From the NCBI RefSeq assembly GCF_963921235.1, contig NC_086108.1, positions 27,034,001 through 27,098,000 of the forward strand: a stretch of DNA of 64,000 bases, read 5' to 3'. The notes below the pieces were generated by a model, which worked only from the letters and a program-made list of their open reading frames with translations, did not search any database and was not told the DNA's origin. Shown here piece after piece: positions 1 to 64,000 of the stretch (within the stretch, counting starts at the first letter, position 1; each line of letters starts with the position of its first letter). Origin of the DNA: Mobula hypostoma (taxonomy: Eukaryota). The position numbers and the translations under genes were made by a program.

Positions 1-140
1 TCCACTTACACTCATTTTGTTTTCCTCGCTTTCCTGGAGGTCAAGATGAACCTGGGTCAGCCGAGCTGTCTGGCAGCTCTTCTAGCGATGCCACAGCGGC
101 CCAATTTCAGGGTGAGTAACTGAATGGGCAAAATTGTACA

Positions 141-686
141 GAAGTTCAAAGATTCAAAGTACATATGTAATCAAAATATGTACACAGTATATAACCTTGA
201 GTTTCATTTTCCCCACAGACAGCCACGAAACTAAGAAAACCATGGAACCAGTTCAAAGAAAAATATCAAACCACTTCTCCTCCACACGCAAAAAAATAAA
301 ATGCGTGCAAATGGCATCAAAAAATATGAGCAAAACTCACAGAAAATAAAACACAAAATCAAAAGAGTCCATGCATATTCAGTTCAGCTCAGTGTTCATT
401 ATTTGCAGGCTGCCCTGATTCAACAACAGAAGGAGTGACCAGAAACCAGAAACACATTATTAATGTGAACTACAGAGTCCCAATCCACAAACCATATTGA
501 CTAAACCTTACCCAAGACCCAGGACTCCAGCGCAATCTTCTGACGGTATTGAGGGAGGGAAGGAGAGAGATAATGAGATCATGAGGCTGGTAGACGGTAC
601 CGAACACCTACTCACCTCAATGGTTTCAATCTTCCTCAGTGCTTTAATTGGCGAGCTCAATGAGAAATGAAGTGTGATTTTTAGAC
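141..686 (-). mobile_element. Degraded 3' end of a Rex1/Babar-type non-LTR or dependent non-autonomous retroelement
   Basis: Starts with an AAGTTCAAAGATTCAAAG tail-like repeat and resembles the other Rex1-type 3' ends in the window (e.g. 1915, 17269, 30676). No coding signal. Boundaries approximate. Confidence 0.4.
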
Positions 687-788
687 ATGCAAACAACAGG
701 AATTCTGCAGATGCTGGAAATTCAAGCAACACACATCAAAGTTGCTGGTGAATGCAGCAGGCCAGGCAGCATCTCTAGGAAGAGGTAC

Positions 789-824
789 AGTCGACGTTTC
801 AGGCCGAGACCCTTCGTCAGGACT
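789..824 (-). ncRNA. Minimal type I hammerhead ribozyme motif (PLE pLTR)
   Basis: Minus strand reads AGTC-CTGACGA-AGG gtctcgg CCT-GAAA-C-GTC-GACT: stem I AGTC/GACT, CUGANGA core, stem II AGG/CCT, GAAA, loopless palindromic stem III, GUC cleavage triplet. Confidence 0.85.
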
Positions 825-1184
825 AACTGAAGGAAGAGTTAGTAAGAGATTTGAAAGTGGGAGGGGGAGGGGGAGATCCAAAGTGATAGGAGAAGACAGG
901 AGCGGGAGGGATGGAGCCAAGAGCTGGACAGGTGATTGGCAAAGGGGATACGAGAGGATCATGGGACAGGAAGTCCGGGGAGAAAGACAAGGGCGGGGGG
1001 AACCAGAGGGTGGGCAAGGGGTATAGTCAGAGGGACAGAGGGAGAAAAAGGAGAGTGAGAGAAAGAATGTGTGTATAAAAATAAATAACGGATAGGGTAT
1101 GAGGGGGAGGTGGGGTATTAGAGAAGTCGATGTTCATCCCATCAGGTTGGAGGCTACCCAGACGGAATATAAGGTGTTGTTCCT

Positions 1185-1465
1185 GCGTCCGGTGCTCCCG
1201 ATGTGGCCTTCTATATATTGGCGAGACCCGACGCAGACTGGGAGACCGCTTTGCTGAATACCTATGCTCTGTCTGCCAGAGAAAGCAGGATCTCCCAGTG
1301 GCCACACATTTTAATTCCACATCCCATTCCCATTCTGACATGTCTATCCACGGCCTCCTCTACTGTAAAGATGAAGCCACACTCAGGTTGGAGGAACAAC
1401 ATCTTATATTCCGTCTGGGTAGCCTCCAACCTGATGGCATGAACATCGACTTCTCCAACTTCCTC
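1185..1465 (+). pseudogene. Penelope-like GIY-YIG endonuclease C-terminal fragment
   Basis: ORF 1130..1564 contains CVRCSRCGLLYIGETRRRLGDRFAE...VATHFN...LRLEEQHLIFRLGSLQPDGMN, the GIY-YIG motifs of PLE endonucleases. No RT domain is present. Confidence 0.88.
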
Positions 1466-1768
1466 GAATGCCCCACCTCCCCCTCGTACCCCATCCGTTC
1501 CGTTATTTATTTTTATACGCACATTCTTTCTCTCACTCTCCTTTTTCTCTCTCTGTCCCTCTGACTATACCCCTTGCCCAGCCTCTGGTCCCCCCCCCCA
1601 CCTTGTCTTTCTCCCCAGACCTCCTGTCCCATGATCCTCTCAAATCCCCTTTGCCAATCACCTGTCCAGCTCTTGGCTCCATCCCTCCCCCTCCTGTCTT
1701 CTCCTATCATTTTGGATCTCCCCCTCCCCCTCCCACTTTCAAATCTCTCACTAACTCTTCCTTCAGTT

Positions 1769-1804
1769 AGTCCTGATGAGGGGTCTCAGCCTGAAACGTC
1801 GACT
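1769..1804 (+). ncRNA. Minimal type I hammerhead ribozyme motif (PLE pLTR)
   Basis: AGTC-CTGATGA-GGG gtctcag CCT-GAAA-C-GTC-GACT; catalytic core intact. Confidence 0.82.
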
Positions 1805-2079
1805 GCACCTCTTCCTAGAGATGCTGTCTGGCCTGCTGCGTTCACCAGAAACTTTGATGTGTGTTGCTGTGATTTTTAGACCATTAGTTAAAATTTCAAA
1901 ATAAATTTACCACCAAAGTTCAATATACTACTTGAGATTCATTTTCTCACAGGCATTTACATGGAAAAAAGAAATACAATAGAATTCCATGAAAAACTAT
2001 ACATAAACAAAGACTGACAAGTAATCAATGTGCAAAAAGACAAATTCTTGAAATAACAAAAATCAAAAAACATAGGATT

Positions 2080-2662
2080 AGATGTTGATATCCCTTGTGC
2101 CAATGGGTCCTGTGCACTTGTTCGAGACTGCCTTGATATTGGGAATGGCATACGGTTGACATATAGGGGTTTTTAGGTGGGTACCCTCCTTCCACTACGT
2201 TTCATTGATTAGCCCATACATCTCCGGAGGGCTCTACAATGACTTCTCATATCCCAGAATCGTCCCCCTGTTGTGTCTTCCCACTCTTTTGATGCTATTT
2301 TGGAGCCCAGGAGAGCTCTTTGGATCAAGATTTCACTTGATTCATAGCTACTGACTGCTTCTTTCTGCCACTTCTGATGTGGCTATGATGGTTTGCCATA
2401 GAGGCTGACCTTGGAACCCTAACATATTTAGCAATTTGATGGTGGATTTGGCTATAAATCCTCTGCAACCCACTTTGGTTTTCCAGCCCCGTTGCTGAGC
2501 TTCAGCTACTAGATCTGCAGAGCAAAGCCTCTTCTACTCACATACTTCAGACACTGAAGCCTACCACAGGACTGTGAGTTCCACGAAGTAGACAATCTGT
2601 AATGAATTGGACCGGAGAACCAAGTCTGGCCTAAGGTTGATGGTAACAATTTCCAGTGGAAA
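2080..2662 (-). mobile_element. HERO-clade non-LTR retrotransposon 3' fragment (restriction-like endonuclease), pseudogenised
   Basis: Manual translation from 2662 downward: FPLEIVTINLRPDLVLRSNSLQIVYFVELTVLW*...DLVAEAQQRGWKTKVGCRGFIAKST...SEVAERSSQ*L*IK. The RPD...ELTV(P)W and GCRGF motifs are typical of the HERO RLE. In-frame stops keep it out of the ORF track. The 3' boundary is approximate. Confidence 0.8.
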
Positions 2663-2664
2663 GG

Positions 2665-3245
2665 TGAGACATGAGAAGCACGGAGGGACATCTTGAGAAA
2701 CTTCTGAAATGTCCGCTTTGCTGCTGCTGCTACTGTGTGATCAAGAATCTCTGGAGGGGAAGGCCCCAAATCCTCGGCTTTGCCTATTGCTTGGCGGCCG
2801 GGGCCGGGGTCGAAGCACTCGGCAGAGATGGTGCTCGGTGTTGGAGGGCTGGTCGGAGGCTCGAAGTTTTCGGAAGAACTAAAGAGTGGGCTGTGGTCGG
2901 GTGCTTCCAGGGTGCTGCATCGGCAAGTTTGCGGCACTGGAGGTTCATGGCAGGGAGAGTTTTTCTTCCTTCTACCGTCTGCGTGAGATGATGGGACTTT
3001 CGAGAGAATTGGAGACTATTTTTCCCGTGCCCATGGTCTGTTCTTTATCAAATTACGGGATTGCTTTGCACTGTTGTAACTGTATGTTATAATGATGTGG
3101 TTTTTGTCAGTTTTTCAGTCTTGGTCTGTCTTGTGTTTCTGTGATATCATACTGGAGGAACATTGTATCATTTCTTACTGCATGCATTAATAAATGACAA
3201 TAAAAGAGGACTGCGTGTCCTCATAATCTAATCTAATCTAATCTA
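2665..3245 (+). mobile_element. Non-autonomous retroelement, 5'-truncated copy (same family as 21918-22600), (AATCT)n tail
   Basis: Collinear similarity to about 22030-22600; ends in AATCTAATCTAATCTAATCT. Confidence 0.75.
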
Positions 3246-4609
3246 AAATTTACCTCAATTTAAATGACTAACTGCGAGCAGTTCCAATCAGTGCAGTTGT
3301 TATGAAATTAATCTTATTTCACTTCTTTTTGGAGTTACCAGTATATCTGTGTACTGTCTGATGCATGACTCTGGTGTTTGATTTTGTGACCTGGAAGTTA
3401 TTTCTTCTCAATAATTAAGGATCCAAGGTAGTGATCATCTGTTGTCTCTTCCCTGAAGCTTATACACTCTTTTTCAGGGAAAAGACTGGGTGAACTTTAT
3501 GGTCTAAATTCACCAGATAGAAAGATTGCAATCGGTAGGGGTAACTACTGTGGTAGAGAATAAAATTGCATAAAGCTGAGAGCCTGTGGCTATGATTGAT
3601 GGATATCATGAAACATTTGGGAAAAAAAACTCGGTACACAAAAGTGATAGTGTGCGCTTGATATATCAGAATGCTTGTAAGATGGGATCTGTTTTCCATA
3701 AGGACTGCATATGTTATCTACTATGTGGTAGACTTATGAAGGGACATAAAAAATACACTCTTGATGGAGAACAAATCCATACCTGTAGCGAAGGTAATAT
3801 AATAATCTTCTTGTAGATTTGGAGTCAAATTAGCAAATATGTTTTTGAGGATGAGCTCACAGAAAGCATTGATTACAAATTCCTGGGGTGAAACTGTAAT
3901 GGACCCAGATAAGGATCTGGTTCTCCTGCATTATTCCTGTATGATAAGACAGAGTTAATTAGTAATCATAGTTAGGCAACCTCAAAAGAAAAAAAATATA
4001 TTACTGACATAATGATGTTTTTAGCTTAAGAATGACGTGTTTTATTTATAAATGAATGAAACTAATCACGTAAAGGGAGCAATTCTGTTAAGGCAGTTCA
4101 AGAAGACAGCGTAAAATTTATAGATATAAAAAACCAAGAAATATTCAATTTTTTTTACAAATGAATATCTTATTAGGAAATCTAAAAAAGCATTGCAAAG
4201 TGATTCATCCAGGACTATCAAGAGGTTAAAGAGAGTATTTGCTAAAAAGAGGCTGATAATGCCTGTAGGAAGAATTGAGAGTTTTGGAAGACAGAAATAG
4301 ATAGCCACAAATTGGAAATCAATGGAATTAGAATTGGTCTGTTATTGTCATACATTCCATAAGACAATAAAAAAGTATCCAGAGTCAATGTTGATTTTAT
4401 AAAAGTTCTTTGCCACCACCAAAGATCCAGTCTACCTCTTCCCAATTTTGAAGTGTAATCTCATATTACTATCTGACTCCATACGAATATACAAATCTCT
4501 GTTTCATAACTCCTCATGTTTATTTTGTCTTGTTAGATGTTTTGGAGTGCTAAATACCTGAGCCATTGTGGATAATTGCAATAGCAATGTTCCAAAATGG
4601 ACTATTGTT

Positions 4610-5030
4610 TTGGGTTGCATGGCGGGGTAGAGATATGTCTCCGCCAAAATAGTGCCCTCCTTTGGGTAGGGGTAGCACTTGCTTACCCCATCTGACTGTA
4701 GGAAGAATCAGGAGATTTGGAAGGCAGCAATAGATAGCCACAAATTGGAAATCAATGGTCACGTGAAGCAATGGGAGCAGGTTATATGAGCAGCTGGTAC
4801 ATATCACAAGTCCTGGTTATGTATCTACTGATGACAGGCAGACAAGCTCTGAAGAACATTGATAGCGGCTGGGGTCATCTGTCTTGTAAAGACATTGCCC
4901 AGAAGGAGGCAATGGTAAATCAATGTCAAGCCAATTCTGTAGAAAAAATTGCCAAGAACAATCATAGTCGTGGAAAGACGATGGATTGCCTACATCATAC
5001 GATATGGCACATAACAAATGGGTGAAGACA
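4610..5030 (+). mobile_element. RTE-dependent non-autonomous element/SINE (same family as 58677-59075)
   Basis: Collinear with 58677-59075 (GGGGTAGCAC..GCTTA, CAGCTGGTACAT, GGCAGACAA.CTCTG, GCAATGG.AAA...TTCTGTAGAAAAA). The GAAGGCAATGGCAAACC-like motif resembles RTE-derived SINE ends. Confidence 0.6.
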
Positions 5031-5612
5031 TAAAAAGAAAGCTGAAATTATAGAAAGAAACAGCATGGGTAAATTGGCACCAAAGCTCTCCAGCTGATAT
5101 TTAGTTACCTCCCAGAAATTATATCATTTCAAAACAATCTTATTTGCTGCAACGGACTTTAAAATGTCCCAAGGTCATGAATTACGATGAATAAGTGCAA
5201 AATGCTTTCCTTCATTTATAAGAATACTGGTGGCTGCTTTTATAGTCCTTTCCTGTGAAGTTGTTAATTGTGGGGTTGATATAACATAAGGTCAATGCAT
5301 TATTTTACTATTTCTCAATCATAATCTGTAGGAATTGTTTTGGATTAGATACAAGCTGAGCAATGTTTGACACAACATAAGAAAATATGAGCAGGAGTAG
5401 GATACTTAACCCTTCTGATCCATTTGAACATAGCTGATGTGTCCCAGGCCTCATCAGACCTCCTCTTCTGTGCCAGTTCCACATAAACTTTAATTTCCAT
5501 GCAGTATCTACTTCCTTTTTAAATAACTCCATTGATTTAGTTGTCATCCAAGACAGACAATTCCTGTAATTTACCACAAAGGAAAGGGTTGCAGCAAGAG
5601 ATTGATCTAAAC

Positions 5613-5691
5613 CAGGGATTCCCAAATGCCTTTATGCATGGAGACTTACCATTAAGCATGGGGTCCATGAGCCACAGTTTGGGAACCCTTG
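5613..5691. mobile_element. Tiny hAT (Buster/Charlie-type) MITE
   Basis: TIRs CAGGGATTCCCAA...TTGGGAACCCTTG; flanking 8-mers ATCTAAAC/GTCTAAAA (nnnTAnnn TSD pattern). Confidence 0.6.
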
Positions 5692-5704
5692 GTCTAAAAG
5701 ATGA

Positions 5705-6205
5705 AAGATGCATCATGACCTGATATGGCAATTCCAATGCACATGAGGGAAAGAGGCTGCAGCCAGTCGAGACAGTCTGGTCCATCACGGGCACAGCCTT
5801 TCTCACCATTGACTATATCTACAGCAGATGCTGCCTCAAGAAGGTGGCATCTGTCATTGAGGATCTCCACCATCAAGGTCATGTCTTCTCCTTGTTGCTG
5901 CCATTGAGAAGGGAAACATAAAGTCTCCACCATTAGTTTAAGGAACAGCTATTCTCCTACAGCCTTCACATTCTGGCAATGAACTGCACAACATTAATCC
6001 TGCCTGAGCAATTGAACACAATGGACCACCTCTTGCACTACCATTGCCTCCACTCTGATTGTGTCTTTGTTTTTTTTTGCACTAGCATCTTGTTTCTGCT
6101 GTCTTTTTCTATTCTCTATCTCTTCACTTATCTTCAGTGTCTTGTGTACCTATGTGCCTCTGATACTCTGCTAACAAAGCTTTCATTGTAACTTGACAAT
6201 CAACA
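5705..6205 (+). mobile_element. Rex1/Babar LINE 3' fragment
   Basis: Degenerate match to the C-terminus of the Rex1-like ORF at 59999-61504 (IKDxxHPxHxLFxLLP-type segment), followed by a T-rich 3' UTR. Confidence 0.6.
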
Positions 6206-6269
6206 GTATGTTAGTAGATAGTAGGAGTGTTTATTTATTTGTTTGTTTGTTTTTTGTTTATTTTTCTTT

Positions 6270-6438
6270 ATTGAGATTTAGTGCAGAATAGCCACTTCTG
6301 ACCCTTTGAGCCATGCCACCCAGCAACCCCTGATTAAACCGTAGCCTAATCATGGGACAATTTACAATGATCAATTGGTACATCTTTGGAGGAAACTGGA
6401 GCATTCAGAGGAAACCCATACGATCTCAGGGAGAACGA
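6270..6438 (-). mobile_element. V-SINE-like fragment
   Basis: GGGACAATTTACAATGA...GGAAACTGGAGCA...GAGGAAACCCA...CAGGGAGAAC, the reverse complement of the V-domain; sibling of 30830-31095. Confidence 0.55.
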
Positions 6439-7725
6439 TAGTTAAGAAACTGCAAGGGTAAAAGGACATTGATGGCAATTATATACAGGCCTCCTAACTG
6501 TGACTTGGAGGTGGACTACAGATTACAACAGGAAATGGCAAAAGCAAGTCAAAAGGGCAATGTTATGGTAGTCATGGGAGATTTTAACATGCAGATCAAT
6601 TGGGAAAATCAGGCTGGTAATGGATCTTAAGAGAGTGAGTTTGTTGAATGTCTAAGAGATGGCTTTTTAGAGCAGTTTGTCATTGAGCCTACTAGGGGAT
6701 CAGCTATACTGGATTGGGTGTTATGTAATGAACCGGAGGGCGATTAGGGAGCTTACGGTAAAAGAACCCTCAGGAACCAGTGTTCACAATATGATAGAGT
6801 TCAACTTGAAATTTGATAGGGAGAAAGTAAAGTCTGATACAGAATATTTCATAGAAACATAGAAACATAGAAAATAGGTGCAGAAGTGGGCCATTCGGCC
6901 CTTCGAGCCTGCACCGCCATTCAGTATGATCATGGCTGATCATCCAACTCAGAACCCTGTACCAACCTTCCCTCCATACCCCCTGATCCCTTTAGCCACA
7001 AGAGCCATATCTAACTCCCTCTTAAATATAGCCAATGAACTGGCCTCAACTGTTTCCTGTGGCAGAGAATTCCACAGATTCACCACTCTCTGTGTGAAGA
7101 AATTTTTCCTAATCTCGGTCCTAAAAGACTTCCCCTTTATCCTCAAACTGTGACCCCTCGTTCTGGACTTCCCCAACATCGGGAACAATCTTCCTGCATC
7201 TAGCCTGTCCAATCCCTTTAGGATTTTATACATTTCAATCAGATCCCCCCTCAATCTTCTAAATTCCAATGAGTATAAGCCTAGTTCATCCAGTCTTCCA
7301 TCATATGAAAGTCCTGCCATCCCAGGAATCAATCTGGTGAACCTTCTTTGTACTCCCTCTATGGCAAGGATGTCTTTCCTCAGATTAGGGGACCAAAACT
7401 GCACACAATATTCCAGGTGTGGTCTCACCAAGGCCTTGTACAACTGCAGTAGTACCTCCCTGCTCCTGTACTCGAATCTTCTTGCTATAAATGCCAGCAT
7501 ACCATTCGCCTTTTTCACTGCCTGCTGTACCTGCATGCCCACTTTCAATGACTGGTGTATAATGATACCCAGGTCTCGTTGCACCTCCCCTTTTCCTAAT
7601 CGGCCACCATTCAGATAATTTAAATGCAAACAACAGGAATTTTGCAGATGCTGGAAATTCAAGCAACATACATCAAAGTTGCTGGTGAACGCAGCAGGCC
7701 AAGCAGCATCTATAGGAAGAGGGGC

Positions 7726-7761
7726 AGTCGACGTTTCAGGCCAAGACCCTTCGTCAGGACT
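7726..7761 (-). ncRNA. Minimal type I hammerhead ribozyme motif
   Basis: AGTC-CTGACGA-AGG gtcttgg CCT-GAAA-C-GTC-GACT on the minus strand. Confidence 0.85.
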
Positions 7762-8058
7762 AACTGAAGGAAGAGTGAGTAAGGGATTTGAAAGCTGGAG
7801 GGGGAGGGGAAGATGCAAAATGATAGGAGAAGACAGGAGGGGGAGGGATGGAGCCGAGAGCTGGACAGGTGATAGGCAAAAGGGGATACGAGAGGATGAT
7901 GGGACAGGAGGTCCAGGAAGAAAGACAAGGAGTGGGGGGTGACCCAGAGGATGGGCAAGAGGTATATTCAGAGGGACAGAGGGAGAAAAAGGAGAGTGAG
8001 GGAAAGAATGTGAGCATAAAAATGAGTAACAGATGGGGTACGAGGGGGAGGTGGGGCC

Positions 8059-8451
8059 TTAGCGGAAGTTAGAGAAGTCGATGTTCATGCCATCAGGTTG
8101 GAGGCTACCCAGACAGAATATAAGGTGTTATTCCTCCAACCTGAGTGTGGCTTCATCTTTACAGTAGAGGAGGCCGTGGATAGACATGTCAGAATGGGAA
8201 TGGGAAGTGGAATTAAAATGTGTGGCCACTGGGAGATCCTGCTTTCTCTGGCGGACAGAGCGTAGATGTTCAGCAAAGCGGTCTCCCAGTCTGCGTGGGG
8301 TCTCACCAATATATAAAAGGCCACATCGGGAGCACCGGACGCAGTATATCACCCCAGTCGACTCACAGGTGAAGTGATGCCTCATCTGGAAGGACTGTTT
8401 GGGGCCCTGAATGGTGGTAAGGGAGGAAGTGTAAGGGCATGTGTAGCACAT
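8059..8451 (-). pseudogene. Penelope-like GIY-YIG endonuclease fragment with upstream Cys motif
   Basis: CYTCPY...HFTCESTGVIYCVRCSRCGLLYIGET...LRLEE* (premature stop at 8128), then HLIFCLGSLQPDGMNIDFSNFR*. Confidence 0.88.
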
Positions 8452-8591
8452 GTGGATCCTCTCGTATCCCCTTTTGCCTATCACCTGTCCAGCTCTCGGC
8501 TCTATCCCTCCTCCTCCTGTCTTCTCCTATCATTTTGCATCTCCCCCTCCCCCTCCAGCTTTCAAATCCCTTACTCACTCTTCCTTCAGTT

Positions 8592-8627
8592 AGTCCTGAC
8601 GAAGGGTCTCGGCCTGAAACGTCGACT
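8592..8627 (+). ncRNA. Minimal type I hammerhead ribozyme motif
   Basis: AGTC-CTGACGA-AGG gtctcgg CCT-GAAA-C-GTC-GACT. Confidence 0.85.
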
Positions 8628-9569
8628 GCACCTCTTCCTATAGATGCTGCTTGGCCTGCTGCGTTCACCAGCAACTTTGATGTATGTTACCATTCAAATA
8701 ATAATCTGTTTTCCTGTTTTTGCCACCAAAGTGGATAACTTCACAGTTATCCACATTAAATTGCATCTGCCATGAATTTGCCCACTCACCTAACCTATCC
8801 AAGTCACCCTGCATCCTCTTAGCATCCTCCTCACAGCTAACACTGCCACCCAGCTTCGTGTCATCCGCAAACTTGGAGATGCTGCATTTATTTCCCTCAT
8901 CCAAGTCATTAATATATATTGTAAACAACTGGGGTCCCAGCACTGAGCCTTGCAGTACCCACTAGTCACTGCCTGCCATTCTGAAAAGGTCCCGTTTATT
9001 CCCACTCTTTGCTTCCTGTCTGCCAACCAATTCTCTATCCACATCAATACCTTACCCCCAATACTGTGTGCTTTAAGTTTGCACACTAATCTCCTGTGGA
9101 GTAAGGGTAATTATAGTGGTATGAGAGAAGAATTGGCCAAAGTAATTTAGAAGGAGCTGCTGGCAGGGATGTCAGCAGAGCAGCAATGGTGTGTGTTTCT
9201 GGGAAAAATGAGGATGGTGCAGGACACGTGTATTCGAAAAATGAAGAAATACTCAAATGGTAAAATAGTATAACCGTGGCTGTCAAGGGAAGTCAAAGCT
9301 ATTGTAAAAGCAAAAGAAAGGGCAGACAACAAAGCTGAAGCTAGTGGGAAGATAGAGGATTGCGAAGTTTTTAAAAACCTACAGACAGCAACTAAAAAAA
9401 TCATTAAAAGGGAAAAGATGAAATACCAAAGCAAGCTAGCAAATAACATCAAAGTGGATAGTAAAAGTTTTTTTCAAGTATGTTAAAAATAAAATAGAAA
9501 TGAGAGTGGACATAGGACCACTGGAAAATGAGACAGGAGAAATAATAATGAGGGACAAGGAGTTGGCTG

Positions 9570-9862
9570 TGTGGCACGTGGCCAAGTGGTTAGGACGTTG
9601 GACTAGCGATCTGAAGGTTGTGGTTCTGAGCCTCAGCTGAGGCAGCGTGTGTGCCCTTGAGCAAGGCACTTAACCACACATTGCTCCAGTCTACCCAGCT
9701 GAGAATGGTACCGGCAAAAATGCTGGGGGTTAACCTTGCGATAGACTGGCGTCCTATCGGGGAGTGGGGGGAGTCTTGTACTCTCTGTCGCTTCATGCCA
9801 AGGAAACCGGCATAAGCACTGGCCGGATGGGCCACAAGGCTTGTGACAAGACTTTAATCTAA
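9570..9862 (+). mobile_element. tRNA-derived SINE with MetaSINE-like central domain
   Basis: A-box-like TGGCCAAGTGG and degenerate B-box, then CCCTTGAGCAAGGCACTTAACC...CTACCCAGCTGAGAATGGTACCGGC. 15-bp TSD ACAAGGAG(T/A)TGGCTG at 9555-9569 and 9863-9877. Confidence 0.8.
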
Positions 9863-12800
9863 ACAAGGAGATGGCTGATGAACTAAATGAGTATTTTGCA
9901 TCAGTCTACACTGTTGAAGACACTAGCAGTATGCCTAATGTTGTAGTGTGTGAAGGAGGAGAAGAGGGTGCAGTTACCATTACAAGAAAGAAGGTGCTCA
10001 AAAAGTTAAAAGACCTAAAAGTACATGAGACAAGAAGAACTTCACCCTAGAGTTCTGAAAGAGGTGACGTTAGAGATTGTGGTGGCATTAGAAATAATCT
10101 TTCAAAAATCATTGGACTCTAGCATGGTGCCAGAGAACTGGAAAACTGCAAATGTCACTCCACTCTTTAAGAAAGGAGGAAGGCAGTAGAAAGGAAATTA
10201 CAGGCCAGTTAGTCTGACCTCAATGGTTAGGAAGATGTTAGAGTCAATTGTTAAGGCTGAGGTGATGGAGTACTTGGTGACACAGGACAAGGTTGTACAA
10301 AGTCAGCATGGTCAGGGAAAATACTGCTTGACAAACCTGTTGGAATTCTTTGAGAAGATTACAAGCAGGATAGATAAAGGGGATGTAGTGGATGTTGCAT
10401 ATTTAAACTTTCAGAAGGCCTTTGACAAGGTGCCACACGTGAGGCTGCTTACCAAGTTAAGAGCCCATGGTATTGCAGGAAAATTACTAACACGGTTAGA
10501 GCATTGGCTGATTGGTAGGAGGCAGCGTGTGGGAATAAAAAGATCCTTTTCTGGTTGGATGCCAGTGACTAGTGGCATTCTGCAGGGGTCGGTGTTGTGA
10601 CCATTTCTTTTTATGTTGTATATAAATGACTTAGATGATAGAATAGGTGGCTTTGTTGCCAAATTTGCAGATGATACAGATTGGTGGAAGGGGCAGGTTT
10701 AGTGTTGAGGAAACAGGTAGGATGCAGAAAGACAGATTAGGAGAACGAGCAAGAAAGTGGTAATTGAAATATAATGTTGGAAAATGCATTGCCATGCACT
10801 TTGGTAGTAGAAATAAATGTGCAGACTGTTTTCTAAATGGGGAGAAAATCCAAAAATCTGAGATGCAAAGGGACTTGGGAGTCCTTGTGCAGAACACCCT
10901 TAAGGTTAACTTGCAAGTTGATTCAGTGGTGAGGAAGGCAAATGCCATGTTAGCATTCATTTCAAGAAGTATAGAATATAAGAGCAAGAATGTGATGCTT
11001 AAGTTTTACAATGCACTGGTAAGGCCTCACCTTGAGTATTATAAACACTTTGGAGCCCCTCATCTTAGAAAAGATGTGCTGGCATTGGAGAGAGTCCAGA
11101 GGAGGTTCACAAGGATGATTCTGGGAATGAAAGGGTTATCATACGAGGAACATTTGATGGCTCAGGTCTGTACTCACTGGAATTCAGAAGGAAGAGGGGA
11201 GATCTCATTGAAACCTTTCAAATGTTGAAAGGCCTAGACAGAGCAGATGTTAAAGGATGTTTCCTATGGCAGGAGAGTCTAGGATGAAATGGCACAGCCT
11301 CAGGATTGAGGGCCACCCTTTTAAAACAGAGACATGGAGAAATTTCTTCATCCAAAGGGTGGTGAACTTGTGGAATTTGTTGCCACATGCAGGTGTGGAG
11401 GCCAGGTCATTGGGTGTATTTAAGGCAGAGATTGATAGGTTCTTGATTGGACGTAGCATCAAAGGTTACGGGGAGAAGGCTGGGAACTGAGTTTGAGGAG
11501 GAGAAGAAAAAAAGGATCAGCCACGATTCATTGGCGGAACAGAATCGATGGGCCAGATGGCCTAATTCTGCTCCTACATTTTATGGTCTTATGGACTTCA
11601 GGTGGGTGAGGTGAGGGCTTTACCTGGAATGTACGTTTGGATTGGAATGGGTCAAGTAAACAGGCTGGGACGAGGCAGTCACCAGAACAGTGGTTGGGCA
11701 GTGTTAAGTCAGATGGCAGATTCACTTTGAAGAGCACAGGTCTGTATGTGTGGGGTGAGGGGTGTGAAGAGTGGGAAGGACAAGGATCATGGACCTGGGG
11801 AGCTCTGCAAGAGCCATTGTCTCTTAAAAAAGGTACACTTAAGCTAACATCCTAGCCGAAGTACTGATTCCGAGTCCCATTGCCAAAATGCCTTCCTAAC
11901 ATTGCTTAAAAAACTTTGACAGTATCCAGGGCTATTTGCATAATATTCACTCCTTTGACCTCTGACACAAAGTGGTTGAGTATTATGTGCAAAACTTCAT
12001 CAAACCCCCTTTGAGGAACTTTATTTTTTCACAATTTTGGTTCTGTCTTAGTACCCTTTGCCATGCACAGGCCCTGAATTTATTATCCAAAATCCTGGAA
12101 GTGGTTCCTATGTGTTGCATAGTGCAGGCTATTCCAGCTTCTTCTACACTAAAACTTTTAATCTACAGGAGACTTGAAGGATAAGTTGCTGGTACATCAA
12201 GCAGCAAGTACAGAATGTTCTGTCTTAAATAATCTTCATTAACCATAAATAGCATAACGTACAAAACCTTGGAGATTCTTTTTCTAGACAATTATGCTCA
12301 CCACCTAAAGCAACAGAAACAAAAATTAAAGTAGCTTTTTAAGTTCAAGAAATTCTATTTGCATTTAATTGTCATCAATGTGTAATGGTAAAATGAATCA
12401 CCAGTAACACTCAAAGTTTGCAGTATATTTGTAAAGACAGCAACTTTTGTGATACGTTACAAAATCTACAAAAAATGCATGTGTAGCTTTCAAGATTTGT
12501 ATCCAGAACAAATGGCTTTCAAGGGCATGATCTATAGAAATATATTTTTTTAAATGGCTACATATTAATTTTGCTATGAATGCATGATTGATGGCATGTG
12601 AGATAACTCCTTATTTTCAGGTTAATATGCAATTGATAATACCTTTTCATCTTCAGTTTTATTCCATCAATAAATGCCAATGAAGAGCATGTAAAACTGA
12701 GAACTTGAGAAAAACAGTCATCTGTTTTTAAAGCAGCCTGTCCTGGATTGGCATGGAATGACATAAATTAACTGACTCGGTATTAATCAATTGTTTAAAC

Positions 12801-13254
12801 TAGCCATCTTAATATTATTTACCATGTTCACCTAAGAGTAACATTTACAACAGAGGAAAGCCATCAAATTTTGACCAGGGTGAATAAAATGCCAATTTGT
12901 TCCCCTTCGATTGTTCTTCAAACAAAAGCAAAATAGTTCCTTAATCTATGTAAAGAATAGTTTCCTGGAAAATATTTTGTTAAACAAAATTTTGCAAATC
13001 AACAGGTAGATGAAATGCATTATAGACATTTTGGTGCAATGTATTCCTCTGAGCATGCTATTCATTACAGTGAAAAATAGCTTTGTAAATCAAAAATGCA
13101 CACCCCAACGAATCAATGTTTCATAGTGCAAATTTGCAAAATCAAGGAATTACTGTATCAGATAATGAAATTTTTAAGTGGAATCTTCTCCTGCTTTTTC
13201 AGGAGTCATTGAAAATCGTACAGCCATTAACATTTAGATGCAATTTTAGAATGA

Positions 13255-13610
13255 TTGCTGGACTTTAGAAGAATAAGAGGGGGATCTCATTGAAACCTAT
13301 CAAATATTGAGAGGCCCAGATAGAGTGGATGTGGATAGGATCTTTCCTATATTGGAGGAGGCTGAGACCAAAGGGCACAGTCTCAGAATAGAGTGATGTC
13401 CATTTAGAACAGAGATGAGGGGGCCAAGTCATTGGGTATACTTAAATTGGAGATTGATAGGTACTTGATTAATCAGGATGTCAAAGTAACTGAGAGAAGG
13501 CAGAAGAATGGGTTTGACAGGGATAATGAATCAGCCATGATGGAATGGTGGAGCAGACTTGGAGGGCTGAATGGTTTAATTTTGCTCATATCTCTTATGA
13601 TCTTATGATT
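13255..13610 (+). mobile_element. CR1 LINE 3' fragment
   Basis: RGDLIETY-like segment, GGGCACAGTCTCAGAATA, and tail CTTATGATCTTATGA. Confidence 0.75.
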
Positions 13611-15329
13611 TTCTGTTTTCTTTCTGAAGGATAGTCTGCAGAATAACAATAATTTAAATCAATCCCTAAAACCAGTCCTCTCCTCACAGTACTCATGGAG
13701 GGATACTTCCAGACGAATAAGGGAAGTAGAGGATGGACAAAAAAAATCAACTTTTTAAATATTTAAGTAGATCTAACCAATTAGAATATTTCTGACTAAC
13801 CCTTCTAGCATCCATTGATGAAAACCTCTGAACTCTGCTGGAAAGTTCTTGAATGATTTGGAAAGCCAAAGAATATGAATGTAATTTTCTGGGTTTTGTA
13901 CAACAAATGTTAGCATAATTTAATTTCGAATTGATGTAGCTTCAATATTTGCATGGCTATTTATGCATAGAGATGGTGACTTTTTCCGTAGCCTTCCTTT
14001 GCTCTCTTCGGGGAGCTAAGTACGTCAAGTCTCACTGAGCTTGCTTGGATTTAGGTCTCTTGAATTCTTAATGAATCTCATCAGCAACTGAATACACAAT
14101 AACTTTGCCTCTTTTGCGTCAATGCATTCTAGAACAAAAAAAGGATGCAGCTGCCAGAAAGCTCAGGAGAGAATTTGTTGGAAACATGAGGTCAGAGGTT
14201 GATGGGTATTGAGGAGATTAAGGTTGGGTTTGAGGTGTAGTCAAGACATGGGTCACGCAAGACTGCCTTCATCTCCTCACTGCCTGGCAGTGTTGGCCAG
14301 AAAGAACTACAGTTTACAAAATTTGAATGAATCAAAGGCAGTGGAAGTAGACAGACCAATTGTCTTTGTTCTTGGCATGAGGTTGATGAAATGGAGGCTG
14401 CCATTTTGTGAAGTTGCTCTGCATCCTCCATTTTGAGAACTGGGTTTGCTTGGCTGAATCTATGTTTTAAAGTAAAAACAATGATGCTCCAGGTAATCTG
14501 TCGGACAATAGATCACTTCCAAATAAGAAGTTATTTGTGAGGTGAACATTGGCATGATATAACATGCAGGTATGTGAATGGCGAGGCCTGTGTCTGCTCG
14601 GAGTGATTCGAGCTGGTTACTGGTTAGGTAACTGATTTAGAACGAAGAGTCATAAATTACCAGTTGTCACTTGCAGAAGAAGGCAATAAATGGATGCTGG
14701 CTTGGACCAGAACCAGTAAGAAAGTGATATGTCAGTCAGATGACCCACAGCCAAGAAGACTGAAATATGACTTCTGAAAAGGTAAGGAAATAGTATAAAA
14801 ACAGTGGCATTGAATGCGAAGAAGCGACAGCTCTCCAGATACCAACCATCATGGGTGTGGAGTACCCCATCCACACATGGAGATTAGATTGGGACCATGA
14901 GGAACACATGGGCTGAGTAGAATCCTTTTCCGAGTATTACCTTTTCTATTCATTAACTGTTCATGGAGGGTCAGGAAATCTTAGTAGGTTGCACACGGGT
15001 ATTAGGTTGGGTAAATTCACATACCTTTTAGTTGAGACCATAAAGGTACTTGTCAGTAAATACATATTCTCTCTGTGCCTGACTGATCATTATTACTAAG
15101 GGATGAATCCTTGTAACAGTAGATTTCTCACTGCTGTTCTTTTATGTCCATTCAGCCAGTCTTATTCTGGCTCTGTCGGATCTTGTAAAATGTGATGTTT
15201 GCTCTTTGGAAAGTCATGTCATGTCCAGAGTACCAAATGTTATCATTCTTGGAATATTGGAATAATTGGGTCAGCTCCTCCTTCACTTGGTGACATACGT
15301 TGGCTTTAACTGAACCGCAAGTTACAAAA

Positions 15330-16720
15330 TATTGGTTAGGCCACACTTGGAGTTCTGGTCACCGTACTATTGCAAGGATGTGATTGTGTTGGAGAAAATG
15401 CAGAGGAGATTCACCAGGATGTATCCTTGATACTTAGTTATGGGGAGAAATTGGGAAGATTGATTTTGTTTTCCCTGGAGTGAAGGAGGCTGAGGGATGA
15501 CTTGATAAAGGATGTAAAATTATGAGAGGTACGGACAGGGTAGGTGGCTAAAACTCCCCCTCCCTCCATGGTAGGAGTATCAAACTCAGAAAAAACAGGA
15601 ATATCAGAATCAGAATCAATTTTATTATCATTGGCATACGTCATGCAATTTGTTGTTTTACAGCAGCAGTACAGAGTGATACATAAAAAATTACTGTAAG
15701 TTATAACAAAAAAAAACAAATTAATGTGTAGTGCAAAAAGTGAGCAAAATAGTGAGGTTGTGTCCATGAGTTCCTGAGCCATTCAAAAATCTGATGGCAG
15801 AGGGGAATTAGCTGTTCCTAAAATGTTGAGTGTGTGTCTTGAATCTCCTGTACCTCCTCTCTGATGGTAGTAATGACAGGAGTGAATGCCCTAGGTCATG
15901 AGGGTCTTTAATGACGGATGCCACCTTCTTGAAAATTGTCTTTTGAAGATGCTCTCGATGATAGGGAGGCTAGTGCCTCTGCAGAGGGTGGTGCAGGCAG
16001 TCCAGCGCATCTGTAGATGTGAACTTCCCACTATTCAGGACATTTACAGAAACAGGTGTGCAAAAAGGACCCGAGTCACCCCAATCACAAACTGTTCCAG
16101 CTGTTACCATCCGGGAAACGGTACCGTAGCATTAAAGCTAGGAACAACAGGCTCCAGGACAGCTTCTTCCACCAGGCCATCAGACTGATTAATTCATGCT
16201 GACACAATTTCTATGCTAAATTGACTGTCCTGCTGTACATACTATTTATGACAAATTGCTATAAGTTGCATATTGCACATTTAGACAGAGATGTACCATA
16301 AAGATTTTTACTCCTCACGGATATGAAGGAAGTAAGAAATAAAGTCAATTCATTCATTCATGATGGAGCTGGCTGAGATGACATACCTCTGTAAACTTCT
16401 CTGATTCTGTGCATTGGCACTTCTATGCCAGAGGTTGATTCAACCAGTCAGAATGTTCTCCACATTACTTGTGCAGAAATTTACGAGGGTCTTTGATGAC
16501 AATGATTTTTTATCCCTCTTGATATCTGGAATGCTCTGCTACAAGAGGTGGTCAAATCAGACATATTTGCTATGTTTCAAAGACGCTTAGACAGAGGCTT
16601 AAATAGGCAAGGCGTCGACAGGTATGGTCCTAACGCAGGTGAATGAGATTAGTATTGAGCTGAAGGGTCTTATTCTATGCTGTACAACCCTCTGGCTCTA
16701 TGATTTTATGACTCCATGAT
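15330..16720. mobile_element. Old CR1 3' fragment (+) interrupted by a Rex1-type fragment (-, about 15603-16500) that contains another Rex1-type 3' end (+, about 15978-16300)
   Basis: CR1 motifs at 15335-15600 and 16500-16720; (ATCAGA)n tail at 15603; ORF 15898..16188 contains LQRVVQAVQRICRCELPTIQDIY (Rex1 C-terminus). Confidence 0.6.
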
Positions 16721-17268
16721 CTTTCTTAACTTAATAACCATTATTTGTCAAATATCAAAGCCTGGAGTTATGACAAGATTCTGTATTTACTAAGAGAAGA
16801 AAGGTTGGTATATTGCATTAAAAGTACATGAAAACACTTTGCATGAGAAGCTTGAGCTTTAAGTTAAATGGAATTTCCTGCGTGGGTAGACACCTGATGG
16901 CTACTTCTCATAAAATACGCAGACTGGTTTCAAACCATTGCTTCAGGGAATAGATCCAAAGTCTTCAGGTTGCTTCCAGTCTCTCCTTTATAATACAGCG
17001 AGCCCCTTCAATGTGATTACTGAAAATCCAAGGTTGAGAAAATGGAGGGGTCTTTAACAGGGTAATGCTAACACCAGCTGCTCTCTGCCATAGCTGCCTG
17101 TGTAGGAATTACCTTCAGTTTCTCTGTTCTATGCCTTTGGAAGTTGAGAGAATGAGAAACTGAGTGGTCACACCAACAGTGTGGAAAGTGGACACGGTGG
17201 TGGAGAGGTCAGACTGAGTTGTAGAGGGGAAGAATAGATGGGTTGAGAGATGGTGCTTTCCCATACCA

Positions 17269-18140
17269 CTTCAAAGTAAAATTTATTATCAGAGTGCATA
17301 CATGTCACCACATACAACCCTGAGATTCTTCTTCCCATGGGCATACGCAGCAAATGTATAGAACAGGAACTGTAAACAGGATCAATGAAAGAGCAAGAGC
17401 ACAGAAGACAATAAACTGTGCAAATGTAAACATAATAAATAATGGGCATGAAATAACAAGATGAAGAGTCCTTAAAGTGAGATCATTGGTTGTGGGAACA
17501 TCTCAATAGATGAATGTGGTTATCCTCTTTTGTTCAAGAGCCTGATAGTTGAGGGGTAGTAACTGTTCTTGAACTGGGTAGTACAAGTCCTGAGGCACTT
17601 GTACTTTCTACCTGATGGCAGCAGCGAGAACAAAGCATGGCCTAGCTGGTGAGGATCTTTGATAATGGGTGCTGCTTTCCTACGAGGGTGTTTCACGTAG
17701 ATGTGCTCAATGGCTGGGGAGGTTTTACCCATGATGTACAGATTCAAATCCACTAGCTTTCGTAGGATTTGCCACTCAAAGACATTGGTGTTGCCATACC
17801 TGGCAGTAATGCAGCCGGTCAGCACACTTTACACCATGCATCTATAGAAGTCTGCCAAGGTCTTGGATAACATGCTAAACCTCTGCAGACTCCCGAGGAA
17901 ACAGACTCCTGTTGTGCTTTTTTTGAAATTATATTGATATGATCAGCCCAGGACAGGTCCTCTGAGATAGAGACACCCTAGAATTTAATGTTACTGACCA
18001 TCTCTATCTCTGATCCCCCAGTGATTACTGGCCCATGGACCTCTGATTTCCCTCCCTTGAAGTCTACAATCAGTTCCTTGGTCTTGCTGACGTAGAGTGA
18101 GAGGCTGTTGTTATGACACCACTCAGCCAAATTTTCAATC
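17269..18140 (-). mobile_element. Rex1/Babar LINE 3' fragment
   Basis: ORF 17520..17825: LTGCITARYGN...IIKDPHQLGHALFSLLPSGRKYKCLRTCTTQFKNSYYPSTIRLLN. Confidence 0.8.
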
Positions 18141-19209
18141 CTTGCATAATGTGCAAGTGAAGCATTTTTGTCAATATAAATTAAATTAATATATTAACAA
18201 AATTTATTTACGGTTGAACATCATGTCAGTGCCATATTCACACGTAGAATGAAATACTCCATCTGCAGGGTGGACGATTTTGCACTTGAGATAATCTTTT
18301 AATAGCACAATTTCAAGCCTTGCCATTCACTATCACAGGTTACAGAAGATATGAAAAGAAAAGGGAATACATTTGGAGCCTTCTTTGAGCAGGGATATAG
18401 ACCAAAAGCAAAAATTTGCAAGAGGATTGACAATCTAACCTCCACATGATAAAGTGTGCCTTCACTACATTGCCCTTGAGATTATAAGCATAACCTTCAA
18501 CTATCCTTTTGCAGCAGCATCCAATGCAGTCTGTGCTGAGGGAACTGTTTAACTTGCTGGTTATGTTCAGGAACAATTCTAGTTACAAGGTGTTACATTT
18601 CACATCCTCTCACATGATAATGCAGATGGCAGAATTCTGAAAACAGAAATTGCTTTAAACAATCACGCAGCAGGAAAGGCACCTGTGGTGAGGGGAGCAG
18701 CTAGCAGTTCAGTGACCTTCCAATCAGTTCTCTATCCTTGGATTGCTCCCCCATTGCTTTCCCTCAGCATGGCCTGCTGTCTGCAAACTTAGAAAGTCGC
18801 CAATGTCATCCTTCTTATATTCTAACGTTTCTTTGACGTTGTTTCCCACTCCATCAGATTGTGGTGCAGTACTGACCTATTTTTCAAAGCTTTGATAGCT
18901 CTCATTTCTAAGGGTGAATCCAATGAAATCTCTGAATGCAGAGCTGCTGTGAACTGGCACAGCTATCTGTAATGAGCTCTTTCTGCTTTATTGCTTTGCT
19001 ACAATCTCCGAATCAGTAGAATATATAACCACAACCAATATCAAACCTTTTGAACAATTGTGGATTTACTGTGATTCTCCCCCAAATCCTCCATCCCTAG
19101 ATTCACAAATCTGCTGTAAGCATGTGGATATCAACGACAACCTGCAGTTCAATAGCACCTCTAACAGAATAAAACCTCCCAAACATTTCTAATGTCTAAC
19201 TTCAAACAT

Positions 19210-20700
19210 TAAGTCATAGGGAAATACAGCACAGAAACAGGCTCTTTGGTCCATTGAGTCCACACTGACCATCAAGCACCATTTACACTAATCCAATATT
19301 AGTCCCTTTTTTTATTCTTTCCGCATTTTTTTCACCTTCCCCTAGATTCTACCATTTGTGATGGTATTGGGTTTGCTGACCAGAAAGATCTAAACTCAAA
19401 CAAAGATCCTAAGCTCTATCCGATTATAGATAGCTACAGATATCCTCACTAAAGGGAAATTACATTGTAACCAGCTACTCATCAAATATTAGTTCAATTC
19501 CCTGTTTATCTTCCATGGCAAACTTAGCTGCCAATACCCACTCTTTGAGTGGTGAGCCCCTTCCCAACCAAGGAGGAGGTACTTCCAGCTTACAGAGTAC
19601 CTTAAACACAGTTCATTTATTTTCAGTGATACATGTATACATCCACAAAAGCTTCTTAAAACACATTTAATACTCACAGTGGATCTCTATCTTATAAAGT
19701 ATTTCCAAATTACAAACAATTTCTAAACACAATGGATTTCTAAAACCCAGGTACAATTCATTTTAAGCTAATAAGACGTACGCACAAGGTGTAGACTAAC
19801 AACTCTTCTGTCTCAGAAATCAAAGGCAGAGGAATGGAGTCTAGTTCACCCTGTGTGTCTGTCATTCTTCTCGATGTTTCTGGACCATTCCTAATAAGCC
19901 TGACTGTTCTCTTAGACTTTTCTGTTTTTCTGCCACTTGGGTGGCTTCAGACATGTATGATACTTTTTCAGATACCTTTTCACACAGGTGGTCTAGAAGC
20001 TTCTGGAGGCTAATTTCTCAGTTACCAAAATTAATGCTGTGAACCTGACCCCCTGCACACACAATCTTCCAACTATTAATAGATCAGCTATTTAATATGC
20101 TTAATAATATTATCAATCTGATCTGCAAGCTTCTTTGCATGAAACAACTCAGCCAACATTGTCTAGTTTGAAACAAGCATAACTGACCTCACATTGCACC
20201 TCTTGAGCAATTAGCCCAGGTGTTGTTGGCCAGCATCTGTGCTATATAGACAGTGTTTGTTTGCAAAGCTGTCCTTATAACTTCAAACTGATTACTGCCT
20301 ATAATTTACCTTATGAATGGAAGACTGGCTCCCAATTACAACAAGCAGCTGAACAAGGAATATTGGTTGGAAATTTAATTAACTGAAAAAATAACCCTTT
20401 AACCTCTAGGAGCTCACAGCTGCTGCATTTAGAAAGCTGTGCTTAGCTATAAAATAAAAAGGGCCTCTGGGCCCTGAACAGCAAATATCCATTACACATT
20501 CACCTACACACCAGAGGCAATTTACATTGACCAGTTAATATATGAACCTGCAAGTCTTTGGGATATGAAAAGAAAACAGAGCACCCAGACAAAACCCATA
20601 GAGTCACCAGGAAGAACCTACAAACTCCATGCAGAGAGCACCCAAGGTCAGGATTGAAGCTGGGTCTCTGACATTGTGAGACAGGAGCTCTGGGCCACAC
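19210..20700 (-). mobile_element. V-SINE (HE1-like) split by a solo LTR
   Basis: CR1-like tail at 19210-19356. V-domain and tRNA-like head (GAAACCCA..GTCAC..GGAGAAC..CAAACTCCA; CAGGATTGAA.CTGGGTC) at 20497-20700. Confidence 0.65.
19357..20496. mobile_element. Solo LTR (about 1.14 kb)
   Basis: TG...CA ends with short terminal inverted repeats (TGTGATGGTATT...AATATCCATTACA) and 4-bp TSD CATT at 19353-19356 and 20497-20500; interrupts a SINE. Confidence 0.7.
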
Positions 20701-21164
20701 ACTCTGTGACTGTGCAGAAGAGTGAGATAGAGCAGCACTAGGTAGGTAACATGCTGAAGTCAGAAGGCATGTCTTGTCTAATGTCTGGGCTGGGTCTGAT
20801 GCTTGTTTCAAGGACTGAGGTTGGACAGGAGCTGGGTCCTAGAGATAACACAAGGGTTAGGATTAGCTCAGGGTCTGGGCAGGAAGGGGAATAACTTGCA
20901 TAAACTGCACACTGAAAATTGAGGTGGTGAGGAAGCAACGCTCTAAGTTTGGAATCAGCTCCATTTCAGGCAAATGTTTAATGGGAATCTGAGTAAGAAT
21001 GTGTGAGAGAGAACCCAGTGATACATGCAAAGATGGCAGCATAGGTTTGGGTAACCCTTGAATACTGGGACAGATTTTGAAGATGTGGGTTAAATACATA
21101 TTGTTTATTAGACTCCTGTACACTTGTAAAGGAATTAGTGTTTTCAAAGTCAAAATGAAAATCC

Positions 21165-21380
21165 AAAGACAGCAAATGGTTGAAATCTGAAACAAAAAAA
21201 CACAAGGCACCCCACAGGTCATGCAGCATCTGTAGGCAGAGGGGCAAGGGGCCTGTAATTGAACATTTATTTTGCTTACCTACTTTTCCAGTTCTGATAA
21301 ACAGTCATTAACCTGACATGTTTATCTTTCCATTGAAGTTGCCTGACCCACCAAGCGTTTCAAATATTTTCTATTTTTCC
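21165..21380. mobile_element. Very old palindromic pLTR-only Penelope remnant
   Basis: Left part resembles the minus pLTR end (CAGGTCA.GCAGCATCTGT). Right part has a decayed hammerhead (CAGTTCTGATAAAC...CCTGACATGTT) and TTGCCTGACC. Confidence 0.4.
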
Positions 21381-21917
21381 TTCAAATTCAAGAGTCTCCC
21401 AGCTTGAAACTCCATCAGGTTAATAGGGTGGTCTCTGCATAACTTTGCATTTCATACAAAGCATGATGATTGTTGGTTGTTGAAGGTGAATCATCCCAGC
21501 CCTAGGACATCACTGCAGAAATTCTTCAGGACACAGAAACATTTTCGTATGTTTCTCCAATAATAAATTCAGAAATGTGTATTTTCATTATCAGTTCAAT
21601 TCACAGCTCCTCAACAAGTGAAGCAGCCCATGCCTCTGGAAGGTACTGCCTGCATATATGGTGGCACAGGCTTCACTGAGTCAAGATATTGCGGCGAACA
21701 TTTGGTACATAATGACAGATGAGGAAGCTCCGTAAACCCAACAACAGTTTTTATTGTGATAAATACCGAAACAGACTGGGTACCATGACCCAGAGAGAGA
21801 ACCCAACCAGTCTCATACATACGGGAGAGGTGACCATCACACACCCCGGTTACAGTTAGGGTGATGTACAAATACACAAACGAACAATTGTAGAACCCAA
21901 GTTAAAATCTAACAATT

Positions 21918-22600
21918 AGGAGGAGGAGAAGATGGCGATGCGACACAGCTTGCGCGGCCACTCTGGTGAATGATATCTGTAATCTGTCAAGTAGCGTGCC
22001 ACGCACAATCCTGATTTGATGGAGACAGACGTGAGAGAACGGAGGAACATCTGAAGAAACTTCTGAAATGCCTTTTTCACTGCTGCTGTTACTGTGTGAT
22101 CCAGAATCTCCGGAGGGGAAGGCCCCGAATCCTCGGCTTTGCTTGTTGCTCGGCGGCCGAGACAGGGTCGAAGCGCTCGGCAGAGATGGTGCTCGGTGTT
22201 GAAGGGCTGGTCGGAGGCTCGAAGTTTTCAGACAGACTCAGAGCCGGCTGTGGTCGAGTGTTTCCAATGCATCGACAGTTGTCGGTGCCTGGAAGTTTAT
22301 GGCAGAGAGAGTTTCTCCCTTCTGCTGCCTGCTATCGGGGACTATTGGGAGTCAATCTGAACTTTGAGATTTTGGTTTTTTACCGTTCCCATGGTCTGCT
22401 TTTTATCAAATTATGGTACTGCTTTGCTCTGCTGTAACTATATGTTATAATTATGTGGTCTTGTCAGTGTTAGTCTTTGGTTTGTCCTGTTTTTTTTTGT
22501 GATATCACTCTGGAAGAACATTGTATCATTTCTTAACGCATGCATGCATTTCTAAACGACAGTAAGCGAGGACTGAGTGCCCTCATAATCAAAATCTAAA
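21918..22600 (+). mobile_element. Non-autonomous retroelement, apparently full-length (AAGATGGCG start, AATCT tail)
   Basis: Begins GGAGAAGATGGCG, has a GC/CpG-rich body and a 3' end shared with 2665-3245. No coding capacity. Confidence 0.7.
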
Positions 22601-22825
22601 TGAACTGCAACTTCCAACCATAATCCCACAAAAGCATTCTGACACAAGAACAATAAACAGTGCTGGTCATTAGAAATGCAGGAGCCAGTTGCCAACCGCA
22701 GCCACCCCAAGAGCACTACTATATATATGGGAGAAAGAGTTGGCAAGGATATAGAAAATTGGCCATGGCTGAAAGCTGAGCAATGCTCTGGTAGAGAGCT
22801 AGTACACAGGATGGGCTAAATAAGA

Positions 22826-23915
22826 CCATAAAATATAGGAGCAGAATTAGTCCAATCAGCCCATTGAATCTGATCTACCATTCCATCATGGCTAGTTTAT
22901 TAACCCCCCCCCCCACCAGCTCTATTCTCCTGCCTTTTCCCTATAACTTTTGATGCCTTTACTAATCAAGAACACATCAACCTCTGCTTTAATAATACTC
23001 AATGACTTGGCCTCCATAGCTCTCTGTGGCAATGAATTCGACTGATTCACTACCCTCTGGCTAAAGAAATTCCTTCTCATCTCTGTTCTAAACAGACATC
23101 CCTCAATTTTGAGGCTGTGGTCTCTAGTCCTGGACTCCCTGACTACAGGAATCATCCTCTTCACATTCGGTCTATCAAGGCCTTTCAATATTCAGTAGGT
23201 TCCAGTGAGAACCCTTTCATTTTTCCAAACCTTAGTGAGTACAGGCCCAGAGCCATCAAATGCTCTTCATTCATTAACCCTTACACAGCCAGAATCATGC
23301 TCGTCTCCAATGCCAGCACATCTTTTCTTAGATCAGGGGCCCAAAACTGCTCACAATACTCTTAAGTGCAGTCTGACCAATGTCTTATAAAGTCTCAGCA
23401 TCACATCCTTGCTCTTATGTTCTAGTCCTATCAAAATGAATACAAACATTGCATTTGCCTTCCTTACCACTGACTCAACCTGCAAGTTATTCTGTAGAGA
23501 AACCTGCCCAAGGATTCACAAGTCCCTTTCCACCTCTGATTTTTGAAATTTTTCCCTGTATAGAAAATAATCTACACTATTATTCCTTCTACCAAAGTGC
23601 ATGACAAGACACTACACTATAGTCCACCTGCCACTTCTTTGCCCATTCCCTTCAATCTGTCTAAGTACTTCTGCAGACTTCCTACTTTCTCAACACTATC
23701 CGCCTCTCCACCTATCCTTGTATCAGCCACAAAGCCATCCACTTCTTCATTCAAATTATTGACATACAACATGAAAAGAAGTAGTCCAAGGAACATCACT
23801 AGTCACCAGCAGCCAACCAGAAAAGGCCCCCTTTATGCCCATACTTTGGCTCCTGCCCAGTCAGCCAATCTTCTATCCATGCTAATATATTTTCTGCCAT
23901 ACCATGGGCTCTTGG
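22826..23915 (-). mobile_element. CR1 LINE 3' fragment
   Basis: ORFs 22922..23188 (KGLDR...RTEMRRNFFSQRVVN) and 23617..23799 (FVADTRIGG); tail GACCATAA. Confidence 0.85.
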
Positions 23916-24035
23916 TATTACAGGAAAGATATAACAGAAAATGGCCCTTACACCTCAAAATCTACCTGCTAAGGGCATTTCCACCTTATTGTCTGCCTGC
24001 ACTGAACTTTCTCTGGAACTGTAACACTATATTCT

Positions 24036-24362
24036 ACACAAACACAAGAGATTCTGCAGATCATGGAAATCCAAAGTAACACACACAAAATGCTCGAGGA
24101 ACTCTGCATGTTCGTCAGCATCTATGGAGAGGAATCAAGTCAACATTCCGGGCGACACAAAATAATCTGCAGATGCTGTTGTCAAAGGAACACTCACAAT
24201 GCGCTGGAGGAACTCAGCAGGTCAGTCAGCATCAGTTGAAAAGATTAGTCGAGGTTTCGGGCCGAAACCTTCGTCAGGACTTTAGGAAGAATTCAGGGTG
24301 ATGAAGTGTCTGAACCCGAAGCGTCGATTTTTTATGCTGAGTTCCTCCGTCATTTTGTGTAT
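24036..24362. mobile_element. Miniature palindromic pLTR-only Penelope-like insertion #5 (divergent subfamily)
   Basis: Two tandem minus-strand pLTR ends (TCTGCAGAT...GAGGAACTC.GCA) followed by a plus-strand end (GCTGAGTTCCTCC..CATTTTGTGT). TSD GT(A/T)ACACTATATTCT at 24021-24035 and 24363-24377. Confidence 0.75.
24247..24281 (-). ncRNA. Hammerhead ribozyme motif, variant
   Basis: AGTC-CTGACGA-AGG tttcgg CCC-GAAA-C-CTC-GACT; mismatches in stems II and III. A more decayed partner lies on the plus strand at about 24297-24329. Confidence 0.6.
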
Positions 24363-25624
24363 GTTACACTATATTCTGCATTCTGTTATTGCTTTTCTCC
24401 TGTACCACCCCGGCGTACTGATCTGATGAAGTAATCATGGATGGTATGCAACACCAGGGTTTTCGCTGTACATTGGTACATATGACAATAATAAACCAAT
24501 TCCAATTCCAGTTCCAATTAGCACTGGGTCCAGATTCTGCAGCATTTTCCTTTACTGCACTTCAGGAGCACTTTCACAGGACAGACTGCAGCAATTCAAG
24601 AAGGCAGCTCATCAGTACTTTCTCAATGGTAATTAGAAATGGGTAATAAATGTTGATCTTCCTAGCAATGCCAATGTCCTGAAAAATGAATTTAAATAAA
24701 TATGAATACGATCAGAGATATCAGCAATTATTTTTTTTTGCTTGCTTCCACATCAGAATAAATCACTACTTGACGCTCCCCATGTGACAGCCCCTGCCTG
24801 AAAATGATTGAGAAGTTTCAATTTAAATTCCTTTACTTCTGCAGGGAGCGTGTCAGATGGAGATTTAGCACAGGCTCAGCAATTTACAGTTTAACAGAAA
24901 ATGCTGCCAAGGCATCGTAGACCAGTCAACACCACAGGAAATATCACACTGTTGAGTGTAACAAACCTGCCAACTCCTCACCTTCCTTGCAGACCTCCCT
25001 GAAATCATCAGATTCAGACAGCTATGTTTCTCTTTTTGGTTTATATCTGTGTGTAGCCCAAGCTCCAAGTCTGCACCTAATAAAATACACAAACGCATTC
25101 TCTTGGGTCGCCCATTCCCAGTATGACCAACATATTCCCATCATTATCTGTAAAGTTCATTCTCAGAAATATCTTTATAGAATGTAAACAGCTGCTAGTC
25201 TGACTTTTCTTATGCAGAACTGCACAGTAGTTTTGTGATCTGTATTCAGCTCACAGGGAGAACATGCAAACTCCACACAGAGACAACATCAGAGTTTGTG
25301 ATTAAACTCAAGTTGCTGGAGCTTTGGGGCAGCAACTTGTTTAGTGGTGCTACTGTACCATCCTACTTATGTGCAAATGATTAGGTGACATAAATTTGAA
25401 TACAGGAACCCTCTCTGACTGTAAGCATTTCTTTTTGCTTCCTATTTGCTTGGATCAATAGGCCTGTGATTGGCTACCATCAGGTAGGAGGTACAGGAGC
25501 CTGAAGGCCCACACGTAATTATTCAGGAATGGCATCTTCCACTCTGCCATCAGATTTCTGAATTGACATTGAACCCATGAAATCTACCTCACTGCTTTAT
25601 TTTTCTTTTTTTGCACTACTTACT

Positions 25625-26163
25625 TTTGTGTTGTTTGTTTGTCATATCTGATGATGACAGGGAAACTGTACGGGAGAGTTTATAAAGTGCAAGAGCCATG
25701 CACTGGGACAGTTCCACTCTCTTGACCTCAGAAATCCAGGTTCAATGGTACGAACAACCATCACAAACTGGTGTCTTCCTTGGTTGCGGAGGATGACCAT
25801 AATGTTTTTTTGTGTCTTTTCATGCCCTTCACTCTCCATTGAGCATTGCAGAACCATCACCCTGGCCGCTGGATCTCACTGTAAAACTCATCTGCCCATT
25901 CCAGCGAGCTGACTTCTTGTGCGAGCACAGGCATGCTCCTATCTCACTGGAGTTAGAGGCCTGCTGGCTACTCTCAGCTAGTTTATCTCACCTGTCAAAG
26001 TGGTGTATCGGGGTGTGGCCACTGTTGCATGCAAACAGCAACTTGGACCCACAGGTGAGAGGTAAGTATCCAAGGGGACCAAAGGTGAGCGAGCTACCCC
26101 AGAGTAGATACGACAAGCCCCTTCACCAGAGGTGCTACCCCTCTCTGGACACTCCATACAGCC
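25625..26163 (-). mobile_element. RTE-derived non-autonomous element inserted in a Rex1 3' UTR
   Basis: 11-bp TSD CACTACTTACT (25614-25624, 26164-26174). The minus-strand 5' end has GGTGAAGGGGCTTGTCGT, like RTE 5' UTRs. (ACAA)n-like tail. The host Rex1 fragment lies at about 25470-25624 and 26175-26315. Confidence 0.7.
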
Positions 26164-27527
26164 CACTACTTACTAAATTTAATTTTATTTATATGGACAT
26201 ATTCTTCTTACTGTAATTTACAGATTTTATTCTTATGCATTGCAATGTACTACCACTGCCAAACAACACATTTCTTGACATATGCCAGTGACAGTAAACT
26301 TGATTCTGATTTGGATTCTGTAGGAGGTCAGCACACTGACAGAAATCTGTTAACTTCAAAGTAACTCATGCCACTGGCATTGGAAAGTACTAGAAAGGTC
26401 AAGATTCGAAGCTGAGTAAGGAATGATCAACTGAATTGACCTTTTTCTCAGGCTAATCTGAATTAATTTCACTATTCCAGAAACTATCATATTAAAAGAT
26501 TGCCTTGCCTTTTTTTCTGCTGTTTAAACAGAAGGAACCATTAACATTGCTACAACAAACTTCTCCTCATCTGCATTCTGATGAGATATACACTGTGTTT
26601 ACAATTAATTTTAAGATATTCCACTTAAACAAAGATTTTCAGATTTGCAAAAGCAAACATGAAATATTTAAATAAAATGCATGTTAAATATTAAACTCAA
26701 CATAGAATAGGAAATTGAAAACCAAAGAGTTCATTAGAGAATTTGCTTAAATCATCTTTGGAGGTAACGAAAGAGCTGCATTATCATTTATGGAGGAGGG
26801 GGAGCCATTCACAATTTCATTTAGACAGTAGAGTCGCACAGCACAGAAAAGCTCTTTTGCCTCACTATCTGCATGTCAAGTGTCAAGTTCCTCTTTACAG
26901 TGATCCCATTTCTCAGCAGTTGCTGCATAGTCTTCTATCCTTGGTGATTTAAGTGCTTATCCCTATGTTTTTACAGGAGAACCTGCCTCTATCATGCACT
27001 CGTGCAGTCTGCTCCAGGCTATAACCATCTTCTGGGAGAATTTTTTTTTGGATCTTAAACTCTTCAAACTTCTTTCTCTTCATATTAATGAAGCCTCTGG
27101 TTTTAGAAGCCTTTATTATGGGGTAAGTTTCATTCTCTCATCCTCTCTACGTGTTCAAAATTTTGCGTACCTCTATCAGGTCCCTGTTCAGACCTCCTCT
27201 CCAGGGAAATCTGGAACATAGAGCACAGAACAGTATGTTACAAGAACTGGCCTTTTGGCCCACAACATGTACCAACCTGATTAAACAAGTAATTAAATGC
27301 CTAACTAAATTAATTCCTTCTGCCTACACAATGTCCATATGCATACATTCTCTGCAAATTTCTGAGCCTATCTAAGTGCCTCTTAAATACCCCTTTCATA
27401 TTTGCATGGGTTATGTTTTATAACTTCAAAACATTAAATTAATTCAGAGAAGACACATGGGAGTTCTAAATGCAGGACTAGCTTTGTCTTTAAGCGAGGT
27501 GCAAACGTATCACATGGGTAGCATAAT

Positions 27528-27985
27528 ATAAGATCACAAGACCATAAGATCATAAGATATAGGAGGAGAATTAGGCCATTCGGCCTATTGAGTCTGCTCT
27601 GCCATTTCATCATGGCTGATCCAATTTCCTCTCTGCCCCAATCTCCTGCCAACTCCCCAAATCCCTCTATGCCTTGACCAATCAAGAATCTATCAACCCC
27701 TAACATAAGTATACATACAGACCTGGCCTCCATGGCTGCCTGTGGCAAAAAATTCCACTGATTCACCACTGTCTGGATAAGGAAATTTCTCCTCATCTCC
27801 GTTCTAACAGGAAGCCTCTCAATTCTGAGGCTGTGTGATCGGGTCTTAGACTCTCCCACCACAGGAAATATCCTCTCCACATCTACTCTATCAAGGCCTT
27901 TCGATAAATTTCAATGAGGTCACCCCTCATTCTTCTGACTTCCAGTGAATACAGGCCTACAGCCATCAAATGCTCTTCATATAGG
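27528..27985 (-). mobile_element. CR1 LINE 3' fragment
   Basis: ORF 27434..27880 (ERIFPVVGESKTRSHSLRI...RTEMRRNF); (CATAAGA)n tail. Confidence 0.85.
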
Positions 27986-27989
27986 AAAC

Positions 27990-30520
27990 TGTTTTGACGT
28001 ATGCAATCAACGTACTCTTACATGTAACTCCTAATTAATTATTTAAGTGAATGAGAATGCTTAATCAAACAATGTATGTACAAGATTTTTCAAATATCAT
28101 TGAAATATTAAATACACAACACTCCTCCCTGCCTTGCTATAAACCAACTCAGTAGAGAATGCATCTCAACTACGTACACAGTACATTATGTACATAATGC
28201 AAATACTATATATAGACATCCACAGCATAGTAAATTTTAAATTATCCCACTGAGGCCTATAGATCTAATCACTGTGAAGGCTTTCTTACACATGTGTGAT
28301 AACATCGTTCCTGACACCAGGGATCACTCTGTTGGGCAGGTGAGAATTGTGTTTGTATAAACAATCTCAGTTTCTGGGACCTCTTCTGTGGTGGCTGTAA
28401 GAGTTGACTCTGAGACTGCAGGAAGTGGTTCTGATATGGGTAGCCAACTTAATTCTTCTTTTCACTCTCTGGATCTATTTCAATCTCTTTCTTTTTCTTT
28501 CTCGCTTTCCTTCTCTCTTTCACATCATTGTCTTCCTTGTTCACATTCTTTCTCTCCATCTCTTCCCTCCTTTTTCTTCTTCTAGTTTGTGCATCTTGAT
28601 GTTGGAAAGTTGCAATTAGTCCATTGGAGTAATCTCTTATTAATTCTTCTATTGCTCCCTTAAAGACCCGATCTCTCCTCTTGGCTTACACATTCACAAC
28701 ATCATCTGTTTTCGTATCTCCATTGACTACTTCTTTTTGGCCTTCCATTCACCAGCTGGGCTTTGGTCTTTGCTTTTACTTTTACAAACACTTTTTGTCT
28801 CCCACTTGAAGTTCATGCAATAACCTCAATGTATGCAAAGTAGAATCTGGCTCTTTATATCACAAAAGCCAAATGCTTGCAACTTTCCTGAAGTTCCTCG
28901 AACTCTCTCTCAGCTTAAACTCAAGCCACATTTTGCAAGTAACTGCCTGATTAACGTCAGAAGCCTTCTCTCATATGTTGCCGACAAAAACAGTTGTAGT
29001 TGAACCACTGCTTTCATAACTTTCATACTACCTCCAAACAGCATAATCCTTCCTTGTTCCCATATGCTTCCCAATCAGAGGCATGGAGGTTGACACCAAC
29101 ACCTGTTTGTCTCCTGTTGGGGAATGATTCATGGAGTTTGTCATGGAGAAAGTTGTGGCATCACCCGGTACCTTTCTTCATTGCAGGAGATGTGGCATGC
29201 AAATGATGGATGGATCTCCAATCAAGTTGTAGTTGTCTCAGCCAATCATGACCCCACAATGCTGGTCCTTCTGTTTTTACCTCACATAAGCTCAATGTGG
29301 CTTGTTGGTTGTTGTATTTCACAGTTATTAATGTCTTTTCCACAGGAGCTAGCTTTTCTTCAGTATATGTTCTTAGTTGAATATCTGCAGTTTGGTGTCT
29401 TTGAAATGTTGTTCAAACTTATTTTGTGGGATGTCTGAAACAGTTGAGCCAGCGTCCAATTCCATTTTAATTAACTTGTCATTCACTTCTGGCATAAGCC
29501 ATATTGCTTGTCTATTTTTAATTTTCATATTGTAAATCTCAAGTCTAGTCAGCCCCGTGATAAGAGTGACACAGGGCTGACTAGGCTTGAGATTTACAAT
29601 ACGAAACAGTAATTTGGATGTTTATCTTTTTCTCCTCTCTGTGCAGCCCATTTATTTTTGTCTGCCTGACATGCTATTTGTATGTGTCTAAACTTTTTGC
29701 ATTTTCTGAAAGTTTCGCCCTTAAACCGCATGTGAGCCCCTGCCACAACAGCAATACACGTTATTCGACCTTTCCAGTTTCTATTTAAAAACTTAAATTT
29801 TATTCATGCTCAGCTTCATTTCTGATTGCAACTCAGTTGCATCTCTGTCTGCTATTTCCATTGATACAGCGATTTTGACTGCTCTTTTAAATGGAAGTTG
29901 TGCTTTAGTTAAGAGCTGTTTATGAATGCTTTCTTTTAAGATTCCACAAAATAAACAATCTCTTAGTGTACCATTGACCCGATTACCAAACTGATAATGT
30001 TCAGACAACCTCTTCAATTCAGCCACATATGCTGAAATGGGGTCCCCTTCCTTTTGATTCCACTTATGAAACCTGAAATGTTCTGCAATTCACAATGGCT
30101 TGGGTTCTAAATGTTCCTGTATTACTTTTACAATAGTAGCAAAATTAATTTCTGATGGTTTCAAAGTCTGAAGCAAACTGTATGCCTTTAAACCTAATGA
30201 ACTTAGCAAAATTGGCCCTTACTTTTCATTGGTTATTTCATTTGCTTCAAAATACTATTCCAGAAGCTTAGTACACAGGAGCCAATTACCCACTGTGTAA
30301 ATAAACTCATCAATCTTTCCAATGTAGCCAGCCATTTCAGATTTTTTTAATGCTTATTTTCACCTGGTACTCACTTTTTGTAAACCCTGAATTCATCCAT
30401 TTACGGCCTTTTTTGTAAACTTGATCGCATCTTCCCTTCCAAAGAACACATGCTGCTTTGTTTTGCTTTCCCTCACTAAACTTTATTTTAGTTTGAACGT
30501 CTTGCTCCCCTTAACAGGTT
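27990..30520 (-). mobile_element. Decayed Gypsy LTR retrotransposon (gag, protease, PPT, partial 3' LTR)
   Basis: gag start MAGYIGKID near 30335; ORF 29793..30026 (MAELKRLSEHYQF...LRDCLFCGI); protease VKMELDAG at about 29470 and GPALWGHDWL; PPT 28122-28133 abutting the LTR TG at 28121. Same family as 45525-52611. Confidence 0.8.
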
Positions 30521-30829
30521 GGGAGCCTGTTGAGGCAGAGAGGATGGTAGGATGAAGGAACCGTGGTTGACAGGATAGGTGGAATATTTATTTAGTCGAA
30601 AGGAAGAAGGAAGCATACATGTTTTAAGAATCAAAGATCAGACAGGGCTCTTGAGAGTTATAAGTTAGCTAGGAAAGTTCAAAGTTCATACCACCTTGCG
30701 AGGCATCTTGTTTCAGGCATTCACAGCAGAACAGAAAAATGCAACAGAATCAATGAAAAACTACACAATGACTGACAAACAACCAATGTGTGAAAGAAGA
30801 TGAACTGTTCAAAAAGAAGTAATTATTTA

Positions 30830-31095
30830 TTGAGATGCAGTGTGGAATAGGCCTCTCCAGCAACTCAAGTCATGTGCCAAGTTAATCCCAGACTAATTGT
30901 GGGACAATTTGCAGTGACTAATTAACCTACCAACCAGTACATCTTTGGACTATGGGAAAAAATGTGAGCACCTGGAGGAAACCTACACAGTCACAGGGAG
31001 AACACACAAGTTTCTCATAGACAGCGGTGGGATTTGAACTCAGGTTGCCTGTACTGTAAAGCATTGTGCTAACCACTGTGTTACTGTGCTGCCCT
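30830..31095 (-). mobile_element. V-SINE-like tRNA SINE
   Basis: Minus strand has TAACACAGTGGTTAGCAC (A box) and CTGAGTTCAAATCC (B box), then the V-domain. Confidence 0.65.
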
Positions 31096-31192
31096 TAGTA
31101 AATAAAACTGAGAACATGAGCCTTGAAAGTGAGTCCATGGGTTGTGGAATCAGTTAAGACTAAAGTGTGTGAATTTATCCACACTGGTTCCG

Positions 31193-34100
31193 AACATAAG
31201 AACATAAGAAATAGGAGCATGAGTAGGCCATCTGGCCCATCGAGCCTGCCCCACCATTCAATAAGATCATGGCTGATCAGTCCATAAATTCAGCTCCATC
31301 TACCTGCCTTTTCCCCATTACCCTTAATCCCCCTAATATGTAAAAATCTGTCTAACTATATCTTAAATATATTTAGTGAAGAAGCCTCAACTGCTTCCCT
31401 GGGCAGAGAATTCCACAGATTAACCACTTTCTGGGAAAAACAGTTTCTCCTCATCTCCATGCTAAATCTTCTCTCCTGAATCTTGAGGCAATGTCCCCTA
31501 GTTCTAGTCTCACCTACGAATGGAAACAACTTTCTATCTTATCTATCCCCTTCAAAATTTTGTATGTTTCTATAAGATCCCCTCTCATTCTTCTGAAACC
31601 TACAAAGTGCAGTCCCAGGCAACTCAATCTCTCCTCATAGGTTAACCCCTTCATCCCTGGAATCAACCTGGTGAACTTCCTCAGTACTGCTTCCAAAGCC
31701 AGTATATCCTTCCTCAAGTATGGAGACCAGAACTGCACACAGTACTCCAGGTGCAGCCTCACTAGTATCCTGTACAGTTGCAGCATGACCTCCCTGCTCT
31801 TGAATTCAATCCCTCTGGCAATGAAGGCCAACATTCTGTTTGCCTTCTTAATAACATGTGCACCTGCAAGCCAACTTTTTGCGATTCATGCACAAGCACT
31901 CCCAGGTCCCTCTGCACAACTGCATGCTGCAATCTTTCACTATTTAAATAATAATCTGCTTTTCTGTTATTCCTTCCAAAGTGGATGATCTTGCACTTAC
32001 CAGCGTTGTATTCCATCTGCCAGATCTTGGCCCACTCACTTAACCTATATATATCCCTCTGCAGACTCTCCACATCATCAGTACAATTTGATTTTCCACT
32101 CAGTTTAGTGTCATCAGCAAATTTTGCTGTGCTACACTCAGTCCCCTCTTCCAAATCATCAATGTAAATGGTAAACAGCCGTGGGCCCAGCACCGACCCC
32201 TGCGGCATCCCACTCACCACAGACTGCCAACCGGAGAAACACCCATTTATACCAACTCTCTGCCTTCTATTGGTTAACCAATCCACTATCCATGCCAATA
32301 CACTTCCTCTGACTCCATGTATCCGTATCGTATTTATAAGTCTCTTGTGTGGCACCTTATCGAATGCCTTCTAGAAATCTAAGTATACGACATCTACCTG
32401 TTCCCTTCTATCCACTGCACTTATTATGTCCTCAAAGAACTCCAATAAGTTTGTCAAACAGGACCTGCCCTTTCTGAATCCATGCTGCATCTGTCTAATG
32501 GAACCACTCCTTTCTAGATGCTTCACTATTTCTTCCATAATGACAGCTTCAAGCATTTTCCCGACTACAGACATTAAGCTAACTGGCCTATAGTTGCCCA
32601 TCTTTTGCCTACATCCTTTTTTAAAAAGTGGTGTGACATTTGCTGTCTTCCAATCCACCAGGACTTGTCCAGAGTCTAGAGAATTTTGGTAAATGATTAC
32701 CAACGTGTCTACTATAACCTCTGCCAATTCCCTCAGCACCCTGGGATGCATCCTATCAGGACCAGGGGACTTATCTACCTTCAGACCCTCCAGTTTTCGC
32801 ATCACTATCTCTTTAGTGACAGTGATTGTATCGAGATCCTCACCTCCCATTTCGTCCATAACATCATTCTTTCGCATATCCTCCACCTGAAAGACCAACA
32901 CAAAATAGTCGTTCAATGCCTCAGCCATTTCCTTATCACCCAATATCAATTTCCCCTTCCTGCCTTCCAAGGGACCGGCAGTGACTTTAGCCACCCTCTC
33001 CTACTTTATATATTTATAAAAACTTTTGTCGTCTGTTTTTATATTTTATGCTAATTTACTTTCATTCTTTCTCTTCCCTTTCCTTATTTCTTGTTTAGTT
33101 GTTTTTTTTTGCTTTTAAAAGTTTTCCCAATTCTCCAGTCACCTACTACTCTTTGCGACTTGGTACACATGAGCTTTTAATTTGATACTATCTTTTATTT
33201 CCTTAGTTATCCAAGGCTGGCTCTCCCCACACTTACTGTCCTTACTTTTGACTGGAATATACTTCTGTTGAGCACTGTGAAAAATCTCTTTGAAAGTATT
33301 CTACTGTTCCTCTACTGTCCTACCAAATAACCTGTGCTCCCAATCCACATTAGCCAACTCCTCCCTCTTTCTGTTGTAGTCTCCCTTGTTCAAGTATAAT
33401 ACACTAGTTTTAGATCTGACTATTTCATCCTCCATCTGTATGTGAAATTCAATCATACTATGATCACTCTTTCCAAGAGGATCCCTGACTACAAGATTGT
33501 TAATCTTACCTGTCTCATTGCACAGGACTAGATCTAAGATAACATTTTCCCTTGTAAGTTCACTAACATGCTGCTCAAGAAATCGATCACGGATGCATTC
33601 TATGAAGTCCTCCTCAAGACTTCCTTGACCAACCTGATTCCCCAATCTATGTGGAAGTTAAAATCCCCCATGACAACTGCTGTTCCGTTCTTACAAGCCT
33701 CAGTAATTTCATGCTTAATCGCCTCTGCCACTGAAATATTTTTATTAGGTGGCCTATAGACAACTCCCACCAGTGATTTTTTTCCCTTTACTATTCTTAA
33801 TCTGTACCCAGATGGACTCAACATTCTGCTCTGTAGATCTTATATTGCCTCTCACAATCTCTCTGATCTCATCCTTAATTAAGAGCGTCACCCCACCTCC
33901 TTTGCCTTCCTGCCTATCTTTCCGTATTACCTGATACCCTTGGATACTTAATTCCCAGTCATCTGCACCTTGCAACCAGGTTTCTGTAATCACCACTAAA
34001 TCATTTGCCTTGGTACTGATCTGTGCCACAAGTTCACTAACCTTGTTTCTAATACTACGGGCATTTAGATAAAGTGCCCCGATACTCGTTCTCCTTTTAG

Positions 34101-37100
34101 AATTTAGTGACCTATGCGGTTTTCGCTTTTTACTTTTATGCACTCTACTCTTACTTTTTCCTACACTAACTTTAGCTTTGGTCTCTACATTACTTCCCTC
34201 TTCTTTTCTGTGTGCCATATTAGTTTAAAACCTCCCTAACAGCACTAACAAACAATCTCCCGAGGACATTGATCCTGGCCGTCCCACCACCCCCAGAAGC
34301 GGTTCGAATGCCCCAAGAATCTGAAACCCTCCCTCCTGCACCACCGCCCAAGCCACATATTCATTCTAGCTATCCTGCTAGTCCAACTCTGGCTAGCATG
34401 TGGCTCTGGTAATAGAAACATAGAAACAAAGAAAATAGGTGCAGGAGTAGGCCATTTGGCCCTTCGAGCCTGCACCGCCATTCAGTATGATCATGGCTGA
34501 TCATCCAACTCAGAACCCTGTACCAGCCTTCCCCCCATACCCCCGATCCCTTTAGTCACAAGGGCCATATCTAACTCCCTCTTAAATACAGCCAAGGAAC
34601 TGGCCTCAACTGTTTCCTGTGGCAGAGAATTCCACAGGTTCACCACTCTCTGTGTGAAAAAGTTTTTCCTAATCTCGGTCCTAAAAGGCTTCCCCTTTAT
34701 CCTCAAACTGTGACCCCTCGTTCTGGACTTCCCCAACAGCGGGAGCAATCTTCCTGCATCTAGCCTGTCCAATCCCTTTAGGATTTTGTATGTTTCAATA
34801 AGATCCCCCCTCAATCTTCTAAATTCCAGCGAGTGTAAGCCTAGTCGATCCAATCTTTCATCATATGAAAGTCCTGCCATCCCAGGATTCAATCTGGTGA
34901 ACCTTCTTTATACTCCCTCTGTGGCAAGGATGTCTTTCCTCAGATTAGGGGACCAAAACTGCACACAATACTCTAGGTGTGGTGTCACCAAGGCCTTGTA
35001 CAACTGCAGTAGTACCTCCCTGCTCCTGTACTCGAATCCTCTTGCTATGAATGCCAGCACATCATTCGCCTTTTTCACCGCATGCTGTACCTGCATGCCC
35101 ACTTTCAATGACTGGTGTATAATGACACCCAGGTCTCATTGCACCTCCCCTTTTCCTAATCGGCCACCATTCAGATAATAATCTGTTTTCCTGTTTTTTC
35201 CACCAAAGTGGATAACTTCACATTTATCCACATTAAATTGCATCTGCCTTGAATTTGCCCACTCACCTAACCTATCCAAGTCACCCTGCATCCTCTTAGC
35301 ATCCTCCTCACTGCTAACACTGCCGCCCAGCTTCGTGTTATCCGCAAACTTGGAGATGCTGCATTTAATTCCCTCATCTAAGTCATTAATATATATAGTT
35401 ATCAACTGGGATCCCAGCACTGAGCCTTGCGGTACCCCACTAGTCACTGCCTGCCATTTTGAAAAGATCCAGTTTATTCCCACTCTTTGCTTCCTGTCTG
35501 CCAACCAATTCTCTATCCACATCAATACCTTACCCCCAATACCGTGTGCTTTAAGTTTGCACACTAATCTCCTGTGTGGGACCTCGTCAAAAGCCTTTTG
35601 AAAATCCAAATATACCACATCCACTGGTTCTCCCCTATCCACTCTACTAGTTACATCCTCAAAAAATTCTATGAGATTCGTCAGACATGATTATCCTTTC
35701 ACAAATCCATGCTGACATTGTCCGATGATTTCACCACTTTCCAAATGTGCTGTTATCACATCCTTGATAACTAACTCTGGCATTTTCCCCACCACCGATG
35801 TCAGGCTAACCGGTCTATAATTCCCCGGTTTCTCTCTCCTTCCTTTTTTAAAAAGTGGGGTTTCATTAGCCACCCTCCAATCCTCAGGAACTAGTCTAGA
35901 ATCTACAGAGTTTTGAAAAATTATCAGTAATGCATCCATTATTTCTTGGGCTACTTCCTTAAGCACTCTGGGATGCAGACCATCTGGCCCTGGGGATTTA
36001 TCTGCCTTTAATCCCTTCAATTTACCTAACACCACTTCCCTACTAACATGTATTTCCCTCAGTTCCTCCATCTCACTGGACCCTCTGTCCCCTACTATTT
36101 CCGAAAGATTATTTATGTCCTCCTTAGTGAAGACAGAACCAAAGTAGTTATTCAACTGGTCTGCCATGTCCTTGCTCCCCATAATCAATTCACCTGTTTC
36201 TGTCTGTAGGGGACCTACATTTGTCTTAACCAATCTTTTTCTTTTCACATATCTATAAAAGCTTTTACAGTCAGTTTTTATGTTCCCTGCCAGTTTTCTC
36301 TCATAATCTTTTTCCCCTTCCTAATTAAGCCCTTTGTCCTCCTCTGCCGGACTCTGAATTTCTGCCAGTCCTCAGGTGAGCCACTTTTTCTGACTAATTT
36401 GTATGCTTCTTCTTTGGAATTGATACTATCCCTAATTTCCCTTGTCAGCCATGGGTGCACTACCTTCCTTGATTTATTCTTTTGCCAGACTGGGATGAAC
36501 AATTGTTGAGGTTCATCCATGCGATCTTTAAATGCTTGCCATTGCATATCCACCGTCAACCCTTTAAGTGCCATTTGCCAGTCTATCTTAGCTAATTCAT
36601 GTCTCACACCTTCAAAGTTACCCTTCTTTAAGTTCAGAACCTTTGTTTCTGAATTAACTATGTCACTCTCCATCTTAATAAAGAATTCCACCATACTACG
36701 GTCACTCTTACCCAAGGGGCCTCTCACGACAAGATTGCTAATTAACCCTTCCTCATTGTTCAATACCCAGTCTAGAATAGCCTGCTCTCTAGTTGGTTTC
36801 CTCGACATGTTGGTTCAAAAAACCATCCCGCATACATTCCAAGAAATCCTCTTCCTCAGCACCCTTACCAATTTGGTTTACCCAATCTATATGTAGATTG
36901 AAGTCACCCATTATAACTGCTGTTCCTTTTTTGCACGCATTTCTAATTTCCTGTTTAATACCATCCCCAACCTCACTACTACTGTTAGATTACTACTCAC
37001 TACTACTAATAATCCTGAGATTATTACCTTTGAGGTCCTACTCTTTAATTTATCTCCTATCTCCCTAAATTCAGCTTGTAGGACCTCATCGCGCTTTCTT

Positions 37101-37520
37101 CCTATATCATTAGTACCTACATGCACCACAACAGTTGGCTGCTCACCCTCCCCTTTCAGAATGCCCTGCAGCCTCTCTGAGACATCGCTGACCCTTGCAC
37201 CAAGAGGCAACACACTATACTGGAGCCCCGTTTGCGGCCACAGAAGTTCCTGTCTATTCCCCTTTCCCTGGCATCCCCTACCACAACAGCTCTGCCACTC
37301 TTTTTCTTGCCCTCATGCGCAGCAGAGCCACTCACGGTGCTGTGATCCTTCACCTGGTGAGCCATCTCCCCCGACAGACTCCAAAGCAGTATATCTGTTT
37401 TGGAGGAAGATGACCGCAGGAGACTCCTTGACTACCTTCCTGCTACTACTCTTCCTGCTGGTCACCCATTCCCCATCTTTCCTTAGATCCTTAAACTGCG
37501 GTGTGACCAACTCACTAAAT
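31193..37520 (-). mobile_element. Near-full-length CR1 LINE (ORF1 SGNH esterase + ORF2 APE/RT), interrupted in ORF1 by a younger CR1
   Basis: (AACATAAG)n tail at 31193. RT in ORFs 31514-32994. APE start YLNARSIRNK...VITETWL in 33754..34218. ORF1 esterase: GARVSDVSERL...VVHVGTNDIG...VIISGLL (37010-37365), continuing as PEPHASQ...WLGRWCRREGFRF (34245-34410). Confidence 0.92.
34413..36988 (-). mobile_element. Younger CR1 LINE, 5'-truncated within APE, (TAGAAACA)n tail
   Basis: ORFs 34491-36808 carry RT and APE C-terminal motifs; same subfamily as 6851-9095. Confidence 0.92.
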
Positions 37521-37524
37521 CTGC

Positions 37525-39790
37525 TGATGCTGGAAGGGTAATTTGAGGTTAAGAGAGAGATAGTATCGGAAGATTTGAAAAACATTAGGATGGATAAGTC
37601 CTGGGGCCAGTGTGGGTATACATCATGTTTCTCGGAATTCAAGGGAAGAAATTGCTGTGCCATTGCTGATCATCTTTGTGTTCTTACTGTACCCAGGAGT
37701 AGCAGCAGAACATTGGAGAATGGTAAATGTTCCTTTGTTTGAGGAAGGTAATAGGAATAATCCTGGGAATTATAAACCAATGAGTTTTACATCAATTGTG
37801 AGCAAACTATTAGAGAGGATTCTTATAGGCAGTATTTATAGCACAGTATTTGCATGTCAAATGGTTGTAGCGAGGTGTCTAGTCTGGTCCTGCAGTGGGT
37901 AGTAAGTAAAGACTTATTCATTAAGCTCTCCTTTTCACGAGGTGTTTCCAGTGGTGGAAACGAGAGTGACAAGCACTACCCATAAGTCTCTACTTGCCTG
38001 TATGTAGCCTATCCAGCAGCAAGCCTCATGTCGTGCCTCCTCAGAGGCGACACATGGAAACTGAACTCTTTTCGGACTGAGGCTGAACTACAGAGGACGG
38101 AGAGGAGGTCTGGCCCCTGCACACAGGGACCACCAGCATGTGGCCGTGCCCTGGTGCTCGTGACCAGATCCCCGGTTGTGGGTAAGTAGCCCCACTGCCT
38201 TGTGGGCAGCCTTGGGAGAGGCGAAGGCCACGGGAGTAAACCCAGACAAAAAAATCTAGAGTGGGACCTCTAAGGCAGCTGGACATCAGTGGTCATCCTT
38301 CCAGCAGCTCCTGCAACCAAGCTGGTGCCAAATGTATTGCCTCGCGTTCCCTTGGACTACACCAGTGAGGCCAAGAGAGGGATCTCGACGACTGGGCGTC
38401 CCAAGAATTCCATTCCTTCTGCTCAGGCTTGTGCCCTGGAGAGGTCAACTCTACAATGGACTGACCTATAGCACACACCCATTGTCCTTAAAGACAGACA
38501 GATGCTAACATCATCATCATTGTGTGAGCATTTGCAGAATCCTATTCTAATTAGAGACAGTCATCGTGGCTTTGTGGGGCAGATGATGCCTTACGAGCCC
38601 GACATGACTTTTTTCCAGGAAGTAAATGAACAATTTGATCGGGGTAGAGCAGTGGATGCAGTATTTATGGATTTTAGCAAGGCATTTTCTGCGGTACGCT
38701 CATTCAAAAAGTCATGAAGCATGGGATCCAGAGAAACGTGGTTTCATGGATTTGGAATTGGCTTGCCCACAGGAGGCAGTGGTCTGTAGTAGATGAAGTG
38801 TATTCTGCCTGGTGATCCATGAATTGTGGTGTTCTGCAGGGATATAATCTGGGACCGGTGGTCTTGGTGATTTTTATAAAGCACTGAGATAAAGAAGTAG
38901 AACGGAGTGTTAGTAAGTTTGCAGATGACATGATGGTTGGTGGAGTTGTGGATAGTGTTGAAGATTGTCGTAAGTTACAACGGTACATTGACAGGAAGTA
39001 GCAGATGGAGTTCTATCCAGGAATGTGTCAAGTGATACACTTTAGAAAGTTGAACTTGCAGGCAGAGTGCAGAGTGTTACAAATGGTAGCGTTTTTAATG
39101 GTGTGGAGGAACAGAGAGATCTTGGGATCTAAGTCCATAGATCTGTCAAAGTTGCTGCGCAGGTTGATAGGATGGTTAAGAAGGTGTATGGTGTGTTCAC
39201 CTTCATTAGTTGAAGAATTGAGTTTAAGAGTTGTGAGGTAATGTTCTTCCCTAAAATTTTGTTTAGATTATATTTGCAGTGTTGTGTTCGGTTCTGTTAA
39301 CTCATCATAGAAAGAATGTAGAAGCTTTAGTGAGTGTGTAGAGGATACTTACCAGGGTGCTGCCTGGATTGGAGAATGTGTCTTATGAGGCAATGTTGAA
39401 CAAGTTAGGGTTTTTCTCTTTGGAGCGAAGCAGGATAAGAACTGATGTGAAAGAGGTGTAAAAGATGATAAGAGGCATAGACTGAATGTGTGGTCAGTGC
39501 CTTTTTAACTGGGTGGCAATGGCTAATACAAGGGAACATGCTTTTGAAGTGATTGGGGGAAAGTATCAGAGGGATTTCAGAGGTAGGTTTCTGTACACAA
39601 ACAGTTGTAAATACATGACACACTTTGCCAGGTGGTGGTAGAAGCAGATTTAACAAACCCTTGGATAGGCACGTGGATGATAGAGACATGGGGAGGCTAT
39701 GTGGGAAGGAAGGTTTGGATTGATCTTGGAGTAGGTTAAAATGGCACTATAACCTCGTGGACAGGAGGGTCTGCACTATGCTGTAATGTT
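37525..39790 (+). mobile_element. Old, degraded CR1 LINE (RT to 3' end), interrupted by an RTE-derived element
   Basis: DKSWGP, NPGNYKPMSFTSIVSKLLERIL, DAVFMDFSKAF and KFADDM remnants. Confidence 0.75.
37845..38521 (+). mobile_element. RTE-derived non-autonomous element (related to 58086-58640), (CAT)n tail
   Basis: Shares blocks CTGCCTTGTGG, GGGAGTAAA.CCC, CTGGTGCCAA, TTCCCTTGGACTACA and CAGGCTTGTGC.CTGGAGAG with 58086-58640; ends AACATCATCATCAT. Confidence 0.55.
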
Positions 39791-39986
39791 CAAATTTCTC
39801 CTGTTTTAATTTCTGGATGCAGTTTCCCATGCAAATTCAGATGGACATTTAAATTCAGAACAGTTCGTTTGGTGACTCTTATAAAAATCACCATTTCATC
39901 TTGTGTGTCTGTAAACAACAGGTATAGTTTTAAGGTAAGGAGTAAAATGTTTAGGGTACATACAAGTTAGATTTTTTCATCTAGAT

Positions 39987-40050
39987 TAGGGATTCCCAAC
40001 CCTTGGCTAATGGTAGGAGTCCATGGCATAAAAGAGGCTGTGAACCTCTG
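39987..40050. mobile_element. Tiny hAT MITE (same family as 5613-5691, opposite orientation)
   Basis: TAGGGATTCCCAAC...GTGAACCTCTG; flanks ATCTAGAT/AGGTAGAT. Confidence 0.5.
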
Positions 40051-40149
40051 AGGTAGATGGTGATTTAAATGAGGTATGCACTGCCTGAGAGGACGATAGG
40101 GGGAGAGGCACTCAGAACTTTGAAGACATATCTAGATGAGCACTTGAAC

Positions 40150-40540
40150 TAAGGGCAGCGCAATGGTGCATCTGGTAGTGCTAACTCCTCACAGTATTAA
40201 CGACCTAGGTTCATTTCTAATCCTGGGTGCTGCCACAGTCTGCTGATAACTGCCTAATATTCCTCTTTAGGGGTACCAATACCATTAAGCAATGGGTCCA
40301 TGGGCCCCAGGTGCTCCGATTTCCTTCCCTATATCAAAATCTTGTGGATTGGTAGGTTATTTGACCACTCCAAGTTACTCCTGATGTTGGTAGAATATGT
40401 AGAGACTTGGAAAGTATGTGGAAAGAACAAAAAGTGAGATTATTGTTGGATGAGTGCAAAACAGAAGGTTGATGGTTAGTATAGCTCAGTGGGCTGAAGG
40501 GTCTGTTTCAATACTGTATCTCAATGATTCTATGAACCAT
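40150..40540 (+). mobile_element. Degraded V-SINE (HE1-like) with CR1-like tail
   Basis: tRNA-like head (GGCAGCGCAATGGTGCA..TGGTAG; GACCTAGGTTCA), GGTGCTCCGATTTCCTTCC, and tail GGGCTGAAGGGTCTGTTTC...ATGATTCTATGA. Confidence 0.55.
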
Positions 40541-40738
40541 CAGGACATTGAAGACTATGGAACAAGTGCTGGTAGATTGGATTAGTATAGATGGATGCTC
40601 GAAGGGGCCTGCCGCTCTTCTGTACCTCTCTTTGGCTCTATTCTTGATGTACATTTCCTGCAGGTCTGTTCAACCCCTATTTCCACTCTGCATCCAGATC
40701 ACTTGCAGCAGCTTTGAGGAATCACTTGCTTTTTTCAT

Positions 40739-40759
40739 GCGTGTGTGTGTGTGTGTGTG
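40739..40759 (+). repeat. (GT)n microsatellite
   Basis: About 10 GT units. Confidence 0.8.
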
Positions 40760-41649
40760 TTTTTTATAGTTATGAACTTGGTCTATGTGCGACTGCGAGC
40801 GGCTTTTAAGCTGCTGATTAACGAGTACATTTATTATCCTAGTTTCGGAAGACAGCTAAGGATTTTAATATGTCTCTTAACACTCCTACCACCATCACTC
40901 ATTAATTTATTCATGATTTCCTCTGCTAGGATGCTAAGGTGGGGGGTGACGGGGCAAATTTTGAGCTTGTCCATGCAACATTGGAACACCCAGTTTTCTC
41001 ATGATAATGAAATTCCATTAGTTGAATAAAAACCCAAAGGAAGAAGCTGTGCCTGACAGACTGACAAGTCATTTAAATACATTCTCAAAATCAGCTCGCA
41101 CGTCCCCACTCTTCAGGCACATCCGCTCTCAATGCCTACAGTGCTGACCTAATCGATTATCTTTCAAAAGAAAATGTTTGTATCTAATTCAAACAGCGAG
41201 GCTGAATTTCTTTTTTATTAGGAGAAGGGGGAACTTACTATTCCTGAGGTAAAGTATTTATTGTGTTCAGAATAAAATGCAACTTCAGCCTAATTTTTCA
41301 CATTTGGAGTGGAGCATTTGAAACGCCTAGAAGAAACGGCCCATCACTAACGTAGAGGAAGAGCAGAACTCCTGTGGCTAGCTACTCCAGTTACCAGTAA
41401 GATGAACATGCTGAATTTGGACTGTTAAAAATGCTTGAGATTCGAAGCAAATGCTCACCAATTATGCACCCACTGCACTCAGAGGTTAGTTGCACACCTG
41501 ATTGCAGGCAGGATATTTCTGAAAGCTGGACTGCAAGAACAGCTGAATTTTAATTGAGTTCAGTTATGGGGATTAGATTCAGCAGCCTGATTAAAAAGGG
41601 GTACCTGGTTGATCAAACTGTATTGGGATGCTCCCAACATTACAAGTCT

Positions 41650-42100
41650 CATCACACATCACACAAACCAATCTTCCATCCTTGGACTCACTTTACACCG
41701 CACGCTGTCGGAGCAGTGTTGCCAGGATAATCAAGGACACGATCCACCAGCCAACACACTTTTCGTCCCTCTTCCCTCAGGGAGAAGGCTCAGGAGCTTG
41801 AAGACTCGTACGGCCCGATTTAGGAACAGCTTCTTTCCAACTGTGATAAGACTGCTGAACGGATCCTGACCTGGATCTGGGCCGTACCCTCCAAATACCC
41901 AGACCTGCCTCCCGGTTTTTTTTGCACTACCTTACTTTCTATTTTTCTATTTTCTATTTATGATTTATAATTTAAATTTTTAATATTTACTATCGATACA
42001 TAATCCAGGGAGTGGGAAGTGCAGAATCAAATATTGCTGTGATGATTGTATGTACTAGTATCAATTGTTTGGTAACAATAAAGTATAAAGTAAAGTAAAG
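41650..42100 (+). mobile_element. Rex1/Babar LINE 3' end
   Basis: PANTLFVPLPSGRRLRSLKTRTARFRNSFFPTVIRLLN* (ORF 41609..41869); (AAAGT)n tail at about 42079-42100. Confidence 0.8.
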
Positions 42101-45100
42101 CCCTGGCCAACATTAATCGGCAATGCTTGAGGATAATATAAGCTCAATAGGCAGGCAACCTCATCACTAGCCCAGTTGTAGGCAGTCAAATTCAACACCA
42201 AATGCAAATTTGTGCTGAGAAATTCAGCTCCTGGTAATTATGCTCATGTATATTGACAACAGTGCATCCTGTCTTCAATCTATGTTTCCATTGATCTCAG
42301 TTGTACATGATTCTTTATTGGGATTGTTTTTCCAGGCAGCTGGTTACTTCAAACTATTATAAAGAGGATAAGCAAATTTTCGAAACACAGTTGCATTTTT
42401 CAGAACACAAATGCAACCGTCGAGATGGTTAATGCAGAGAATTCCCCAATGGCCATCTATATTAGAATGAAAAGGGTTCCCCAAGGTGAGAGGAGGAAAT
42501 TTTAAATAAGATGTGCCAGGCACATTTTTTTTACAGAGTGGTAGGTGCATGGAACAGACTGTAATGGGTAATGGTGGAAGAAGATATGATTGTGATATTT
42601 AGGCATCTGTTAAACACACACATATGCAGGGAATGGAGGGATATGGATCATGTGCAAGCTGAAAAGATTTAGCTGAATTTGTCCCAGACGTAATGGGCTG
42701 TAGGGTTTGTTCCTGTGGAGAACCGCTCTGTTCAATCAGCATGCAACTCAATTCATCAAAATACAGGGGCCATCAGAGAATTGAATCCAATCCTGCACAC
42801 GCACTACTCACACAATGCTGGATCAACTCTGACATTCTGTGAATGAATAAAACAAAATCACTGCTTTGCTTGAAGTTTGCTCATTGAAGTGAATTAAGAG
42901 CAGACCAGGATTCTGACAACACACTGGGAAAGTCGCTGAATAGCCACCAGGACATTGGGAAGGACTCTTTTGTGAGATGATCACATGGAAAGCATTAGGA
43001 ACCACGCTTATTCTTTAATGAGATTTGCTGAGCAGATTTTTCTAATGAACTAACAGAGGGCGTTTCTGTGCATTAACGGCCTTGCTGTTAACTGAGCACT
43101 CACTCCTAATTAGCGAGTGCTTCTCCTCCATCTGAAGTGACTTAATGAAAGCACCTTCCTCTGAACCCCAAGATCAAGTGCAGAAGCATTATCTGCTTCT
43201 CAGGTGGCTGTGAAAGCTTCATTATTCAAAGAAATACAAACAATTCCTGCATATTCACCAAAAACTGGTTCCTTTGTCACTCTCTCACCACTGCTTATGC
43301 TAGGTTTGCCTACAGAACTGATGTGCCTACACTGCAAATCTAAGAACTCCACTACAGAGCACTTTAGGATACTCCAATAGCAGAGAGGATAGTATAGAGC
43401 ACATATTCGTCCATCGTAAGGAAATACTAAAATCTGTAAAACAATAAATATTTCTTTATCTTATTTTGATATGTATATGAAGTTAAGTTGCATCTTACCT
43501 CAGAGTTCCCAATTTGTTTAATGATTTCACATGCTTCTGACTTCCCTGTTGCAGCACGCTGTCAGAGACAACTTGTTAGGTGGGAACCAAGTGTTTTTTC
43601 AATTTACCCTTCTACTAGTTTCATTTAACTGATAACTAAGAGAGATTCAATTGTCCTGTATCTGTTTTGCACTGACTAGATCGATAATCTGTCCTTTAGT
43701 CCTGGTCTTCCCAAATGATGTTTCCATTTGCTTTTGCCATGCTGGAACATACCCACTGTCCTCTGCAAATGAGTGTTGGTGCTTTGGGGGCCGGGGTGAG
43801 TGTGTATGTTTTGAACTGGGAGGTTTGAGTGTGGAGAGCACAGGGCCTGGGAAATGGCCACTCAATGTGTGATGATCCCAACTACGTTCCCACTACCTCA
43901 GGTGATTTGAGTGGGATAAGACCAGCAGGTAATGAAAGAAAATTGAGATGCTTCTATTTAATGTGTGAACAATCCAATCCCCCAATATGTAGAAAAAGCC
44001 AAGGCAATGTGGACCCCTTAGTTGCTTAAAAATGGGCACTCACATGGAATCAAAAATTCTGATGGGTTCTGAGTGAGTCCTATCAGAATAGACAGAAAAT
44101 AGCAGACAGCATTTGTAGGAGCTTTGGGTAAGCATGGTTATAGACGGGGAGCTGTTCCCAGAGATAATCAAGGACTGAATAATTTAACCTGGCATACAAA
44201 GTGAATTGAGAAAAACTAGCTTCCATATGGTTGGAAATGGATCCAAATTCTGACAGGAAGGTGTGCCTTTTAATAAAAATAAAACCATAGTCTACTTCAG
44301 CTCCTTTAAATAGGAGGCTGAATGGGAATTGCCAAGAATTGGACAGGCTTCAGGGCATGTTTAGAATAACACTGAATTATTGCTTATTATGTAGTTGTAG
44401 TACTTGAAGTTATTTGTCCTATGTGCATTACCTCCTTGCTGACAATCAGACAGAGTATCTTAGGATTTGCCTTGTTGGACATTGATTTCTTCTTTTTTCT
44501 ACTACTCTTGTGTAGCTTTCCCTGAACTATCCATTTTTTTCACAACCAACATGGATCAAGCTGGAAAGCTCACCAGCACTTTTATGTTTTGCACAGCATT
44601 CCTGTCCGAGACCATTCCCTAGGTCTGATGGTAATCCATTAATTTCAGTTTCCAAATATGGTCAGTCAGATGAAGAATACAAAATATTCATGCTGGAAAG
44701 AGAAAGAGAGGTGTGATTTAATGCCTTATTAAAAATAAATGCGGCACAAATGTAGGAATGTTTTCTTGACTTTAAAGGAAGTTAATAAAATTGTAATCAT
44801 CTTAAGACATTGTGATTGCTCTTACTGAACTACTGAAGCTTGATATGTCTCTGATGGTTATATTTCCATGAATATTTTACTTACTTTTATTTCTAGCTTT
44901 CCATGTCTTATTCTTCTTTATAAGTTCCTCAAAACACCCTTCCCAAACTGTGGGTCATCTTCTCCATTCTTCCTTTGACACCACTCATCTTCCCTTACCC
45001 ATTGACTGCTCCCTTGAGAGTTTTTCACAAGGTCATTGGCACTTAACAGATCCATATAAGAAAATATATTATGTTTTTAACTTCCCTTTTTATAAGTTTT

Positions 45101-45892
45101 AATTTAACATGCATTTTATCAAAGAGGAGAAGCATAGAGTCCATCGAACCTATAGTATCTACACCAGCTTGTATGTTCCACGTGAATCTCCTCTCACTCC
45201 TCATAATCTTAACTTCTTTTCTCCCATTTATCAAGTCAACTCAAGTTGACTTTATTGTCATGTGAATAAGTTCAGTGAGGTACGATAAAATGAATAACTT
45301 ACAGCAGCATCTCAGGCACAAAGGTACAGACAACACACAGAATATAAATGATATATACAATTATACCATGCAGTGAAAAAAGAAACTTTTTCCCTTGAGT
45401 TATCAGACAGATACTAGCTGGTAACTCTAATTGTCATATCAAGTAGAGTTTTCTTTCTTATAAACTGCGCACCAATATCCAGCCTGGGCTTCTCCAGGAC
45501 TACTCAGTTCCGAAAGACGCCCTCTGTTGTTTTTTAAAATATTTGAGTAATATTGTAATTATTGTTTGATGACACATTTATTGCTGTTTACGTAATGCAT
45601 TGTGGGTTACATGTAAAAGTACGTGAATGTCATATGTCATGATGCTGCCACATCATAAGTGCACACTTCACTTCAAGTAAAAACAAATCCAAGACACATT
45701 GTCTCTGGCTCCCATGTTTTTCTTGCAATTTGTTTTATGTTTTGGTGTTATAAAACATAACAGTGGTGATGAGGGACTTCTAAATGAACACGAAAGTTGA
45801 AGTCCAGCGAGATATTGAAATTTAGGTAAAACAGCACAGCACGTGTCTCTTTAGCAGGGAGAGAGAGAACATCGTCAAGTTAAACAAAAGAC

Positions 45893-47097
45893 CCTTCATT
45901 TTCCATAAAAGAAAAGCTTGATCATTTCTGGATTGTTAGAAGAAAAAATTGGATATAAAATTTTCTTTTATGGAGAACAAAGGAAATAATATGTTTTTGT
46001 GATTTATTCATGGATAATTGTCTCATTTCCTTTGAACAGTTGTCTAATAAATATAATTTGCTTAGATCACATTTTCTCAGACATTTACAGGTTAGAAACT
46101 TTTTGAAGGTTATTTTACTTACTTTTCCGATATCCCATCAAACTGAAATTACAGAAAATATTTTAGGTTTATGATTTAATTACGAAAATACATTTAGGTA
46201 TGTCTGATAAAATTAAGAATGAATGGGAAAGAGAACATCAGGTATCTTTACCCATAGAGAAATGGGAGAAAATTCTCCAACTAGTTAACACTTCTCCAAT
46301 GTGTGCCAGACACACTTTGATACAATTTAAGGTGGTTCGTAAGTCCCATATGTCTAAGGATAAGTTAGCTCGTTTTTATAGTCATATAAATCCTGTCTGT
46401 GACAGATGTAATTCTGAGGTAGCTTCCTTGACACATATGTTCTGGTCTTGCGCTCTTTTGGAAAAATATTGGAAAGACATTTTTGATATTATTTCAGTAG
46501 TTTTACATATTGATTTACAACCTCCTCCTATTACTGCAATTTTTGGATTACCAATGATAGACTTTAGTCATTTATCCCCTTCAGCTTGCCATTGGTTGCA
46601 TATGTTACATTAATAGCCAGAGGATCCATTTTATTTAAATGGAAAGATGTTAATCCTCCTACTAAATTTCAATGGTTTTCCCAAACTATAACATGTTTAA
46701 ATTTGGAGAGGTACCGCTGATCCTTCGGTTAAATTTGAAGAAACTTGGAGGCCATATATTCAACATTTTCATATGATGTGAGTTGACCTTTTCCGAATCC
46801 TTTTTAATAACTTTTTGTTTGTGTATAGAGGAGTGGAGGAAATGACAAATAATGATCTTAACTGATGAAATATGGCAGCCCAGTTTTTGTTTTGATTTTT
46901 TAGTGTAGGGCGTAAAAACTTTTTTTTGAATCCTTTACATGTTCAGTTATTAAGAGATTGGGAGGTTTAAATTAAATATGTTACTCGGAGTTTGTGTCTG
47001 TATACATTAACCGTTATTAATGTAATCCTGATCTCTTTGTATCATTATCATTGTTATGTTTATCAATTTGAAACTCAATAAAATGATTGAAAAAGTA
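45893..47097 (+). mobile_element. L1-clade LINE 3' fragment
   Basis: ORF 46200..46613 has the L1 ORF2 C-terminal CCHC knuckle CDRCNSEVASLTHMFWSC; AATAAA near 47077; 16-bp TSD AAGTTAAACAAAAGAC at 45877-45892 and 47098-47113. Confidence 0.88.
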
Positions 47098-49504
47098 AAG
47101 TTAAACAAAAGACAGGAAACAGATGAATTCACAGGTTAATAAACAATGAGTACCTGCTGACAATAAACATAAATAAAAAAATATATAAATGGCTGGATAC
47201 ATTGGAAAGGTAGATGCATTCAATTGTGCAAAAGATAACTGCATATTCTATACTGAGTGAATTGAGCAATATTTTGAAGTGGATGAAATAGCCAATGAGA
47301 AGAGTGAGCCAGATTTGCTGAGTGCATTGGGTGGAAAAGCATAAAGCTTGCTTAGAAGTTTGACTGCTCCAGCCAAATCAGCTGAAATGAGCTTTGTTGA
47401 TATTGTGAGAGTAATATAGGATCAATTTGAACCAAAATCATTGCTGATTGTGGAACGCTTTAGGTTTCATAAATGGAATCAAAAGGAAGGGAAGAATATT
47501 TCAGCATATATGGCAGAATTGAAGAAGTTTTCTGAGCATTGTCAGTTCAGTAATGGGCTTAGTGATGCACTGAGAGATCATTTAGTTTGTGGAATCGTAC
47601 AAGAAAGCATTCAAGAATGGCTCCTAACTGAAGCACAACTGACATTTCAAACAAAAGTTGAAATTGCTGTATCAGTGGAAACAGCAGACGGAAATGCAAT
47701 TGAGTTGTAGTCAAGAATGAAAGTGAGCTTGAACAAAATTGCAATGTTTAAACAGTAAACGGCCTGGTCAAACAAATTTTGTTACTGTTCTGACAGGGGC
47801 TCACATACACCAGCTCAATGTAGATTTGAAGGTGAAACTTACAGAAAATGCTACAAAGTAGGACACATACAAAGAGAATATTGGCCTGACAAAAATAGGT
47901 AGACTGCTCTGGGATGAGATAAAGATAAAAAGTCATTGCAGTTCAAAATGAGCACTAATTTGCATGTTTTTGATGAAAAATCTGATAATGATGAGAGTGA
48001 CACAGGACTGTGTAGCCTTGAGACTTACAACTTGAAAACCAACAGTAGACAATCAATATGGCTTATGCCAGAAGTCAACGGCAAATATATTAAAATGGAA
48101 TTGGACACTGGGCTTGTATGTAGTAAAAACAGGAGGGCCTGCATTGTGGGAACATAAGTGGCTGAGTTAACTACAACTTGGTTGGAGATCTATCTACTAC
48201 TGCATGTCACATCACCTGTAATAGAGGCAACTAAAAGTGAATTAAGAAAAGTACTGGATGATGCTACAGCTGTGTTCAAGGACAGCATTGGAAAATGTAA
48301 ACATATCATGTGTAAAATAGTGTTAAATAAAAATACCACAAAGCCTGTCTGTTTCTAATACCATCCATAATAAAGTAGACAGTAAGCTAGATTGCATGGA
48401 AACTGAAGGAATTCTTTTTAAGTGTGACTGGAGTCCATGGGCAATGCCAGTGGTCCCAGCAGCAAGGTCAAATAGGTCTGTTAGGATCTGTGGTGATTTT
48501 AAGGTTATCATCTACCCAATACTGAAGGTAGACCAATATTCTCTGCCCAGGATAGAGGATATTTTTGCAAACCTTTCGGGATGAAAATATTTCAGCAAAG
48601 TGGACTTACCTGAGGCCTACCTACAGATGGAGATGGAAGAAGAGTCCAGTGTTTCTTACCATCAATACTCACAAAGGGCTTTATCGCTATAACAGGCTAT
48701 TTTGGAGCAGCATCTGCACCTGCACTCTGGCAGAAAGCAATGGACCAGGTGCTTCCAAGGCTGTCCAGGCACTCGGTGTTACCTGGATGGCGTCAATGTT
48801 ACTGGTAAGGATGACAAGGAGCATCTCCAAAATCTCAAGACAGTGCTAAAAATGTTAGAAGATTATGGATTCAGAGCATGACTAACAACTGTGAATTCTT
48901 TACACCACACCTCACTTACTGTGGCCACACTACTGCTACACAGTACAAGTGTGCTGAGAAAATTCCAGCAGTGGTTAATGCCCCAAGGCCAAACGGTGCA
49001 TTACAATTGTGGACTTTATAAAAATTTGTCAGTTTCTATAATAGATTCCTGCCAAACCTGGCTACGGTGCTCCACCCCTTGAATTCAATACTACAGATCA
49101 AGTAGAAATAGCAATGGACAAAGCAGTGTGAGGTGGCTTTCCAAAAGGTGAAGGAAATGGTGATGACATTTGCACATTATGATCCACATCATCCAGTGAA
49201 ACTTGCCTTGCATTGTTGCAGATGGCAACGCATCTAGAAGAAAGGTGGCCAGAACTGTCGGAACTACTTTCTGCAATCCCAGAGTCAACTCGTACAACCA
49301 CTGTGGTGGAGGCCCCAGAAACTGACACTGTTTCTCAGCCACAAATCTCACTACCAAGCAGAGTAACCTCCCCTTGTCAGGAGAGATATTATCCCACCAG
49401 AGAAAGAAAGAAATTGTGTATTTCATATTTCAGTAATATTTGAGTTATATTGTAAATAGATTGGTGAACGCAGCAGGCCAGGCAGCATCTCTAGGAAGAG
49501 GTAC

Positions 49505-49540
49505 AGTCGACGTTTCAGGCCGAGACCCTTCGTCAGGACT
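49505..49540 (-). ncRNA. Minimal type I hammerhead ribozyme motif
   Basis: Consensus AGTC-CTGACGA-AGG gtctcgg CCT-GAAA-C-GTC-GACT. Confidence 0.85.
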
Positions 49541-50273
49541 AACTGAAGGAAGAGTTAGTAAGAGATTTGAAAGTGGGAGGGGGAGGGGGAGATACAAAAT
49601 GATAGGAGAAGACAGGAGGGGGAGGAATGGAGCCAACAGCTGGACATGTGATTGGCAAAGAGGATACGAGAAGATCATGGGACAGGTGGGGCATTAGCGG
49701 AAGTTAGAGAAGTCGATGTTCATGCCATCAGGTTGGAGGCTACCCAGACGGAATATAAGGTGTTGTTCCTCCAACCTGAGTGATATACTGCGTCCGGTGC
49801 TCCCGATGTGGCCTTCTATATATTGGCGAGACCCGACGCAGACTGGGAGACAGCTTTGCTGAACACCTACGCTCTGTCCGCCAGAGAAAGCAGGATCTCC
49901 CAGTGGCCACACATTTTAATTCCACATCCCATTCTCATTCTGACATGTCTATCCACGGCCTCCTCTACTGTAAAGATGAAGCCCCCCCCTCCCCCTCGTA
50001 CCCCATCTGTTATTTATTTTTATACACACATTCTTTCTCTCACTCTTCTTTTTCTCCCTCTGTCCCTCTGACTATACCCCTTGCCCATCCTCTGGGTTCC
50101 CTCCCCCTTGTCTTTCTCCCCGGACCTCCTGTCCCATGATCCTCTCGTATCCCCTTTGCCAATCACCTGTCCAGCTGTTGGTTCCATCCCTCCCCCTCCT
50201 GTCTTCTCCTATCATTTTGTATCTCCCCCTCCCCCTCCAACTTTCAAATCTCTTACTAACTCTTCCTTCAGTT

Positions 50274-50309
50274 AGTCCTGACGAAGGGTCTCGGCCTGAA
50301 ACGTCGACT
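50274..50309 (+). ncRNA. Minimal type I hammerhead ribozyme motif
   Basis: Consensus AGTC-CTGACGA-AGG gtctcgg CCT-GAAA-C-GTC-GACT. Confidence 0.85.
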
Positions 50310-50450
50310 GTACCTCTTCCTAGAGATGCTGCCTAGTCTGCTGCGTTCACCAGCAACTTTGATGTGTGTTGCTTGAATTCCCAGCATCTGCAGAATTCCT
50401 ATTGTTTTTGTAAATAGATTGTTTGATTAAGCATTCTTTGATGCTTGTAT

Positions 50451-52447
50451 CAGGGGTCCCCGACATTTTTTGCACCGCGGACCGGTTTAATATTGACAGT
50501 AATCTTGCGGACTGGCCTACCGAGCAGTGGGGGGGTGGGGGTGGTGGCGGGGATGTTAATTAAGACCAGAATATAGGTGATAAGTCAACTATAGGTCACT
50601 TATCAGTGTATAATACACTCAATTTTGTTTCTAATAGGGTTTATCTAATGAATTTAATATTAAACACACAGCACATATTTTCCTCACATGAATATAGTGA
50701 TAAGTCAATTACGAGTCATAAGAGGGGGTTCCTTATGTCCAGTCTATTCAGCAATTTAGTTTTCGTTGCATTCACTGCAGAAAACTCTGCTTCGCAGAGA
50801 TATGATGTTGGAAAAGGAAGCAACATTTTCAGTGCTTTCGTGGCTATCTCAGGATATTCAGCCTTGACTTTGATGCGGAATGCCAGCAGAGATGTTATGT
50901 CAAACATACTTTTCAGCCCACCGTCATTTGCAAGCTCGAGAAGTTGAACTTTTTCCCGTGTTGACATGGATGATTCACCGGGGACATTCACAAATGGTTC
51001 ACGGACCCATTCCTTTGCACGTCTTGGGTCATTTGCAGTTGGGAAGTAACGCTCAAATTCTGTCGACAGCGAAGATAGGTGTTTGCGCACCAGCTGTGAG
51101 CTTCAGACTCTCCCAAATTCCCAGCTAATGTTGGGAGCATGTCAGATATGCCCCTGTCCACTTGCCATCCCCACAGTTCCAGTTTGGCTGTGAAAGCAGA
51201 CACTTTATCTGCCAACTTGAAGACAGTTGTCATTCTCCCCTGAAGTGACAAATTGAGTTCATTGAGCAGGTTGAAGATGTCACACAGATAAGCGAGTTTT
51301 GCTATCCACTCCTCGTCACTGAAGTGTGCTGCCAGTGGTGACTTTTTTCCTGAAAGAAATCTCTGTAGCTGCTCTCTTATCTCAAAAACCCTGGCCAGGG
51401 CTCTCCCCCTTGATAGCCACCTGACCTCAGTGTGTAAGAGACAACGTTTGTGCTCTGCATCCATTTCCTCGCAAAGCCGCTCAAACAGACGTGAGTTAAG
51501 GGCTTTTGCTTTGAAATGGTTGATAACTTCAACAAAGTCACTCAATACGCTGTTAAGATCAGGTGACATTTTTCGGCTAGCCGGCATTTCCCTGTGTGTG
51601 ACACAGTGTGTAGACTGGCAGTCAGGAGCAACCTCTTTGAGTCGGGTAGTGAAACCAAACTCATTAAGCCGTTCCAACAGCTGTGCTTTGATATCTTCCG
51701 CTATGTCATCGATTCTCCTTGAAACTGTGGTAGCTGAAAGAGAAACCTGTGCCATCTTGTTAGCTGCAGCTTCTCCCAACAGTTCACGGCACATGTCCTT
51801 GGCAGCAGACAGAATCAATTCTTCACCAACAGTGAAAGACTTCCTAGCCTCAGCAAAATGGCTAGCCACTAAGTACGACGCTCTCAGAGCAGCAGCATTT
51901 GTGGATGTGGTGACTCTCAGCACTTGCTTCTGTCTTGCTTGCTCACGTTTTTTCCGCTCAGAAAACTCAACGGGTTTGTCTTTAAGTGCAGGGTGCTTGG
52001 ACTCAAGGTTCCAATGCAGTTTTGAGGGCTTCATTGCCTCATTAGACAGCTTGTCTCCACATATCACACACAGGGGGCTTGGAGCGTGCGAGTCACCAGT
52101 CACAATAAAGCCATATTTTATGTATGACTCGTCGTATTTTCTGTTGAAGGAAACTTTCTTTTTTTTTGCAGTCTCGGCCTCAGCTGTCTCTGCGTTACCA
52201 TAATCGTTAGGCCTTTTATGTCCCATACCATCTCTTCCAAAGAAACTCTCGAGCGGCGTTTGTTTCTTTACTCATTGAGTAGTTGTAGGTTAATGACCGA
52301 CTGATGTCCTCGCGTGGGTAATGACCTAGCGTGCGTTCAAGTTCAACAGTGGGTGTGACATGGAACGAGAAAAGGTGCGGTTGACTCATATCATTTCCTC
52401 ACGGCCCGGTAGCACATGTTTTGCGGCCCGGTGGTTGAGGACCACTG
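50451..52447 (-). mobile_element. hAT DNA transposon (Buster/Charlie subfamily), internally deleted
   Basis: TIRs CAGGGGTCCCCGAC / (rc) CAGTGGTCCTCAAC; 8-bp TSD GCTTGTAT (50443-50450) / GCTTATAT (52448-52455). Confidence 0.92.
50716..52275 (-). pseudogene. Buster-type hAT transposase (ZBED5/SCAND3-like), frameshifted and internally deleted
   Basis: BED finger RKYDESYIKYGF...PLCVICGDKLSNEAMKPSKL; HCVTHRE; HTEVRWLSRG; C-terminal dimerisation domain LLPFPTSYLCEAEFS in another frame (50716..51090). Likely true ATG at 52273-52275, offset by a 1-nt indel. Confidence 0.9.
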
Positions 52448-52679
52448 GCTTATATAATACATTGTCAGTTAGATGGAAAAGTACATGAATGGCATACATT
52501 ATGGTGCTATCATGTCATAAGTAAAGTAAAAATGAAACTAAAACATGTTATCTCCAGCTCCCTTGTCGTTCTTACAATTAGTTTTATGTTTTGAAGTTGC
52601 AAAGCATAACAGCCACAGCCTTCATCCAAGCATGAACCAAAAAGTTATATTGCAGAGCTGACAGTGACTGCCCCAACAT

Positions 52680-53620
52680 CAAAACAGCATTTGAATAAGT
52701 GCGGTATCAAGGGCCTTAATAAAATTGGTCAATGGATATTAAACAAAAAACACTCCAATAGTTGGTCAAAACTTGTAGAAAGAATGATGGTTGTGGTCCT
52801 TGGAGGTCATTAATCCCAGAATGAGATCCAAGCATCAATGACTTTCTTTCCATGATGACTGCAGTATATTGGATTCTATTTCCAATTCCTCAGCAAATGA
52901 ACTGGTCGATACTTGCATGCAGGAAGATCTCAACAGCATTCAGTTATGGACTGATAAGGGATGAATAACCTAGACACCATAAAGAGTGCCAGACAATGCC
53001 CTTCACTAAAGAAAGGCTTTAACCACTCTCCTTTGATATAAAAAAACACAACAACAAGACGCCACTATTAATGCTCACATTGACCAGGAATTCAGCACAT
53101 AAAGCCTGTAATTACAGAATTATTTTGGCGGTTGGGTATCGTGTGGCAAGTTTCACATTACCTGAAGCCTTCCTAAATCTGTGAAAGAGAAAGCAAATCA
53201 ATGGTCTGTTAGAACATTCCTCATTTGCATAGACAAGTGAAGTTCCAACAACAATCCAGAAGCTCAATGTTATCTGAGACAAAGCAGCCCACCTTGTAAG
53301 TTCCTCCTCCATCACCCTAAACGTTCATTCCTTCAACTACCAGCACACTGCTTCTGCACTGGTGCCCCTCTATAAAAACCACTGCTCTTCTGAGAGTACT
53401 TCCTAAACTATGACCTCTACCACATTAAAGGATGTGGGCAGCAGACTCATTGGAACACCACCACCCGTATGTTCCCCTCAAAGTCACATGTGCTACATCT
53501 CCTGATGTACATCTGTAACTCCCTCCCCAATAGCCATGTAGGTGTACCTTGACCAGAAGGACCTTTGTGGTTCAAGAAGGCAGCTCACCATCGCTAAAGG
53601 ATAGACAATAAATCTGGCTT
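52680..53620 (+). mobile_element. Very old CR1/L2-type LINE remnant
   Basis: Degenerate RT-like blocks (GCAGCATTTGA...GTGCGGTATCAAGG; ATGGTTGTGGTCCTTGGAGGTCA) and the tail TTCAAGAAGGCAGCTCACCA...AATAAAT, also seen at about 24595. Confidence 0.45.
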
Positions 53621-53849
53621 TTCTATCAAATCAATATCCAAAAATATATATAACTGAGTATAGTATTTGCCTAAACTATTTCAAGTGAGGGCCAGTTCCA
53701 CACTGAATTTATTGTCATATGCACAAACATATGAATGCCAGGTGTAATGAAACACTTGCTTACGACAGTATCACAGGCACTTGGCATCATGGACAAAATA
53801 TTCACAAAGTAAACAAATAAAGCAAAAAAAATACAGTATTATACTAAAA

Positions 53850-54063
53850 TCTGCCGGCTGGTGGCGTAGTGGCATCAGTGCCGGACTTCGTAATGAAGGT
53901 TCCTGAGTTCGAATCCAGCCGGCTCCCTTGCACGCTTTCCATCCATGCTGGGTTGAGCATCGAGCTAGCAACTCGGCCTCGTAAAAATTAGAAAGCCTGC
54001 TAAAAAAAATGCCGTCATGATGGCTTCCCGATGACTCCACTCAGAGTTAAGAGCTCTCTCTTA
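53850..54063 (+). mobile_element. tRNA-derived SINE with RTE-like body
   Basis: A box TGGCGTAGTGG, B box GAGTTCGAATCC, then GCTAGCAACTCGGCCTCGTAAAAA. 10-bp TSD TATACTAAAA (53840-53849, 54064-54073). Confidence 0.8.
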
Positions 54064-54920
54064 TATACTAAAAAGAACACATTAGAACAAAAAAAAAATG
54101 GTCCATTGCAATGCAGAGTGGTCAAAGTGGTCGTAGTGTGATTATACTGAGATATTGGTGAGAGTTGGGCAGGTTGGTTCAAGAACTGAAAGGAAGGGAA
54201 GGAACTGTTTCTGAACCTGGTGGTATGGAGCTTCAGACTTCTGCACCACCTACTGCCCAGTGGTTGTGGCTAGAAAGTGGGAAGGCACAGATGGTTGGGG
54301 TCTTTAATGATGAATGCTGGTCTAATGACGAATTTTCTAGTACTTTCTGGACAATGATATCTCCCTTGATTTTCCTCTTGGATTATTTACTTCTGCGCCT
54401 TCCTGTTATATTGCAATTTAGTTGGCAATGTTATCTTTGATAGAACATTCTGTTATAATATTGTTTGTAACTTGCAAATCTCTTTCAAGTCTTTCTTTAT
54501 TTTCCTCATGGTTCATCATTTTTATAATAGTTTCACAAAGACTTGTAATGTCCTTTGAAGCGTTTTATTGCACAAGGAAACAGCATACTGAAAATAACCA
54601 TAGCTCTGTAAAATCAGGTTGCTGTGGGATGGGGGGGTTTGTTGGGAAACAAATAATGAATCAAACATTTAGGAACAAGTGAAGGACTTTCAGCCCCTCA
54701 AGCTTGTCTGGCCATTCAGTAAGATCATGGCTGACACATTACATCTTCAAATCACCGCAAACATCAGTTTACGTGGAAAAAAATACAAAACTAATGCCTT
54801 CACAAAAAATATGATTAAAATCATCTGTTACTCAACTGCAGCTAAAAGTTCAATTCTATGAGTTTTTTACTAAGAATGAAATATTTTTTAATAATAGGTA
54901 CAGACATGTATGTCGTTGAG

Positions 54921-55668
54921 ATCAGAATCAGGTTTATTATCACCGGCATGTGTCGTGAAATTTGTTAACTTAGCAGTAGCACTCAATGCAACATAATATA
55001 GAAGAAAAAAATAATAACTATATAGTAAATCAGTTACAGTATATGTATATTGATTAGAGTAAAAATCGTGCAGAAACAGAAATAATAGAAACTAAAAAAA
55101 TGAGATAGTGTTCATTTAGGATATGGATGGCAGAGGGGAAGAAGCTGTTCCTGAATCGCTGAGTGTGTGCTTTCAGGCTTCTACCTGAATGTCCTACCTG
55201 ATGGTAACAGTGAGAAAAGGGCATGCCCTGGGTGCTGGAGGTCCTTAATAATGGACACAGCCTTTCTGAGACACTGCTCCCTGAAGACGTCCTGGGTACT
55301 TTGTAGGCTAGTACCCAAGATGGAACTGACTAAATCTACAACCCTCTGCAGCTTGGTTCAGTCCTGTGGAGTAGCCCCAACCCCGTACCAGACAGTGATG
55401 CAACCTGTCAGAATGCCCTCCACAGTACATCTATAGAAGTCTTTGAGTGTATTTGTTGACATACTAAATCTCTACAAATTCCTAATGAACTATAGTCGCT
55501 GTCTTGCCTTCTTTATAACTGCATCGATATGTTGGAATCAGGTTAGATCCTCAGCGATCTTGACACCCAGGAACTTGACACTGCTCACTCTCTCCACCTC
55601 TGATCCCTCTATGAGGATTGGTATGTGTTCCTTCGTCTTATCCTTCCTGAAGTCCACAATCACCTCTT
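54921..55668 (-). mobile_element. Rex1/Babar LINE 3' fragment
   Basis: (ATCAGA)n tail; the minus strand matches the RT C-terminus of 59999-61504 (IVDFRK...VERVSSVKFLGVKI). Confidence 0.8.
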
Positions 55669-55789
55669 TCATCACATTTGCTGATGCACTCTGGAAAACA
55701 AAAAACGACACCAGTCAAAGCCGACGAGGAAGTGCTCAGGACACATTGATTTGTTGCTGTTCTTCCTTTCCGCACTTTGTGATGCATTC

Positions 55790-55960
55790 AGTGGGAAACT
55801 TGCTGTTTCTTTAGCATTTTAATTTTTTTTTACGAGGCAGAATTGCTAGCTCGGCGCTCAACCTAGCACAGATGGAAAGCGTGCAAGGAGTCGGCCGTGT
55901 TTGCATCCGGGGTCACTCACCTCGAGGTCCGGTGTGGTGCCACGACACCACCAGCCAGCC
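55790..55960 (-). mobile_element. Second copy of the 53850-54063 SINE family
   Basis: Reverse complement of the head and body (GGCTGGCTGGTGGTGTCGTGGC...CCTTGCACGCTTTCCATC...GCTAGCAATTCTGCCTCGTAAAAA). Confidence 0.7.
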
Positions 55961-56615
55961 AATGGTTTGTTAGTCATTAAATCTGCCAGTGTATTTAGTT
56001 CAGAGTACAAGATTCTTCGTGAAAATGGTAGGGGTTGGGTGTGGTGGAATGTGTCTGTAGTTGGTCATAGGAGGGACTCGTTTGGGGGTGGAGGTGATAT
56101 ATGTGGGTATGGTTGGGAGAGGGTTTTGCTGAAAGGAAATCTCTTCACCTAAATGTAATAGGACTCAGCTTTTGACATCTTCATTTTGACACCCACCCAG
56201 TAGCCTTCGTCATCCAGCATGTGTTTTTTTAAAGTTCCTCAGTTCTAGCAATAGAAACTATATCTGAAGGCTAGAAGGAGAATAGAAGGATGGCATGCTA
56301 AGCAAACAGCAGATTGTTGTGCTCTATTCTGGGCAATACCCAGCAGAATGAATGACTGGGTCTTATGACTTAATAATATTTTGCTGAGTTTTTTTGTTAG
56401 AACAGAAAGGGTTAAGATGAAAACCTCGGCAATATCCAAAACATGACGATTTTTTTTGATAAAAAGAAATTGATAGGTTATTTCCAGAGGCAGAATAATC
56501 AGTGAAAACAGATTTGGGTGATTGGATGAAGAACCAGAGGTAACTTTTTACCTAGCACACTGCGTTAATCTGAAATGCATTGCTGAAAGAGTGCTAGAAG
56601 CTGAGTAAATAGTAC

Positions 56616-56651
56616 AGTCGATGTTTCAGGCCGAGACCCTTCGTCAGGACT
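56616..56651 (-). ncRNA. Hammerhead motif, mutated (GAAAC-ATC)
   Basis: Core CTGACGA/GAAA intact, but the cleavage triplet is GTC>ATC, which breaks the stem III palindrome. Confidence 0.6.
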
Positions 56652-56888
56652 AACTGAAAGAAGAGCTAGAAAGAGATTTGAAAGTGGGAGGGGGAGGGGG
56701 AGATCCGAAATGATAGGAGAAGACAGGAGAGGGAGGGATGGAGCTAAGAGCTGGAAAGTTGATTGGCAAAAGGGATATGAGACTGGAGAAGGGAGAGGAT
56801 CATGGGACGGGAGGGCTAGGGAGAAAGAAAGGGGGAGGGGGGAAGCCCAGAGTATGGGCAAGGGGTATAGTGAGAGGGACAGAGGGAG

Positions 56889-56894
<6 letters not shown>

Positions 56895-56951
<57 letters not shown>
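56895..56951 (+). repeat. (GA)n microsatellite inside the PLE arm
   Basis: About 25 GA units. Confidence 0.9.
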
Positions 56952-56955
<4 letters not shown>

Positions 56956-57651
56956 TAAATAAATAAGGGATGGGGAAGGAAGGGGAGGTGGGCCATTAAC
57001 TGAAGTTAGAGAAGTCAATGTTCATGCCATCAGGTTGGAGGCTACCCGGATAGAATATAAGGTGTTGTTCCTCCAACCTGAGTGTGGCTTCATCTTGAGA
57101 GTAGAGGAGGCCGTGGATAGATATATCATAATGGGAATGGGATGTGGAATTAAAATGTGTGGCCATTCTGATGATCTCCCAGTGGCCACACATTTTAATT
57201 CCACATCCCATTCCCATTCTGATATGTCTAACAATGGCCTCCTCTACTCTCATGATGAAGCCACACTCAGGTTGGAGGAACAACACCTTATATTCTGTCT
57301 GAGTAGCCTCCAACCTGATGGCATGAACATTGACTTCTCAAACTTCCGCTAATGCCCCACCTCCCCCTCGTACCCCATCTGTTATTTATTTATATACACA
57401 CATTCTTTTTCTCTCTCTCCTTTTTCTCCCTCTGTCCCCCTCACTATACCCCTTGCCCATCCTCTGGGCTTTCCCCCCCTCCCCCTTTTCTTTCCCTCTA
57501 GGCCTCCTGTCCCATGATCCTCTCATCTCCCTTTTGCCAATCAACTTTCCAACTCTTGGCTCCATCCCTCCCTCTCCTGTCTTCTCCTATCATTTCGGAT
57601 CTCCCCCTCCCCCTCCCACTTTCAAATCTCTTACTAGCTCTTCTTTCAGTT

Positions 57652-57687
57652 AGTCCTGACGAAGGGTCTCGGCCCAAAACGTCAACT
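57652..57687 (+). ncRNA. Hammerhead motif, probably inactive (GAAA>AAAA)
   Basis: AGTC-CTGACGA-AGG gtctcgg CCC-AAAA-C-GTC-AACT; the catalytic G is lost. Confidence 0.5.
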
Positions 57688-58085
57688 GCACCGCTTCCTA
57701 GAGATGCTGCTGGGCTGCTGTGTTCACCAGCAACTTTTATGTGTGTTGCTTGAAATTCCAGCATCTGCAGATTTCCTCCTGTCTGAGCTGAGTAAATAGT
57801 TCACTTTGTAAGAAAATTTGGTAAATACCTGACAAATCTTAGCTTCAAGGCACTTGGAGCAAAACTTGGAGCTCACGTAGATGCAAAAGAAATCACACAG
57901 AACTGCAAACATTAGCTGCTGGGAATGAGCCCCATTCCTCAGTCTGCCTGCGGCCCTGAATCTCAGTCCACCGTGGAGTAGCTCCCAAGCTCAGTACCAC
58001 AGATACTGACTAATAGAATTGCTACGAAATCAAGTACACACCACTGTCAGTGTTAGTGTTGGGATGCTGAATGTAATTTCATAAT

Positions 58086-58640
58086 ATGTGCTCCAAATGG
58101 CGTGTGACTCTAACAACCTCTAACAACCAAGTCCAACTCTTGGCCTTCATGTGTGGCTTAGCTACTAGGCCTAGTGGAAATGTTTCTTCTGACAAGAGAA
58201 GGGGCAAAGGCGGACCACTGGCGCCTCAAAACAAGTTGCTTCGGGCAGGTGGAACTCATCAGCCTTGGACAGCAGCCCACCCAGGAGAAGGAAAACTCTG
58301 ACTTTAAACCTCCGCTGCCTTGTGGCCATACCCGCACATGGGAAAGGCTTCGGGAGTAAAACCCCGAGGAAGAAATCCGGAGCTGGCATCCCTAAAGCAG
58401 TTTGATATTGTTTACAGCTTCACTCTGGCAACCTCTGGGAGGATACTGGTGCCAAGCTGTATTGGCACTTGCCCTTCCCTTGGACTACATCAGTGGCGTG
58501 GAGAGGGGGAACCCGCTGCACGGGCAACAGCTGGTTCTTCAAATTTTCCCACCCAGGCTTGTGCACTGGAGAGCACACAGTCCACCAGAGGACCAAACCC
58601 ATGATCCTCTGGGATCAGTGGCTGCCTACTATGGTACCTC
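58086..58640 (+). mobile_element. RTE-derived non-autonomous element
   Basis: GGCAGCCCACCCAGGAGAAGGAAAACTCTGA-type RTE 5' UTR motif; blocks shared with 37845-38521. Confidence 0.55.
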
Positions 58641-58676
58641 AAGCTGACTTGTTGATTTGAAGTTACTGTAAAAATA

Positions 58677-59075
58677 CTTGGGTGGTGGGGTGGCGATAAG
58701 TCTCTACCAAAGTATGTGTAAGGTGATCCTTCCCTCCTCTAGCCTGCAGGTCACCCTTGAGCAAGGGGTAGCACCTGCTTAGCGACCACCCTCCCCCCCC
58801 CATCCCAATCAGGATCAATGAAGCCATGGCAGCAGGTGGTGGATACTCATATGTGCAGCTGGTACATGTCATAAGTCCGGGTGACAGCACCACTGACGAT
58901 AGGCAGACAATCTCTGGAGAGTATTGATAATGGTTGGGTTCACCCTTCTTGTAAAGACGCTGTCCAGAAGAAAGCAATGGCAAACCATTTCTGTAGAAAA
59001 ATTTGCCAAGAGCAGTCATGGTCGGGACCATGATCACCCATGTTATATGACATGGCACGTTATGATAATGATGAT
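58677..59075 (+). mobile_element. RTE-dependent non-autonomous element/SINE, (GAT)n tail
   Basis: Sibling of 4610-5030; GAAAGCAATGGCAAACCATTTCTGTA; ends ATGATAATGATGAT. Confidence 0.6.
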
Positions 59076-59804
59076 TATGTAGTCATTCTTATTGTTATTT
59101 TTGTGATAGCTTTCAAGCAATATATAATCAAGTTGGATTGAACACTTACGTTTAACAGGCCCAAAATATCACTCAAGTTATTTGTACTCCTTAATAATTA
59201 GCTTAAATGGTGCAGCGTTCCTTTACAGCTGTGTCTAATCCCTGGCGGAATAAGCTGTTTGAAGGTAATTGCTCTATAAAGACCATTGTCATAAGACAGC
59301 AGAGCTGTCAGAAGCAAAAGGATATTAACAAGAAACACAAATAGCCCCTTCAGTCTTTTCAGTGAATAACTGCCCTAGAATTAAGATCATACACATTTAA
59401 CAGTCTATGTGTATGGTAGTAACTTTGTTTAGGCATCATCTAGCTCTGGTCCGACATACCTAGGCTACGCTCACAACTTGATGATCAAGTCTGTTGTTGT
59501 TCTTCCGGACATTGAGGAGTTATTGCAAGTTCAATTAACTTGTTTTTCCAAAGCAAGTATGTTTTTTCTGAACAACTTAAGCTGCTTTCATTTGGCTATC
59601 AGATATGTAGAAATGAAACTCAGCAGAACCCATCCAGGTTAAGGAAGACTCTATTATTCCTTGTATTCCATTTTCAAGCTTTATGCTTATAATCAAACTA
59701 TTTTGGATCGAGCTGAGAAAGTGGCATATTCATAATTGACTCAATGTAGTGTTAACTTTCCAGGTGGAATTTGTTTGCACCCTATTAATATATCTGCAAA
59801 TTTT

Positions 59805-61465
59805 TAGATTAGATTAGATTAGATTCAACTTTATTGTCATTGTGCCGAGTACAGATACAAAACCAATGAAATGCAATTAGCATCTAACCAGAAATGCAAA
59901 GAATAGTGTTATTTACAAAATAACTGCAAATAAAAAGTAAGTACTGCAGCACACAAATATAAAAGTACTGAGAGAGTTCAATATTGGTGCAGTACTGCTT
60001 AGCGCTGTGATGTGAGGTTCAGCAGGGCCACAGCCTCAGGGAAGAAGCTCTTGCTGTGCCTGCTCCTGTAGCACCTACTGAATGGGAGGAGAGTAAAAAG
60101 CCTATGGTTAGGGTGAGATGCATCCTTGATAATGCTTTTCTCCCTGCCCAGGCAGCGTTTATGGTAGATGTTCTCAGTGGTGGGCAATTGGGTGCCGATA
60201 ATCTGCTGGGCAGTTTTCACCATACGCTGGAGTGCTTTGCGGTTCGATACGGGACAATTGCCATACCACACTGAGATGCAGTTGGTGAGTATGCTCTCAA
60301 TGGTACAGCGGTAAAAGTCCATCAGTATCCTGGGACAGAGGTGAGCTTTCTTGATGCTCCGCAGGAAATAAAGGCGCCGTTGAGCCTTTTTGATCAGGAT
60401 GGAGGAGATCAGGGACCAAGTGAGATCCTCGGAAATGTGGACACCGAGAAATTTGAAGCTTGATACACGCTCCACTACAGCTCTGTTGATGTAGATAGGG
60501 ACGTGAGTGTAGCTCCTAGCATGCCTGAAGTCCACAATGATCTCCTTGGTGTTAAGGGCCAGGTTGTTGTCAGCACACCATGGGGCCAGGTGCTGGACCT
60601 CGTCCCTGTAGACCATCTTGTCATCCCCTCTGACCAGGCCAACCACCGTGGTGTCGTCTGCGAACTTGATTACGGAGTTAGAACCATGTACAGGAACACA
60701 GTCATAGGTGAAAAGGGAGTACAGAAGAGGGCTCAGCACACAGCCTTGAAGCACACTGGTATTCAGGGTAACAGTGGAGGAGGAGAGGTTGTCTAACTTA
60801 GTCAGAAAGTCCAAGGTCCATTTGCAGAGGGATGAGCCGATACCAAGCTGGCGAAGTTTGACGATCAGCTTGGAGGGGATCACAGTATTGAATGCCGAAC
60901 TGAAGTCAATGAACAGCATTCTGACATAAGAGTCGGGGCTGTCCAGGTGGGTCAGGGCAGGGTGAAGTGCCGTGGAGATGGCGTCCTCTGTTGACCTGTT
61001 GGTGAGATAGGCAAGTTGATGGGGGTCCAGGGTAGTGGGCAGACAGGATTTCAGATGTAATAGAACCAATCTGTCAAAGCACTTTGCAATGATGGGGGTG
61101 AGTGCAACTGGGTGGAAGTCATGCAGGCCCATGGCAGTGGAATGCTTCGGCACTGGCATGATGGTGGCGATCTTGAAATTTGTGGGGACAACTGCCTGGG
61201 CCATGGACAAATTAAAAGTATCAGTGAGGACCCCGGCCAACTGCCCTGCACAGACTCTGAGCACACAGCCAGGTATTCCATCCGGACCAGCTGCCTTCCG
61301 TACATTCACCCTGCTCAGGGTGGCGCAAACATTGGAGGTGGAAAGTGAGAGAGACAGTTCACCAGGTGGGAGAGCCGCTTTGAGGGTGACCTCCTTGTTG
61401 TCTCGGTCAAAGCGAGCGTAGAAGTAATTGATCTCATCAGGGAGCGAAGCAATTGACCCTCTGTT
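59805..61465 (-). mobile_element. Rex1/Babar-clade LINE, 5'-truncated, (TCTAA)n tail
   Basis: (TTAGA)n at 59805-59825; RT ORF lacking APE. Confidence 0.9.
59999..61460 (-). CDS. Rex1/Babar reverse transcriptase (open about 480 aa, N-terminally truncated)
   Basis: KAAGPDGIPG, PVALTPIIAKCF, LFIDFSSAFNT, QGCVLSPLLYSLFT, KFADDTTVVGL, KKAQRRLYFLR, FYRCTIESILT. The predicted N-terminal 15 aa or so comes from flanking sequence. Confidence 0.88.
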
Positions 61466-64000
61466 TGAACAGAAACTCTTTGGGTTGGTGCAATTGTTTA
61501 TCACGCTCTCCTGCCATGGTCAATGAGAAAATATTGTGCCTTGTCTTGTTCAATTCACTTACTAAGTGATTTGTAGCATCAGATAAATTAGGTAGAAGCC
61601 AATTCAGATAGTTCACCTCCTTTTTCATAGGTTGTCTGTTGTTTTCATCATGTCATTGAACACTTTCACCTTGTCTTTGCCACCCTAACCATCTTGTCAT
61701 CAGTATTATTCATTGAAAGAGATTGCATTCACTTTGAGCTTCACAACTGCCCAGAAACAGGATCTATTTGTGCCAGGTCTTTTTAATGCACAGTTCATGC
61801 ATGAAACATGCTTTTCATCTGTTTCTTAGAGTTTCATCCCACTTCCTGCTGAAATTGAACTGGTCACTTCTTACTGTTATTCAGCCTAATGCACGTGTCG
61901 TAAGTGACCCTTCGCCTCGCCTCTCATTTCACACGGGGAGAAAGCACTGCCTGTAATTCTCTGCAGGACTTTCAGTACAGAGGGGACTGTGAACTGGTGA
62001 AGCTGCTTCACAGACATCACAATCTGTGGGCTCATTGTGCTGCTGATTGCAGGGGCTTGGGAATAATTCAAAGCCACAAAATGTTATCAGGTGAGCTTTA
62101 TAATCAAGGGATTCTCCCTGGAAGACTCAAATGCCATTACACTGCTCCCACCCTTTTTCCCCTTACTCTTTACCCGTTCCTCTGGGTCAGTGTGAAGCTG
62201 ACATGGCTGCTCCCTGCCAAGGAAGCAAACAGGAATAATGATCCTGAAGCAAGAACGTCCTAATTTCACGTTTTATCTTTATGTGACTGCAAATGTCATT
62301 AACTGCTTGACATAGCACCCACTTAATGTACTTAAAATGTCTAATGTTCATTTTTTTAAAAAATTTAGTCTTTTCAGAACTGTCCATGCTCCTGTTTGTT
62401 CTCTTCCCAAATCAGAGCATCATCTGCATCAACTTCCACTCCTTTATGTGACATTAAAGCATCTGTGACATTATCAGTTGTAACATTTTGGAACTGCATT
62501 GATCCCAAGTGATATTTTGATGTACATAGACCTGCCAGAAACACAATTAAATATGCACAACTTTAATGAATCTTGATTAGTTTCACAGCCATCCATCACA
62601 ATCTGTCACAGATAGTTCGACATTGGGCAAGCTAAAGGTTTTGGCATTTAAAAGAATTCTTCCTGAGACTCAATTGATTAATGTTCGCTATTGATGGTTT
62701 TATTTAATTCCGTAGGGTCATGATATATTACCATCACATTCATCAAAACAAAAATTCAACTTCTGTCCAACTGCTTTTCCAAAGCATGAACTCTTTGTGG
62801 TGTCCATTTGCTCCGCGACACATTATCTGGATGTGTAGTCACACACTGAACATCCCAAAGCTGTACTGGTAAGTTAATTTACGGCTGTAAATTGTCCCCT
62901 AAAGAAGGTGATCAAAAGGTGCAGATGAGCACTTGAGAGCAAGAACAATTTGCAGAACTTGGGGAAAAAAGAAGAGAAACAATATCTACTGCCCTCATTA
63001 AGCATGCGAACACAGCTATGCAGCAAGCTAAGCAAATTCTCAAAAATTACCTAAGATGGAAACTTCCTTCATTGGTTTTTAATGGGATCACTCTGTGAAA
63101 CTGCAGAGAGTTAAGTAAATAGAGTTAAATTCAATACATAATCTTCCATCATCTGAATATACTAATACTGTTGATTATTTTCACAACCATTGTTAACCAA
63201 GATAGTATATGTACATATGCAACACTCCATAACGATGCATTATAAACAAGAGTAAACTTGCAGCAAATAGTTAAACTTAACCATATTACTTCCTTCAAAA
63301 TATATACTCTAAATATTTACCAATGTCAGCAAACACCTAAGACTCACAGATATCACAGTTTCAAGGGCAAATAAGGAGTGGAGGAAGATATACTATATCC
63401 TTCCATCACGTGCTTCAAATCAAAATAAAGACTACCCTGCACAGGAAATGATATGAAAGACAGGAAATGTTGCTCATACAAGACGAAAGGCATCTTTAGA
63501 GGCCAGGCCAAAATGGAACTAAAGGAACTGTTTTTCAGGGAACCAGTATGGCTTTAACAGGATGAATGATCTCCTGTGTCATTGTAAGTAAAAGATTTGA
63601 TAAAAACATTTTTAACTTAGAGTAAAACTTCGATTAATTGAAAGGCTTGGGTGTCGGCTAACAGATTTTTCAGGTTACTGGACATTACCCCAACTAATAA
63701 AGCAACATGCTTTTGTTTCACTTCTTTTAGATATTACACAGGAGAAAAATAAGATTTTCAGTTTAATAGGAGTGAGAAATAAATAAGTATTCTGAACTCC
63801 AGCTGCTGCTGTAAACCCATTACCATCCCCTCCCCCCATTCTTGACGCCTGGTATTATTTCAAAGCAATATAACATTTATTTAAAAACACTTCAAAGCTT
63901 GTGGTGTGCAGTGCCTCAGATCCCTTATCTCAAGTCATCAGATTCATTGGTGAGTCTAGTGATGGGACTGGGGCTCAGAGCCCTTTAAACTTGACTTCTG

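Follow-up and report, generated by a model that had tools for sequence, protein, structure and literature searches.

Head-to-head Penelope-like insertions in Mobula hypostoma combine a near-14-nt target spacing with a one-sided tail and suggest priming from both target ends

The locus examined here raises the question of how two fragments of one retroelement come to lie head to head inside a single TSD. The window, by which we mean the whole 64-kb stretch of Mobula hypostoma DNA that was analysed, contains five insertions to which an earlier note, made from the sequence alone, had ascribed one architecture. That description held for four young palindromes (687-1867, 7620-8688, 49464-50407 and 56614-57785; insertions 1, 2, 4 and 5 in Table 1), in which two arms of one element, the left on the minus strand and the right on the plus strand, meet at their 5'-truncated ends. 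It did not hold for insertion 3 (24036-24362), which is older and diverged, consists of three pieces, lacks coding (endonuclease) sequence and has decayed hammerheads. Insertion 4 is built of four segments, with one skip in each arm; splicing was rejected as the cause of such internal skips, as no consistent GT-AG ends were seen. The single TSD of 14-15 bp proposed for each palindrome was recovered at all five insertions. Both outer boundaries had been described as element 3' ends, and the 3' ends do face outward, but they are unequal: a tail of ~36 nt, which the earlier note had missed, is present on one end only.

Table 1. Features of the five insertions and of a paralogous empty site in the window. 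Signed ranges are relative to the hammerhead cleavage site.
Feature	Position	Strand
Insertion 1, TSD, 14 bp, exact	673-686 / 1868-1881	+
Insertion 1, tailed arm, -401..+106; hammerhead 790-820	687-1184	-
Insertion 1, tail-less arm, -610..+67; GIY-YIG fragment 1184-1462; hammerhead 1773-1803	1183-1867	+
Insertion 2, TSD, 14 bp, one mismatch; target is a LINE remnant	7606-7619 / 8689-8702	+
Insertion 2, tailed arm, -719..about +110; GIY-YIG fragment 8062-8448; hammerhead 7727-7757	7620-8453	-
Insertion 2, tail-less arm, -168..+65; hammerhead 8596-8626	8455-8688	+
Insertion 3 including TSD, older family	24021-24377	.
Insertion 3, TSD, 15 bp, one mismatch	24021-24035 / 24363-24377	
Insertion 3, pLTR piece 1, tailed	about 24036-24150	-
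Insertion 3, pLTR piece 2	about 24151-24290	-
Insertion 3, pLTR piece 3, tail-less	about 24298-24362	+
Paralogous empty site: insertion-2 target 14-mer, single occurrence in uninterrupted sister LINE	35166-35179	+
Insertion 4, TSD, 14 bp, exact	49450-49463 / 50408-50421	+
Insertion 4, tail-less arm, segments -413..-316 and -181..+45; hammerhead 49506-49536	49464-49782	-
Insertion 4, tailed arm, segments -618..-415 and -326..+102; GIY-YIG fragment 49780-49983; hammerhead 50278-50308	49780-50407	+
Insertion 5, TSD, 15 bp, exact	56599-56613 / 57786-57800	+
Insertion 5, tail-less arm, -494..+6; hammerhead 56617-56647, cleavage triplet changed	56614-57165	-
Insertion 5, tailed arm, -504..+103; hammerhead 57656-57686, core substitution	57173-57785	+

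Judged by their sequence, the palindromes consist of 3'-end fragments of a Penelope element (PLE) that is Neptune-like. Copy L025 contains a 1064-codon stop-free frame with DKG and YIDD motifs; its matches to RVT_1 (E 6e-5) and to GIY-YIG (E 6e-4) fall short of the Pfam cut-offs. In the main tblastn matches, the window arms share 78-98% identity with the C-terminus of this frame. Like EN+ PLEs, this copy has a single ORF in which a PLE-type RT is followed by a GIY-YIG endonuclease at the C-terminus. Two cysteines between GIY and YIG (the CCHH motif) mark EN+ PLEs (PMC8557442), and the Mobula frame has a CxxC between its GIY-like and YIG motifs and R..EH downstream, which we count as CCHH although the second His was not separately located. 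The RT-EN linker carries C-X4-C-X2-C at residues 883-891, which agrees with the CX2-5CxxC motif of the Neptune (or Nematis) clade; we use the label Neptune-like because of this motif, which is its basis. The terminal repeats have the features of a pLTR (a hammerhead, a partial direct tandem and the optional tail of 30-40 bp), and a direct 5' pLTR is present in the full-length copies L022, L025, L029 and L036. The statement that no copy retains RT is correct within the window, where RT sequence is absent and tblastn matches were confined to residues 936-1064 and 1-46 of the L025 frame, but elsewhere in the genome there are stop-free RT+EN frames of ~1000 codons.

The hammerheads offered one possible explanation for the outer ends. 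Metazoan PLE pLTRs carry minimal type-I hammerheads (PMC4209133), and in agreement with this report and with the earlier note, the minimal motif is present in 8/8 arms of insertions 1, 2, 4 and 5, with core boxes and cleavage triplet exact in 6/8; self-cleavage is putative. As in the published elements, the core boxes and a palindromic, near-absent helix III lie inside the pLTR, and nothing in this respect is new. An Rfam scan of the window gave no match to a hammerhead model; the matches it did give were to generic hairpins of miRNA type and stayed under the gathering scores. The MFE fold of the monomer did not form the hammerhead. The two motifs had been said to cap each palindrome; they sit 6-110 nt inside the outer ends. 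Hammerhead cleavage was rejected as the source of the outer ends, which lie 6-113 nt downstream of it; the cleavage site does not mark the insertion ends, and the hammerheads are probably inherited passengers. Contigs of four sequencing runs cover the element; such contigs cannot show RNA ends.

We extended the analysis to 2 Mb of the genome, in which a single TSD surrounds 49/55 palindromes, whereas a repeat scoring at least 10 was found in 5/2970 mismatched flank pairs. Furthermore, insertion 2 lies inside a LINE whose uninterrupted sister copy in the window contains the target 14-mer once. These two results uphold the proposal that each palindrome is one event, and they oppose three other readings: two separate insertions (a second copy homing into the first one's 5' end), a later inversion, or an assembly artefact. 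A PLE endonuclease can cut its own pLTR in vitro (PMC11167929), and two tail/tail clusters without a TSD may be separate insertions. However, the arms of a palindrome are alike in age and subfamily, the seams are unique, the arms have diverged from one another and no tail-to-tail neighbouring copies were found, which leaves these readings a very remote prospect. A MITE or palindromic unit moving whole, which would keep the same ends and the same centre, was also rejected: long palindromes differ in both seams and ends, and two pairs of stub palindromes have a common seam and different outer ends on both sides.

The target sites indicate a regular cut. The TSD measures 13-15 bp in 39/50 palindromes and 14-15 bp, the range given for the window, in 27/50; among hold-out palindromes it measures 12-15 bp in 6/7. 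A T-rich half-site lies 3' of both putative nicks, with T at +7 in 32/46 and 36/46 (68/92, against a background of 28.9%) and, counting both palindrome sides, at +8 in 53/92, +6 in 48/92 and +3 in 53/92. The hold-out gave T at +6, +7 and +8 in 7, 8 and 7 of 12; the +3 signal was not replicated there (4/12), and T was instead found at +4 in 9/12. A cut geometry of two nicks with a ~14-nt stagger and mirrored half-sites is thus well supported by these sequence patterns, as is the earlier proposal of a staggered cut of about this size. The TSD, the outer-end positions, the mirrored half-sites and the hold-out likewise support the claim that both 3'-OH ends prime reverse transcription.

Single-arm copies preserve the same geometry. 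A TSD was detectable in 27/65 singles examined, at a threshold (score at least 9) that censors short TSDs, and its mean length is 12.0 bp, against 13.8 bp for palindromes (p 0.002). A T lies 21 nt from the primed junction in 18/27 of these copies; in those with a TSD of at most 11 bp this is true of 10/13, versus 4/13 when counted from the TSD end, which shows that the 14-nt spacing of the predicted nicks is kept despite shorter TSDs.

The idea that the palindrome is the family's normal insertion mode was not supported, as worded, by wider sampling. In arbitrary regions outside the window, 1.41 Mb in all, palindromes make up 27/65 young insertions (42%, CI 29-54%), or 20/39 (51%, CI 35-68%) with stricter cut-offs, and single-arm and direct-tandem copies are about equally frequent. 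The palindrome is not the only mode of insertion.

The outer ends fall into two classes. Counted from the hammerhead cleavage site, they cluster at +100..+103 (32/49; tailed) and +63..+68 (31/50; tail-less). Exactly one arm is tailed in 53/55 palindromes, in 7/7 of the hold-out, in 11/11 of older families and in window insertion 5 (72/74 pooled), and the two tail/tail exceptions have no TSD. Singles use both end types (20 tailed, 27 tail-less), and +65 is accordingly a start in its own right. Microhomology between ends and target has means of 1.1 and 1.4 nt, where chance would give 0.5, and 20/49 and 16/50 ends have none; on these low values we rejected primer pairing as a requirement.

We consider it fairly probable that a concerted two-nick cut provides two ends that both prime, at two start sites ~36 nt apart on one RNA, and that the two cDNAs are then joined. 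An element protein, probably a dimer, would nick both target strands 14 nt apart and leave 14-nt 3' overhangs, with a T-rich half-site lying 3' of each nick (T at +7, +8, +6 and, less surely, +3). The spacing and symmetry of these putative nicks are shown by the target sites, and from them we infer that a dimer cuts in concert. One target end would start near +101 and acquire the tail, and the other would start near +65 without one, with little or no primer pairing; the end positions are observed, and reverse transcription may start at them by analogy with the anole PAc assay described below. Both RTs would use a single pLTR copy on one RNA as template, and the RT behind would displace the cDNA made by the one ahead. 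Where this is the 5' pLTR copy, they would run off the RNA 5' end and yield stubs; where it is the downstream copy, they would yield long arms. End-joining would then link the two cDNA 3' ends, and the gaps would be filled. A single-arm insertion would arise when one of the ends does not prime or its cDNA is lost; the unprimed overhang would then be trimmed and the TSD shortened.

Comparison of the two arms bears on whether they were copied from one RNA. They agree at 370/406 subfamily-diagnostic sites, versus 56% across insertions. Their length classes are also concordant (of 56 pairs, 16 are short+short, 36 long+long and 4 mixed), including in the arbitrary regions plus hold-out (10/18/3, p 1.5e-5), although the hold-out alone (6/7 concordant, p 0.14) is not significant. 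In 5/25 long pairs the stops of the two arms are no more than 25 nt apart (permutation mean 0.8, p 0.0006). The 5' stops of long arms show no overall correlation (Spearman 0.10, p 0.62), and the rho of 0.66 over all pairs reflects the short and long classes.

An alternative with the same cut and the same two-ended priming has each end copy its own RNA from one master locus, with priming order or an asymmetric dimer setting +101 and +65. This version fits the TSD, the symmetric site and the subfamily variants common to both arms, needs no strand displacement, and explains both the uncorrelated lengths of long arms and the few palindromes whose arms are partly discordant (9/14 and 10/15 diagnostic sites), which suggest a second template at times. 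It gives no simple reason for 72/74 one-tail pairs, for the scarcity of short+long pairs (4/56) or for the excess of near-equal long arms, and we regard it as unlikely, though still the strongest competitor to copying from one RNA. Later recombination between arms could flip the centre, homogenise the arms and inflate their similarity.

The published interpretation is fold-back or self-priming, in which one cDNA (or antisense RNA, PMC3846280) copies itself and the hairpin is joined to the other target end. It is in keeping with the 1-3 nt overlaps found at 13/44 seams and with the tailed arm being the longer in 4/5 near-equal long pairs, as predicted for a tailed cDNA. However, the tail-less arm extends further 5' in 23/44 pairs and in 6/7 hold-out pairs, very young ones included, which counts against fold-back because a copy can neither outgrow the strand it is made from nor acquire a tail, although recombination that flips the centre could weaken this argument. 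The tail-less outer end also matches an end found in singles; this match indicates a start site rather than the point where copying stopped, and we judge fold-back improbable. No rule emerged for which arm is longer (18 tailed versus 29 tail-less, p 0.14), and of the 12 seam fillers of at least 7 nt, 2 matched nearby sequence better than the null (<=0.03).

In L1 twin priming, both target nicks prime on one RNA, which yields an inversion under one TSD. A PLE version would have one end prime at the downstream pLTR and the other at the upstream pLTR copy. The direct 5' pLTR of the full-length copies would permit this, and mixed long+short palindromes do exist (4/56). Such a route predicts mostly long+short pairs, yet these are rare; both arms are long in 36/56, often both with endonuclease sequence. 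Twin priming joins inverted and direct segments from non-overlapping parts of the RNA, whereas the arms of all palindromes counted here overlap in the same 3' region with starts ~36 nt apart, and we consider it most unlikely as the main route.

Inverted PLE arrangements were already known, as the earlier note had said. Inverted-pLTR insertions are published for EN-bearing PLEs, in Adineta Pen2a_Av (PMC3846280) and as a general scheme (PMC8557442 Fig. 2), and the legend to Fig. 1C of PMC2377424 describes one for D. virilis Penelope. These resemble the Mobula insertions in the 5'-truncated inverted copy placed head to head, the one TSD, the 30-40 bp tail at one end only and the direct partial tandems of full-length copies; the layout itself is thus previously published. 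The 2 Mb add, from sequence patterns, a fixed ~14-nt spacing, mirrored half-sites, a one-tail near-rule and two arms that correspond in source and length class. In the single examples published, TSDs measure 8-10 bp, unlike the spacing fixed near 14 nt in Mobula, and the one-sided tail is here a near rule (72/74). TSD length has been explained by a variable second cut that follows TPRT (PMC8557442). Inverted insertions have been ascribed to self-priming (PMC3846280), and the mechanism behind both tandem and inverted ones has been called undefined (PMC8557442).

The closest experimental system is PAc, a Poseidon element of Anolis carolinensis, for which the assay sections of PMC11167929 report that both strands are cleaved and extended in vitro, that AT-rich sites are preferred, that a dimer is predicted, that hammerhead cleavage is dispensable and that RT starts internally, without target homology, at two sites bounding the tail. 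PAc belongs to a clade other than that of the Mobula element, whose mechanism is proposed from sequence. The start site is reported not to differ between strands in PAc, which does not show the strict one-of-each pairing of Mobula, and in those same sections the start sites are not linked to opposite target ends, inverted insertions or stagger length (PMC11167929).

We hold it an even question whether this PLE follows a route distinct from LINE-type TPRT, in which a dimer would make a symmetric cut with fixed 14-nt 3' overhangs and two RT domains would copy one RNA simultaneously from starts ~36 nt apart. If so, one mechanism would account, across PLEs, for the head-to-head repeats, the tail on one side, the stub palindromes and the variable single-copy TSDs. 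Because stop-free RT+EN copies exist in the genome, the mechanism is testable; the Mobula figures are values with which any PLE insertion mechanism has to agree, and with them the question can be put to a specific assay in an in vitro system that already exists. PLE RTs form the sister group to telomerase and are candidate gene-writing tools, an application in which priming of a double cut at both of its ends would be of consequence. Young palindromes occur at ~19 per Mb, which extrapolates roughly to ~6-7 x 10^4 genome-wide, and they provide this genome with a large amount of hairpin-prone DNA.

Comparison of the window with itself revealed four young elements, each with its left arm on the minus strand and its right arm on the plus strand. 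When their arms were placed on a full-length natural element of this genome, with positions numbered from the hammerhead cleavage site as 0, they proved to be 3' ends of a Neptune-like Penelope element (PLE) joined at their 5'-truncated ends. Each palindrome is bracketed by a single target-site duplication (TSD), of 14 bp at insertions 1, 2 (one mismatch) and 4 and of 15 bp at insertion 5, as the earlier note had proposed, and RT sequence of the PLE is indeed absent from the window. Insertion 2 splits a LINE, a sister copy of which carries the target 14-mer once. The proposal that two hammerheads cap each palindrome holds in modified form: a minimal motif is present in 8/8 young arms, six with the exact core, but lies 6-110 nt inside the ends. 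Insertion 3 shares the supposed common architecture in part, having a 15-bp TSD (one mismatch), but it is older and three-piece, with no coding sequence and decayed hammerhead motifs. Insertion 5 was excluded from the automatic young set because a (GA)n expansion lowers left-arm identity to 80%.

Features of the window
Position	Strand	Feature
687-1867		PLE insertion 1
7620-8688		PLE insertion 2
24036-24362		PLE insertion 3
49464-50407		PLE insertion 4
56614-57785		PLE insertion 5
56898-56945		(GA)n expansion, insertion 5
35166-35179		Target 14-mer of insertion 2 in sister LINE
6851-9098		LINE remnant, CR1/L2-like by eye
10040-11598		Same
22820-23913		Same
27538-27982		Same
31193-36959		Same; long RT frame at 35136-36814
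59999-61519		Same; long RT frame at 59999-61519
50988-52271	-	427-codon frame, by eye like a hAT-type DNA transposase remnant
29449-30418		Dispersed repeat, possibly an old DNA transposon; 84-bp hairpin at 29523-29606
47101-48111		Same repeat, mutually inverted, 71%

We took a census of 1.41 Mb of arbitrary regions outside the window and 59 loci chosen by search matches; 0.4 Mb of the 1.41 Mb formed a hold-out, retrieved once predictions had been fixed. With clusters close to region edges or below 85% identity excluded, the first census set comprised 123 clusters with a 3' end at ≥85% identity, divided into 55 palindromes and 68 singles (one-arm copies). Among young insertions in arbitrary regions outside the window, 27/65 are palindromes, or 20/39 at a stricter 90% and 45 bp, and the rule somewhat under-calls them, as certain "singles" carry an inverted arm of 14-23 nt or had a partner that was separated by a later insertion. 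Palindromes thus represent about half of young insertions, rather than the normal insertion mode envisaged earlier. They average 19 per Mb, and the window, where four occur within 64 kb, has roughly three times that density.

The outer ends of palindromes cluster at +100..+103 (32/49; tailed) and +63..+68 (31/50; tail-less). Singles use either end (20 tailed, 27 tail-less), and one of each is found in 53/55 palindromes, 7/7 in the hold-out, 11/11 older palindromes and window insertion 5, or 72/74 when pooled. Both exceptions, the sole tail/tail clusters (L081:1960-3934 and L084:5986-8015), lack a TSD at their ends; the former might be a nested insertion or one made of three parts, with a 14-bp repeat connecting 3934 with ~1960. 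Primer-template pairing at PLE starts is slight. According to the available text of PMC11167929, PAc, a Poseidon-clade PLE of Anolis carolinensis, cuts and extends both strands and starts RT at two sites bounding its tail, a behaviour that the pattern of ends described here matches.

A direct repeat scoring at least 10 flanks 49/55 palindromes compared with 5/2970 mismatched pairs, and palindrome TSDs measure 13-15 bp in 39/50 (mode 14) and 12-15 bp in 6/7 from the hold-out. The presence of a TSD means that the cut left 3' overhangs. On its own strand, each inferred nick is followed 3' by T at +7 (32/46 and 36/46, the two flanks alike); +6, +8 and +3 are also enriched, and +4 and +5 are at background. 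The hold-out reproduced the enrichment at +6 to +8 and did not reproduce that at +3. A TSD was detected in 27/65 singles examined, with a mean of 12.0 bp compared with 13.8 bp in palindromes. The far half-site lies 14+7 nt from the primed junction in 18/27 TSD-bearing singles, and in those with a TSD of ≤11 bp it does so in 10/13, compared with 4/13 when counted from the TSD end. These TSDs are shorter, yet the far half-site keeps its distance. The simplest reading of the sequences is that a single fixed cut with two-fold symmetry is made and that, in singles, the overhang left unprimed is trimmed. In contrast to this apparently fixed stagger in our Neptune-like family, the accessible part of PMC8557442 has TSD length set by a variable second cut.

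At subfamily-diagnostic sites, arms of one palindrome agree at 370/406, compared with 56% across insertions. Arms were classed as short if their 5' end fell at -50 or downstream of it, and otherwise as long; both arms were short in 16 of 56 palindromes and both long in 36, and four were mixed (concordance in arbitrary regions plus hold-out, p 1.5e-5). The 5' stops are ≤25 nt apart in 5/25 long pairs (p 0.0006), and apart from such near-equal pairs, lengths among the 25 long pairs are uncorrelated. Neither arm type is regularly longer (tailed 18, tail-less 29), which argues against fold-back on the tailed cDNA as the main route to palindromes. If a symmetric dimer copied two RNAs, it would not be evident why the starts are strictly one of each, whereas one RNA with two start sites would explain this. 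Within insertion 4, the left arm lacks -316..-181 and the right arm lacks -415..-326, nearly exactly the segment (-413..-316) retained in the left; these reciprocal skips could have arisen if two RTs leapfrogged along a single RNA, or through inversions and deletions at a later stage.

The 5' ends pile up at -50..-26 (24/158 arms; the next bins upstream hold 6 and 2), spreading on inspection over -48 to -21. Because initiator-like motifs occur at -46 and -31, the arms of stubs (short-armed palindromes) may be run-offs at the RNA 5' end. Seams (n=44) comprise 13 overlaps of 1-3 nt, four blunt joins, 21 fillers and six longer apparent overlaps, as end-joining would give. Two stub pairs have a common seam just upstream of the hammerhead (G000:C62:20097803 with L113:959; G000:C50:26984018 with L108:883) and differ in outer ends and TSDs, and are recurrent independent joins at one spot. 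The tailed arm of G000:C22:30072502-30074727 (L148) covers +104 to -342, then begins again at the second start site, covering +69 to -88, and resumes at -332; these are apparent template jumps back to an RT start site inside one insertion.

We propose that one fixed, two-fold symmetric double cut would let both target ends prime RT from two different start sites. Both arms, we infer, would be copied from one RNA carrying these sites, which would require a strand-displacing RT, a property known for R2-type RTs. Stubs would arise by run-off at the RNA 5' end, end-joining would connect the cDNAs, and trimming of an unprimed overhang would leave singles a shorter TSD. The data support the earlier claim that each palindrome is one event: two-ended priming in some form is very probable, and we lean towards the full model, including one RNA as template.

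The insertions are real and their layout is already known; the structure itself would not surprise a specialist. In the text available, PMC3846280 describes an inverted 5'-truncated copy with one TSD and a one-sided tail, for which self-priming was proposed, and PMC8557442 and PMC2377424 also report this inverted layout, the same architecture as the window palindromes; minimal hammerheads in pseudo-LTRs (pLTRs) likewise appear in PMC4209133. The available portion of a retrozyme preprint (10.64898/2026.07.22.740005) does not treat inverted insertions, and our literature search, with older subscription papers outside it, found no two-ended PLE model, fixed stagger or symmetric PLE target. With a symmetric cut of fixed stagger and the one-tail rule to go by, a question acknowledged as unsettled could be put to a direct test.

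Searching the 3.48-Gb genome with an endonuclease fragment yielded 176,472 first-look candidates, 150 of which were scored; stop-free frames of 992-1064 codons occur in 5 of the 20 loci picked for long open frames. Locus L025 codes for RT and GIY-YIG, with DKG, YIDD, a CX4CX2C linker and CxxC within the GIY-YIG core, features that, as far as motifs can tell, fit the Neptune/Nematis definition in the accessible text of PMC8557442. The nearest named relative is a bamboo-shark protein (71% identity), which makes a cartilaginous fish the likely host. Among full-length copies, some have a direct 5' pLTR, some an inverted arm and others both. In L029:5565-5680 and L022:5595, an in-frame ATG at +61..+63 falls at the same place as the tail-less end, and the tail therefore specifies the initial residues of the ORF; in older subfamilies the triplet at this position is GTG.
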